NCBI RefSeq assembly: GCF_964204645.1
Contig: NC_134033.1
Location: 11,726,655-11,790,654, forward strand
Origin: Tubulanus polymorphus
Lineage: Eukaryota; Animalia; Nemertea
DNA: 64,000 bases
Direction of reading: 5' to 3'
The notes under the pieces are model-generated. The model was not told the DNA's origin, ran no database searches, and saw only the letters and a list, made by a program, of their open reading frames with translations. Positions 1 through 64,000 of this stretch are shown here, in pieces. How positions within the stretch are numbered: the stretch's first letter is position 1; each line of letters starts with the position of its first letter. The translations under genes were made by a program, and so were the position numbers.

Positions 1-494
1 TATTTAGTTAATCAAACAGCTGGATGTCTGAAAGGAGAAACTAATGAAATGAAAAATATTTCATCTGAACAAGATATTAATACTTCAATCGCTTGAATAT
101 TGATATATGCGATATTATGAGGCGTATGTTATGAAAGTGAGTGTAAGTGAAAGCCATTCACTGGTGTTGATTGGAATTTCATTTTATTTGACAAGTCCCG
201 ACAAATCATGTACGATACGAAATTGTGTACGGCTTCGAGATGGGTGTCTTTGCGAGGGGCTTCTATCTTGAGCACATCCGTATCCCCATGACACGATTCC
301 ATTGAGTTGATACCGTCCGTTCACTTCACTAATTGAAAATGAATTTAATTAACTACTGTCCAAAACAATGAGCGGGGCTGATAGCCCACTGTGGGTCGAT
401 CAAAGTGGCTCAACATCCTTGGAATCCGTTGTTTGTCAGACCAGCCATCCACGGCCAGCTTCCGGGACGAGCTTCTTGGCCACCGACAATTCTG

Positions 495-602
495 GACCCT
501 GTTCCACAGGTCTGAGTTAAATTTGACTCTATAGTTAAAACATTGAAGATGAACTAACTTTAACTCAGCGTTAACTCTAACTCACAACTGTGGGACCGAG
601 TC
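495..602. mobile_element. 108-bp MITE, possibly PIF/Harbinger-like
   Basis: Absent from the parent gene (caattCTGaatcc). Imperfect TIRs gaccctgttccacag / ctgtgggaccgagtc and a CTG duplication at 492-494 and 603-605. Confidence 0.75.
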
Positions 603-800
603 CTGAATCCGCCCAAACCATTTCCTGGTCGTTGTTGGTCTCATGGTTGATGTTGGTCTCATGGTTGTTGTTGATCTCATGGTTGTAGTCTTCGGTTTCC
701 GCGTGGTCGATGTTAATCCCGGGGGTGACGGGGTCACTGTAGTGTGAATAATAACCATATTTTGAATAAGACTGTCTTATTTTCTTAAAAAAAGTATTTC

Positions 801-1075
801 AGGATAGGATAGGATAGGAAATTTCTATAGCGCCTTGTAAATAGCAGGGCTATTATCAAAGGCGCTCTCCAGACGAAGATGATGACTTGAACAGAAATGT
901 CTTGAGCTGTGCTTTGAATGCTGGTAGAGAGTCAATATCACGGAGAGGTTGCGGAAGGGAGTTCCACACTATAGGTGCAGATGTCTCAAATGCACGTCCG
1001 CCGAATGACTTAAGACGACATGATCTGACTAACAGAAGGTTCTGCGACCCGTTACGTAATTTACTTATTTTATAG
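801..1075 (-). mobile_element. 3' end of an L2/CR1-group LINE, 5'-truncated
   Basis: ORF2 C-terminal signature FGGRAF..SAP.VWNSLP..LR...SL..FK..LKT.LF, 3'UTR stem (agcgcctt...aaggcgct) and a (CCTAT)n tail. Confidence 0.85.
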
Positions 1076-3297
1076 GCCATTGGATGAAGGCGAAATGACA
1101 GGAAATTGCAAGATGGGAGAAATTCAAATGTAGCTGACACGATTCATTGTCAGAGATGTAAAGGCTTGTTCAAAATAGATAACAGTAGTACGTCCGATCA
1201 TAAACATTACATAAAACTTACCGAACGTCGGAATGAACTCATATCTGAAACCAGATTTTTGGACATTCTCGTTCGAATAAAACGCTAAGGACTCGCAGTC
1301 GCATACATGTATGATTCGATATTCGGTCCGGTATGTCCGCGATGTTATGCCCATTCGCATTAGGTTTTTACCTTTGAGGTATATCATTTGAATGATATCT
1401 GAACATGTACATACATAGTAAGATCATTGATTATTCATATCCATAGATTTTGGGCAGATTGTTTTGATTTGTCCCTAGGACTTGGTTTTATTGATGTGGA
1501 AACAAAATAGTCCCTTGGAACATTCTGACATTTATCAGTTATAACCATGGTTCCTCATTGCATTGCATAGGAATTCAATATTTGCCCACCTAAAATCGCG
1601 TCCGATGAACTCAACAGTATTAAAACCTGATACTCGTACCAACAATTAAAACCATTTTCCGTAGAGACAAGTGTAGTAAAAATGAAAAAATAACACCCAT
1701 ATACTGAAATGCACGCAAAGAAAACAGCGCCGAATCTCGGAATGACAATACACGCGCTGCAGTTTAAGTGCCATAGGAAAAAAACTAGGCAAGATATCTT
1801 AAAGTTTTAAAGTTCACCTGAAAGGGGGCGTTTATGCGCACAGTTGAAATGTTTGGATTTTTTAGAAAATTATTTCTGAAAATAACGAACTTCAAAGTTC
1901 AGTACCCTGGATTTCTATGCGCACGGCAAAAACTGACCACCGATTTTTATATCGATCTCATGTCGCATTGTTGCAAATTCTAAAAATGATTTTAACATAA
2001 CTGAATACTAGAGATTCACGCGGTTTGAATGTTGCTGAAACTGTCAAAATCCATCCACGGACAGATGAAATATGATACAACACACATCACGGATAGTTTT
2101 AAAAAAAAAAGAAAAAAAATGACCCAACAATACGGGACGAAAGTACCCTTACAAAATGACGGCTAGCAACTGTAAAATGGTTTATTAAGATCAGTTAGAT
2201 ACACACATAGAAATCATCATGTCAAGTGAAAAAGCCGCCATTTGCTGTCCGCTATCGGTGCACCTCCCGTAAATAAACGCTGATTTCGCTGTGAGATATT
2301 TGTCGTTTAGTGGTGGTTCTAAGCTCGCAGGAAGCGGAACGACTTCTATAGTTTTTATTAAATTTCATGTAAATTGGTTGAGAATATTCTGAAATGCAGT
2401 CCATTGAAGTGGAGAGGTAATTTTCAGATTGACGATTAGTTGCCACCTTTGTTTTTTTTATTACAGGGATACTGTCCTCTACCATCGGTGTAAGTTACCA
2501 ATTTGGCAATCCATGGAAGCCCGTATCGACAGTGGCCTGACATCCGGGCCAATTAAATTCAATTGAGTGTGTTTTGATTTACTACTTATTGTTATCGTTG
2601 ATCGATTGTCAACTTAAGAAGGTTTCAGGTTCGAATTCCTGACTTTTTTCAAATCCCAATGTGAACGATACAGAAAGCAGAAAACCCGTTATCGCTGCTA
2701 TTTCGCAGTTGTATTTTGTTGTTATGTTTCCACCACTGTCGGTCAAACAAACGAGATCGACTCTAAATCAATTTCTAATCCTCAAAAAATTTGGCACAAT
2801 CTACAACGTCCTTGCAATTCCTTTTCAAGCAGCAAATACTCTCTCAGATGCAAAATAAAAAACCTCCAGCGACTCAAACTCCCATCTCTGCGATAACCCC
2901 AAACAATCGAAAACATGCGACAAACAACAATATTTCATTTAGCAGAAACAGAATTTTATTGGCGATTTGAACGACTGGTACATAATTTTTTTAAACTTGC
3001 AGGATTCGAAATATAGTTTGACACTATCGGAATACAGCTGTTGTATATATGTGCGAAGGAAAAACTTCGAACGAAACAATGTTGGATATTTATTTCGATG
3101 AAACTTATTCCCGTGTTGAAGATTTCAATTTCCGACTTCGTGTCATCGACACTTACTAAATGAGAAATGAGATTCCTTTACAAGAAAAGCGAATAATATA
3201 TACACTTCGTCTGGGATGATTCAGACAAATCGTTTAACTTTAGCCGATTGTTTGCGGATAGATTTGTTGGATTCCTTGAAGTGAGCAGCTCACCTGT

Positions 3298-6200
3298 TTA
3301 CTCTAAGTCGACGTTTAAGGCGTATCGTCGATATTTGCGTGTCTTAGTTTTTGTCTTAAATTCTGTACCAGCCACAAGATCGTATTGAGTGGCGTAATTT
3401 TTGTATCTGATATATTCGTAAGTCGTGAATCCTGGTGGTTTCACGTCGACTGATAGATCACAAGTTAAAACCTTCGAATTATTGACTGTTGTGAATATAC
3501 CCAAGAAATCTCCTTTCTTGACTGCAATGCGCTGATCTACCGGTACATCAACCTGTTAAAATGAGTAGATATATGTGCTAAGATAAGGTCTATTTCAAAC
3601 ACATCGTGATCGTGAAGTCACGCATATTACTAATCAGGCTCAATTACTTCATTCACTGGATGTCTTTAAACCAAGTAAATACATAGACCTATATGATAGA
3701 TATCATCAGTATATCCCGATTTTAATGATTGGTTCAAAAAACTGTCGTGTCAACGCATATTTAGGTGAAATGGATTAGAATTAAAAAGAAAAAAACAAAA
3801 TTACCGAAACTTTTCCTGTTTTCGCGCCGCTCAGAACCTGGAACCCGATAAGTTTGAAAGTGTGGCTACCGGTTTTTCTGAAAACTGCGCCATTCACATC
3901 CCTGCCGTTGCCGGTCGAATAGTAGTTCCAACGAATAATGGAGGAATCACACGGTATTTTGTAATCGAGAAGAACTACTAATGAGTTCACGTGTTTCCAA
4001 CTGCCTCTAGTCATGTTCTTTCCTCCAACTTTTACATTACACGTTGATGGTGGTGGTGTCGGTGCAGGTGTCGGTGCAGGTGTTGGTGGTGTGGTCGGTG
4101 ACGATTTCGGTGTCGTAGCAGTTGCATCTATCCCTAAGCCAACGAAAAATACAGAATATAATTCAATTAGTCTGAGTGTGTTGCACTGACGTCACGGCCA
4201 GTGGCTAGAGCTGTATTGTATCATTAAATGTACTTCGTTTAGCCGCTAATGCTTGTTGTCAAATACGGATAATGCGTAAAGCTCCACCCATAATAGACAA
4301 TAGTCACACGATTGTAGATGACGGGTAGTTTGAATTAGATATCAAAATACATAAAGTGACTCATAATTCTATATTAGGGCTGGGTACCAAACCTTTATAT
4401 TCTGTCTATTTTCATGTCACTATAATAAATGAAAAATAAAAAATACATGCGTTTTAAATTCCCCACCCACCACTCTCTATAGTTAAGAAAAGATTTAGCA
4501 AAAATACATGACTTTGAAGGAAAAATCTCGTGGCCCAACGATGACTTTTATTTACCGAATTTGCAGAGTGGTCCGGCAAATGAATTGGTGCAGGCGCAAT
4601 TTGCTTCTCCTAACTCGTTCTTGGAGCACGTTCCTCCATTCTGACATGGATTCGGGTCACACGGGTCACCGACTGAAATGAGAAATGCAGAACGCCATTT
4701 AAACTCAGAGACTCGCAATATGCGATTTACTATTAACAACATGCGATAAACAATATGCGATTTACGATTAACGATATGCGATAAACAATACGCGTTTTAC
4801 GATTAACAATATGCGATAAACAATATGCGATTTACGATTAACAATATGCGATATTTGAGACCCGACATCACTTACCTATTTCACAGAGATCCCCTGAGAA
4901 ATTAGGAGGGCAGTCACACACAGGTTTACCGTCAACAGAGTAACATTCACCACCGTTTGAACAGTTCGTATTGGTGCAAATATCTACAACAAAATGTGAT
5001 TAATGTTAACAACTGGAGAAATGAACTTGAGATTACAATTGAGGAGATTTAAATAACGGTTCAACCTACCGCAATCAGCAACCGGGATGCATCTCGACGC
5101 GGTGTAAATAAAACCGGCATCGCATTCACATCCGGCAGAGTTTGGTAAATCACAATTTGCCGCATCGACGGTTCGTTGTTCACATGTTGGTTGACAACCG
5201 GACATTTTTCTGTTAAAAGCACTGTTTGCGGGACAATTTGGCACTAAAATAAAATATATCAGCGCTACTATAACATTATACACGATTTAGTCTCTATGTT
5301 TCTTGTCTTTTAGTGGTTTTTATCTCTTTTGTTTTTTTAAAATTAATTCTATATGAGCTAAATGCCATTATGTAGTCTATGCCGGTATGTTCTGAGTTTA
5401 AAACAAATTTGTATTCAGATTCACGGGAGTATCGCGATTATATCGTGTATCTTTGAACACGTCGAGTGTAAATAATGTCAAAGATGTTTCTATAGATTTG
5501 AAAATCGTGATTCAGCGGACCTACAAAGTGTACGGCATACTCTGCGTGACAGGCACATCAGACGGAACAATTTCTGGTATTAATGAATTCATGCAATCTT
5601 TCTTTCTATATCAGAAAACCTTTCTTCCATCGCTTAGTTATTTCTATTATCTATACATAACATAATTTCTCTTACGGCACAAATTTGCCGTTCTCCACGT
5701 GGCCACTGTATGTCCAGCCTCTTCACACGCAGTCTCCGCCTCGGTTAGCGACGAACAAATGGCTTGCATATCACCTCTCATCGCCGCTCCGTCAAATACA
5801 CAGTTGTCGAAAGTCGTGGTTATAGTGGTATCATTAGCACCGATACATTCACCGAATGGACCGTCAACTTTATTCAACAGACCGCAGAAATTATCAGCAC
5901 CGTATTTCGTCTTATCGGCTTCCGTTGGTACGAATGGCTCACTTGAAACAGACGAAAATATCAACTTCAATGGAAAATATTTACGGCAACTTTACTAGAA
6001 ACTCGATCAGAATTACTCGATACAAACGTGAAATCTAAGACAGTATGTACAAGGTGCGAAATGCAAGATGATCAAATAGAAATTTCCGTTAACCTCCGGC
6101 AAAATTCACATCCTAGGCGCGTGGGATTTGAATAATGATCGTAGACATTCAGTGAATGTGGTTTCTTTTGCCCTTGATGTATTTTGACATAATTTGTTCT

Positions 6201-8996
6201 AGTTTTTGTGTGATACTTACGCTGGAGCTTGTCGCTTACGTCTTCCGGCCCTCGCAACACAGCTGTAAAAAGATCAAATATTTCAAAGAAACCGAGCATG
6301 GAACTTACTGATTTACTTCACCTAATCTGGACATGATTCTCTATTTCTCGGAAAAGACATTGCATACATTTTTGATAAACCTACCTTCCCGGTACGACGC
6401 ACTGGTTATCGATGCCAAGTAAGCAACTCGCCGTCGCTGGATTGTCGTCAGCATAATTTCCATTACAATTTCCACATAACCCGGTCAATCTACCGCCCAA
6501 ATTGTTTGGACCTGATCTTCCACCGTATCTTACATAGAGTTTGTACCCGTAGACGTATTGCACTAAGACTCCACAGTTTAACAACTGCACGCTATAGCTT
6601 CCATAACATTTCGTGATCATTATTCCCGGGAGTGTGACGCAGCCGCATTGACGAACTCCGTTTATCTAAATGATGGAATGATTATATTAGACCAGACTAG
6701 ATGTACATTGAGAAAATTAAACTAGAAATGCTACAGCAACTTTGCAGATTTGACTCTAAAACACTGGCAATTTGTAGATTTCTACTTTGAATAAAACCAA
6801 GAACTGAAGGATTGTTAAAGCACTTTTACTTGCAATCAAAAAGAAGCTAACTTTCATTAACAGATTTACTTAAGACTGATTGCATAATGTACATATCTTA
6901 CCCACAGATATTTGTGATTGAACTCAAGTTTGTATCCGTTGTATTCAATAATCGCATACTTGACGTAAGCCACGCGATAATACGGAAGGTTCCGGGAAGA
7001 TATACGATATTTACAGGTTCCGTCGGCGTAACCGGCGTGCTCCGACAAAATGTATGCACAAGAAGAGCCTTGGAAATTGTATGGAAGCAGATCAAACGTT
7101 TTGTAATGAGGATCGCCGTAAACCGAACATACACTATTGCACGGCCGTATAATAGGCACTGAAATAGAAAGAAAAAATTGTTTCATTCAGATTGAAGAGT
7201 GCTTTTTAGTTAATGAAACAATTTGATAGTTAATTCTTAATTGGTCAGTATTTGATAGTTTGATACGTACTACTTGAAGGTGAACATTAAGTTGTGCTTA
7301 CCCAAAATCGACGCGCAGGTACGAGACCTCCTATCAGTGGACATGGTACACGTTTGTCCATGTGGACACGGATTCGTAACACATGGATCTGGTGGAAGAG
7401 TCATTGGTTGCATCGCCGCTGTCGAAAGAAAATGTTTTCGAAATTTGTTCAGGTGGTTTTAGTGCATCCATGGGATAAAATGGAAAGTGCACTATTTACA
7501 AAATATACATTAAAGTGAACGACAATTAAGTATTTTCAAAGTAGAAAAGTGACAATTTTGTTTGTCACTTATCATTCCGCAACGAACACTACGTGATTTA
7601 CAAAAAAAATCTAAATCTGTCGTTACTATGACGTAGTCAAGAAAAGGGAAATAGTCCATCGAACGGTGGACAATCGTATTTGTGCGATGTGACACTGAGG
7701 ACCGCGCGCTGGTCCCATCTATCACTTAACCTTAACGTGCGCTAGCGGCTGTTCAGTAGCCAATCGGATACCTTGCGCCTTTGTCTCTTTCTCTCTACAG
7801 ATCTGCATCACAATAAGTAGACGTGTTTGAGCATTCGTTCTTGCGAAAATCCGTTATAGTCGTCGCATTTTACTCTGTTAGCCGACGAAATAAGGGCCGC
7901 AATGTAGTCTTCGACTTGCTGTCATTTATAACAACATGAACCGTGATATAATGTGCGCACAGGCTCCTTAGTCTATTAACGTAGGCTCGTTAATATGGCG
8001 TAACCAAGAAAAACTTTAGGTTTCCAATATGCCTATCTAACACCTACCTTGAGTGCATGTCGTCCCGGTCCATTCACTGGTACACGCGCATTCAGGAACT
8101 CTCTGGCTATTCCATGCGCACGTACCCCCATTTTGACAATAGTCTAAACAAGTTCCTACAAGAATAACTCAAATAGCCATTTTTAACAATTAATCATGTT
8201 TGGATAATTGAACAGTAACGGATAAGACAATTCAAATAGCTCCGCGGAGGTACGAAACAAGCTTATGATTTTAATGTCATATCTATTTGCGTTTTCTTGA
8301 AGCATCTATCAATATATTTTGCTTCAAGAAATTGCCTCTTCTTTTGGAAAATTTGGTAAAATTATTGATTGCCAACGAAATTAAGAATTTCCTTCTTCAA
8401 TAAAACATACTGTACTCGCAGAGGGATCCTGTGTAACCAGGAAAACATTCACAAGCGATTTGCTGGCCTTTTATGACTTCACATCCATTCTTACAACTCC
8501 CTTTGAAGTCGCAAATTGGTGATGCTACAAAATATAGATTTACATATCAGTGCATAGCTATATATCAATCACTAAATTCAACCATTTATCTTTTGTTATT
8601 GTCTGGCAAAATTCGATTGTGTATAAAATGTATACTAACCGCTCTTTGTGCCTGTCACAGCAAAGCACAGAACAATGAAAACGTAACCTGCAATAATAAA
8701 GATGTTTTTCAATAAGGCATTGCCGTGCTGGGATCCAAACCTAATTGCATCGAGATACGCGGCTCTAAAAGGCTGGCTTTTATGTCGATAAGCGACGGGA
8801 CGCCTACCGACTCCTACCGACGCAACTGAGAGCAACCGCGATCGCAGCCCAGCTTATGTCGACTGCGCTCCGATTCCCAGTAGCTGAGGCCGACTAGCGG
8901 GATACGAGATCCTCCCAGTTGCTTCCCTGCTCATGTCGGTTACGGTTACTGGCAAATGCACCGGCTCATATGGTCACGTTACTTACCTAACATCAT
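3298..8996 (-). CDS. Secreted VWD-C8-TIL-EGF protein, paralogue B, ~741 aa
   Basis: Exons 8996-8987, 8687-8640, 8524-8411 (EGF), 8155-8048 (EGF), 7418-7302 (4-Cys EGF-like), 7158-6902 and 6665-6385 (VWD with GDPH), 6262-6221 (RRKR), 5941-5676 (C8), 5243-5070 (TIL), 4983-4876, 4672-4556 (EGFs), 4133-3805, 3552-3298. Total 2226 nt in frame. Confidence 0.9.
4718..4853. repeat. Intronic degenerate minisatellite (atatgcgatttacgattaaca / atatgcgataaaca); shorter version at ~16500-16598
   Basis: Repeated tatgcgat cores; copy number differs between paralogues. Confidence 0.8.
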
Positions 8997-10906
8997 CTGT
9001 GGTTTTTATGCTATAAGCTTAGTGAAATATCAAATATTTGATCATATTTAAAGGAATATTACTAATATTGGCCATGGTTATGCAGTAAACAGAGTATCCT
9101 CCAAATCTAATAAAATTCTCCAAAGTGTTCGAATAACAATGGATCTATCATCACAAGTACATGTTACTAGATCGAATATTTATTGATCTTATTTTACAAT
9201 TGTAATTGGCAATCGTGAGTATCACTTCCATTAAATATTTGTTTTTCAACAGTAGGTTTCATTTTCAGATTAAGTCTTCTATGCGTTAATAATTTCATGC
9301 CTCGCAAATCTAAAAGACATTGTATGCGAGGTACAATAGCATGTTATTAGATATACAGTTGGAGACGTCTATAGTTGAAATATATTTATACAATGATTAA
9401 GTCTTTACAAACATAACGTCATTTTGCATGTGCTCGAATTTCTCCGGATAACAACGGAAAATGATAAAAAAACGGCTTTTAGTTCACCATGATTTGCAGT
9501 AATAAAACTGGCAACTCGTTTTAAAAGTGCACAGTTCATCTCATAAGTAAGGTCTTTATTGCCGTTTAGTAAGAGGGAACATTTGTCGGATTGTGTCAGT
9601 CTGTTTAACTTGCTAGTTCGCGGAAAAGACGAAGTTGGTCGATTTCTAACACATGGGATGGGTTACGGCACTGGAAGATAAAATGACGAGTAATGAGGTT
9701 TACGTTATAGTACGAACAATGAGGATATACTTTGTTGCCAAAATCATGCATGAACATATGATGTTTCAGTAAGAAGTCTGCGCGAAGTCTGTTCAGGTTA
9801 ACCTCATCATGAATTCCTGGTAGATACTGTACTTAAGATGAATTTGAAATGGCCTTTCACGTAATAGGATTTGAATTGTGACAGGGAAGAGAGATTTCTG
9901 ATTTGACAATCAAGTTTATTCCCAGTAAAATATGAAATTGCCCTATTGAATGTAAATCAGAATTCTCGTCTTTTAGAATTATTGTCGTGGATTTTGTCGA
10001 TACATGATTTCAATTTTAGTATACCAAAATACGACTGTACTATGATGAAGAGATCGTTCTAAAACAGCCATAACTTTTCGCTTAATAAGTTAACGAGAAC
10101 TCATTAGTTTTAGGTTCCTCTTGTCTTTCAAAGTCGGTATTGCCGCAATGATAACACGTGACGCAGTCATTTCAACGCGATAGAAATATAAACGAGTTTT
10201 TAGTTTTGCTGATTTGCAACGACTGATTCATCGTTGGCTAAAGCTTAATCAATCGCTGATCTATCTTCGATGGCCGTAAGATTGACAAAATCTCATTCTT
10301 CCGTATATACATATCATGAAGCGAATTATCCAATAATACCCTCTTGCCGAAGTGATACGTATGTTGACCACTTGAAAATTGAAAATATTTTCGTTCCGAT
10401 AAAGTCGGTAATATTTAGTTAATCAAACAGCTGGATGTCTGAAAGGAGAAACTAATGAAATGAAAAATATTTCATCTGAACAAGATATTAATACTTCAAT
10501 CGCTTGAATATTGATATATGCGATATTATGAGGCGTATGTTATGAAAGTGAGTGTAAGTGAAAGCCATTCACTGGGTGTTGATTGGAATTTCATTTTATT
10601 TGACAAGTCCCGACAAATCATGTACGATACGAAATTGTGTACGGCTTCGAGATGGGTGTCTTTGCGAGGGGCTTCTATCTTGAGCACATCCGTATCCCCA
10701 TGACACGATTCCATTGAGTTTATACCGTCCGTTCACTTCACTAATTGAAAATGAATTTAATTACCTACTGTCCAAAACAATGAGCGGGGCTGATAGCCCA
10801 CTGTGGGTCGATCAAAGTGGCTCAACATCCTTGGAATCCGTTGTTTGTCAGACCAGCCATCCACGGCCAGCTTCCGGGACGAGCTTCTTGGCCACCGACA
10901 ATTCGG

Positions 10907-11014
10907 GACCCTGTTCCACAGGTCTGAGTTAAATTTGACTCTATAGTTAAAACATTGAAAATGAACTAACTTTAACTAAGCGTTAACTCTAACTCACAAC
11001 TGTGGGACCGAGTC
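10907..11014. mobile_element. Duplicated copy of the 108-bp MITE
   Basis: Same sequence and same site as 495-602. Confidence 0.75.
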
Positions 11015-11212
11015 CTGAATCCACCCAAACCATTTCCTGGTCGTTGTTGGTCTCATGGTTGATGTTGGTCTCATGGTTGTTGTTGATCTCATGGTTGTAG
11101 TCTTCGGTTTCCGCGTGGTCGATGTTACTCCCGGGGGTGACGGGGTCACTGTAGTGTGAATAATAACCATATTTTGAATAAGACTGTCTTATTTTCTTAA
11201 AAAAAGTATTTC

Positions 11213-11595
11213 AGGATAGGATAGGATAGGAAATTTCTATAGCGCCTTGTAAATAGCAGGGCTATTATCAAAGGCGCTCTCCAGACGAAGATGATGACTT
11301 GAACAGAAATGTCTTGAGCTGTGCTTTGAATGCTGGTAGAGAGTCAATATCACGGAGAGGTTGCGGAAGGGAGTTCCACACTATAGGTGCAGATGTCTCA
11401 AATGCACGTCTGCCGAATGACTTATGACGACATGATCTGACTAACAGAAGGTTCTGCGACCCGTTACGTAATTTACTTATTTTATAGGCCATTGGATGAA
11501 GGCGAAACTCAAGACGACATGATCTGACTAACAGAAGGTTCTGCGACCCGTTACGTAATTTACTTATTTTATAGACCATTGGATGAAGGCGAAAT
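11213..11595 (-). mobile_element. Duplicated L2/CR1 LINE 3' end with an internal ~87-bp tandem duplication
   Basis: Same as 801-1075; the segment FRLHPMxYKISKLRNGSQNLLLVRSCR appears twice in the ORF track. Confidence 0.85.
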
Positions 11596-12008
11596 GACAG
11601 GAAATTGCAAGATGGGAGAAATTCAAATGTAGCTGACACGATTCTGTAAAGGCTTGTTCAAAATAGATAACAGTAGTACGTCCGATCATAAACATTACAT
11701 AAAACTTACCGAACGTCGGAATGAACTCATATCTGAAACCAGATTTTTGGACATTCTCGTTCGAATAAAACGCTAAGGACTCGCAGTCGCATACATGTAT
11801 GATTCGATATTCGGTCCGGTCTGTCCGCAATGGGGCGCAAGTCCATTATAACATTAAATAGTTCCAGCAGAGACTTATCACATTGGACTGGTATTTGGAA
11901 TTAATCCGCCAATATTGGACTGATTGAATCTTACGACATTACGCCGTAGGACGTGCGGCTCAACTCCAGAACAGGTAAAAGTAGAGATCTATCAATCCTA
12001 AATATCGG

Positions 12009-12180
12009 CCGATTCTACTCGTCGACAATGTCTACAACCCCGATTGACGTCCGATTCTACTCGTCGACAATGTCTACAACCCCGATTGTCTGCATTCCTG
12101 ATTGTCGACCGATTTTACTCGTCGACAATGTCTACAACCCCGATTGTCGACCGATTTTACTCGTCGACAATGTCTACAAT
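12009..12180 (+). repeat. ~4 x 42-bp subterminal tandem repeat (left arm)
   Basis: Unit ccgattctactcgtcgacaatgtctacaaccccgattgtcga. Confidence 0.9.
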
Positions 12181-12195
12181 CATGTTTATATCAAT

Positions 12196-12790
12196 CTTAT
12201 ATAGTGGCCGGGATCGAGGGACTGCGTGTGTGCGTGGATTACCCCTATATAGAGTGGCCGGGATCGAGGGGCTGCGGGTGTGCGTGGATTACCCTTATAT
12301 ATAGAGGCTGGGATCGAGGGGCCGCGTGTGTGAGTGGGTCACCCTTATATAGTGTGGCTGGGATCGAGGGGCCGCGTGTGTGCGTGGATCACCATTATAT
12401 AAAGTGGCTGGGATCGAGGGGTGGTGTGTGTGCGTGGATTACCCTTATATAGAGTGGCTGCTATCGAGGGGCTGCGTGTGTGCGTGGATGACCCTTTATA
12501 ATGAGTGGCCGGGATCGAGGGGCTGCGTGTGTGCGTGGATTACCCTTATATAGAGTGGCTGGGATCGAGGGGCTGCGTGTGTGCGTGGTTTACCCTTATA
12601 TAAAGTGGCTGGGATCGAGGGGCCGCTTGTGTGCGTGGATTGTGTGCGTGGATTACCCTTATATAAAGTGGCTCGGATCGAGGGGTGGTGTGTGCGTGGA
12701 TTACCCTTGTATAGAGTGGCCGGGATCGAGGGGCTGCGTGCGTGCGTGGATTAACCTTATATAAAGTGGCTGGGATCGAGGAGCTGCGTG
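12196..12790. repeat. ~12 x 50-bp G-rich minisatellite
   Basis: Unit agtggctgggatcgaggggctgcgtgtgtgcgtggattacccttatatag. Confidence 0.92.
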
Positions 12791-12810
12791 CTTCCGTCAG
12801 TTGATTTTCA

Positions 12811-13060
12811 CAATCAGGATTGTAGACATTGTCGACGAGTAGAATCGGTCGACAATCGGGGTTGTAGACATTGTCGACGAGTAGAATCGGTCGACAAGCA
12901 GGATTGTAGACATTGTCGACGAGTAGAATCGGTCGACAATCGGGGTTGTAGACATTGTCGACGAGTAGAATTAGTCGACAATCGGGGTTGTAGACATTGT
13001 CGACGAGTAGAATCGGTCGACAATCGGGGTTGTAGACATTGTCGACAAGTAGAATCGGTC
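12811..13060 (-). repeat. ~6 x 42-bp subterminal repeat (right arm, inverted relative to the left arm)
   Basis: Reverse complement of the 12009-12180 unit. Confidence 0.9.
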
Positions 13061-13342
13061 GCAGCCGAATTACTCCTTTTCTATAAATGTATCTTTGAGC
13101 AGGGAACTATTCCACGCTATACTGGACTTGGACCCGCAATGGTATGTCCATTCGCATTAGGTTTTTACCTTTGAGGTATATCATTTGAATGATATCTGAA
13201 CATGTACATGCATAATAAGATCATTGATTATTCATATCCATAGATTTTGGGCAGATTGTTTTGATTTGTCCCTAGGACTTGGTTTTATTGATGTGGAAAC
13301 AAAATAGTCCCTTGGAACATTCTGACATTTATCAGTTATAAC

Positions 13343-13375
13343 AAGGAAGTGTGATGAGATCATCACACTTCCCTG
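13343..13375. mobile_element. 33-bp palindromic insertion with an 8-bp direct repeat (minimal hAT-like remnant)
   Basis: GTTATAAC [aaggaagtgtgatg-agat-catcacacttccctg] GTTATAAC; only one GTTATAAC at ~1538 in the other copy. Confidence 0.6.
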
Positions 13376-15151
13376 GTTATAACCATGGTTCCTCATTGCA
13401 TTGCATAGGAATTCAATATTTGCCCACCTAAAATCGCGTCCGATGAACTCAACAGTATTAAAACCTGATACTCGTACCAACAATTAAAACCATTTTCCGT
13501 AGAGACAAGTGTAGTAAAAATGAAAAAATAACACCCATATACTGAAATGCACGCAAAGAAAACAGCGCCGAATCTCGGAATGACAATAGACGCGCTGCAG
13601 TTTAAGTGCCATAGGAAAAAAACTAGGCAAGATATCTTAAAGTTTTAAAGTTCACCTGAAAGGGGGCGTTTATGCGCACAGTTGAAATGTTTGGATTTTT
13701 TAGAAAATTATTTCTGAAAATAACGAACTTCAAAGTTCAGTACCCTGGATTTCTATGCGCACGGCAAAAACTGACCACCGATTTTTATATCGATCTCATG
13801 TCGCATTGTTGCAAATTCTAAAAATGATTTTTACATAACTGAATACTAGAGATTCACGCGGTTTGAATGTTGCTGAAACTGTCAAAATCCATCCACGGAC
13901 AGATGAACTATGATACAACACACATCACGGATAGTTTAAAAAAAAAAAGAAAAAAAATGACCCAACAATACGGGACGAAAGTACCCTTACAAAATGACGG
14001 CTAGCAACTGTAAAATGGTTTATTAACATCAGTTAGATACACACATAGAAATCATCATGTCAAGTGAAAAAGCCGCCATTTGCTGTCCGCCATCGGTGCA
14101 CCTCCATTTTTGGCTATCTCCCGTAAATAAACGCTGATTTCGTTGTGAGATATTTGTCGTTTAGTGGTGGTTCTAAGCTCGCAGGAAGCGGAACGACTTC
14201 TATAGTTTTTATTAAATTTCATGTAAATTGGTTGAGAATATTCTGAAATGCAGTCCATTGAAGTGGAGAGGTAATTTTCAGATTGACGATTAGTTGCCAC
14301 CTTTGTTTTTTTATTACAGGGATACTGTCCTCTACCATCGGTGTAAGTTACCAATTTGGCAATCCATGGAAGCCCGTATCGACAGTGGCCTGACATCCGG
14401 GCCAATTAAATTCAATTGAGTGTGTTTTGATTTACTACTTATTGTTATCGTTGATCGATTGTCAACTTAAGAAGGTTTCAGGTTCGAATTCCTGATTTTT
14501 TTCAAATCCCAATGTGAACGATACAGAAAGCAGAAAACCCGTTATCGCTGCTATTTCGCAGTTGTATTTTGTTGTTATGTTTCCACCACTGTCGGTCAAA
14601 CAAACGAGATCGACTCTAAATCAATTTCTAATCCTCAAAAAATTTGGCACAATCTACAACTTCCTTGCAATTCCTTTTCAAGCAGCAAATACTCTCTCAG
14701 ATGCAAAATAAAAAACCTCCAGCGACTCAAACTCCTATCTCTGCGATAACCCCAAACAATCGAAAACATGCGACAAACAACAATATTTCATTTAGCAGAA
14801 ACAGAATTTTATTGGCGATTTGGACGACTGGTACATAATTTTTTTAAACTTGCAGGGTCCGAAATATAGTTTGACACTATCGGAATACAGCTGTTGTATA
14901 TATGTGCGAAGGAAAAACTTCGAACGAAACAATATTGGATATTTATTTCGATGAAACTTATTCCCGTGTTGAAGATTTCAATTTCCGACTTCGTGTCACC
15001 GACACTTACTAAATGAGAAAGGGGATTCCTTTACAAGAAAGGCGAATAATATATACACTTCGTCTGGGATGAATCAGACAAATCGATTAACTTTGACCGA
15101 TCGTATGTGGATAGATTTTTCGGAATCCTTGAAGATGAACAGCTCACCTGT

Positions 15152-20963
<5,812 letters not shown>

Positions 20964-21020
20964 GCTGACCGATTCAGTTGTCTGTGGTTTCTATGCTATA
21001 AGCTTAGTGATCTATTTGAT

Positions 21021-21032
21021 CATATATAAAGG
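21021..21032 (-). promoter_or_regulatory. Candidate TATA box of VWD paralogue A (equivalent cctttaaatat at ~9044-9054 in B)
   Basis: Minus strand CCTTTATATATG ~60 bp upstream of the ATG, positionally conserved in both paralogues. Confidence 0.4.
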
Positions 21033-21625
21033 GACATTACTTACGTGAGCCACGCCTTCTAATTGGTAATTCAATATACAAAGTGTTCTTCAAATGTAAT
21101 AAAATTCTCCAAAGTGCTTCGAATAACAGTAGAGGGTCTACCATCACAAGCACATGTTACTGGATCGAAAATTTATTACTCTCTTTTTACAATTGTAATT
21201 GAAAATCGTGAGTATCACTTCCACTGAATATATTGAATGTAAATTAGAATTCTCGTCTTCTAGACTTGTTGAGGATTGTGTCGATAAATCTATTGGAATT
21301 TTTCCGCAATTTCAATTCAGTTTGAAACGCAAAATCATCGAAATTTTCCCTTATATTTTTTATGCATTAGACCGCCGTCGTGCACGTATGATAATCCATC
21401 GAACGATACAAGCCAAAACGATAGATGTTAATATCCTAAACACGAAAAAGTCAATGATTTGATATGATTTGATATGATTTATTTTCAAGTAAAATTAATG
21501 AATTAAAAAATGCATTAAAATGTGATAATATTAAATTAGGGACTGCTTCGAAGCAACATTTAGCTTATACAAGAAAACAGCCCTAGAAAAGAGGAAAAAA
21601 TATACATAAGATGAAAACTAACGAT

Positions 21626-21770
21626 AAAAACCCACGATATACAGATTAAAGTTTTAAAATTGAGCATTTATTGAATAAATTCTCAAATATAACTCTCTTT
21701 ATATAGTGGGCTTTGTGGATTTATATCTTATCATCTGTTCTTCGCGTTTGAGTGTACGGGTTATTCTACT
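21626..21770. mobile_element. Truncated, partly inverted copy of the 17947-family Penelope-type element
   Basis: 12-bp TSD aaaactaacgat at 21614-21625 and 21771-21782. Contains family sequence in both orientations. Confidence 0.6.
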
Positions 21771-22516
21771 AAAACTAACGATTTTGATGAATCTCGTATT
21801 CCGAAAAGTCCGTTGTATCGCTAAATCAATCCAGCGTATAGTTGTCTAGTAGATTAGTAATTAGGGTGTCAGTAAGTATAGGATTGCCTGAATAAAATAG
21901 CATAGGTTTGATTACCTAAGGGTAGGAAAATATAACTGTGTAATGTTTCTAGTTTTGCTGATTTGCAACGATTGATTCATCGGTGGCTAAAGCTTAATAA
22001 ATCGCTGAACTATCTTCGATGGCTTTTAGATTGGTAAAATCGTTGTTTTTCATGTATATACATATAATCCAATAATACCCTCTTGTCGAAGTGATTCACT
22101 TGTCGACTACTTGAAAATATATTTCGTTCAGATAAGGTTGGTAATGTTTAGTTAATCAAACAGCTGGATGTTGAAAGGAGAAACTAATGAAATGAAAAAT
22201 ATTTCTTTTGAATAAGATATTAATTTTTCAATCGCTTTTAAACTTCAATATTAATATATGCGATATCGTGAGGCGTATGTTTGACAGTGAATGTAAGTGA
22301 AAGGCGGAGATGAGAGAAAGCCCGATACATTTCCGACCGACCTACTCTGTTGATCTGACTGAATAGTATAAACCAAAAGAAAAATAATAAGCCATTCGCT
22401 GTTGTTGATAGGAATTTAATTTTTTTTGACAACTATAACTGGTATATTCCCGACAAATCATGTCCGATACGAAATTGTGTACGGCTTCGAGTTGGGTGTC
22501 TTTGCGACGTCATTAC

Positions 22517-25500
22517 CTAGTTGTTCGCCATCTTTTCTTTAATCCAGTCTACGAATTGAATGACATCGGTGTAGACGCCCGGGCTTCTAGCTTGAGCACA
22601 TCCGTATCCCCATGACACGATTCCATTGAGTTGATAACGTCCGTTCACTTCGCAGACGAACGGTCCACCGCTGTCACCCTGTCAGTTAAAAATAAACGGA
22701 CAAATTCGTCCATGAATGTAATCAATTAAATGAAGCGATGGTCCAGTTTGATAAACAAGATAAATTCTAAACCACTGGACAGAACAGTTGTTAATCTGCC
22801 ATTATTTTATGAATTTATTAGACGGTGCCGGGAAATGAATTTGATACTATCCAGGACAATGGAAGGTCCGGTGCTAGGGGTTGCAGTGTGGATACTGCTT
22901 GCTATAATTGGGCTTGATTTCGAATATGAAACATATTGATATGTCTCCAAACATACATCGTTGTAGATATGAAACGTTCCAGACATAGGGTGAAACTTAA
23001 GTTATCGAAGCCGGATGTTAAAGTCAATCAACTCCTATGTAAGTGAATTCAATTGTTGTGGGATTGATGAACCTTTAACTCGTGGAAGGGAGTCTGCTGA
23101 ACTGATAGTTTCAAATTGGTGCTAAATCCGCGGCAGGTACAAATGCACTTTGAGTCGTTACCTGGCAAGAATCGTGGCCTCCAACGTCGTAACCGGCGCA
23201 AATCATGTACTCAGTAATACGGTTCTTCATGTAATCACGATTACACCTGTCTCGTCCAATTACTGGTACTTCAGTCTGTTTCAAGTTGCCGTGGTCGCTT
23301 GTACCTGAATCAGAAAAGGACATTAATGGCTTTAGATTTAGAACATTTCAATCGATTAAGAAACAATCGAATCCAATTTCCACGCTTAATTTCAAGATAT
23401 GTTACTCCCTCTTCTCATCCACACTCGGGTCCACAATCTCCTCTACATTATATTTAAATATTTCACATTATACTTAAATATTTCATATTACGTTTATTCC
23501 TGTATACCTCTCTATGACATTATTATTAAAATTATTCTAATCATCATTATCATTATTATCATAATTATTACTATTATCAAACGTTTTACATTTGATTTAA
23601 GTAATCTTAATTGAAACAATTCAACAACATGTTGAGGATCGGTATGATCTCTTTTGAAAAAAACCAGTTTCTGCCTCCACAAATCATCAATCTATCAAAG
23701 CGGCAATTCATATCCTTACCTTGAGTTCGTCCCCAGCCTGTTGTGTAACACTTTTGTCCATCGTATACAGAAGATGTCGGCAGACAGGCGGGTGAAACTC
23801 TGTCAGTCAACGTCGCAGGTCGTTCTAATTTCAGCAGCGTTATATCTCTATTCACACGCGATGAATCGTAATTTTCATGGACGAACACTTTGGAAACCTG
23901 AATCACTTGTTTATCCGCCTCTCTCTTGGTGTGCATACCCAGAGCGACCTTATAACTAGATGGATTCGTCGACCTGTATAGTTAAAATTAATTTACATCA
24001 TGTAACATTGATTGATACGTACCCTAGTTATCATTTTAGAAGACAATTATGAGACCATTGAATGTACAAAATGTTATATGAACTATAAAGGAATTTCATT
24101 TACGTCAGGAAATAAAATGTTTTACGAGACCCAACGTAGTTTATCTATCACGTGATCGAACACGTGTCTCATCACTTGTTGAACTCCACCCACTGAGTAA
24201 CCTCGTGACGATTCAGTTCATCTGAGTTCTAGACGCTGGTGTTTCATTTTCACGGGGCAAGGGGTATCATAAATGGCATTCCAGCCGAAGTGGTCTCCAA
24301 TACAGAATGACAATAACGGTTCACTGACAGCCACAAACTTCAACAAATTGAAAATAAACTAATTATTTACCATCCAAAACAATGAGCGGCGCTGATAGCC
24401 CACTGCGGGGCGATCAAAGTGGCTCCACATCCTTGGAATCCGTTGTTTAGCAGACCAGCCATCCACGGCCAGCTTCCGGGACGAGCTTCTTGGCCACCGA
24501 CAATTCTGAATCCGTCCAAACCATTTCCTGGAAGCGGGGTAATGGCGGGCACTCCACATTTACCATCAACACTCGGTTTCGTGGTGGTGTATAATGGAAG
24601 TCTGGTTGTTGTTGGTCTCATGGTTGTTGTTGGTCTCATGGTTGTAGTCGTTGGTTCCCGCGTGGTCGACGTTACTCCAGGAGGTGACGGGGTCGCTGTA
24701 ATGGGAACAATAATCATTTCGATTACACGTCCTTATTGTCTCCGCAAATTGGCTGCCCATTCAGTGTTTGAATCATTGTCAGAAATGTAAAGCCTAGTAC
24801 AATATTAACGAAATATATTAAAAAGAGTGCATGCGATCTTGAATATTACATAAAACTTACCGAATGTCGGCACGAATTCATATTTGAGTTTGAAACCAGA
24901 TTTCTGAACATTTTCGTTCGAATAAAACCCTATGCTAACGGTGGTCGCACCCATGTACGATTCGATATTCGGTCCGGTCTGTCCGCAAAGGAATGTCCAG
25001 TCGGACCAGGTTTGGTCACTTTTCAAGTATATCATTCGTACTGCATCCGCACATCTTTATACGAAATATGTTTAAACAAGATATCGAAAGGTAAAATTAT
25101 CAATCATAAAACTAGTTCATTTGTTGATTGTAATCTGCTTGTAATTGTTACATATGACATCCATCCGCCTTTTCATTGATCTATGTTATTTGTTGCATGA
25201 ATCTGTATGCGAGGGAAATGAATGATGTGTGATTGTGTGTGTTTTAAGGTGGCCCAATGCTCCAAACAAGCATTCTTGCTTTCTATTGGGCTATCCTTCA
25301 CTAGATATTATAACATCTTGTCGACTCTTTATTCATATTTATATGAAATGTTATGCATGACCATCTGTTAACTATAAACTATATATCTATATAAATCACG
25401 ATGACGCCGCTTGTTATGAAATAAATCGAATCAACAAATAAATGTACATAAAGTTAGTTATTACCCCATATAAGAATGATCGTTTTCTTCTTCCAAATCG

Positions 25501-25863
25501 AATTCAACCGTTTTCAACTTAACAACGAATCCTTCCGGAGCCGTGATGTACGACGAGCAGTAGTAGTCAGAATCGTAACTGGCCGAGCCGTACTTGGCGT
25601 GTGATAGGAATTCACCCGAATAACCGTCTCCAACGTCGATGGCGGTTCCACATATGCCTGTTACCCAATAGAATAATGATGTTGAAAATAGCAATAGAAA
25701 TAGTTACGGAACGAACGAACGAACGAACGAACGAGTATTTTCGAGTATTTGCGGCGGATCGCTAACAATTGGAAATTTCACGAAAAGTAAACTCATACTT
25801 ACCCGCAAATGCTTGCTGCGCACAGGCAATGAGAACAAGAACGACAACTATCGCTAACTTCAT
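22517..25863 (-). CDS. Secreted CUB-domain trypsin-like (S1A) serine protease, ~443 aa, intact
   Basis: Exons 25863-25803 (signal peptide [20 protein letters not shown]), 25657-25465 and 25054-24861 (CUB), 24695-24371 (Thr/Pro linker, CG, R|IVGG, SAAHC), 23973-23720 (DITLLKL), 23304-23162 (HDSCQ), 22678-22517 (GDSGGP...TAG). Total 1332 nt in frame; the S1 Asp implies Lys/Arg specificity. Confidence 0.95.
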
Positions 25864-26102
25864 ATTCAGACCGGATTGTACCGTGCGATCTATACGACCT
25901 TTGACTATCAGCCGTTGAACAACCCCTTTTAAGTCCATCGTGCTGACCACCAGATGCTCGATATGACAGACCCACTACAAGCCTTTAATCTCCCTATCAT
26001 AAATCGGTGCAACAGTGATCCCGATATCTTAATCACATATAATCGTCCGCATTAAATACCGTTCAGAGATAATAACATGTTCGAAAATCAGTGCATTGAC
26101 AA

Positions 26103-26480
26103 CGGTGGCTGATTCGGTCCTTACTAAAAAAATTTTCTGTACGGCTAGAGCAACGATGACAAAATGTTCACAGTGGCCCGTTTTTTACTTTTCTCGCGCG
26201 AGAATTCAAAAAGTTTGGTTTTCTCGCGCGAGAAAACAAAAAAATGGGCCATTTGTAAAAAATTTTTATCCAGCTTCTAGCCAGTCAGAAAAATTTTAAG
26301 CCAAAATGTTTTGTTTTCTCGCGCGAGAAAACCAAAATGTTTTGAATCCTCACGCGAGAAAACCAAAATGTTTTGTTTTCTCGCGCGAGAAAACCAAAAA
26401 AAGTGCCACTGTGAACATTTTTTTAATCGTTGCTCTAGCCTTACAGAAAGTTTTTTTAGTATGGCCCGAATCAGCCACCA
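26103..26480. mobile_element. ~380-bp foldback MITE with long TIRs and internal TTTTCTCGCGCGAGAAAA palindromes
   Basis: ~100-bp imperfect TIRs (cggtggctgattcgg... / ...ccgaatcagccacca) followed by TA on the right, suggesting a Tc1/mariner-like origin. Confidence 0.8.
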
Positions 26481-26578
26481 TACATTTACTGTTAATCAAA
26501 TATATAATTGAAGGGAGTATATTTTCCAATGATTCCTCAAGTGTTTGAAAATCCCTCGTTTTTTTTTATATTCTCACG

Positions 26579-26735
26579 TCACCTGTCGATGATCTCTAGG
26601 GCGAGATCGAAACGTCGTGTCTTATTTTTTTACTGAATAAATTCTCTTTTAGTTTTTATAATTTGTTCAATTTGTACATAGTGGCTTTTTTCTTATCATC
26701 CGTTCACCACGTTTGAGTGTAGTTATTGTACTCTA
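26579..26735 (+). mobile_element. Penelope-type element with a mutated hammerhead core (CUGUCGA)
   Basis: cacCTGTCGAtgatctctagggcgagatcGAAAcgtcgtgt...ttatcatccgttcaccacgtttgagtgt, the reverse-complement homologue of 17947-18105. Confidence 0.7.
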
Positions 26736-28165
26736 TAGCTCAAAGATTTCAGTCAAAACGTCATTAATTCTCTTCTAGTTTTTTTTTCCATCTCATTATG
26801 GGTTTTCAATCGATAGTCGCTTAGCTATGGAAACCATTTTGATTCCTTTCTAGAGTTCGTCAGGGTTTCTACGATTCTAAGTCGATTCTACGATTACCTT
26901 CTACGATTCAATTTTTTCTTTTTTGGTACAAATCATTCAGCACGGAATTCATAATTTTGGTGTGTAAATAGTAGTGAGAAAGAGATTATTTCCACCTTTG
27001 TTTTGAATTCCACTTCCTTCATAGTTTACGATTATCATTCATTTGAAACGAAACTCATGATCAAAACCGAAAAAGGTATCAGCTTTTCTCCAAAACTAAA
27101 CTAAACAAAATGAATGCATGGAACCACCTTTGAGGGGGCACAGGGTCAAGGCATCCAATTCATACGTGCATGAACCACTCGTACCAGTAACCACATGAAT
27201 TCGGCCGAAAAAATATCGTGAAAATTATAATCCACCTGGGATTCGAATCTCGACGATCATTCGGTCAGTTCATAACGACCACCTTGACGAACGAGGAAAA
27301 CACTATGGAAATATTCATATTTTGATCGTTTATTGAGTCAGAAGTGGCCACTTCTACACAGATTTTACAGCATCAAAAAAAAGAAGGAATTGTTTCCTAC
27401 GTTGTCCCCCATAAAACAGTTAAAAACTACAATATATACGAATTTAAACAGTTTAATAAAAATAACACACTTTACTATTCCGACCACGTGGAGCTCGCAC
27501 GCGTGCGGGCGGCGTGGCGGGGAAATTCGTCATTTGGTAATATAACAATTAAATAGAAACACCCTTTTCGAGCAAATTTATTGTGACTAGACTAATTAAG
27601 AAACTAGATACGGTGCTCCAATTGACCACTAGATATTATATTCTTCTGATTTATCAAGGAGAATCAGAATATCTATTCTGAACGAGAAGGACGTCGAACT
27701 CTGATTCCCACACATTACTGCTCTAACAGTTATCTGATCAGTGCATATACCGGTACCCCAGCTACTAATCATATCGAGAGTCCTTTTAGTTCGAAATGAT
27801 ATATTCTGACAACTTCCAGCGGAGACATCGTTAAAAACCGAATTCACGATAACAACGTTACGTGTAAAGTCTTACATCAAGTCAGTGACATTGTTTCGTC
27901 AATTTGACAACTCAGTTGTAAGTTTTAACAGTTATAATGAAGCCAGGCCTGATTTTTTTTTTTCGGGATATATCATAACATATGTACAATATTGCCTAAC
28001 GCGCCTAAACGAAGTTAAGATCCTGGTAGCCAATTAACGATTCCATTGATCCGCAAACTTTTCCTGAAAATAAAGAACGTTTCGGGTTAAAAACCAATCG
28101 TAGCCATAAATATCGATCGATGTTGAATCATTCAGTTAAACAGTTCAATGGAGATGGAAATCTAC

Positions 28166-31100
28166 TCACTTTTTAGACTGAGAGTGTGTTTGTGCTGAGT
28201 GGCTTGCAACTTTAGCAGCGACTTTTTCGTCCCCCTTCTTCTTCATCGTCTTCATCTTACCATCTGTTTTCTTCTTCCCTTCATCCTTCTTCTCCCCTGC
28301 CTTCTTCTTTATCTTCATTTCTTTATGCTTGTTCGGTTTAGCAGGTTTGATGCTTTCACCGTTCGGCGCAGCTGCAGCGTTCACAGCACCCGTGTCGATC
28401 GCGGATGTTTCAGCGCCAGCACTGCTATTACTACTGCTGCTGCTGCTACCACTGCTAGCTACCATGCTACCACTGCCGCTGCTGCTACCACTGCTAGCTA
28501 CCACTGATTGCTGGGCAGCTACAGCTACGCTTTGTTGGCTGGAACCATTCACAACCTGTTTGACCTCAGTCGGTTGCACGGTTTTTATGATGACTTGCCG
28601 AACGTGATGCGCCGACTTGACGATTGTGTCTTGCGGTTTCGACGACACCTTTTCAGTGACACTTTGTTTTAATGCGTTGCCTAAGGAAGTAAAACGTCTG
28701 ATTTTAAGATTCCCGAAGAATTACAATGCCTGCCACAGTCACAAACAGCCCTTTCAATAGCAATCCTGGACAAGAAGCTTGTTAGCTTTAAAAGCTAAGC
28801 GGAGTTCTTCATTACTGTTTCAAAAATCTCAATTGTTCAAAATGCGCTTATGCATAAATATCACGAATATACTATGTTTCGTGCATCTGTAGTCATGTAA
28901 CAAATGGGTTTTCACTACATTCGTATTTCGAATTAAACGGTAGAAAAATCGCCGGTCCCACTGATACTGATCGAACGAACTTGACTGTATATTATTATAT
29001 TGAATCAAGGGGAAATACGTACGATGACATTGCCAATCACCAACTCGTCGAAAACCTGTTGGACACTTGATAACGCAGCGAATAGTTTTATGTTTCAAGT
29101 CAATCAGTCGAGTCGTTCCAGCCGGACATTGCGAATCTAAAACAACATAGCAAATAAATGTTATTGAGCTACCATAGGAATATCACAAAGCCATCGTTGA
29201 GGTGTAGTAATTTATGTCATACTGAGTTAAGTTAGTCAATTTCTTCCACTTACAAACGCACTTCTTCTGCAACAGCGTATAACCAGTAGGGCACGAGTAT
29301 TTGATTCTGTTTAGGTATTCTGAAGCAAAGATATAACACAACGTGATACACTATGGGGAAGTATTACAGATATTTCGAATAGGTAGAAATATAATGCAGA
29401 ATTTGATGAACATACTGTAGCAGAGATCGCCGTTCTTTTTCGTGTCGGGTGGACATTTCGAAACTGGATGAAGAACAAATTGAATAGAATGTATGTATTA
29501 TGTTAGGTGACGAGACTAGCTCTCCTAGTTAAAAGACATCTCTCCTAGTTAAAAGCTCGTTTTGAGAAACCTTGAAGGAAAGAATTTAGGAAGAAAACGT
29601 TGACTAACCAATACAGCTGTCTCCCTTCCTGGTTGCGTAGTCTGGACAGCCTCGAACAATCTTCATCTGCGTACAAGTTTGCATATGCCTCGTGAACCCG
29701 ACCGGACATATTCGACTCGTACTGACCACTGGAATATGTATATATAAGGTGAATACGAAAAAATATTCTATGCAGATATATTGGTAAGAACATATTCGTA
29801 TGGGAAATTAATCGATTCAGGTTTAGTGAATAAGGCCTTGTTTCTAGATGTTACTTACATAGACATGAGGATCCAGTGTCACTCCATCCAGGTGGACATG
29901 GAACCCCTATAGCGAAAGAAATACAATGAATTACATGTCAGAAATGAATATCAAATTCAAATATAAACATAACAGTAGGCAATATATTCATTGATGATGG
30001 TTTAAGTCATCACAATAAAGGAACCACAATTTTTTCTTACGTTTGCATGATCCGTTCTGCAGTTCGTAGCCAGGTGGGCAAAGTATCACTGCAAATTTGA
30101 TCATAAAGAATTTCACATGACTGACATTTTAACAAAAGTTCAATATAAAAGCGAATGGCATTGAATCACTGCTCTGTAGGCGATACTAAGCGTCCAAGTA
30201 AACTTACTGATTGGCAATTTGAAGCAATTCTTTTCGATTCGTTGGAAACCTGGGCTGCAGTCGCTGTCTGCAATATACGTGAATTCGTTATCAAAGTTTG
30301 TCTATGAATCTATACCAATTTCTTTACGGTAAACACATATACATGTAGCGATATATTGTCTAGTTTATGAATATATATTATATAACCCGCTCACCAAATG
30401 TTATCCTTAGGATGAGTAACGATATCAAATCGAAGAAATCTTTGCTGGCATCAGCGAGATACCAATACATCTGCCACGTATATCTCCATACAAGTTGAGG
30501 CCTGACCTTTTTACCTGGAAAATCAAAACGGAATTAACGGAATATCGTGAAGAATCAAAAGCAAAATCATTTCAATTTCGTCTGTTTCAACAAGGCATCA
30601 ATACACAACAAGGTGCACGATGCAGGAAACAGGAAAAAGTTTCCCAGAGATCGAAAATGTTCGACCTCGTGTTTCTGTGCTTTCCTGCGTCGTGTGTGTT
30701 TTGGGCTTTAGGTTTGACTGATCATTAGTCGACGCTGACCTCGATCACACGTACCGAATGCAATAAACATGAGTCTTATACCGCTTTTACGGACAAGGTC
30801 AGCCTGAGCCAGCGCTGCTTTTTCGTTCGATGTTTTTCCCGAGCTGAATACGACGGCGAATTGGGCTCGGTCTTTACTCGGCTTGGCTATTTTCAACAGA
30901 GACGCGAACGCTTGCTTCAAATCTGGTACACCCTTTTCTGGTTTACCGGACGTCATAATCTTTGGTGATAGAAAAAAGAGATGAACTTAAATGAAAATAA
31001 ATTCCATGCGATTTGCATACAATATTTAAAGACTTATATGTATTACGTCTTTCGTTATATCTATCAGAACACTTTTATAATTCGTGGATGAAATGCATAA

Positions 31101-34100
31101 GAAATTCGTAACAAATTGTTTTCTTTATTTCAGTAAGCATGGGATAAACCCTTAGATAACTCATCTAAATTAACTATAGGGTGCACATCTTATACGATCA
31201 ATGATTAGTATAGGTATAGTCCTCACCTTGAGCATGTAACCTTGTTTGCCCAGTTTGCTGACGTCTTGTACTCCGCAGACAACATGTGACCGAGAGGCAA
31301 ATGTGATTTCGGTAACTCGTACAGCATCGGGGCCAATAGGGAACGCTTGCACCATCAATCTTATAAACGATTTCACAAGTTCGATGTTGCGTTTACCGAA
31401 TGTGGTCGAAGTGTCCACCAAGAAGTACAAATCTATTTTCAGCTGACCTAAAACGACAGAAATTAACGAAACCATGCATCATACCTAAAACACAACATAC
31501 CAAAAGTATATTCGGTCGAAGTGGTTAAAAGCAATTTGTACTTACTTATTTCATCGGTATCTTCCCATTCACAGTCGTTATCAACACTTTTATAACCACG
31601 TGGACATCCAGTTATAGCTAGAAAATGAGGGAACACCGTTCTTAGTACACTGTACAGTTTGTTCACTTTTCATAGGGATGAGTTAAACAGTTTTTTTGAG
31701 GGTAACACAATATCGTTTGAACTTTGAAATGAAACTGGCCCCTAATAATATACCAAACAATGGTACAATTGTTACCATATTCTGTGCGTCTTTTGCAGAT
31801 GAAAATCATTTGTATCTTATAAGCAGCTATCGCATCATAAAAAGCTCAATAAACATATCTTTCTATTACAGAGAGCGTCAATGTCGATCAAGTGTAAGAA
31901 ATGAAATTTGAAGGTTTCGATACAGGCCAGACTTTAAAGGTACTTACGCAAACAAACCGCTGATTTAGTAAGGTTGTAACCGGGAGGACATCCATCCGGT
32001 TTTGGAATACATTTGCCCCCAAGCTGTACCTGGTCCGAATGACAATTCATACGTGCTACAAGAATAAATTGTGTATCAATTATGTGGCAACATCGTGGAT
32101 TCAACTTGTGGCAAGTGAAAAATCACCAGATACGACCCCGATTCCTTCTGTACTCAGAATCGTACTCAGAATAAGTATATCAATTCACGGTGAAAATCAA
32201 ACGGAGTAGAAAAATCAATATAAATGATGTGTGTTGTATTCGTGTTAAATGCATTCATTAATCAATTCGTTGTTGTGGAACGAAACTAATTCTACTTACA
32301 GAAACATTCTTTCTGATAAAGAATCATTCCTTTTGGACACCCGACAACTGTAACGATGATAACGTTAAAGATGTGACAAGGTAACAATTAAATTGGAAAT
32401 ACCCCCTTCCAAATAAAGATACTTACATTTACACTTCTTGTTTTTGATCTTGTATCCAGGTTTACAAACTAAAGAGCTGGCTGTGAGAATGATAATACAC
32501 ATGTTAGAATATTCCGCTTATGAATTAGGCGTTTTCGTTAGAACCGACGAGATGAACTTACAACAGAATTTCTTGGTTCTCCACGATTTCACGGGTAATT
32601 GTGTATCATTGCAGTTTTTCTCCAAAGCATTCAACGCCGAACATACCTATCAAAAATAAGTATCGACCATGCACAGCTCATTACGAATAGAGCCTAGTTA
32701 TCTAATTGATAATCAAAATTGGACTTAATAGTTCGTTTCATGGCCGTAAGTACAGGGGGCAAGTCACCCAATACCAAAGAAATATTTTAAATAGGGTTTT
32801 TTAAACAGCGAAATCAGTGCATAGCAAACAACATGTCTACAGATAGGGGCCTACGTGGTAGGTGGAATTTACATAAATACATATATAATTCATATAATCA
32901 AAATGCGACACGGGGATTACATGATTTATAAAAAGAGGGATTAAACTTGTTAGATGGGGAAAACATCTTAAAATTTTTGTGTATTGATTATCGGAAAAAA
33001 GACAATATATCGATCTGTGAAGGCTATCATTTTTCCAAAGGGCTAGAATCGTTCTTTTTTGATATTTGATATTTCTCAAATGAAAACGCGTTAGGAAGAA
33101 TCGCAAAATAGAAAATCTAATTCAAATTTTACCCGTTTTTGTTGATTTTCCTTCTTATTTTCCTGACAGACGAACGATTCGCACAGTCGGTAAACATCGT
33201 CAGATTTGATGCGTTTGTCCTTTATACATTCGGCGAATGGACCCGTTTTATCGAGTATATAACCACAGTATTTGTTAGTCTTGACAAGTTGCTGCAATTT
33301 CCTATCGCATTTAGGTGGAACGGCGCACCTTCGATTGATAGAAAATAAAACGCTCACAAAATATCATTCGATTCGAAAACAACTAGTGAAAACTTGTACG
33401 TATTACAAAGAAATTAACTGCGATTTTGATACACGCTGTAGAAATAAGAACATACTTTTTATTGGGATTATCGGAATTGTCCTCGACTATGAAATGCGAG
33501 GCGGGCATCTTTGGTTCGGACGACTTGATGACGTCGTCGTCTTTATTGCCGTTGCAATTTCCACAGAGTCCGATCATTTTGCCTGATAACGAAATCACGA
33601 AAGTATTCAAGGGATATTAAAGCAGAAGTAAGTCGATAATAGAATAGCAGAGCCGTGGTCTTAAATAGCAGGGTTAGTGGTTTATAAATATCGAGTTGTA
33701 GGATAAGCAATACATGTAGAACTAATGAGCTTAGACTGGTCATTGGTTGTTTGATTGGCTATTGGACCAAAATGAGAGAAACCAGCAATATATAAATCTA
33801 CTCATATCCACCTACCTGAATATTTCTTGGGCGTGTAAACTTTGAGATCGTTATCGCCGTCAAACATGACCGACACCCCGCAGTTATTTTCCACTACGAC
33901 GAACTGCTTGGATTTGGTGACGGATATATATGGGTGTATGTTCTCTATCGGTCCACTCGGCGCTGCAAACTTATCTCCGTTTTCAACCTGACCATTGAAA
34001 AAGATCATTTTAAAAGAAATCAGTACGGAATTGTATTCGAACTGCTCGTTTAGTGGAAATATTACGCGCAACCGGTCTAGTCAGGCAGGGTATCAGGCCA

Positions 34101-37100
34101 CAGTTGCGCATTTAGAATAAAGGGCAGGCAACTCACTAGAATTTGTTTGTTTTTCATGATTCGGATCGTGGTACCCATCATACTGACGTCAACAAGACGC
34201 GGACTGTTGGTGCTAGCTCCCGGGTGTTTCTCGGTCTTAACTTCGATGTTAAATGAACACTGGTCACTTGTCGTCACCGCCGTCGATTTGGAAAGAGTGT
34301 ATTTACACTCCCCGGTGAAATCGTACGTGTACTTATCGTAAGATACATATTGTTTACCGCCTTGTATATGACAGAAGCACTTATCTGTTGAAAAATGAGT
34401 AACATGAAAAATAACTTGAACATATATTGACACCTGGAGGAAAAGATTCGAGAGTTCTTTCGGTTATATTCCACCACGGTTATAAATGAACGAACCTTAA
34501 TTATACACCTTTTCATCATTATAACAGTGGGACCTCGTTATAACTAATTCGGATACCGGCGATTCATCGGATATATCAAATGTTAAATTGTGTCCCAAGT
34601 ATGAAATTTCATTTATTTACTGGGTCCCATGAGTTTCGTTGTAACGAGGTTCCACTGTAGTAACATATCTTCTTAAAGTATCAGCACATTTTGCCAAGCA
34701 ATTTGTTGGTATTCATATTGTAGTAGAGTGTGCCTACCTTTCAGTGGTTTATCGCTACCACATGAAAACCAGGAAAACGTGCTCTTCTTTTTACGCAGGA
34801 ACGTCTTTTCGTCCGCTGCGCCGGTTGATTTTTTCGACATGAAACATGTTTTCATTTTCGTATCGTAGACGATGCTGTCGCATTTGAACTGTTCGGAAGT
34901 GATGCACAAAATCGTACAGGCGGCGTGCGACCCGATCCGCAGCGTCTGGTCAAACTTTCCGACTTTATACTGCCAACCGGCGGCCGATTTTACTTCCAGT
35001 TTATCGCCTAAAGGGATAGATAAAGGTCCACCGTGAATAAAATACGTCAATCGTTAGTAGAAGTCTACTGCACATTCTTAACGATTGTTTACTTACAAAC
35101 GCATGTTCTTCCAACGATTCTCTCGTTCTTTGCGCATCTCATGGCCAAAACTAGAACAAACGACGATATGAAGACAGAACATACTTGGCATTGAAATGAA
35201 ATGTAGATGGGAATATGAAGAAATTTTCACCTCTTCTGTGAAGAGATACGCACAATATGCTTAAATACTAAAAGTTTACCACAAGTTTATACTACAAGTT
35301 TATGCTAAAGTCCTTTTTAAGTCGTTTAATAATATTGTGGGATTTTACAATTAATGTCTCATCTCGGGTATCGTGATCCACTGATTCATTACGTTTGAGC
35401 TGTACGTCTTTTCCTTTTCTATCCCGAGTGTATTCCAATGGTTTTTACTTACGGGATAGAGTCACATTCTCGACACGTATAGCTGTATTCGACAATGAAG
35501 TGTTACTGATAACCATGAAATTTGAAGTGGTTGTCAACATGGATAGTTCACTAGAAGGCACAGCGCTTAGCATTACTACGTTTACTCCTGCCTGCCAAAG
35601 TTCCGATCCTTTCTCGAGTGCTGTGTCAATTTTTACAGTTTTCCCACTACGAAATATAATCATGGCATTAAATGTTTGCATCAATAACTATGTGAATGCA
35701 TCATTATACACGTTTGTATAAATACGAATTCACATTCAATGTTTCCTAAAATCTCAACTCGGGAATCTACCTGCTGATGACCACCAATACAGTCGGTACG
35801 TTTTTACGCCTGCCAAACTTGTCACTGATCACGTGTTTTTTTATTTCTTCGAAGGCAGCTGTGATGTTAGGTTGATGGCCGGTTTGCTTTACGGCATCCT
35901 TCGACTTGCCATTGACGCACTGACTCGTTTCACACGTCAATAGATTAGTAACGATCCTTAGGTCTTTACAGTACACTGCCGTAGCTAAGTGCATTCCCAT
36001 CTTGCTGACCTATTTTATTGCGGAATCAAAGAAATTGAGCTTAAATAAAATTTTCCACGTAATGATTTCGATTCGACGTATTCGACAATTAGTGGAAATT
36101 GAAACGGGCTTCGGGATGAAAATTAGCCTGCATGCTTTTAGACATTTCTCGGATTTGCAACTGAATTGAAATGAATATATATTTCAATATTAGCCCTTGT
36201 AGCTTACCCTCCAAGCCAATGTTACAATGTTGAAAGTTCATGTCCCGCAGCCTACCTTAACATGTTCAATAATTTCTAAGAACAGTCTGGACATCGTGTC
36301 GAACTGAGGTGGCAAGCTTCCCGATGATACGTCCAACATCACGATTACATCTACTTTTCCATTAACTGCATTAGCAATTAAATACATCACGTCGTCAATT
36401 AAGGCCGTTATACCTTAGAAAAAAACCCCACCTTACTCGGTCGGGATTTGACCATAAACATTTTAGAGTTCACTGGACACTTGTTTAGAACCACGTTTAG
36501 GAAAAATAAAGATATTTTTTCGCAAAAGGTCTTAGTAGAATTCACCGAATTGACCGGTACCGAGAGTAAGGCCACGTTTAGGAAAAAATAAATATACTTT
36601 TTGCCAATAGGTCTTAGTAGAATTCACCGAATTGACCGGTACCGAGAGTAAGGTTGAGTCTACAGTAGTAAGATCGAAAAACGTTTTTAAAGATCAAACG
36701 AAATAACGCACCGATGCAAACTCCATCTTTGAATTCCATATGACCGGGACACTTGCATTCGTACGAGCCATCTTTGTTTTTACACTTTGCTCCTTTCGGG
36801 CACACATTCTTCAATTGACATTCATCAACGTCTGTTCGATTCAATAGAATACCGATAATAATTAGACAATCACAATTAGAGTACCAGCATCGCTATTGCA
36901 GCACTGCAGCAATCTTTGCTCGTTAAAACCAATTTCAATGATTACTATACGTCCTACGTACCACTGAATAGAAAATATCTTATATATTTGTTTACCTTGT
37001 CTATATATGTTGACAATGTTTGGAATCGGAGGAAATTTCGATCATGTAAAACTGACGATTTAGTCATGTCATATATGGTGTACTGGTAGCCAAATACTTT

Positions 37101-40100
37101 TATTCGAGGTTAAAAACTTACCCTCACACGACTTTGCGGTGGACAGCGACTTCGTCGAGTTCGTTGACGATTTCCCGCCGAAGACCTTTGGGGCCACCTT
37201 GCCCAGGTCACAATTCGAGTCTTGAAAAAAAAGAGATGAACAAACTATGAAAATTCTGTGTCGGTTTGAGGAGCATAAACGTGCTATTGATGTTGACATA
37301 CAAAGGAATAACGGGAACGCACACCTTGAACAAACTGAATGATGAATCTCGACATGAATAGGGTGATGTCCGTTATTTTCAGGTGGTGGTAGAATACTGA
37401 AGAAATTATCTGTTTGTAGAAAACCGTTTCGACAGTCGAGAACGCGATCATATACACGCGCGCTATACGTGACAATCTGTTCATTTCGGCCGCTGCCGAG
37501 TCCTGTGCCTCCGAAGCACCAGAACCGATAACTAAAACTATCTAGAAAGAATAGATCATTATTCAAGATTAATGTCGGACCATTTCACATCTGGGCTCTG
37601 TGTTCGACTTATCATTTTCGAATCCTCGCAGAGTCAAATTTTAGGCGAGAACCATAGAACTATTCATACTTGTTTAGAAGACGGCTTTGTACCAACGGAG
37701 AAGACCTTCGTTCGGATAGTATGGATTACAGAACCGATATTTGGTGGTTCCTGGCGACTCCGGACGACTTTTATAACGTTCAAGGCTTCGTCTTCATTCT
37801 GAAATCCAACGACAATATCAACATATTTCACAAATCGTTATCGTGTATGTTAACGTCGATACATCCATCTTGACATGAATAGGATCGCCGACATTACTTA
37901 CTGCTATATCTTTATTTACAGTTAGTGCCTTATCCGAGAATGTCACTAAAGTCAGACGGACCATCTTAGGACCAACGTCTAGTTTTTGCACAACCCTTGA
38001 AGCTAGGTCCTTAGCATTTTCGAGGATAGTCCAGGAAACTTCTTTCGATACGTCAATGACTATGACAACGTGCAACTTCATCGACACTACAATGGATTTA
38101 TGCACATCTATCGTTTTATTAAATCATTAAGAAGAGAAAAGAAGTTCTATCCAATTAATGAATATTTTACCGATGCATCCTTGTTTTGGGCTAAGTTTGA
38201 GGAGGCTGCTACAAGGACAGGCGAATGATCCTGGTAGGTTTTTACACGTCCCTCCGCGGTGGCATGGGTTACTGCCAAGACATTCGTCAATATCTATTTT
38301 AAGAGTGAAAGTATACCAGTTTATAATTGTGTTGTCTTTAGGTCTTTTAAACGATTTAGTATTTTCGACAATAGGCCTATACATTAACATTTCTGTGTTC
38401 AAATTCAAAGATAGAGCATATCGGCCAAAGCGAGTGCCAAAGGCAGTAATTAAAAGTGGATTTTGGAGTTCTTTTCAAAGAATTTACAAAATTATATCTC
38501 TAGACATGGTATATCTCGGTACTTTCAAAATTCTCAAACGTTCACAAACGATGAAATTGGTAACTCAGCACTTCACTCACCGTGACAAGATGAAGAAGTA
38601 CTGGTTCCATTCTTTTTCGCCATGGAGTAACCAAATTTCTTGCATTTATACGTATCTGAAAAAAGTCAAAATGTTAAAGAAGCATGGTTCGTGATCATGG
38701 GGTACCGGTATTTGCCCTGGGTACAGTTTCCTCGCTTACCAGTGAAAATACGTTTGAAGATCGTTACTGACTTTCTAATCCAGACGTCGGTCTGAAGAGA
38801 TGAACTTGATATGACGTTTAGGATCGGTAACCATTTTATAAGGATGTTTGCTTCGGATGCGATGGAGACAGTGTACATGCGAACCTAACACATTAACGAT
38901 TTAAAAAGAAAGTTGAATAAAGAGCTTGATAATGAACAATTGATGAAAGGCAAACACAGTTCCTAGTTTTGGGGCAACTTACTAAATCCCGTTGGGGAAA
39001 ATTCACATAGATTTCAGGCATGAATTCATACAAGCAAGCACGCGCTACCTTCGCAAATACATCGCGCTTGGTTCATTATTATATCCCAACTTGAAGAAAT
39101 CATTCACTAACCTTCATATCATACAATTTTTTAAGTTCATCCATCACTCGTATTCTGTCATTATCGATACCTGCTCCTATGTAGAGCAGAACCTTTTTGG
39201 CTTTGACTCGATGGCCGCCTGATGTCAGTGCAATTCTAGCACTTTTTACGCAGGCCTGGAGGGACCTATTCGATGGCTTTTTGTTCAAACTTTCCTCAAC
39301 TTTCGATTCAGCGCAACTGTAGTCGTTGCAGTCTTTTAATTTGTTGGCAATGACTGGTGGAGACTGGCACAGAATCGTAGTTTCCCTAAAGGATTCGGCT
39401 TTGAATGGCAGGGCGGCGACAATTACGCCAAACACTTTGAGAATGATCTTAAATCCGTTTTCTTCACTCATAGATTGAAGCTTAACAGTGCTGTCAAGAA
39501 TGATTGCCATATCAACGGCACCACTAAGGCGAACTAGAATTATAGAGGTAAATATTGTAACATAACGGATCGTTATAAAACCGCCTCTTCATTAGCTGTG
39601 CACATAACTATTAAGCCCCATACATACCTTTTGGGAACGTTACGTTGTCTGGAAGACTTATATTTGGCTGGATAGTGATCCTACTTGTATTCCCAACAGT
39701 GACTCTTAGTGAAATAGTGGTTTGTTCACCAATGTTTTCAGCGACCTCGTGAATTATCCCTTGAGGTGTAGTATTATTATCAGGTGATACGATTGATGTA
39801 CTTGATGATGGTTCAATGCACTGGGTAGTTTTAATGTCCCAGGTAGCCCTTACATTTTGACACTTACAGGATGAGATCTGCATATCATACAAGGCCGTAG
39901 ACGGACAAGGCTGACACTTGTTCATAAGATCGATAAAGTTTGGGGCGTTACAGACACATTTGTGATTCTTCAAGCTGAAACCATTCTTACAGATACACTG
40001 CCCACCAACAGAACTAGAGTATTTTGGGCAGATGCATTTACCATACTCGTCTAAGACCATATTGCCGGAACATGAAGACGGAACACATGACGTAATCTTC

Positions 40101-43100
40101 GGGTTATACATTTCTCCATTTGGACAAGATGTACAAGTGCCATTCTTGGTGTATTTGGGAGGAACGCATTCGCAAACACGCTTGAAACTATTCATCTCAT
40201 AGCCATCATTGCATTTGCACAGCATTGTTTCTGGGTCTTCGACCGAATGGCAGGGGCAGACACATTCACCTTTTTTCAACTGCTTGTTTCCTAAGCAAAT
40301 GCATTTCTTAAGAGATGAAATATATATCGCACCAGCGGGGCATTTCATTACACATTGGTTGTCAACTGCGAACTGGCCAGGAGGACAGATGATGATTGGT
40401 GAGGTTTGGGTTATCTTCTTTGTCGTTGTAGATATCTGATGTATATCCTCCGGTACACACTTCCCAGTATTTAAATCAAATATTTTTCCAGGTGGGCATG
40501 TAATAGATGGTGATTCAGTTGTTGAAAAAGATTCCGGCGTTTTGCATTTATTAGATACTGGATCAAATATTTGCTCAGGCTTACACATTACTGCAGCCAT
40601 ATCCGTTGTCCCAGAAGATGGGGATATGCTTGTTGGTCCCGGATGAACAGTTGTTACGGTTCTTGAATGCGTTGTTTGTATACTTAGTTGACAGGTTTCA
40701 GTTGATGTGTTGAATGTTTGTCCAGGAGGACAGGTAACACCTACCGGTGTAGTCGCCATAGTTTTACACGTATTCGATACAGGATCGAGTGTTTCTCCGG
40801 GTTTACATGTTACAACAGAAGAGGGTCCACTAGTTGTCGTTATTTGTTTGCACGTGTTTGTTGCACTGTCCCAAACTGATTTTCCATCGACACATTTGCA
40901 CATTTTTGTAGAACTATCGGACTGAGAACCCGTAACGCACGGAACGCATTTCTTTTGTGAATTGATATATTTAGGCGCCTTACAACTACACTTCTCTTTT
41001 TCAAGAATGAATCCATTTGAACAAACGCAAGCACCTCCATTCGGCATCGAACCGCTAGGGCAAACACATTTACCAGTTCCATCTCGGAACTTGCCACCCT
41101 TACAAGGATTCGGCTTACACGAGTGGCTGGCTTGGTCATATTGCTGACCTTTAGGGCATGTTTTACATCGTCCATTCTGTAGGTATTTCGGCTGATCACA
41201 TTTGCAAACCTTATCAACGGCGTTCATTTCAAAACCATTCTGACACTTGCAATCCGCGGATGCAGGATCGTATTTGGAATTTTGTGGACATTCGCACTTG
41301 TTATTTTTCTCGACCATTACACTAGAACATTCACACTTCGTTTTCAGTGAGTTGAAAACCATCTTCTGGTCCTTACATACGCATTCATTGTTTTTCGCAA
41401 CCATACCCGCTGGACATGGTTCTTTCGTTGGTCCTGAAGTTGGGGCTATACTCGTCGGTCCAGGGTGACCGGTTGTTGCAGATTCTGGAGGAGTGGTTTG
41501 TGTGCTCGATTGACAGGTCTCAGTCGCTGTGTTGAATGTTTGTCCAGGAGGACAGGTAACACCTACCGGTGTAGTCGCCATAGTTTTACACGTATTCGAT
41601 ACAGGATCGAGTGTTTCTCCGGGTTTACATGTTACAACAGAAGAGGGTCCACTAGTTGTCGTTATTTGTTTGCACGTGTTTGTTGCACTGTCCCAAACTG
41701 ATTTTCCATCGACACATTTGCACATTTTTGTAGATTTATCGAATTGAGAACCCGTAACGCACGCAACGCATTTCTTCTGTAAATTGATATATTTAGGCGC
41801 CTTACAGCTACATTTCTCATTTTCAAGAATGAATCCATTTGAGCAAATGCAAGCACCTCCTCTCGGCATCGAACCGCTAGGGCAAACACATTTACCAGTT
41901 CCATCTCGGAACTTGCCACCCTTACAAGGATTCGGCTTACACGAGTGGCTGGCTTGGTCATATTGCTGACCTTTAGGGCATGTTTTACATTGTCCATTCT
42001 GAAGGTATTTCGGCTGATCACATTTGCAAACCTTATCAACGGCGTTCATTTGGAAACCATTCTGACACTTGCAATCCGCGGATGCAGGATCGTATTTGGA
42101 ATTTTGTGGACATTCGCACTTGTTATTTTTCTCGACCATTACACTAGAACATTCACACTTCGTTTTCAGTGAGTTGAAAACCATCTTCTGGTCCTTACAT
42201 ACGCATTCATTGTTTTTCGCAACCATACCCGCTGGACATGGTTCTTTCGTTGGTCCTGAAGTTGGGGCTATACTCGTCGGTTCTGGATGATCGGTTGTTG
42301 CAGATTCTGTATGAGTGATTTGTGTACTCGGTTGACAGGTCTCAGTCGCTGTGTTGAATGTTTGTCCAGGAGGACAGGTAACACCTACCGGTGTAGTCGC
42401 CATAGTTTTACACGTATTCGATACAGGATCGAGTGTTTCTCCGGGTTTACATGTTACAACAGAAGAGGGTCCACTAGTTGTCGTTATTTGTTTGCACGTG
42501 TTTGTTGCACTGTCCCAAACTGATTTTCCATCGACACATTTGCACATTTTTGTAGAACTATCGAACTGAGAACCCGTAACGCACGGAACGCATTTCTTTT
42601 GTGAATTGATATATTTAGGCGCCTTACAACTACACTTCTCTTTTTCAAGAATGAATCCATTTGAACAAACGCAAGCACCTCCTCTCGGCATCGAACCGCT
42701 AGGGCAAACACATTTACCAGTTCCATCTCGGAACTTGCCACCCTTACAAGGATTCGGCTTACACGAGTGGCTGGCTTGGTCATATTGCTGACCTTTAGGG
42801 CATGTTTTACATTGTCCATTCTGAAGGTATTTCGGCTGATCACATTTGCAAACTTTATCAACGGCGTTCATTTGGAAACCATTCTGACACTTGCAATCCG
42901 CGGATGCAGGATCGTATTTAGAATTCTTTGGACATTCGCATTTACTATTTTTCTCGACCATTACACCAGAACATTCACACTTCTTTTTCAGCGAGTTAAA
43001 AACCATCTTCTGGTCCTTACACGCGCATTCATTGTTTTTCGCAACCATACCTGCTGGACATGGTTCTTTCGTTGGTCCTGAAGTTGGGGCTATACTCGTC

Positions 43101-46100
43101 GGTCCAGGGTGACCGGTTGTTGCAGATTCTGGAGGAGTGGTTTGTGTGCTCGATTGACAGGTCTCAGTCGCTGTGTTGAATGTTTGTCCAGGAGGACAGG
43201 TAACACCTACCGGTGTAGTCGCCATAGTTTTACACGTATTCGATACAGGATCGAGTGTTTCTCCGGGTTTACATGTTACAACAGAAGAGGGTCCACTAGT
43301 TGTCGTTATTTGTTTGCACGTGTTTGTTGCACTGTCCCAAACTGATTTTCCATCGACACATTTGCACATTTTTGTAGATTTATCGAATTGAGAACCCGTA
43401 ACGCACGCAACGCATTTCTTCTGTAAATTGATATATTTAGGCGCCTTACAGCTACATTTCTCATTTTCAAGAATGAATCCATTTGAGCAAATGCAAGCAC
43501 CTCCTCTCGGCATCGAACCGCTAGGGCAAACACATTTACCAGTTCCATCTCGGAACTTGCCACCCTTACAAGGATTCGGCTTACACGAGTGGCTGGCTTG
43601 GTCATATTGCTGACCTTTAGGGCATGTTTTACATTGTCCATTCTGAAGGTATTTCGGCTGATCACATTTGCAAACCTTATCAACGGCGTTCATTTGGAAA
43701 CCATTCTGACACTTGCAATCCGCGGATGCAGGATCGTATTTGGAATTTTGTGGACATTCGCACTTGTTATTTTTCTCGACCATTACACTAGAACATTCAC
43801 ACTTCGTTTTCAGTGAGTTGAAAACCATCTTCTGGTCCTTACATACGCATTCATTGTTTTTCGCAACCATACCCGCTGGACATGGTTCTTTCGTTGGTCC
43901 TGAAGTTGGGGCTATACTCGTCGGTTCTGGATGATCGGTTGTTGCAGATTCTGTATGAGTGATTTGTGTACTCGGTTGACAGGTCTCAGTCGCTGTGTTG
44001 AATGTTTGTCCAGGAGGACAGGTAACACCTACCGGTGTAGTCGCCATAGTTTTACACGTATTCGATACAGGATCGAGTGTTTCTCCGGGTTTACATGTTA
44101 CAACAGAAGAGGGTCCACTAGTTGTCGTTATTTGTTTGCACGTGTTTGTTGCACTGTCCCAAACTGATTTTCCATCGACACATTTGCACATTTTTGTAGA
44201 ACTATCGAACTGAGAACCCGTAACGCACGGAACGCATTTATTTTGTGAATTGATATATTTAGGCGCCTTACAACTACACTTCTCTTTTTCAAGAATGAAT
44301 CCATTTGAACAAACGCAAGCACCTCCTCTCGGCATCGAACCGCTAGGGCAAACACATTTACCAGTTCCATCTCGGAACTTGCCACCCTTACAAGGATTCG
44401 GCTTACACGAGTGGCTGGCTTGGTCATATTGCTGACCTTTAGGGCATGTTTTACATTGTCCATTCTGAAGGTATTTCGGCTGATCACATTTGCAAACCTT
44501 ATCAACGGCGTTCATTTGGAAACCATTCTGACACTTGCAATCCGCGGATGCAGGATCGTATTTGGAATTTTGTGGACATTCGCACTTGTTATTTTTCTCG
44601 ACCATTACACTAGAACATTCACACTTCGTTTTCAGTGAGTTGAAAACCATCTTCTGGTCCTTACATACGCATTCATTGTTTTTCGCAACCATACCCGCTG
44701 GACATGGTTCTTTCGTTGGTCCTGAAGTTGGGGCTATACTCGTCGGTTCTGGATGATCGGTTGTTGCAGATTCTGTATGAGTGATTTGTGTACTCGGTTG
44801 ACAGGTCTCAGTCGCTGTGTTGAATGTTTGTCCAGGAGGACAGGTAACACCTACCGGTGTAGTCGCCATAGTTTTACACGTATTCGATACAGGATCGAGT
44901 GTTTCTCCGGGTTTACATGTTACACCAGAAGAGGGTCCACTAGTTGTCGTTATTTGTTTGCACGTGTTTGTTGCACTGTCCCAAACTGATTTTCCATCGA
45001 CACATTTGCACATTTTTGTAGAACTATCGAACTGAGAACCCGTAACGCACGGAACGCATTTCTTTTGTGAATTGATATATTTAGGCGCCTTACAGCTACA
45101 TTTCTCATTTTCAAGAATGAATCCATTTGAGCAAATGCAAGCACCTCCTCTCGGCATCGAACCGCTAGGGCAAACACATTTACCAGTTCCATCTCGGAAC
45201 TTGCCACCCTTACAAGGATTCGGCTTACACGAGTGGCTGGCTTGGTCATATTGCTGACCTTTAGGGCATGTTTTACATTGTCCATTCTGAAGGTATTTCG
45301 GCTGATCACATTTGCAAACTTTATCAACGGCGTTCATTTGGAAACCATTCTGACACTTGCAATCCGCGGATGCTGGATCGTATTTAGAATTCTTTGGACA
45401 TTCGCATTTACTATTTTTCTCGACCATTACACCAGAACATTCACACTTCTTTTTCAGCGAGTTAAAAACCATCTTCTGGTCCTTACACGCGCATTCATTG
45501 TTTTTCGCAACCATACCTGCTGGACATGGTTCTTTCGTTGGTCCTGAAGTTGGGGCTATACTCGTCGGTCCAGGGTGACCGGTTGTTGCAGATTCTGGAG
45601 GAGTGGTTTGTGTGCTCGATTGACAGGTCTCAGTCGCTGTGTTGAATGTTTGTCCAGGAGGACAGGTAACACCTACCGGTGTAGTCGCCATAGTTTTACA
45701 CGTATTCGATACAGGATCGAGTGTTTCTCCGGGTTTACATGTTACAACAGAAGAGGGTCCACTAGTTGTCGTTATTTGTTTGCACGTGTTTGTTGCACTG
45801 TCCCAAACTGATTTTCCATCGACACATTTGCACATTTTTGTAGAACTATCGAACTGAGAACCCGTAACGCACGCAACGCATTTCTTCTGTAAATTGATAT
45901 ATTTAGGCGCCTTACAGCTACATTTCTCATTTTCAAGAATGAATCCATTTGAGCAAATGCAAGCACCTCCTCTCGGCATCGAACCGCTAGGGCAAACACA
46001 TTTACCAGTTCCATCTCGGAACTTGCCACCCTTACAAGGATTCGGCTTACACGAGTGGCTGGCTTGGTCATATTGCTGACCTTTAGGGCATGTTTTACAT

Positions 46101-49100
46101 TGTCCATTCTGAAGGTATTTCGGCTGATCACATTTGCAAACCCTATCAACGGCGTTCATTTCAAAACCATTCTGACACTTGCAATCCGCGGATGCAGGAT
46201 CGTATTTGGAATTTTGTGGACATTCGCACTTGTTATTTTTCTCTACCATTACACCCGAACATTCGCATTTCTGATTTTGTGAGTTATAAACCATATTCGA
46301 GTCTTTACATTCACATTTACCATTTCGTTCAACCATACCCTTTTTACACTTTGCAGTCGTTGTTGTTGCAGGCTGCTTCGTTGTTTCAGTGGTCGGTGCT
46401 GGGCCTGCCGACGTTGTAACTGGTGGACTAGTCGTTGTCTTTTCGGGACTTGGAGGTGACGTTTTTGGTGTGGATTTCGTTGTCATTTGTCCACAAGTAT
46501 TCGTCGCACTATCCCACGTCGCTTTCCCGTCGCATTTACACATTTTTGTCGTTTGGTCAAACGTAGATCCAGAGACACATGATGTGCACTTGTTCGTCTT
46601 TTTATCGACGAACTTAGGTGCTTTACAAACGCAATTTTTACTGACGAGTGTAAAGCTATTTTTGCAATCGCATTTATCCCCATTTTCAGTCGATGCTGAA
46701 GGACAAACACATTTACCACTTTTGTCTCGGAACTTGTCACCTTTACAAGAATTCGGTTTACACGTTTTAGAGGCTTCGTCATATTGCAGTCCATTGGGAC
46801 ACGTTTCACATTTTCCATCCTTAACGTATTTCGGAGGATCACATTTGCAAACTTTATCAACGGCGTTCATTTGGAAACCATTTTCGCACTTACAATCCTT
46901 CGATGGTTCATCGTATTTAGAATTTTGTGGACATTCGCACTTGTTATTTTTCTCTACCATTACACCCGAACATTCGCATTTCTGATTTTGTGAGTTATAA
47001 ACCATCTTCGAGTCTTTACATTCACATTTACCATTTCGTTCAACCATACCCTTTTTACACTTTGCAGTCGTTGTTGTTGCAGGCTGCTTCGTTGTTTCAG
47101 TGGTCGGTGCTGGGCCTGCCGACGTTGTAACTGGTGGACTAGTCGTTGTCTTTTCGGGACTTGGAGGTGACGTTTTTGGTGTGGATTTCGTTGTCATTTG
47201 TCCACAAGTATTCGTCGCACTATCCCACGTCGCTTTGCCGTCGCATTTACACATTTTTGTCGTTTGGTCAAACGTAGATCCAGAGACACATGATGTGCAC
47301 TTGTTCGTCTTTTTATCGACGAACTTAGGTGCTTTACAAACGCAATTTTTACTGACGAGTGTAAAGCCATTTTTGCAATCGCATTTATCCCCATTTTCAG
47401 TCGATGCTGAAGGACAAACACATTTACCACTTTTGTCTCGGAACTTGTCACCTTTACAAGAATTCGGTTTACACGTTTTAGAGGCTTCGTCATATTGCTG
47501 TCCATTGGGACACGTTTCACATTTTCCATCCTTAACGTATTTCGGAGGATCACATTTGCAAACTTTATCAACGGCGTTCATTTGGAAACCATTTTCGCAC
47601 TTACAATCCTTCGATGGTTCATCGTATTTAGAATTTTGTGGACATTCGCACTTGTTATTTTTCTCTACCATTACACCCGAACATTCGCATTTCTGATTTT
47701 GTGAGTTATAAACCATCTTCGAGTCTTTACATTCACATTTACCATTTCGTTCAACCATACCCTTTTTACACTTTGCAGTCGTTGTTGTTGCAGGCTGCTT
47801 CGTTGTTTCAGTGGTCGGTGCTGGGCCTGCCGACGTTGTAACTGGTGGACTAGTCGTTGTCTTTTCGGGACTTGGAGGTGACGTTTTTGGTGTGGATTTC
47901 GTTGTCATTTGTCCACAAGTATTCGTCGCACTATCCCACGTCGCTTTCCCGTCGCATTTACACATTTTTGTCGTTTGGTCAAACGTAGATCCAGAGACAC
48001 ATGATGTGCACTTGTTCGTCTTTTTATCGACGAACTTAGGTGCTTTACAAACGCAATTTTTACTGACGAGTGTAAAGCTATTTTTGCAATCGCATTTATC
48101 CCCATTTTCAGTCGATGCTGAAGGACAAACACATTTACCACTTTTGTCTCGGAACTTGTCACCTTTACAAGAATTCGGTTTACACGTTTTAGAGGCTTCG
48201 TCATATTGCAGTCCATTGGGACACGTTTCACATTTTCCATCCTTAACGTATTTCGGAGGATCACATTTGCAAACTTTATCAACGGCGTTCATTTGGAAAC
48301 CATTTTCGCACTTACAATCCTTCGATGGTTCATCGTATTTAGAATTTTGTGGACATTCGCACTTGTTATTTTTCTCTACCATTACACCCGAACATTCGCA
48401 TTTCTGATTTTGTGAGTTATAAACCATCTTCGAGTCTTTACATTCACATTTACCATTTCGTTCAACCATACCCTTTTTACACTTTGCAGTCGTTGTTGTT
48501 GCAGGCTGCTTCGTTGTTTCAGTGGTCGGTGCTGGGCCTGCCGACGTTGTAACTGGTGGACTAGTCGTTGTCTTTTCGGGACTTGGAGGTGACGTTTTTG
48601 GTGTGGATTTCGTTGTCATTTGTCCACAAGTATTCGTCGCACTATCCCACGTCGCTTTGCCGTCGCATTTACACATTTTTGTCGTTTGGTCAAACGTAGA
48701 TCCAGAGACACATGATGTGCACTTGTTCGTCTTTTTATCGACGAACTTAGGTGCTTTACAAACGCAATTTTTACTGACGAGTGTAAAGCCATTTTTGCAA
48801 TCGCATTTATCCCCATTTTCAGTCGATGCTGAAGGACAAACACATTTACCACTTTTGTCTCGGAACTTGTCACCTTTACAAGAATTCGGTTTACACGTTT
48901 TAGAGGCTTCGTCATATTGCTGTCCATTGGGACACGTTTCACATTTTCCATCCTTAACGTATTTCGGAGGATCACATTTGCAAACTTTATCAACGGCGTT
49001 CATTTGGAAACCATTTTCGCACTTACAATCCTTCGATGGTTCATCGTATTTAGAATTTTGTGGACATTCGCACTTGTTATTTTTCTCTACCATTACACCC

Positions 49101-52100
49101 GAACATTCGCATTTCTGATTTTGTGAGTTATAAACCATCTTCGAGTCTTTACATTCACATTTACCATTTCGTTCAACCATACCCTTTTTACACTTCGCAG
49201 TCGTTGTTGTTGCAGGCTGCTTCGTTGTTTCAGTGGTCGGTGCTGGGCCTGCCGACGTTGTAACTGGTGGACTAGTCGTTGTCTTTTCGGGACTTGGAGG
49301 TGACGTTTTTGGTGTGGATTTCGTTGTCATTTGTCCACAAGTATTCGTCGCACTATCCCACGTCGCTTTCCCGTCGCATTTACACATTTTTGTCGTTTGG
49401 TCAAACGTAGATCCAGAGACACATGATGTGCACTTGTTCGTCTTTTTATCGACGAACTTAGGTGCTTTACAAACGCAATTTTTACTGACGAGTGTAAATC
49501 CATTTTTGCAATCGCATTTATCCCCATTTTCAGTCGATGCTGAAGGACAAACACATTTACCACTTTTGTCTCGGAACTTGTCACCTTTACAAGAATTCGG
49601 TTTACACGTTTTAGAGGCTTCGTCATATTGCTGTCCATTGGGACACGTTTCACATTTTCCATCCTTAACGTATTTCGGAGGATCACATTTGCAAACTTTA
49701 TCAACGGCGTTCATTTGGAAACCATTTTCGCACTTACAATCCTTCGATGGTTCATCGTATTTAGAATTTTGTGGACATTCGCACTTGTTATTTTTCTCTA
49801 CCATTACACCCGAACATTCGCATTTCTGATTTTGTGAGTTATAAACCATCTTCGAGTCTTTACATTCACATTTACCATTTCGTTCAACCATACCCTTTTT
49901 ACACTTTGCAGTCGTTGTTGTTGCAGGCTGCTTCGTTGTTTCAGTGGTCGGTGCTGGGCCTGCCGACGTTGTAACTGGTGGACTAGTCGTTGTCTTTTCG
50001 GGACTTGGAGGTGACGTTTTTGGTGTGGATTTCGTTGTCATTTGTCCACAAGTATTCGTCGCACTATCCCACGTCGCTTTCCCGTCGCATTTACACATTT
50101 TTGTCGTTTGGTCAAACGTAGATCCAGAGACACATGATGTGCACTTGTTCGTCTTTTTATCGACGAACTTAGGTGCTTTACAAACGCAATTTTTACTGAC
50201 GAGTGTAAAGCCATTTTTGCAATCGCATTTATCCCCATTTTCAGTCGATGCTGAAGGACAAACACATTTACCACTTTTGTCTCGGAACTTGTCACCTTTA
50301 CAAGAATTCGGTTTACACGTTTTAGAGGCTTCGTCATATTGCTGTCCATTGGGACACGTTTCACATTTTCCATCCTTAACGTATTTCGGAGGATCACATT
50401 TACAAACTTTATCAACGGCGTTCATTTGGAAACCATTTTCGCACTTACAATCCTTCGATGGTTCATCGTATTTAGAATTTTGTGGACATTCGCACTTGTT
50501 ATTTTTCTCTACCATTACACCCGAACATTCGCATTTCTGATTTTGTGAGTTATAAACCATCTTCGAGTCTTTACATTCACACTTACCATTTCGTTCAACC
50601 ATACCCTTTTTACACTTTGCAGTCGTTGTTGTTGCAGGCTGCTTCGTTGTTTCAGTGGTCGGTGCTGGGCCTGCCGACGTTGTAACTGGTGGACTAGTCG
50701 TTGTCTCTTCGGGACTTGGAGGTGACGTTTTTGGTGTGGATTTCGTTGTCATTTGTCCACAAGTATTCGTCGCACTATCCCACGTCGCTTTCCCGTCGCA
50801 TTTACACATTTTTGTCGTTTGGTCAAACGTAGATCCAGAGACACATGATGTGCACTTGTTCGTCTTTTTATCGACGAACTTAGGTGCTTTACAAACGCAA
50901 TTTTTACTGACGAGTGTAAAGCCATTTTTGCAATCGCATTTATCCCCATTTTCAGTCGATGCTGAAGGACAAACACATTTACCACTTTTGTCTCGGAACT
51001 TGTCACCTTTACAAGAATTCGGTTTACACGTTTTAGAGGCTTCGTCATATTGCTGTCCATTGGGACACGTTTCACATTTTCCATCCTTAACGTATTTCGG
51101 AGGATCACATTTGCAAACTTTATCAACGGCGTTCATTTGGAAACCATTTTCGCACTTACAATCCTTCGATGGTTCATCGTATTTAGAATTTTGTGGACAT
51201 TCGCACTTGTTATTTTTCTCTACCATTACACCCGAACATTCGCATTTCTGATTTTGTGAGTTATAAACCATCTTCGAGTCTTTACATTCACATTTACCAT
51301 TTCGTTCAACCATACCCTTTTTACACTTTGCAGTCGTTGTTGTTGCAGGCTGCTTCGTTGTTTTAGTGGTCGGTGCTGGGCCTGCCGACGTTGTAACTGG
51401 TGGACTAGTCGTTGTCTTTTCGGGACTTGGAGGTGACGTTTTTGGTGTGGATTTCGTTGTCATTTGTCCACAAGTATTCGTCGCACTATCCCACGTCGCT
51501 TTCCCGTCGCATTTACACATTTTTGTCGTTTGGTCAAACGTAGATCCAGAGACACATGATGTGCACTTGTTCGTCTTTTTATCGACGAACTTAGGTGCTT
51601 TACAAACGCAATTATTACTGACGAGTGTAAAGCCATTTTTGCAATCGCATTTATCCCCATTTTCAGTCGATGCTGAAGGACAAACACATTTACCACTTTT
51701 GTCTCGGAACTTGTCACCTTTACAAGAATTCGGTTTACACGTTTTAGAGGCTTCGTCATATTGCTGTCCATTGGGACACGTTTCACATTTTCCATCCTTA
51801 ACGTATTTCGGAGGATCACATTTGCAAACTTTATCAACGGCGTTCATTTGGAAACCATTTTCGCACTTACAATCCTTCGATGGTTCATCGTATTTAGAAT
51901 TTTGTGGACATTCGCACTTGTTATTTTTCTCTGCCATTACACCCGAACATTCGCATTTCTGATTTTGTGAGTTATAAACCATCTTCGAGTCTTTACATTC
52001 ACATTTACCATTTCGTTCAACCATACCCTTTTTACACTTTGCAGTCGTTGTTGTTGCAGGCTGCTTCGTTGTTTCAGTGGTCGGTGCTGGGCCTGCCGAC

Positions 52101-55100
52101 GTTGTAACTGGTGGACTAGTCGTTGTCTTTTCGGGACTTGGAGGTGACGTTTTTGGTGTGGATTTCGTTGTCATTTGTCCACAAGTATTCGTCGCACTAT
52201 CCCACGTCGCTTTCCCGTCGCATTTACACATTTTTGTCGTTTGGTCAAACGTAGATCCAGAGACACATGATGTGCACTTGTTCGTCTTTTTATCGACGAA
52301 CTTAGGTGCTTTACAAACGCAATTTTTACTGACGAGTGTAAAGCCATTTTTGCAATCGCATTTATCCCCATTTTCAGTCGATGCTGAAGGACAAACACAT
52401 TTACCACTTTTGTCTCGGAACTTGTCACCTTTACAAGAATTCGGTTTACACGTTTTAGAGGCTTCGTCATATTGCTGTCCATTGGGACACGTTTCACATT
52501 TTCCATCCTTAACGTATTTCGGAGGATCACATTTGCAAACTTTATCAACGGCGTTCATTTGGAAACCATTTTCGCACTTACAATCCTTCGATGGTTCATC
52601 GTATTTAGAATTTTGTGGACATTCGCACTTGTTATTTTTCTCTACCATTACACCCGAACATTCGCATTTCTGATTTTGTGAGTTATAAACCATCTTCGAG
52701 TCTTTACATTCACATTTACCATTTCGTTCAACCATACCCTTTTTACACTTTGCAGTCGTTGTTGTTGCAGGCTGCTTCGTTGTTTCAGTGGTCGGTGCTG
52801 GGCCTGCCGACGTTGTAACTGGTGGACTAGTCGTTGTCTTTTCGGGACTTGGAGGTGACGTTTTTGGTGTGGATTTCGTTGTCATTTGTCCACAAGTATT
52901 CGTCGCACTATCCCACGTCGCTTTCCCGTCGCATTTACACATTTTTGTCGTTTGGTCAAACGTAGATCCAGAGACACATGATGTGCACTTGTTCGTCTTT
53001 TTATCGACGAACTTAGGTGCTTTACAAACGCAATTATTACTGACGAGTGTAAAGCCATTTTTGCAATCGCATTTATCCCCATTTTCAGTCGATGCTGAAG
53101 GACAAACACATTTACCACTTTTGTCTCGGAACTTGTCACCTTTACAAGAATTCGGTTTACACGTTTTAGAGGCTTCGTCATATTGCTGTCCATTGGGACA
53201 CGTTTCACATTTTCCATCCTTAACGTATTTCGGAGGATCACATTTGCAAACTTTATCAACGGCGTTCATTTGGAAACCATTTTCGCACTTACAATCCTTC
53301 GATGGTTCATCGTATTTAGAATTTTGTGGACATTCGCACTTGTTATTTTTCTCTGCCATTACACCCGAACATTCGCATTTCTGATTTTGTGAGTTATAAA
53401 CCATCTTCGAGTCTTTACATTCACATTTACCATTTCGTTCAACCATACCCTTTTTACACTTTGCAGTCGTTGTTGTTGCAGGCTGCTTCGTTGTTTCAGT
53501 GGTCGGTGCTGGGCCTGCCGACGTTGTAACTGGTGGACTAGTCGTTGTCTTTTCGGGACTTGGAGGTGACGTTTTTGGTGTGGATTTCGTTGTCATTTGT
53601 CCACAAGTATTCGTCGCACTATCCCACGTCGCTTTCCCGTCGCATTTACACATTTTTGTCGTTTGGTCAAACGTAGATCCAGAGACACATGATGTGCACT
53701 TGTTCGTCTTTTTATCGACGAACTTAGGTGCTTTACAAACGCAATTTTTACTGACGAGTGTAAAGCTATTTTTGCAATCGCATTTATCCCCATTTTCAGT
53801 CGATGCTGAAGGACAAACACATTTACCACTTTTGTCTCGGAACTTGTCACCTTTACAAGAATTCGGTTTACACGTTTTAGAGGCTTCGTCATATTGCAGT
53901 CCATTGGGACACGTTTCACATTTTCCATCCTTAACGTATTTCGGAGGATCACATTTGCAAACTTTATCAACGGCGTTCATTTGGAAACCATTTTCGCACT
54001 TACAATCCTTCGATGGTTCATCGTATTTAGAATTTTGTGGACATTCGCACTTGTTATTTTTCTCTACCATTACACCCGAACATTCGCATTTCTGATTTTG
54101 TGAGTTATAAACCATCTTCGAGTCTTTACATTCACATTTACCATTTCGTTCAACCATACCCTTTTTACACTTTGCAGTCGTTGTTGTTGCAGGCTGCTTC
54201 GTTGTTTCAGTGGTCGGTGCTGGGCCTGCCGACGTTGTAACTGGTGGACTAGTCGTTGTCTTTTCGGGACTTGGAGGTGACGTTTTTGGTGTGGATTTCG
54301 TTGTCATTTGTCCACAAGTATTCGTCGCACTATCCCACGTCGCTTTGCCGTCGCATTTACACATTTTTGTCGTTTGGTCAAACGTAGATCCAGAGACACA
54401 TGATGTGCACTTGTTCGTCTTTTTATCGACGAACTTAGGTGCTTTACAAACGCAATTTTTACTGACGAGTGTAAAGCCATTTTTGCAATCGCATTTATCC
54501 CCATTTTCAGTCGATGCTGAAGGACAAACACATTTACCACTTTTGTCTCGGAACTTGTCACCTTTACAAGAATTCGGTTTACACGTTTTAGAGGCTTCGT
54601 CATATTGCTGTCCATTGGGACACGTTTCACATTTTCCATCCTTAACGTATTTCGGAGGATCACATTTGCAAACTTTATCAACGGCGTTCATTTGGAAACC
54701 ATTTTCGCACTTACAATCCTTCGATGGTTCATCGTATTTAGAATTTTGTGGACATTCGCACTTGTTATTTTTCTCTACCATTACACCCGAACATTCGCAT
54801 TTCTGATTTTGTGAGTTATAAACCATCTTCGAGTCTTTACATTCACATTTACCATTTCGTTCAACCATACCCTTTTTACACTTCGCAGTCGTTGTTGTTG
54901 CAGGCTGCTTCGTTGTTTCAGTGGTCGGTGCTGGGCCTGCCGACGTTGTAACTGGTGGACTAGTCGTTGTCTTTTCGGGACTTGGAGGTGACGTTTTTGG
55001 TGTGGATTTCGTTGTCATTTGTCCACAAGTATTCGTCGCACTATCCCACGTCGCTTTCCCGTCGCATTTACACATTTTTGTCGTTTGGTCAAACGTAGAT

Positions 55101-58100
55101 CCAGAGACACATGATGTGCACTTGTTCGTCTTTTTATCGACGAACTTAGGTGCTTTACAAACGCAATTTTTACTGACGAGTGTAAATCCATTTTTGCAAT
55201 CGCATTTATCCCCATTTTCAGTCGATGCTGAAGGACAAACACATTTACCACTTTTGTCTCGGAACTTGTCACCTTTACAAGAATTCGGTTTACACGTTTT
55301 AGAGGCTTCGTCATATTGCTGTCCATTGGGACACGTTTCACATTTTCCATCCTTAACGTATTTCGGAGGATCACATTTGCAAACTTTATCAACGGCGTTC
55401 ATTTGGAAACCATTTTCGCACTTACAATCCTTCGATGGTTCATCGTATTTAGAATTTTGTGGACATTCGCACTTGTTATTTTTCTCTACCATTACACCCG
55501 AACATTCGCATTTCTGATTTTGTGAGTTATAAACCATCTTCGAGTCTTTACATTCACATTTACCATTTCGTTCAACCATACCCTTTTTACACTTTGCAGT
55601 CGTTGTTGTTGCAGGCTGCTTCGTTGTTTCAGTGGTCGGTGCTGGGCCTGCCGACGTTGTAACTGGTGGACTAGTCGTTGTCTTTTCGGGACTTGGAGGT
55701 GACGTTTTTGGTGTGGATTTCGTTGTCATTTGTCCACAAGTATTCGTCGCACTATCCCACGTCGCTTTCCCGTCGCATTTACACATTTTTGTCGTTTGGT
55801 CAAACGTAGATCCAGAGACACATGATGTGCACTTGTTCGTCTTTTTATCGACGAACTTAGGTGCTTTACAAACGCAATTTTTACTGACGAGTGTAAAGCC
55901 ATTTTTGCAATCGCATTTATCCCCATTTTCAGTCGATGCTGAAGGACAAACACATTTACCACTTTTGTCTCGGAACTTGTCACCTTTACAAGAATTCGGT
56001 TTACACGTTTTAGAGGCTTCGTCATATTGCTGTCCATTGGGACACGTTTCACATTTTCCATCCTTAACGTATTTCGGAGGATCACATTTACAAACTTTAT
56101 CAACGGCGTTCATTTGGAAACCATTTTCGCACTTACAATCCTTCGATGGTTCATCGTATTTAGAATTTTGTGGACATTCGCACTTGTTATTTTTCTCTAC
56201 CATTACACCCGAACATTCGCATTTCTGATTTTGTGAGTTATAAACCATCTTCGAGTCTTTACATTCACACTTACCATTTCGTTCAACCATACCCTTTTTA
56301 CACTTTGCAGTCGTTGTTGTTGCAGGCTGCTTCGTTGTTTCAGTGGTCGGTGCTGGGCCTGCCGACGTTGTAACTGGTGGACTAGTCGTTGTCTCTTCGG
56401 GACTTGGAGGTGACGTTTTTGGTGTGGATTTCGTTGTCATTTGTCCACAAGTATTCGTCGCACTATCCCACGTCGCTTTCCCGTCGCATTTACACATTTT
56501 TGTCGTTTGGTCAAACGTAGATCCAGAGACACATGATGTGCACTTGTTCGTCTTTTTATCGACGAACTTAGGTGCTTTACAAACGCAATTTTTACTGACG
56601 AGTGTAAAGCCATTTTTGCAATCGCATTTATCCCCATTTTCAGTCGATGCTGAAGGACAAACACATTTACCACTTTTGTCTCGGAACTTGTCACCTTTAC
56701 AAGAATTCGGTTTACACGTTTTAGAGGCTTCGTCATATTGCTGTCCATTGGGACACGTTTCACATTTTCCATCCTTAACGTATTTCGGAGGATCACATTT
56801 GCAAACTTTATCAACGGCGTTCATTTGGAAACCATTTTCGCACTTACAATCCTTCGATGGTTCATCGTATTTAGAATTTTGTGGACATTCGCACTTGTTA
56901 TTTTTCTCTACCATTACACCCGAACATTCGCATTTCTGATTTTGTGAGTTATAAACCATCTTCGAGTCTTTACATTCACATTTACCATTTCGTTCAACCA
57001 TACCCTTTTTACACTTTGCAGTCGTTGTTGTTGCAGGCTGCTTCGTTGTTTTAGTGGTCGGTGCTGGGCCTGCCGACGTTGTAACTGGTGGACTAGTCGT
57101 TGTCTTTTCGGGACTTGGAGGTGACGTTTTTGGTGTGGATTTCGTTGTCATTTGTCCACAAGTATTCGTCGCACTATCCCACGTCGCTTTCCCGTCGCAT
57201 TTACACATTTTTGTCGTTTGGTCAAACGTAGATCCAGAGACACATGATGTGCACTTGTTCGTCTTTTTATCGACGAACTTAGGTGCTTTACAAACGCAAT
57301 TATTACTGACGAGTGTAAAGCCATTTTTGCAATCGCATTTATCCCCATTTTCAGTCGATGCTGAAGGACAAACACATTTACCACTTTTGTCTCGGAACTT
57401 GTCACCTTTACAAGAATTCGGTTTACACGTTTTAGAGGCTTCGTCATATTGCTGTCCATTGGGACACGTTTCACATTTTCCATCCTTAACGTATTTCGGA
57501 GGATCACATTTGCAAACTTTATCAACGGCGTTCATTTGGAAACCATTTTCGCACTTACAATCCTTCGATGGTTCATCGTATTTAGAATTTTGTGGACATT
57601 CGCACTTGTTATTTTTCTCTGCCATTACACCCGAACATTCGCATTTCTGATTTTGTGAGTTATAAACCATCTTCGAGTCTTTACATTCACATTTACCATT
57701 TCGTTCAACCATACCCTTTTTACACTTTGCAGTCGTTGTTGTTGCAGGCTGCTTCGTTGTTTCAGTGGTCGGTGCTGGGCCTGCCGACGTTGTAACTGGT
57801 GGACTAGTCGTTGTCTTTTCGGGACTTGGAGGTGACGTTTTTGGTGTGGATTTCGTTGTCATTTGTCCACAAGTATTCGTCGCACTATCCCACGTCGCTT
57901 TCCCGTCGCATTTACACATTTTTGTCGTTTGGTCAAACGTAGATCCAGAGACACATGATGTGCACTTGTTCGTCTTTTTATCGACGAACTTAGGTGCTTT
58001 ACAAACGCAATTTTTACTGACGAGTGTAAAGCCATTTTTGCAATCGCATTTATCCCCATTTTCAGTCGATGCTGAAGGACAAACACATTTACCACTTTTG

Positions 58101-61100
58101 TCTCGGAACTTGTCACCTTTACAAGAATTCGGTTTACACGTTTTAGAGGCTTCGTCATATTGCTGTCCATTGGGACACGTTTCACATTTTCCATCCTTAA
58201 CGTATTTCGGAGGATCACATTTGCAAACTTTATCAACGGCGTTCATTTGGAAACCATTTTCGCACTTACAATCCTTCGATGGTTCATCGTATTTAGAATT
58301 TTGTGGACATTCGCACTTGTTATTTTTCTCTACCATTACACCCGAACATTCGCATTTCTGATTTTGTGAGTTATAAACCATCTTCGAGTCTTTACATTCA
58401 CATTTACCATTTCGTTCAACCATACCCTTTTTACACTTTGCAGTCGTTGTTGTTGCAGGCTGCTTCGTTGTTTCAGTGGTCGGTGCTGGGCCTGCCGACG
58501 TTGTAACTGGTGGACTAGTCGTTGTCTTTTCGGGACTTGGAGGTGACGTTTTTGGTGTGGATTTCGTTGTCATTTGTCCACAAGTATTCGTCGCACTATC
58601 CCACGTCGCTTTCCCGTCGCATTTACACATTTTTGTCGTTTGGTCAAACGTAGATCCAGAGACACATGATGTGCACTTGTTCGTCTTTTTATCGACGAAC
58701 TTAGGTGCTTTACAAACGCAATTATTACTGACGAGTGTAAAGCCATTTTTGCAATCGCATTTATCCCCATTTTCAGTCGATGCTGAAGGACAAACACATT
58801 TACCACTTTTGTCTCGGAACTTGTCACCTTTACAAGAATTCGGTTTACACGTTTTAGAGGCTTCGTCATATTGCTGTCCATTGGGACACGTTTCACATTT
58901 TCCATCCTTAACGTATTTCGGAGGATCACATTTGCAAACTTTATCAACGGCGTTCATTTGGAAACCATTTTCGCACTTACAATCCTTCGATGGTTCATCG
59001 TATTTAGAATTTTGTGGACATTCGCACTTGTTATTTTTCTCTGCCATTACACCCGAACATTCGCATTTCTGATTTTGTGAGTTATAAACCATCTTCGAGT
59101 CTTTACATTCACATTTACCATTTCGTTCAACCATACCCTTTTTACACTTTGCAGTCGTTGTTGTTGCAGGCTGCTTCGTTGTTTCAGTGGTCGGTGCTGG
59201 GCCTGCCGACGTTGTAACTGGTGGACTAGTCGTTGTCTTTTCGGGACTTGGAGGTGACGTTTTTGGTGTGGATTTCGTTGTCATTTGTCCACAAGTATTC
59301 GTCGCACTATCCCACGTCGCTTTGCCGTCGCATTTACACATTTTTGTCGTTTGGTCAAACGTAGATCCAGAGACACATGATGTGCACTTGTTCGTCTTTT
59401 TATCGACGAACTTAGGTGCTTTACAAACGCAATTTTTACTGACGAGTGTAAAGCCATTTTTGCAATCGCATTTATCCCCATTTTCAGTCGATGCTGAAGG
59501 ACAAACACATTTACCACTTTTGTCTCGGAACTTGTCACCTTTACAAGAATTCGGTTTACACGTTTTAGAGGCTTCGTCATATTGCTGTCCATTGGGACAC
59601 GTTTCACATTTTCCATCCTTAACGTATTTCGGAGGATCACATTTGCAAACTTTATCAACGGCGTTCATTTGGAAACCATTTTCGCACTTACAATCCTTCG
59701 ATGGTTCATCGTATTTAGAATTTTGTGGACATTCGCACTTGTTATTTTTCTCTACCATTACACCCGAACATTCGCATTTCTGATTTTGTGAGTTATAAAC
59801 CATCTTCGAGTCTTTACATTCACATTTACCATTTCGTTCAACCATACCCTTTTTACACTTTGCAGTCGTTGTTGTTGCAGGCTGCTTCGTTGTTTCAGTG
59901 GTCGGTGCTGGGCCTGCCGACGTTGTAACTGGTGGACTAGTCGTTGTCTTTTCGGGACTTGGAGGTGACGTTTTTGGTGAGGATTTCGTTGTCATTTGTC
60001 CACAAGTATTCGTCGCACTATCCCACGTCGCTTTCCCGTCGCATTTACACATTTTTGTCGTTTGGTCAAACGTAGATCCAGAGACACATGATGTGCACTT
60101 GTTCGTCTTTTTATCGACGAACTTAGGTGCTTTACAAACGCAATTTTTACTGACGAGTGTAAAGCCATTTTTGCAATCGCATTTATCCCCATTTTCAGTC
60201 GATGCTGAAGGACAAACACATTTACCACTTTTGTCTCGGAACTTGTCACCTTTACAAGAATTCGGTTTACACGTTTTAGAGGCTTCGTCATATTGCTGTC
60301 CATTGGGACACGTTTCACATTTTCCATCCTTAACGTATTTCGGAGGATCACATTTGCAAACTTTATCAACGGCGTTCATTTGGAAACCATTTTCGCACTT
60401 ACAATCCTTCGATGGTTCATCGTATTTAGAATTTTGTGGACATTCGCACTTGTTATTTTTCTCTACCATTACACCCGAACATTCGCATTTCTGATTTTGT
60501 GAGTTATAAACCATCTTCGAGTCTTTACATTCACATTTACCATTTCGTTCAACCATACCCTTTTTACACTTTGCAGTCGTTGTTGTTGCAGGCTGCTTCG
60601 TTGTTTCAGTGGTCGGTGCTGGGCCTGCCGACGTTGTAACTGGTGGACTAGTCGTTGTCTTTTCGGGACTTGGAGGTGACGTTTTTGGTGTGGATTTCGT
60701 TGTCATTTGTCCACAAGTATTCGTCGCACTATCCCACGTCGCTTTGCCGTCGCATTTACACATTTTTGTCGTTTGGTCAAACGTAGATCCAGAGACACAT
60801 GATGTGCACTTGTTCGTCTTTTTATCGACGAACTTAGGTGCTTTACAAACGCAATTTTTACTGACGAGTGTAAAGCCATTTTTGCAATCGCATTTATCCC
60901 CATTTTCAGTCGATGCTGAAGGACAAACACATTTACCACTTTTGTCTCGGAACTTGTCACCTTTACAAGAATTCGGTTTACACGTTTTAGAGGCTTCGTC
61001 ATATTGCTGTCCATTGGGACACGTTTCACATTTTCCATCCTTAACGTATTTCGGAGGATCACATTTGCAAACTTTATCAACGGCGTTCATTTGGAAACCA

Positions 61101-64000
61101 TTTTCGCACTTACAATACTTCGATGGTTCATCGTATTTAGAATTTTGTGGACATTCGCACTTGTTATTTTTCTCTACCATTACACCCGAACATTCGCATT
61201 TCTGATTTTGTGAGTTATAAACCATCTTCGAGTCTTTACATTCACATTTACCATTTCGTTCAACCATACCCTTTTTACACTTTGCAGTCGTTGTTGTTGC
61301 AGGCTGCTTCGTTGTTTCAGTGGTCGGTGCTGGGCCTGCCGACGTTGTAACTGGTGGACTAGTCGTTGTCTTTTCGGGACTTGGAGGTGACGTTTTTGGT
61401 GTGGATTTCGTTGTCATTTGTCCACAAGTATTCGTCGCACTATCCCACGTCGCTTTGCCGTCGCATTTACACATTTTTGTCGTTTGGTCAAACGTAGATC
61501 CAGAGACACATGATGTGCACTTGTTCGTCTTTTTATCGACGAACTTAGGTGCTTTACAAACGCAATTTTTACTGACGAGTGTAAAGCCATTTTTGCAATC
61601 GCATTTATCCCCATTTTCAGTCGATGCTGAAGGACAAACACATTTACCACTTTTGTCTCGGAACTTGTCACCTTTACAAGAATTCGGTTTACACGTTTTA
61701 GAGGCTTCGTCATATTGCTGTCCATTGGGACACGTTTCACATTTTCCATCCTTAACGTATTTCGGAGGATCACATTTGCAAACTTTATCAACGGCGTTCA
61801 TTTGGAAACCATTTTCGCACTTACAATCCTTCGATGGTTCATCGTATTTAGAATTTTGTGGACATTCGCACTTGTTATTTTTCTCTACCATTACACCCGA
61901 ACATTCGCATTTCTGATTTTGTGAGTTATAAACCATCTTCGAGTCTTTACATTCACATTTACCATTTCGTTCAACCATACCCTTTTTACACTTTGCAGTC
62001 GTTGTTGTTGCAGGCTGCTTCGTTGTTTCAGTGGTCGGTGCTGGGCCTGCCGACGTTGTAACTGGTGGACTAGTCGTTGTCTCTTCGGGACTTGGAGGTG
62101 ACGTTTTTGGTGTGGATTTCGTTGTCATTTGTCCACAAGTATTCGTCGCACTATCCCACGTCGCTTTCCCGTCGCATTTACACATTTTTGTCGTTTGGTC
62201 AAACGTAGATCCAGAGACACATGATGTGCACTTGTTCGTCTTTTTATCGACGAACTTAGGTGCTTTACAAACGCAATTATTACTGACGAGTGTAAAGCCA
62301 TTTTTGCAATCGCATTTATCCCCATTTTCAGTCGATGCTGAAGGACAAACACATTTACCACTTTTGTCTCGGAACTTGTCACCTTTACAAGAATTCGGTT
62401 TACACGTTTTAGAGGCTTCGTCATATTGCTGTCCATTGGGACACGTTTCACATTTTCCATCCTTAACGTATTTCGGAGGATCACATTTGCAAACTTTATC
62501 AACGGCGTTCATTTGGAAACCATTTTCGCACTTACAATCCTTCGATGGTTCATCGTATTTAGAATTTTGTGGACATTCGCACTTGTTATTTTTCTCTACC
62601 ATTACACCCGAACATTCGCATTTCTGATTTTGTGAGTTATAAACCATCTTCGAGTCTTTACATTCACATTTACCATTTCGTTCAACCATACCCTTTTTAC
62701 ACTTTGCAGTCGTTGTTGTTGCAGGCTGCTTCGTTGTTTCAGTGGTCGGTGCTGGGCCTGCCGACGTTGTAACTGGTGGACTAGTCGTTGTCTTTTCGGG
62801 ACTTGGAGGTGACGTTTTTGGTGTGGATTTCGTTGTCATTTGTCCACAAGTATTCGTCGCACTATCCCACGTCGCTTTGCCGTCGCATTTACACATTTTT
62901 GTCGTTTGGTCAAACGTAGATCCAGAGACACATGATGTGCACTTGTTCGTCTTTTTATCGACGAACTTAGGTGCTTTACAAACGCAATTTTTACTGACGA
63001 GTGTAAAGCCATTTTTGCAATCGCATTTATCCCCATTTTCAGTCGATGCTGAAGGACAAACACATTTACCACTTTTGTCTCGGAACTTGTCACCTTTACA
63101 AGAATTCGGTTTACACGTTTTAGAGGCTTCGTCATATTGCTGTCCATTGGGACACGTTTCACATTTTCCATCCTTAACGTATTTCGGAGGATCACATTTG
63201 CAAACTTTATCAACGGCGTTCATTTGGAAACCATTTTCGCACTTACAATCCTTCGATGGTTCATCGTATTTAGAATTTTGTGGACATTCGCACTTGTTAT
63301 TTTTCTCTACCATTACACCCGAACATTCGCATTTCTGATTTTGTGAGTTATAAACCATATTAGAGTCTTTACATTCACATTTACCATTTCGTTCAACCAT
63401 ACCCTTTTTACACTTTGCAGTCGTTGTTGTTGCAGGCTGCTTCGTTGTTTCAGTGGTCGGTGCTGGGCCTGCTGACGTTGTAACTGGTGGACTAGTCGTT
63501 GTCTTTTCGGGACTTGGAGGTGACGTTTTTGGTGTGGATTTCGTTGTCATTTGTCCACAAGTATTCGTCGCACTATCCCACGTCGCTTTCCCGTCGCATT
63601 TACACATTTTTGTCGTTTGGTCAAACGTAGATCCAGAGACACATGATGTGCACTTGTTCGTCTTTTTATCGACGAACTTAGGTGCTTTACAAACGCAATT
63701 TTTACTGACGAGTGTAAAGCCATTTTTGCAATCGCATTTATCCCCATTTTCAGTCGATGCTGAAGGACAAACACATTTACCACTTTTGTCTCGGAACTTG
63801 TCACCTTTACAAGAATTCGGTTTACACGTTTTAGAGGCTTCGTCATATTGCTGTCCATTGGGACACGTTTCACATTTTCCATCCTTAACGTATTTCGGAG
63901 GATCACATTTGCAAACTTTATCAACGGCGTTCATTTGGAAACCATTTTCGCACTTACAATACTTCGATGGTTCATCGTATTTAGAATTTTGTGGACATTC
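28166..64000 (-). CDS. Giant secreted Cys/Lys-rich mucin/silk-like protein (5'-partial): repeat mega-exon, then VWA-EGF-VWA-EGF-VWA-PAN-VWD-C8-(CPxG modules)-VWA-(CPxG modules)-Ser/Lys tail
   Basis: Manual GT-AG model with all phases consistent: >64000-39628, 39533-39112, 38884-38740 (VWA1), 38293-38171 (Ca-EGF, DIDEC), 38107-37902, 37798-37670, 37541-37325 (VWA2), 37220-37122, 36831-36712 (Ca-EGF, DVDEC), 36365-36256, 36009-35771, 35646-35453 (VWA3), 35150-35097, 35007-34738 (PAN/apple), 34384-34137, 33987-33816, 33582-33456 (VWD, GLCGNCNG), 33328-33133, 32646-32562 (C8), 32480-32427, 32347-32300, 32055-31948, 31617-31546, 31447-31227, 30959-30755, 30514-30395 (VWA4), 30267-30208, 30088-30041, 29906-29859, 29728-29609, 29463-29416, 29319-29254, 29136-29023, 28680-28166 (TGA). 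About 1,667 aa follow the mega-exon. Confidence 0.88.
34525..34657. mobile_element. Tc1/mariner (pogo/Tigger-like) MITE in an intron
   Basis: TIRs CAGTGGGACCTCGTTATAAC / GTTGTAACGAGGTTCCACTG, with TA on the right flank. Confidence 0.8.
36491..36652. repeat. ~81-bp direct tandem duplication in an intron
   Basis: ccacgtttaggaaaaataaa...ggtaccgagagtaagg occurs twice. Confidence 0.85.
39628..64000 (-). CDS. Mega-exon (>=24,373 bp, >=8,120 codons) of the giant protein
   Basis: Uninterrupted ORF (track 39611..63934) that stays open to the window edge. It ends at donor AAAG|GTATGT (exon end 39628, phase 1), which joins the VWA1 exon in frame. Confidence 0.93.
40630..46200. repeat. Coding tandem array of ~7 x 822-bp units (274 aa, 30 Cys)
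   Basis: Period of 822 bp (40707, 41529, 42351, 43173, 43995, 44817, 45639). Same 13-module core as the 711-bp unit plus two extra two-Cys modules in the linker. Confidence 0.96.
46200..64000. repeat. Coding tandem array of ~25 x 711-bp units (237 aa: 26 Cys, ~38 Lys, ~48-aa PTS linker)
   Basis: Shadow ORFs recur every 711 bp (46389, 47100, 47811 ... 62742). Units differ by only a few SNPs. Confidence 0.97.

Follow-up and report, generated by a model that had tools for sequence, protein, structure and literature searches.

A cluster of genes for probable secreted structural proteins in the ribbon worm Tubulanus polymorphus: a giant Lys/Cys-rich scaffold, a CUB-trypsin protease and a tandem array of GDPH-containing VWD genes

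What is made by a run of closely packed genes for a giant repeat protein, a protease and small VWD proteins, and do the products belong together? The question is raised by a stretch of 64,000 nucleotides from Tubulanus polymorphus (contig NC_134033.1, positions 11,726,655 to 11,790,654), hereafter the window. The species is a palaeonemertean, a ribbon worm that secretes mucus heavily, and its genus is known for secreted tubes. In the literature searched, nemertean mucus proteomics is centred on toxins, and no account of Tubulanus tubes or of nemertean structural mucus proteins was found. The original prediction described four co-oriented genes with no other gene between them, possibly forming a tube, mucus or adhesive kit. 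From its sequence every product does look extracellular, and the scaffold resembles mucins and the flatworm adhesive protein ap2; the sole link that would tie the genes into a kit is their adjacency. We give a probability of about 0.55 to the reading that the cluster encodes structural material for secretion, with epidermal mucus, a tube lining or glue as the likeliest kinds.

The largest gene, judged by its anatomy, would encode a secreted, Lys/Cys-rich, mucus-type protein of about 14,000-15,000 residues, the scaffold. The window cuts this gene, and its features are as follows.

39611..64000, minus strand: giant coding exon, in-window part (open frame and repeat census)
28166..39588, minus strand: C-terminal module of about 25 exons (Pfam exon by exon, open segments, RNA contigs)
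39103-39588, 37821-38123, 36241-36414, 35770-36009, 31173-31478 and 30711-30986, minus strand: C-terminal VWA exons (Pfam)
38130-38474 and 36617-36892, minus strand: C-terminal EGF_CA exons (Pfam)
34676-35053, minus strand: C-terminal PAN exon (Pfam)
34080-34463, 33805-34080 and 33386-33616, minus strand: C-terminal VWD, with GGKQ
33094-33363, minus strand: C8-like exon, unscored by Pfam
28832-32122, minus strand: two-Cys 'CPxG' mini-exons
28166-28168, minus strand: stop codon of the last exon, which is Ser/Lys-rich

The open frame of the giant exon runs from window position 39614 to 72238 (10,875 codons, 32.6 kb), extending 8 kb past the window end. It holds 30 K/C-rich repeats of 237 aa, seven variant repeats of 274 aa and a unique Cys-rich tail; a TTPKG repeat and a 29-aa hairpin unit, both located past the window end, bring the repeat types to four. 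The predicted composition of about 16% Lys and 11% Cys agrees with the values measured in the 237-aa repeat (K 16.0%, C 11.0%, 26 Cys). Short two-Cys modules alternate in it with Thr/Pro/Ser linkers, the PTS linker being about 49 aa long, and the Lys content gives a net positive charge. The 711-bp units that encode this repeat are 99.4-100% identical in DNA. Pfam returned zero matches on the giant exon, and word-based searches of proteins of 130-415 aa and of 4,459-14,187 aa detected no relatives of the 237-aa repeat.

Modules of the same kinds (VWA, EGF_CA, PAN and VWD-C8) flank the giant exon on both sides, with TIL on the N-terminal side only; Pfam, run exon by exon, did not find it on the C-terminal side. 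The upstream exons, reaching to about window 86 kb, encode a signal peptide, VWA, EGF_CA, PAN, VWD with GDPH, C8, TIL and VWA, and the signal-like N-terminus lies at window +85.6-86.0 kb. Strand, order and shared module type suggest that these exons are continuous with the giant exon. Genome-wide, each of the two PAN exons matches the other best, so the end modules appear to be internal duplicates. Each end has a single VWD and there is no D1-D2-D'D3 array; the last exons gave no Pfam match to CTCK, the cystine knot.

Downstream of the scaffold on the same strand is a serine protease gene, separated from it by a spacer that contains a repeat.

26050..26850, no strand assigned: high-copy interspersed repeat in the scaffold-protease spacer (word depth in the thousands in a DNA run, with many loose ends)
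22517..25863, minus strand: CUB-PTS-trypsin serine protease (Pfam, residue reading, spliced RNA contig)
25863, minus strand: ATG of the signal peptide exon
25464-25703 and 24861-25010, minus strand: CUB
24369-24695, 23717-23971, 23161-23301 and 22677 to the stop at 22517-22519, minus strand: RNA-defined exons

Four of the exons have Pfam Trypsin matches, and the domain order (signal-CUB-PTS-trypsin) is that of a zymogen of the S1A type. The trypsin-type, Lys/Arg-specific activity that had been predicted fits the residues read: the catalytic triad consists of H57 (AAHC), D102 (DITLL) and S195 (GDSGGP); Asp189 occurs in HDSCQ/GDSGGP, where GGHDSCQ aligns with GGIDSCQ of enteropeptidase; Gly216 and Gly226 of the S1 pocket are read in SWGYGC...SPGVY; and the activation site is R/IVGG (FR/IVGG). 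Enteropeptidase, trypsin and kallikrein head the PDB matches, and in these Asp189 is aligned. Judged by these residues, the protein is a secreted Lys/Arg-specific zymogen. Its gene is expressed and spliced, as a 1.1-kb contig crosses four introns with GT-AG joints. Because that contig is spliced, run X4, one of four, is identified as RNA. Contigs from the same run cover the 3' end of the scaffold (27404-27916 and 28192-28449) at a depth similar to that over the protease. The RNA evidence consists of contigs from this one run, with reads examined over 6 kb that take in the protease and the scaffold 3' end.

On the far side of the protease lies an array of small VWD genes. The original prediction counted two, and both are in the window, but the array comprises seven tandem paralogues, five of them beyond the window start, with all exon types present.

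15152..20570, minus strand: small VWD gene, window paralogue 2 (exon-wise Pfam, open segments, splice junction)
20250-20408, 19347-19505, 16616-16822 and one ending at 16336, minus strand: EGF exons of paralogue 2
18962-19258 and 18299-18580, minus strand: VWD of paralogue 2, with GDPH
17382-17720, minus strand: C8 of paralogue 2
16782-17048, minus strand: TIL of paralogue 2
15642-15991 and 15155-15424, minus strand: PTS and jelly-roll domain X of paralogue 2
3298..8546, minus strand: small VWD gene, window paralogue 1 (exon order as in paralogue 2)
10599..11845, minus strand: decayed protease fragments (IVGG exon, last exon, CUB exon), with stops inside the matches
187..1423, minus strand: second set of decayed protease fragments, with stops inside the matches

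The domain order of the small proteins is EGF-EGF-VWD-C8-TIL-EGF-EGF-PTS-jelly roll; paralogue 1 departs from it at 7273-7458, where its second EGF exon has either been replaced or diverged. In paralogue 2 a phase-1 splice junction from 16336 to 15991 joins an EGF exon in phase to the PTS/domain-X exon; copies 1-6 all retain its acceptor. Paralogue 2 encodes a hydrophobic stretch at about 20520-20570, and no clean start exon or signal peptide was found among the candidate ATGs of the small genes. Units of the array share 83-96% DNA identity, with dN/dS of 0.4-0.6. The decayed protease fragments between VWD copies are passengers of the tandem duplication unit. Because that unit originally included protease exons, the adjacency of protease and VWD gene predates expansion of the array. 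Together with the high-copy repeat, these fragments qualify the claim of an uninterrupted run of genes; the part of it that stands is the shared minus strand and the close packing, across spacers of 1.5-2 kb. An astacin-TSP1-MAM protease gene lies immediately upstream of the scaffold, which is thus flanked on both sides by genes for secreted proteases, one trypsin-like and one astacin.

The C-terminal domain of the small proteins, domain X, has no Pfam match and appears to be an undescribed jelly-roll domain. AlphaFold predicts an all-beta jelly roll from a twelve-row alignment (pLDDT 67); an earlier model from six rows had a pLDDT of 52. Foldseek of the model against PDB returned nothing at E <= 0.001, and the VIA wide structure search gave generic jelly-roll matches with a best Z of 7.2, in the range that the tool calls unspecific. 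Among solved folds, CBM, lectin, discoidin and PHR modules come nearest; protein atlas scores (<= 0.85) are uninformative. The predicted model makes 'lectin-like' a lead for this domain. RefSeq models P0001 and P0006 show it as stand-alone proteins of 155 aa, and it occurs without VWD in other animals, namely in P0003 (five copies), Saccoglossus, Capitella and Ruditapes. Database searches used single exons; P0001 represents the spliced form of domain X.

The original prediction set small VWD proteins that keep the GDPH motif against a scaffold that has lost it. Its first half is upheld in all seven paralogues, each with GDPH, an upstream Cys (C-x3-G-D-P-H) and Gln at +14. Its second half applies to the C-terminal VWD of the scaffold, in which GGKQ replaces GDPH; because the N-terminal VWD, outside the window, retains the motif, the scaffold as a whole is not GDPH-less and the contrast fails. 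The motif context is C-S-V-Y-GDPH...NFQG in the paralogues, ...EFQG in the N-terminal VWD of the scaffold and DFTG in its C-terminal VWD. The importance of GDPH, the upstream Cys and Gln+14 has been demonstrated in FCGBP (PMC10880436), where a helper Gln lies 14 residues past the Asp and the Cys just upstream serves an inter-fragment disulfide (PMC10880436, PMC8267560). With these residues in place, the GDPH of the small VWD proteins most likely self-cleaves. The furin processing also proposed for them did not hold up, since no R-X-[KR]-R site occurs in the VWD exons (those of paralogue 2 were read). The sole minimal candidate, RKYR, lies nine residues from the C-terminus and adjoins the segment aligned with the last beta-strand of domain X. 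The sequence gives no support to a furin-processed precursor.

How far these genes act in concert can be weighed from the same observations. That scaffold, protease and VWD array are tightly linked and share one orientation would suit a coordinated kit, in which the protease, perhaps with the upstream astacin, matures or releases the scaffold, and anhydrides of the GDPH-VWD proteins couple covalently, through Asp-Lys isopeptide bonds or esters to glycans, and harden a tube, cocoon or glue. MUC2 mucus, for comparison, is released by meprin-type astacins. That the array's duplication unit once included protease exons, and that a scaffold with 16% Lys sits beside a Lys/Arg-specific protease, also argue for such a kit, as do the inter-alpha-inhibitor heavy chains, which couple by way of an anhydride; coupling to Lys has been proposed, in the account given in PMC8267560. 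We nevertheless regard this explanation as unlikely. The anhydride of FCGBP undergoes hydrolysis and is buried, and cross-links to MUC2 were looked for without success (PMC8267560); GDPH cleavage there instead makes the VWD domain more stable to trypsin (PMC10880436). This weakens the predicted coupling of an Asp anhydride to Lys and makes it improbable here. The GDPH in the N-terminal VWD of the scaffold speaks against a division of labour between scaffold and partners, the furin site is missing, and co-expression is seen in a single RNA run. Far less probable again is a dedicated material-making cassette in which two flanking zymogen proteases process the scaffold and GDPH-VWD anhydrides form Asp-Lys or Asp-glycan links; were it true, GDPH chemistry would for the first time be seen to harden a natural material.

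The genes could instead be unrelated neighbours: a giant mucin, a protease of digestive, immune or toxin type, and a lectin-like or immune VWD family expanding independently, with linkage a by-product of local duplication. Trypsin genes are common in this genome, with at least 131 exon matches, and the closest paralogues of the protease sit on its own chromosome at a distance of about 1 Mb, so its position next to the scaffold may be coincidental. Domain X has an existence apart from VWD in other animals, and in nemerteans serine proteases have been reported as toxins or enzymes of the mucus (PMC12846013). This account is somewhat unlikely, however, as secreted protease genes stand on both sides of the scaffold, the seven VWD genes carry the VWD-C8-TIL assembly of its N-terminal end, and all the genes are co-oriented across short spacers; the similar contig depth of protease and scaffold 3' end in one RNA run points weakly the same way.

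If the cluster encodes secreted structural material, as we favour, the scaffold would behave like a gel-forming mucin or flatworm ap2 adhesive. Its ends could multimerise through VWD/C8/VWA contacts and disulfides, its Thr/Pro/Ser linkers would be O-glycosylated, and its Lys-rich core may bind anionic glycans or surfaces. The small VWD proteins would be FCGBP-like accessory proteins, secreted into the mucus or tube and perhaps interacting there with the other products. Their GDPH self-cleavage would take place early in secretion, with the fragments staying disulfide-linked and the domain thereby stabilised, and the jelly-roll domain X is a probable binding head, possibly for glycan. For the CUB-trypsin protease, adjacency alone suggests a possible part in trimming the Lys-rich scaffold or setting it free. 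Astacins and serine proteases are both present in nemertean mucus proteomes (PMC11768458, PMC12846013). The locus thus supplies candidate structural proteins of nemertean mucus or tube: the scaffold, seven GDPH-VWD proteins and the flanking proteases. Should these proteins co-occur in tube or mucus, they would form a compact system for assembly and release of a giant extracellular polymer, and one for asking whether GDPH chemistry cross-links a material. They would also be a model of gene growth, with nearly identical 711-bp units and an array that keeps remnants of its duplication unit.

Several known systems share parts of this design. The Balbiani-ring silk proteins of Chironomus are giant (~1 MDa), Cys-containing, Lys-rich tandem-repeat secretory proteins, encoded largely in one huge exon, which build underwater tubes; their context is an insect salivary gland. 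They are not known to have VWD/VWA ends or to be related to the scaffold in sequence. Gel-forming mucins and FCGBP are alike in their VWD-C8-TIL assemblies, in a huge central tandem-repeat exon with Thr/Pro/Ser linkers, in a small-to-medium VWD partner with C-x3-GDPH and Gln+14, and in protease-dependent mucus handling. As in MUC2, VWD-C8-TIL flanks the repeat exon, although the C-terminal side has VWD and a C8-like exon without TIL. The scaffold differs from gel-forming mucins in that it has neither a cystine-knot end nor the D1-D2-D'D3 array, carries VWA, PAN and EGF_CA at its ends, and builds its repeats from Lys/Cys-rich two-Cys modules instead of PTS alone. The small VWD protein differs from FCGBP in having one VWD rather than 13, together with EGFs and a Pfam-less jelly roll.

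The sea-star protein Sfp1 and further footprint proteins of echinoderms, as PMC6410801 and PMC9382459 describe them, are Cys-rich, secreted and multi-domain; they contain VWD, C8 and EGF and occur alongside proteases in footprints. Compared by description, Sfp1 differs in its galactose-binding lectin and discoidin domains and in lacking a giant tandem-repeat exon. Flatworm ap2 (Macrostomum, Minona, Theama; PMC6410801, PMC9229212), likewise compared by description, is a giant secreted protein of at least 7,000 residues with very long exons, VWD/TIL near its ends and tandem repeats of 220-330 aa in its centre. Its repeat blocks (21 x 255 and 25 x 221 aa; 8 x 330 and 12 x 230 aa) can be set beside the 30 x 237 and 7 x 274 aa of the scaffold (PMC6410801, PMC9229212). 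Flatworm ap1 shares the positive charge from Lys and the VWD-C8-TIL and EGF modules, and the flatworm adhesion work found no protease role (PMC6410801, PMC9229212). The scaffold differs from both ap1 and ap2 in having no TSP1 or LDLa and in combining Lys and Cys modules in one protein, and the word-based searches with its 237-aa repeat, limited to the two length classes given above, showed no similarity in sequence to them. Vertebrate mucus and flatworm glue both pair a giant repeat protein with a VWD partner, and the cluster would carry that design into another phylum.

The locus has the anatomy of secreted polymer-forming material. Tubulanus species live in secreted tubes. The DNA of the window is from an animal; its GT-AG introns are short and its G+C content is about 40%. 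The source genome is that of a palaeonemertean, Tubulanus polymorphus, whose flow-cytometry genome size of 313-358 Mb is broadly compatible with the 268-Mb assembly (PMC8468679). The cluster proper comprises an astacin gene, a giant gene for a Lys/Cys-rich mucin-type protein (the scaffold), a trypsin-type protease gene and seven copies of a small VWD gene, about 140 kb altogether. The astacin gene, which encodes TSP1 repeats and two MAM domains, adjoins the scaffold upstream and is co-oriented with it, so the giant gene has secreted proteases on both flanks. Beyond the last VWD copy come an ShK gene, a carboxypeptidase, a transporter and a PLP enzyme, and these set the limit of the cluster. 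Genes are listed below in window coordinates, which may run past the window ends. All homology searches were run on single exons rather than on joined spliced models.

+89,500 to +93,400, outside the window, minus strand: astacin-TSP1-MAM gene (HExxH exon, domain matches)
28166 to beyond the window end, minus strand: scaffold gene
22517-25863, minus strand: protease gene
15152-20570, minus strand: small VWD gene, copy 2
3298-8546, minus strand: small VWD gene, copy 1
-52,767 to -52,282, minus strand: ShK gene, encoding two Cys motifs of the ShK type as well as Gly/Asn/Ala repeats, just past the last VWD copy
about -69 to -66 kb, plus strand: M14-type carboxypeptidase gene, after the ShK gene

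On the minus strand, a reading frame is open from 39611 up to the end of the window and, with the flank included, on to 72238. This giant exon of the scaffold has 10,875 codons, a length given independently by the genome search. From its 5' start it contains:

a short Cys-rich stretch
about 58 copies of a TTPKG unit of 6-7 aa
about 36 copies of a two-Cys unit of 29 aa
30 copies of a 237-aa unit
7 copies of a variant of 274 aa, lower in Lys
a unique Cys-rich tail

The 237-aa unit measures 16.0% Lys and 11.0% Cys, in agreement with the original prediction of about 16% and 11%. Its 26 Cys residues occur as C-x-C or C-x2-C pairs, one per 13-16 residues, in an array broken by a 49-residue Thr/Pro/Ser linker. 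The repeat had no Pfam match, no other occurrence in a genome-wide search, and no relatives in two word-based protein searches, each restricted to certain length classes. At the DNA level the 711-bp units (window 46389-63338 and beyond) are 99.4-100% identical among themselves, whereas divergence between the adjacent VWD gene copies is 4-17%. Such uniformity implies that amplification was very recent or homogenisation strong, or else collapse or expansion in the assembly.

Modules of a single type bracket the giant exon. On its 3' side, exon-by-exon Pfam matches give the order VWA, EGF_CA, VWA, EGF_CA, VWA, PAN, VWD and VWA, followed by a series of mini-exons that encode a single CPxG...C module with two Cys apiece; the last exon is Ser/Lys-rich. 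The N-terminal side, outside the window on the same strand, has a signal-like start and GGAGPTTKAS repeats, then VWA exons, EGF_CA, more VWA, PAN, VWD, C8, TIL and VWA, and two-Cys mini-exons again lead into the giant exon. The best genome-wide match of the upstream PAN exon is the downstream PAN exon, so the two ends are duplicates, now diverged, of one module. From order, strand and shared module type, we treat the scaffold as one continuous gene of about 58 kb and 14,000-15,000 codons. Its C-terminal VWD reads IQGGKQYVSY...DFTG and has lost the Asp, Pro and His together with the Gln at +14, a residue shown to be important by FCGBP mutagenesis (PMC10880436). Loss of GDPH from the scaffold, as previously described, holds for this domain only; the N-terminal VWD reads TSGDPHFFNF...EFQG. 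A division of labour between a GDPH-less scaffold and GDPH-bearing small proteins is not supported, because the scaffold itself carries such a site.

In the neighbouring protease, a signal peptide and a CUB domain are joined through a Thr/Pro-rich linker to a trypsin domain. The full catalytic triad, R|IVGG activation site and Asp189 bear out its assignment as trypsin-type. Among solved structures it is closest to enteropeptidase, trypsin and plasma kallikrein, and the alignment includes the Asp189 segment. Its paralogues lie at a distance of about 1 Mb; genome-wide there are at least 131 trypsin-exon matches. One of four public runs holding this DNA behaves as RNA. Read contigs were examined over 6 kb spanning the protease and the scaffold 3' end; they do not rank expression levels. 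In a contig of 1,102 nt, five exons of the protease are spliced together across four CT..AC introns (GT..AG on the minus strand), so the protease is expressed. Other contigs from that run cover the last exon and 3' UTR of the scaffold, whose 3' end is present in that sample too. The scaffold-protease spacer holds a very high-copy interspersed repeat (26050-26850; in the DNA run its word depth reaches thousands and rearranged joints are numerous), which includes a 31-bp tandem repeat at 26301-26399.

The seven VWD copies are all in tandem on one strand and reach 47 kb past the window start. Two of the seven lie in the window. The VWD units share 83-96% DNA identity, with greater divergence in more distant copies. 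Every exon type is present in each copy, in the order EGF, EGF, VWD, C8, TIL, EGF, EGF, a 45-residue Thr/Pro linker and a Pfam-less C-terminal domain (domain X) by exon-wise Pfam search. Crude dN/dS against copy 2 is 0.4-0.6, an overestimate because stop-to-stop segments take in intron flanks. The motif C-S-V-Y-G-D-P-H-Y...F-Q-G is kept in 7/7 copies, as anticipated for GDPH. Furin processing, also proposed, is not borne out: no R-X-[K/R]-R site was found in the VWD exons, and the sole basic cluster, RKYRR, nine residues from the protein end, adjoins RYALN, which aligns with the last strand of domain X in its relatives. A start exon was looked for and not found; the only candidate signal is a hydrophobic stretch encoded directly upstream of the first EGF exon. 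In copy 1, the place of the second EGF exon is taken at 7273-7458 by a diverged EGF-like stretch; past DRRSRTC it no longer follows the Cys pattern of EGF, and it may be a frameshifted or alternative exon.

The first four spacers between copies contain decayed protease pieces with stops (the IVGG exon, last exon and CUB exon). The first duplicated unit therefore extended into the protease, and protease-VWD adjacency predates the expansion of the array. Duplication unit 2 has an insert of about 1 kb, absent from unit 1, at 12009-13061. Within it a 50-bp G-rich tandem repeat (11.6 copies) lies between two arrays of 42-bp tandem repeats that are inverted relative to each other (12009-12179 and 12810-13061), so that the insert resembles a mobile element of the foldback type. 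The intron splitting the VWD domain of copy 2 carries a 130-copy AT dinucleotide microsatellite (18670-18929), absent from copy 1.

Domain X of two paralogues appears in RefSeq as stand-alone 155-aa proteins that start at an internal Met (P0001 and P0006); P0001, an uncharacterised T. polymorphus protein, matches the last two exons of one small VWD gene in a profile search. In copy 2 a GTAAAT donor closes the preceding EGF exon in phase 1 (16336|); the PTS/X exon opens in that phase too (|15991), preceded by a pyrimidine tract and TAG. Copies 1-6 conserve this acceptor, and copies 5 and 6 show a same-phase GTAAG donor. These sites make fusion of domain X to the VWD gene the better model, and suggest that the stand-alone models are truncated. 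The second exon of the domain has only four HMMER matches among 1.84 billion representative proteins, one of them a protein with five tandem copies from another invertebrate assembly; profile search adds single-domain proteins from Saccoglossus, Ruditapes and Capitella. Family members share the motifs W..Y...G..V..V.R and I.V..GD.(I/L)G. An AlphaFold model from a 12-row alignment is all-beta (pLDDT 67, pTM 0.69) and had no significant Foldseek match. Exhaustive structural alignment gave a best Z of 7.2, in a range flagged as unspecific by the aligner itself, with further matches at Z 4-6 to many carbohydrate-binding modules, F-type lectins, discoidin and PHR domains. We therefore call domain X a jelly roll of an undescribed family; glycan binding is only a lead.

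The original observation is confirmed in part and considerably extended. The original prediction of a secretion-material locus is supported in part, but not its furin processing or a GDPH division of labour. Judged from adjacency, the trypsin-like protease might act on the scaffold, and a 16%-Lys substrate would be chemically reasonable. Astacins and serine proteases are present in nemertean mucus proteomes (PMC11768458, PMC12846013). The Lys-rich fibre had also been suggested to be cross-linked through an Asp anhydride. Such an anhydride does form at GDPH, and its coupling to nucleophiles was proposed, but when tested directly in FCGBP it proved to be hydrolysed; the C-terminus created by cleavage was buried, and no covalent bond to MUC2 was found (PMC8267560). 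In FCGBP, GDPH cleavage instead raises domain stability and trypsin resistance (PMC10880436). By analogy with FCGBP, a role of GDPH in maturation of the VWD fold is more likely here than one in cross-linking, and Asp-Lys cross-linking seems unlikely.

In design, the scaffold locus comes closest to the gel-forming mucins of vertebrates together with FCGBP, their partner protein, and to ap2, an adhesive protein of flatworms. With no cystine knot and a single VWD at each end, the scaffold differs from canonical gel-forming mucins. Ap2 has VWD/TIL ends and repeats of 21 x 255 and 25 x 221 aa in Macrostomum, and of 8 x 330 and 12 x 230 aa in Theama (PMC6410801, PMC9229212).

Follow-up and report, generated by a model that had tools for sequence, protein, structure and literature searches.

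The 64,000-nt stretch of the Tubulanus polymorphus genome analysed here (the window) carries a minus-strand reading frame that is still open at its last base, which raises the question of what gene this frame belongs to and what kind of protein it encodes. The region is probably the central exon (32.5 kb, phase 1-1) of a single, very large gene whose product is a secreted extracellular structural glycoprotein. By analogy, the likeliest role of this product is that of a mucus, tube or glue polymer, and its design has no named family.

In the ORF listing of the 64-kb window, the minus-strand ORF occupies 39611..63934 (8,107 aa). Its frame is stop-free up to base 64000, and the other two minus-strand frames of this window part contain 160 and 1,013 stops. 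When the next 60 kb of the contig are included, the frame is open to 72239 (10,875 codons). Splice sites predicted from the sequence delimit a giant exon from 72171 to 39628 on the minus strand (32,544 nt, 10,848 aa), which starts 8.2 kb past the window end and is in phase 1 at both ends. The single coding exon of at least 24 kb proposed in an earlier sequence-only reading is thus real and larger than claimed, and its frame stays open even beyond the window; the absence of introns from the array is read from this open frame. The exon product has a mass of 1.16 MDa, a pI of 8.9, 1,085 Cys residues, and a net charge of +647.

The exon begins with a short Cys-rich start, followed by a Cys-free Thr/Pro/Gly/Lys mucin stretch of 485 aa (52.6% Thr+Ser+Pro), a 29-aa one-hairpin repeat present 38 times as beads on a PTS string, and 37 rods. 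Repeat units and linkers, of which the exon had been thought to consist, are indeed present, and the PTS block and the 29-aa array exist in addition to them. The 37 units are, in order, 29 near-identical A-type units with a period of exactly 237 aa, one hybrid, six B-type units of 274 aa, and one divergent unit. The 711-nt period exceeds the 500-nt limit of Tandem Repeats Finder, and periodicity was measured by script. The unit core (189 aa, 26 Cys) is a series of 13 C-x(10-13)-C loops with CxC or CxxC between successive loops and is followed in A-type units by a Cys-free linker of 48 aa (62.5% Thr+Ser+Pro), which is the unit originally described; the peptide quoted with that description is present in the translation. 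Two additional one-hairpin modules are found in the B linkers. Overall, the rods are spaced by 37 Thr/Pro/Ser linkers of 48 to 169 aa (~62% Thr+Ser+Pro), and the centre of the gene is ~75% disulfide rod and 25% PTS. Plus-strand ORFs of 198 aa occur in every unit as antisense by-products. Within the window, the exon is laid out as follows.

39628..64000, minus strand: in-window part of the giant exon (open frame, predicted splice sites, size and composition)
46349..64000, minus strand: A-type array of 237-aa units, 189-aa core plus 48-aa linker (periodicity, unit comparison)
40850..46348, minus strand: hybrid unit (A-type start, B-type remainder), then six B-type units with a 274-aa period
39809..40849, minus strand: extended linker that carries single hairpins; the divergent terminal unit follows
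39629..39808, minus strand: Cys-free exon tail, up to the predicted donor site

Units 1-5 of the A-type array lie past the window end. A units are 99.2-100% identical in pairwise nucleotide comparison, and one 5,968-bp stretch of the array recurs without a mismatch eight units further on (identical blocks of ~5.7 kb). Were this exact 8-unit duplication an error of the assembly, the count of A units might be too high. The divergent terminal unit has ~44% identity to the A core and keeps 24 of the 26 Cys columns. In short-read DNA contigs, which cover the 3' part, the B region is 3-7x as deep as single-copy sequence, in agreement with about seven copies. The array probably grew through unequal crossing-over, with the A units becoming homogenised.

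In a codon-aware alignment of A-type and B-type cores, 64% of synonymous sites differ versus 19% of non-synonymous sites (dN/dS 0.15, dS ~1.5). Since dN/dS is this low and all 26 Cys residues are conserved between the cores, chance is excluded as the source of the frame. B units compared among themselves give dN/dS of 0.17-0.43. No stop or frameshift occurs in the 32.5 kb. By these comparisons of cores and units, selection is acting on the protein. Variants in the short-read contigs are too few, and too confounded by paralogous units, to bear on selection.

Domain searches made exon by exon identify extracellular domains on both sides of the giant exon. A signal peptide and N-terminal domains had been suggested to lie beyond the window, and a candidate start with a domain cassette is found there. 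At the far 5' end, a signal-peptide-like start at 86032 is followed by a PTS stretch, and the upstream cassette has the layout signal-peptide/VWA/EGF/VWA/PAN/VWD-C8-TIL/VWA (Pfam EGF_CA, VWA, PAN, VWD, C8, TIL, and VWA). One set of VWD, C8, and TIL exons is located between the signal-peptide exon and the giant exon. Upstream phase 1-1 micro-exons, each encoding one hairpin and having good splice sites, lead into the phase-1 acceptor. The downstream features are listed below in the direction of reading.

39534..39627, minus strand: predicted 94-nt phase-1 intron, AAAAG/GTATGT ... TTCTAG/TT (sequence)
39103..39533, minus strand: next exon, a divergent VWA from its first residues; the 3' limit is the ORF bound (paralogues, fold)
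38130..38474, minus strand: ORF with a calcium-binding EGF exon (Pfam EGF_CA 5.9e-08; 42% identity to the upstream cassette EGF)
35448..38123, minus strand: ORFs with VWA, second EGF_CA, and VWA exons (Pfam, ORF list)
34676..35053, minus strand: PAN/apple exon (Pfam PAN_1 2.7e-05; colinear with the upstream PAN exon)
33094..34463, minus strand: VWD exons and a C8-like exon (Pfam VWD 2e-10; tblastn to the upstream C8 exon 8e-07)
28169..32517, minus strand: one-hairpin micro-exon candidates, VWA exons (31478-30711), further hairpin micro-exons, and a Ser-rich/Lys-rich ORF (28720-28169)

The downstream set (EGF_CA, VWA, PAN, VWD, and VWA) is colinear with the upstream set at 30-42% identity. A donor site may close the Ser-rich/Lys-rich ORF, in which case the gene would run on further in the 3' direction. 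The first downstream VWA exon has no direct Pfam match. Its paralogues in the same genome (contig C2, E 2e-4) are themselves Pfam VWA at 1e-15, and its AlphaFold2 (AF2) model (pLDDT 74.5, pTM 0.74) matches VWA/I-domains with a Foldseek probability of 1.0 and TM up to 0.73. Neither BLASTP against the first VWA-like exon upstream nor a sequence search of the PDB gave a match. As read from the sequence, the MIDAS motif of this exon looks degenerate. VWA, EGF_CA, PAN, and VWD-C8(-TIL) domains are found on both sides of the giant exon, which therefore belongs to the broad VWD-containing mucin or adhesive kind. An architecture unlike any named family, as originally proposed, holds for the repeat unit but not for an array standing alone.

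An in-frame TAA (39611-39613) falls within the predicted 94-nt intron, 15 nt past the donor, and it is conceivable, though unlikely, that the giant exon is the last exon of an upstream gene ending at this TAA, with the downstream VWA/EGF/PAN/VWD cassette being a separate paralogous gene or a decaying duplicate. The cassettes are indeed tandem paralogues with a low-complexity ORF after each, as tandem gene duplication would leave. However, the VWA coding sequence starts just 78 nt after the stop, and this interval contains no polyadenylation signal, ATG, or signal peptide; nor does the VWA exon at 39103..39533 contain a signal peptide or the 94-nt intron as a whole a polyadenylation signal. The VWA fold starts at the exon edge, the donor and acceptor are strong and phase-matched, and the exons further downstream are undamaged and give Pfam matches. 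Short-read contigs match the assembly without differences at the intron. One gene is favoured because there is neither room nor a signal peptide for a separate gene start, and because the strong phase-1 donor and the 94-nt intron lead in frame into a VWA fold at the start of the exon. The giant exon is an internal phase 1-1 exon and not a free-standing gene.

AlphaFold, HMMER, and Foldseek were applied to one unit, as the sequence-only reading had suggested, and yielded a rod model and no family or significant fold match. The AF2 model of the unit core is a rod of ~13 two-stranded beta-hairpins in series (mean pLDDT 88.3), with loop consensus sequences C-P-x-G-x-x-[YF]-[DN]-x5-C and C-x2-G-x4-N-G-x-C. 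This bears out the beads-on-a-string picture of rods alternating with Thr/Pro/Ser linkers in a chain of >1 MDa, a mass that the exon alone exceeds. No Pfam family matches the units in searches up to E 10. The best value for cEGF (PF12662) and EGF-like (PF00008) is a cEGF score of 16.4 bits, in the last unit only, against a cut-off of 26.6 bits. Foldseek against the PDB, VIA-align (wide), and the ESM Atlas gave weak, generic EGF/TNFR/Eph-CRD matches; the nearest (EphA2 CRD, Z 3.5; TNFR1, Z 2.6; Pfs25 EGF array, Foldseek E 4.5e-3) are not significant. In a phmmer search of 1.84e9 representatives no close homologue was found. The best of its 52 matches (E 8e-18) is to generic Cys-repeat proteins, and the matches come from Hexamita, Elysia, Myxococcota, and metagenomes; as candidate orthologues they were set aside as motif-level similarity. 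Proteins of 4.5-14.2k aa yielded no homologue, and neither search found an orthologue that would show conservation between species. Among the own-genome matches listed, all 37 fall inside the giant exon. The placement of the unit outside named families is upheld by these results.

Besides being struts, the rods might be multivalent glycan- or chitin-binding surfaces that cross-link polysaccharide or mucin glycans, in which case each long hairpin would show a conserved aromatic-Asp/Asn pair like that of the peritrophin-A (CBM_14) core hairpin. Among the distinct loops, 24 of 12 residues contain C-P-x-G-x-x-[YF]-[DN] and 38 of 53 have an aromatic residue, an ESM feature match of 0.92 leads to a cluster with DUF5874 and CBM_14, and the Elysia and Myxococcota matches pair such hairpins with CBM_14. 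Every HMM match is nevertheless below threshold. CBM_14 reaches 12.4 bits against a cut-off of 22.1 bits (E 0.18, profile positions 28-48 only), and DUF5874 (PF19202) has no HMM match, with a language-model similarity of 0.92 and a TM of 0.30 to the clusters that carry it. The remainder of the CBM_14 fold is missing from the single hairpins, and the structural matches are generic EGF, TNFR, and Eph cysteine-rich domains (Z <=3.5), which makes glycan binding by the rods rather improbable. EGF/cEGF, TNFR, and ephrin-receptor modules are likewise small disulfide beta-hairpins with CxC stacked into rods. Unlike these, the Tubulanus modules have two Cys each (one hairpin), with 13 modules per fixed 189-aa unit.

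The closest parallel in layout is the Macrostomum lignano adhesive protein Mlig-ap2, a likeness of architecture without sequence homology. Mlig-ap2 is a giant secreted protein of 14,794 aa with VWD and TIL domains at one end, and in its centre 21 repeats of 255 aa precede 25 repeats of 221 aa. It carries O-glycosylation, is part of a cationic adhesive system, and has a function shown by RNAi (PMC6410801). The comparison, drawn earlier from the repeat arrays, is apt, since VWD/TIL end domains and two successive arrays in the ~220-255-aa class are common to both, in architecture only. While Mlig-ap2 has LDLa and TSP1, the Tubulanus gene has VWA, EGF_CA, PAN, and VWD on both sides, and its repeat is a 26-Cys hairpin rod with a function proposed from domain logic and analogy rather than shown by RNAi. 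No match longer than 1,466 aa is found among the 52 phmmer matches, in a set of representatives that may lack Mlig-ap2.

Gel-forming mucins are defined by three N-terminal VWD-C8-TIL units, a central PTS region, CysD within the PTS, and C-terminal VWD-C8-TIL and/or VWC plus a cystine knot (PMC4948705). The earlier contrast with gel mucins, whose PTS exons were called Cys-poor, holds only in part, since CysD domains lie inside the PTS regions of MUC2 and MUC5 (PMC4948705). Both the gel-forming mucins (MUC2/5AC/5B/6/19) and the Tubulanus gene have VWD-C8(-TIL) flanking a mucin centre and PTS interrupted by Cys-rich domains. A single, very large exon codes for the central region in vertebrate gel mucins. 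The Tubulanus gene has one VWD-C8-TIL before the centre versus three in the mucins, and VWA, EGF, and PAN are its extras. PTS sequence is present in the giant exon as the 485-aa block and the 37 linkers but is a minority of it, and the proportion of rod to PTS is the reverse of that in mucins. CysD (Mucin2_WxxW) has no Pfam match in the units even at E up to 10. Downstream of the giant exon are VWD and a C8-like exon, and there is no VWC or cystine knot among the ORFs scanned, past which the gene may continue. The protein is best read as a new variant within the VWD-flanked mucin or adhesive proteins.

Other systems share parts of this design. Balbiani-ring secretory proteins of Chironomus are ~1 MDa, are mostly encoded by one exon of ~30 kb or more, and build the dwelling tube; their units (60-90 aa with 4 Cys) alternate a Cys-bearing block and a Pro-rich charged block. 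A ~1-MDa polymer made mostly from one exon of tandem units is thus common to both, but Balbiani-ring units are much shorter and have no VWD or VWA flanks. Homology to Balbiani-ring or oocyst wall proteins, whose likeness had been pointed out, was not found. Matrilins begin VWA-EGF-VWA, as do the Tubulanus flanking cassettes, and the model of the first downstream VWA exon matches the VWA of mussel byssus PTMP1 (TM 0.6-0.73); PTMP1 and matrilins, unlike the Tubulanus protein, are small and lack mucin or rod arrays. SCO-spondin also has VWD domains. Together with the giant size, the EGF-like hairpin modules, and the PTS stretches, this resemblance would suit an apical-matrix or cell-surface tether (Dumpy- or SCO-spondin-like) instead of a secreted mucus or glue polymer, which is quite improbable given that no ZP, transmembrane, TSP1, or LDLa exon is present among the ORFs scanned in the gene span, which may extend further 3'.

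Four sequencing runs that contain the locus behave as DNA (introns are covered and there are no joints), and older small runs under the same species label, of which one may be RNA, share almost no sequence words with it. That the locus is silent or recently dead, or its size an assembly artefact, is very improbable: the runs holding it give no RNA support, it contains two identical blocks, and its A units are so alike that recent events cannot be dated, but the frame is intact, purifying selection acts between unit types, short-read depth agrees with the B copy number, and the exon would still be ~27 kb if the duplicated block were removed.

For the secreted structural glycoprotein favoured here, the following mechanism is proposed. 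The linkers would be O-glycosylated and extended, and the rods would provide stiffness and protease resistance. VWD-C8-TIL assemblies at both ends could link the protein into multimers through disulfides, in the manner of mucins and von Willebrand factor, while VWA domains might bind other matrix components and the Lys-rich surface might pair with polyanionic partners or substrata. The outcome would be a fibre micrometres in length that can be cross-linked and serves as epidermal mucus, as the lining of a tube, or as an adhesive. A more specific picture is offered tentatively and may well not hold in full: a ~14,000-aa protein with a VWD-C8-TIL cassette at each end, in which the fixed 13-hairpin, 26-Cys rod is an undescribed domain-level block, the rods are stiff multivalent glycan- or polyanion-binding struts on glycosylated hinges, the ribbon-worm design arose when one-hairpin micro-exons lost their introns and were amplified in tandem, and the central exon is among the longest coding exons in animals.

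If the locus is expressed, its exon would rank among the largest single coding exons, and its product among the largest secreted proteins, reported from any animal. The protein would likewise be a natural block copolymer in which rigid disulfide rods alternate with glycosylated hinges, in proportions opposite to those of a classical mucin. Little is known at the protein level about the mucus and tubes of ribbon worms, and published proteomics has focused on toxins. The locus shows a possible origin of such giants, with phase 1-1 micro-exons of one related module each beside a homogenised array in which modules of this type follow one another without introns. A likeness to Mlig-ap2 that is not matched by recognisable homology would speak for convergent rules in the making of underwater adhesives and gels, and such a result could guide biomimetic materials.

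The minus strand of the window carries an open reading frame of 8,107 aa (39611 to 63934 in the ORF listing). Translation from the window edge shows this frame to be stop-free through base 64000; the remaining two minus-strand frames have 160 and 1,013 stops in the window part. With the next 60 kb added (positions above 64000 continue the window's coordinates past its end), the frame is open to 72239, or 10,875 stop-free codons, which bears out the more than 8,100 noted in the sequence-only reading. Using the inferred splice sites, the giant exon (72171 to 39628) encodes 10,848 aa (1,162 kDa before glycosylation, pI 8.9) with 14.9% Lys, 13.6% Thr, 10.0% Cys, and a net charge of +647. The translation matches itself at 75% identity when shifted by 237 or 474 aa. 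Tandem Repeats Finder did not detect the array because its period ceiling is 500 nt. The plus-strand ORFs of 198 aa, one per unit, are antisense by-products.

The giant exon is built from the following blocks, listed in minus-strand 5'-to-3' order:
Block 1: single hairpin modules, about 110 aa
Block 2: Cys-free TTPKG-type repeats, 485 aa (Thr+Ser+Pro 52.6%, net charge +73)
Block 3: a 29-aa repeat in 38 exact-period copies, every copy having a single C-x12-C hairpin set among Thr, Pro, and Lys
Block 4: 29 A-type units of 237 aa
Block 5: one hybrid unit with an A start and a B remainder
Block 6: six B-type units with a period of 274 aa and two extra hairpins in each linker
Block 7: a longer linker with additional single hairpins
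Block 8: a divergent terminal unit that shares about 44% identity with the A core
Block 9: a Cys-free tail

The core of the unit is 189 aa long and has 26 Cys forming 13 C-x(10-13)-C loops, with CxC or CxxC between them. The A linker is 48 aa long, lacks Cys, and is 62.5% Thr+Ser+Pro. The unit is therefore as first read by eye: 237 aa, with 13 such modules and a Thr/Pro/Ser linker of about 48 aa. Two loop types prevail, C-P-x-G-x-x-[YF]-[DN]-x5-C and C-x2-G-x4-N-G-x-C. The giant exon has 1,085 Cys and 542 loops. This is an odd number of Cys, so at least one would be unpaired if the rest pair within loops, and it could be a site of intermolecular disulfide bonding.

On sequence grounds, the giant exon is protein-coding. 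In a codon-aware alignment of A and B cores, 64% of synonymous and 19% of non-synonymous sites differ (dN 0.22, dS 1.46, ratio 0.15), and all 26 Cys are kept; the terminal unit retains 24 of the 26 Cys columns. Among B units dN/dS is 0.17-0.43. The A units are 99.2-100% identical in nucleotides, with 22 of 711 nt variable. Units 20-27 repeat the variant pattern of A units 12-19 exactly, as part of an exact 5,968-bp duplication whose copies are offset by eight units, or 5,688 bp (A units 12-27, window 48,500-60,100). This duplication and the hybrid A/B unit point to an array shaped by unequal crossing-over and homogenisation. The 5,968-bp repeat reflects a segmental duplication of very recent date within the exon or else an over-count in the assembly, and it is the sole place where the assembly may have over-counted units.

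Pfam searches relaxed to E 10 gave no family for the cores of the A, B, and terminal units, except a sub-threshold cEGF in the terminal one. A phmmer search of the A core against 1.84 billion cluster representatives gave 52 matches at E up to 1e-3 (top E 8e-18, identities 29-42%). Those with names are cysteine-rich surface-type proteins of Hexamita inflata, a hypothetical protein of Elysia crispata with CBM_14, and hypothetical proteins of Myxococcota; the others looked up are unnamed sequences from read-archive or metagenome assemblies. They share the hairpin motif and not the 13-module unit, and were not taken as orthologues. A word-based search among proteins of 4.5-14k aa found no match to the unit. 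In the genome itself (268 Mb, 77 contigs, the window being part of contig C9), all 37 of the matches listed lie inside the giant exon. An ESM feature search gave 0.92 to a small cluster with DUF5874 and CBM_14.

AlphaFold2, given a 15-row alignment, models the unit core with a mean pLDDT of 88.3 and no residue below 50. The predicted core is a run of short two-stranded hairpins, in agreement with the 13 sequence modules; in most hairpins the CxC motif falls in the second strand, and Cys would pair inside each loop. Foldseek against the PDB gave nothing at E up to 1e-3, the nearest entries being EGF arrays (Pfs25, NELL2), the Chlamydomonas mastigoneme, and 4-1BB. VIA-align against 48,161 chains gave a top Z of 3.5 for the EphA2 cysteine-rich domain (TNFR1, Z 2.6), and the Atlas shape search gave TM of at most 0.48 to clusters that are unnamed, DUF5874-type, or EGF-type. 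On these matches, the modelled rod is placed among disulfide hairpin stacks of the EGF/TNFR-like type as a general class, with a specific relative absent from the searches. The first impression of an architecture outside the named families has held for the repeat unit, which, judged from its sequence, belongs to no family found.

Exons resembling extracellular modules flank the giant exon on both sides. Every exon was searched singly, by reference.
86032-85577 (L004:1577-2032), minus strand: first exon, a signal-peptide-like start, then a short PTS stretch
Loci L002-L004, the stretches past the window end, same strand as the giant exon: exons scoring EGF_CA, VWA, PAN, VWD, C8, TIL, and VWA
For example 73119-73057, 72747-72703, and 72613-72560, minus strand: one-hairpin micro-exons from the last VWA exon to the giant exon, good AG/GT, phase 1-1
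L004:5548-9400 (89.5-93.4 kb), minus strand: upstream neighbour, read from ORF translations only as resembling a metalloprotease of astacin type that carries two MAM-like domains plus TSP1 repeats
Downstream of the first downstream exon, minus strand: EGF_CA, VWA, EGF_CA, VWA, PAN, VWD, C8-like, VWA, hairpin micro-exons, and a Ser/Lys-rich ORF
Window 23607-25974, minus strand: downstream neighbour, a separate gene with a signal peptide, Thr/Pro-rich stalk, and trypsin-type serine protease domain
Window 4984-7186 and 16818-19219, minus strand: two more VWD-C8-TIL exon sets

The signal peptide and N-terminal domains that the sequence-only reading sought in the next stretch have counterparts there, in the start at 86032 and the EGF_CA to TIL exons. 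The first exon also scores Drosophila 'New glue' below threshold (20.6 against a 31-bit cut-off), probably a compositional match. The phase-1 donor of the last micro-exon fits an acceptor (TTCTAG/GG, 72172/72171) that keeps the frame of the giant ORF. Two-Cys hairpin modules, each in its own phase 1-1 micro-exon of 45-63 nt, occur at L002:8560-9119 (72560-73119, minus strand) and at window 28832-32517. Such one-module micro-exons stand next to an array of this module type that has no introns, a hint that the giant exon may derive from loss of introns and then amplification.

At the 3' end, a consensus donor (AAAAG/GTATGT, 39628/39627) lies 15 nt ahead of the TAA, and an acceptor (TTCTAG/TT, 39534/39533) follows 94 nt on, in frame and in phase 1. 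A VWA domain begins at the first residues of the first downstream exon. This exon has no direct Pfam match; four paralogues in the same genome (E 2e-4 to 7e-3) are Pfam VWA (1e-11 to 5e-16) from profile position 1. Its AF2 model (pLDDT 74.5, pTM 0.74) matches VWA/I-domains, mussel byssus PTMP1 among them, at a Foldseek probability of 1.0 and TM values as high as 0.73. The downstream set follows the order of the upstream cassette, with identities of 30-42%. Neither a polyadenylation signal nor an ATG or signal peptide occurs in the 78 nt from the TAA to the start of VWA coding sequence; the preferred model is therefore a single gene in which the giant exon is internal. Both ends of the giant exon are in phase 1; therefore, exon skipping would also preserve the frame. 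A donor site may close the last ORF (28720-28169), and 28169 is thus only a provisional 3' limit of the gene.

Further along the window, a long (TA)n-type microsatellite (18661-18954, IYIY... in translation) adjoins a VWD exon. Two copies of one ORF of about 95-120 aa, at 856-1140 and at 11268-11639 on the minus strand, have the appearance of an interspersed repeat. A GC-rich minisatellite lies at 12102-13174 (GC 0.447 in the 12-14 kb bin), with repetitive Cys/Arg-rich plus-strand ORFs.

The 3' stretch is present in four sequencing runs of one study, all DNA-like with contigs spanning introns; no splice joint occurs in their contigs at this stretch. A 4.1-kb contig differs from 37800-40735 by seven substitutions and seven gap positions, all outside the inferred splice sites. 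The B-region contigs reach 3-7 times the depth of single-copy sequence, in keeping with about seven B-type copies. Older runs under the same species label are small, and one of them is guessed to be RNA; almost no words of the stretch were found in them. The runs checked therefore give no expression support, and the older ones speak weakly against very high expression in the samples they represent.

The published definition of gel-forming mucins (PMC4948705) is (VWD-C8-TIL)x3-PTS-(VWD-C8-TIL), together with CysD, VWC, and a cystine knot. The gene is not classed among them because it lacks the three-unit VWD-C8-TIL arrangement and CysD. The flatworm protein Mlig-ap2 (14,794 aa) has N-terminal VWD and TIL domains and repeats of 21 x 255 aa, then 25 x 221 aa; it is O-glycosylated, and adhesion requires it (PMC6410801). 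It is the closest architectural parallel to this gene. The likeness proposed earlier stands for the layout, namely VWD/TIL and two repeat arrays, but not for the sequence, in which homology is undetectable. The giant exon itself is real and very unusual.

The locus shows a secretory-type gene context, a cationic polymer of rods and PTS linkers, and, to either side of it, VWD-C8(-TIL) and VWA modules. Balbiani-ring proteins offer a second parallel. A glycosylated PTS residue spans about 0.25 nm and a rod of TNFR-ectodomain size about 11-12 nm; from these values the contour length would be near 1 micrometre, as a rough estimate and not a result. By the roles of the same modules elsewhere, O-glycosylated linkers would serve as extended hinges and the rods as stiff, protease-resistant spacers. 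VWD assemblies may form disulfide links between molecules, VWA domains may bind matrix partners, and Lys-rich surfaces may bind polyanions or substrata. With a repeat unit that is itself without a family, the gene is predicted to be of the VWD-flanked mucin/adhesive kind.
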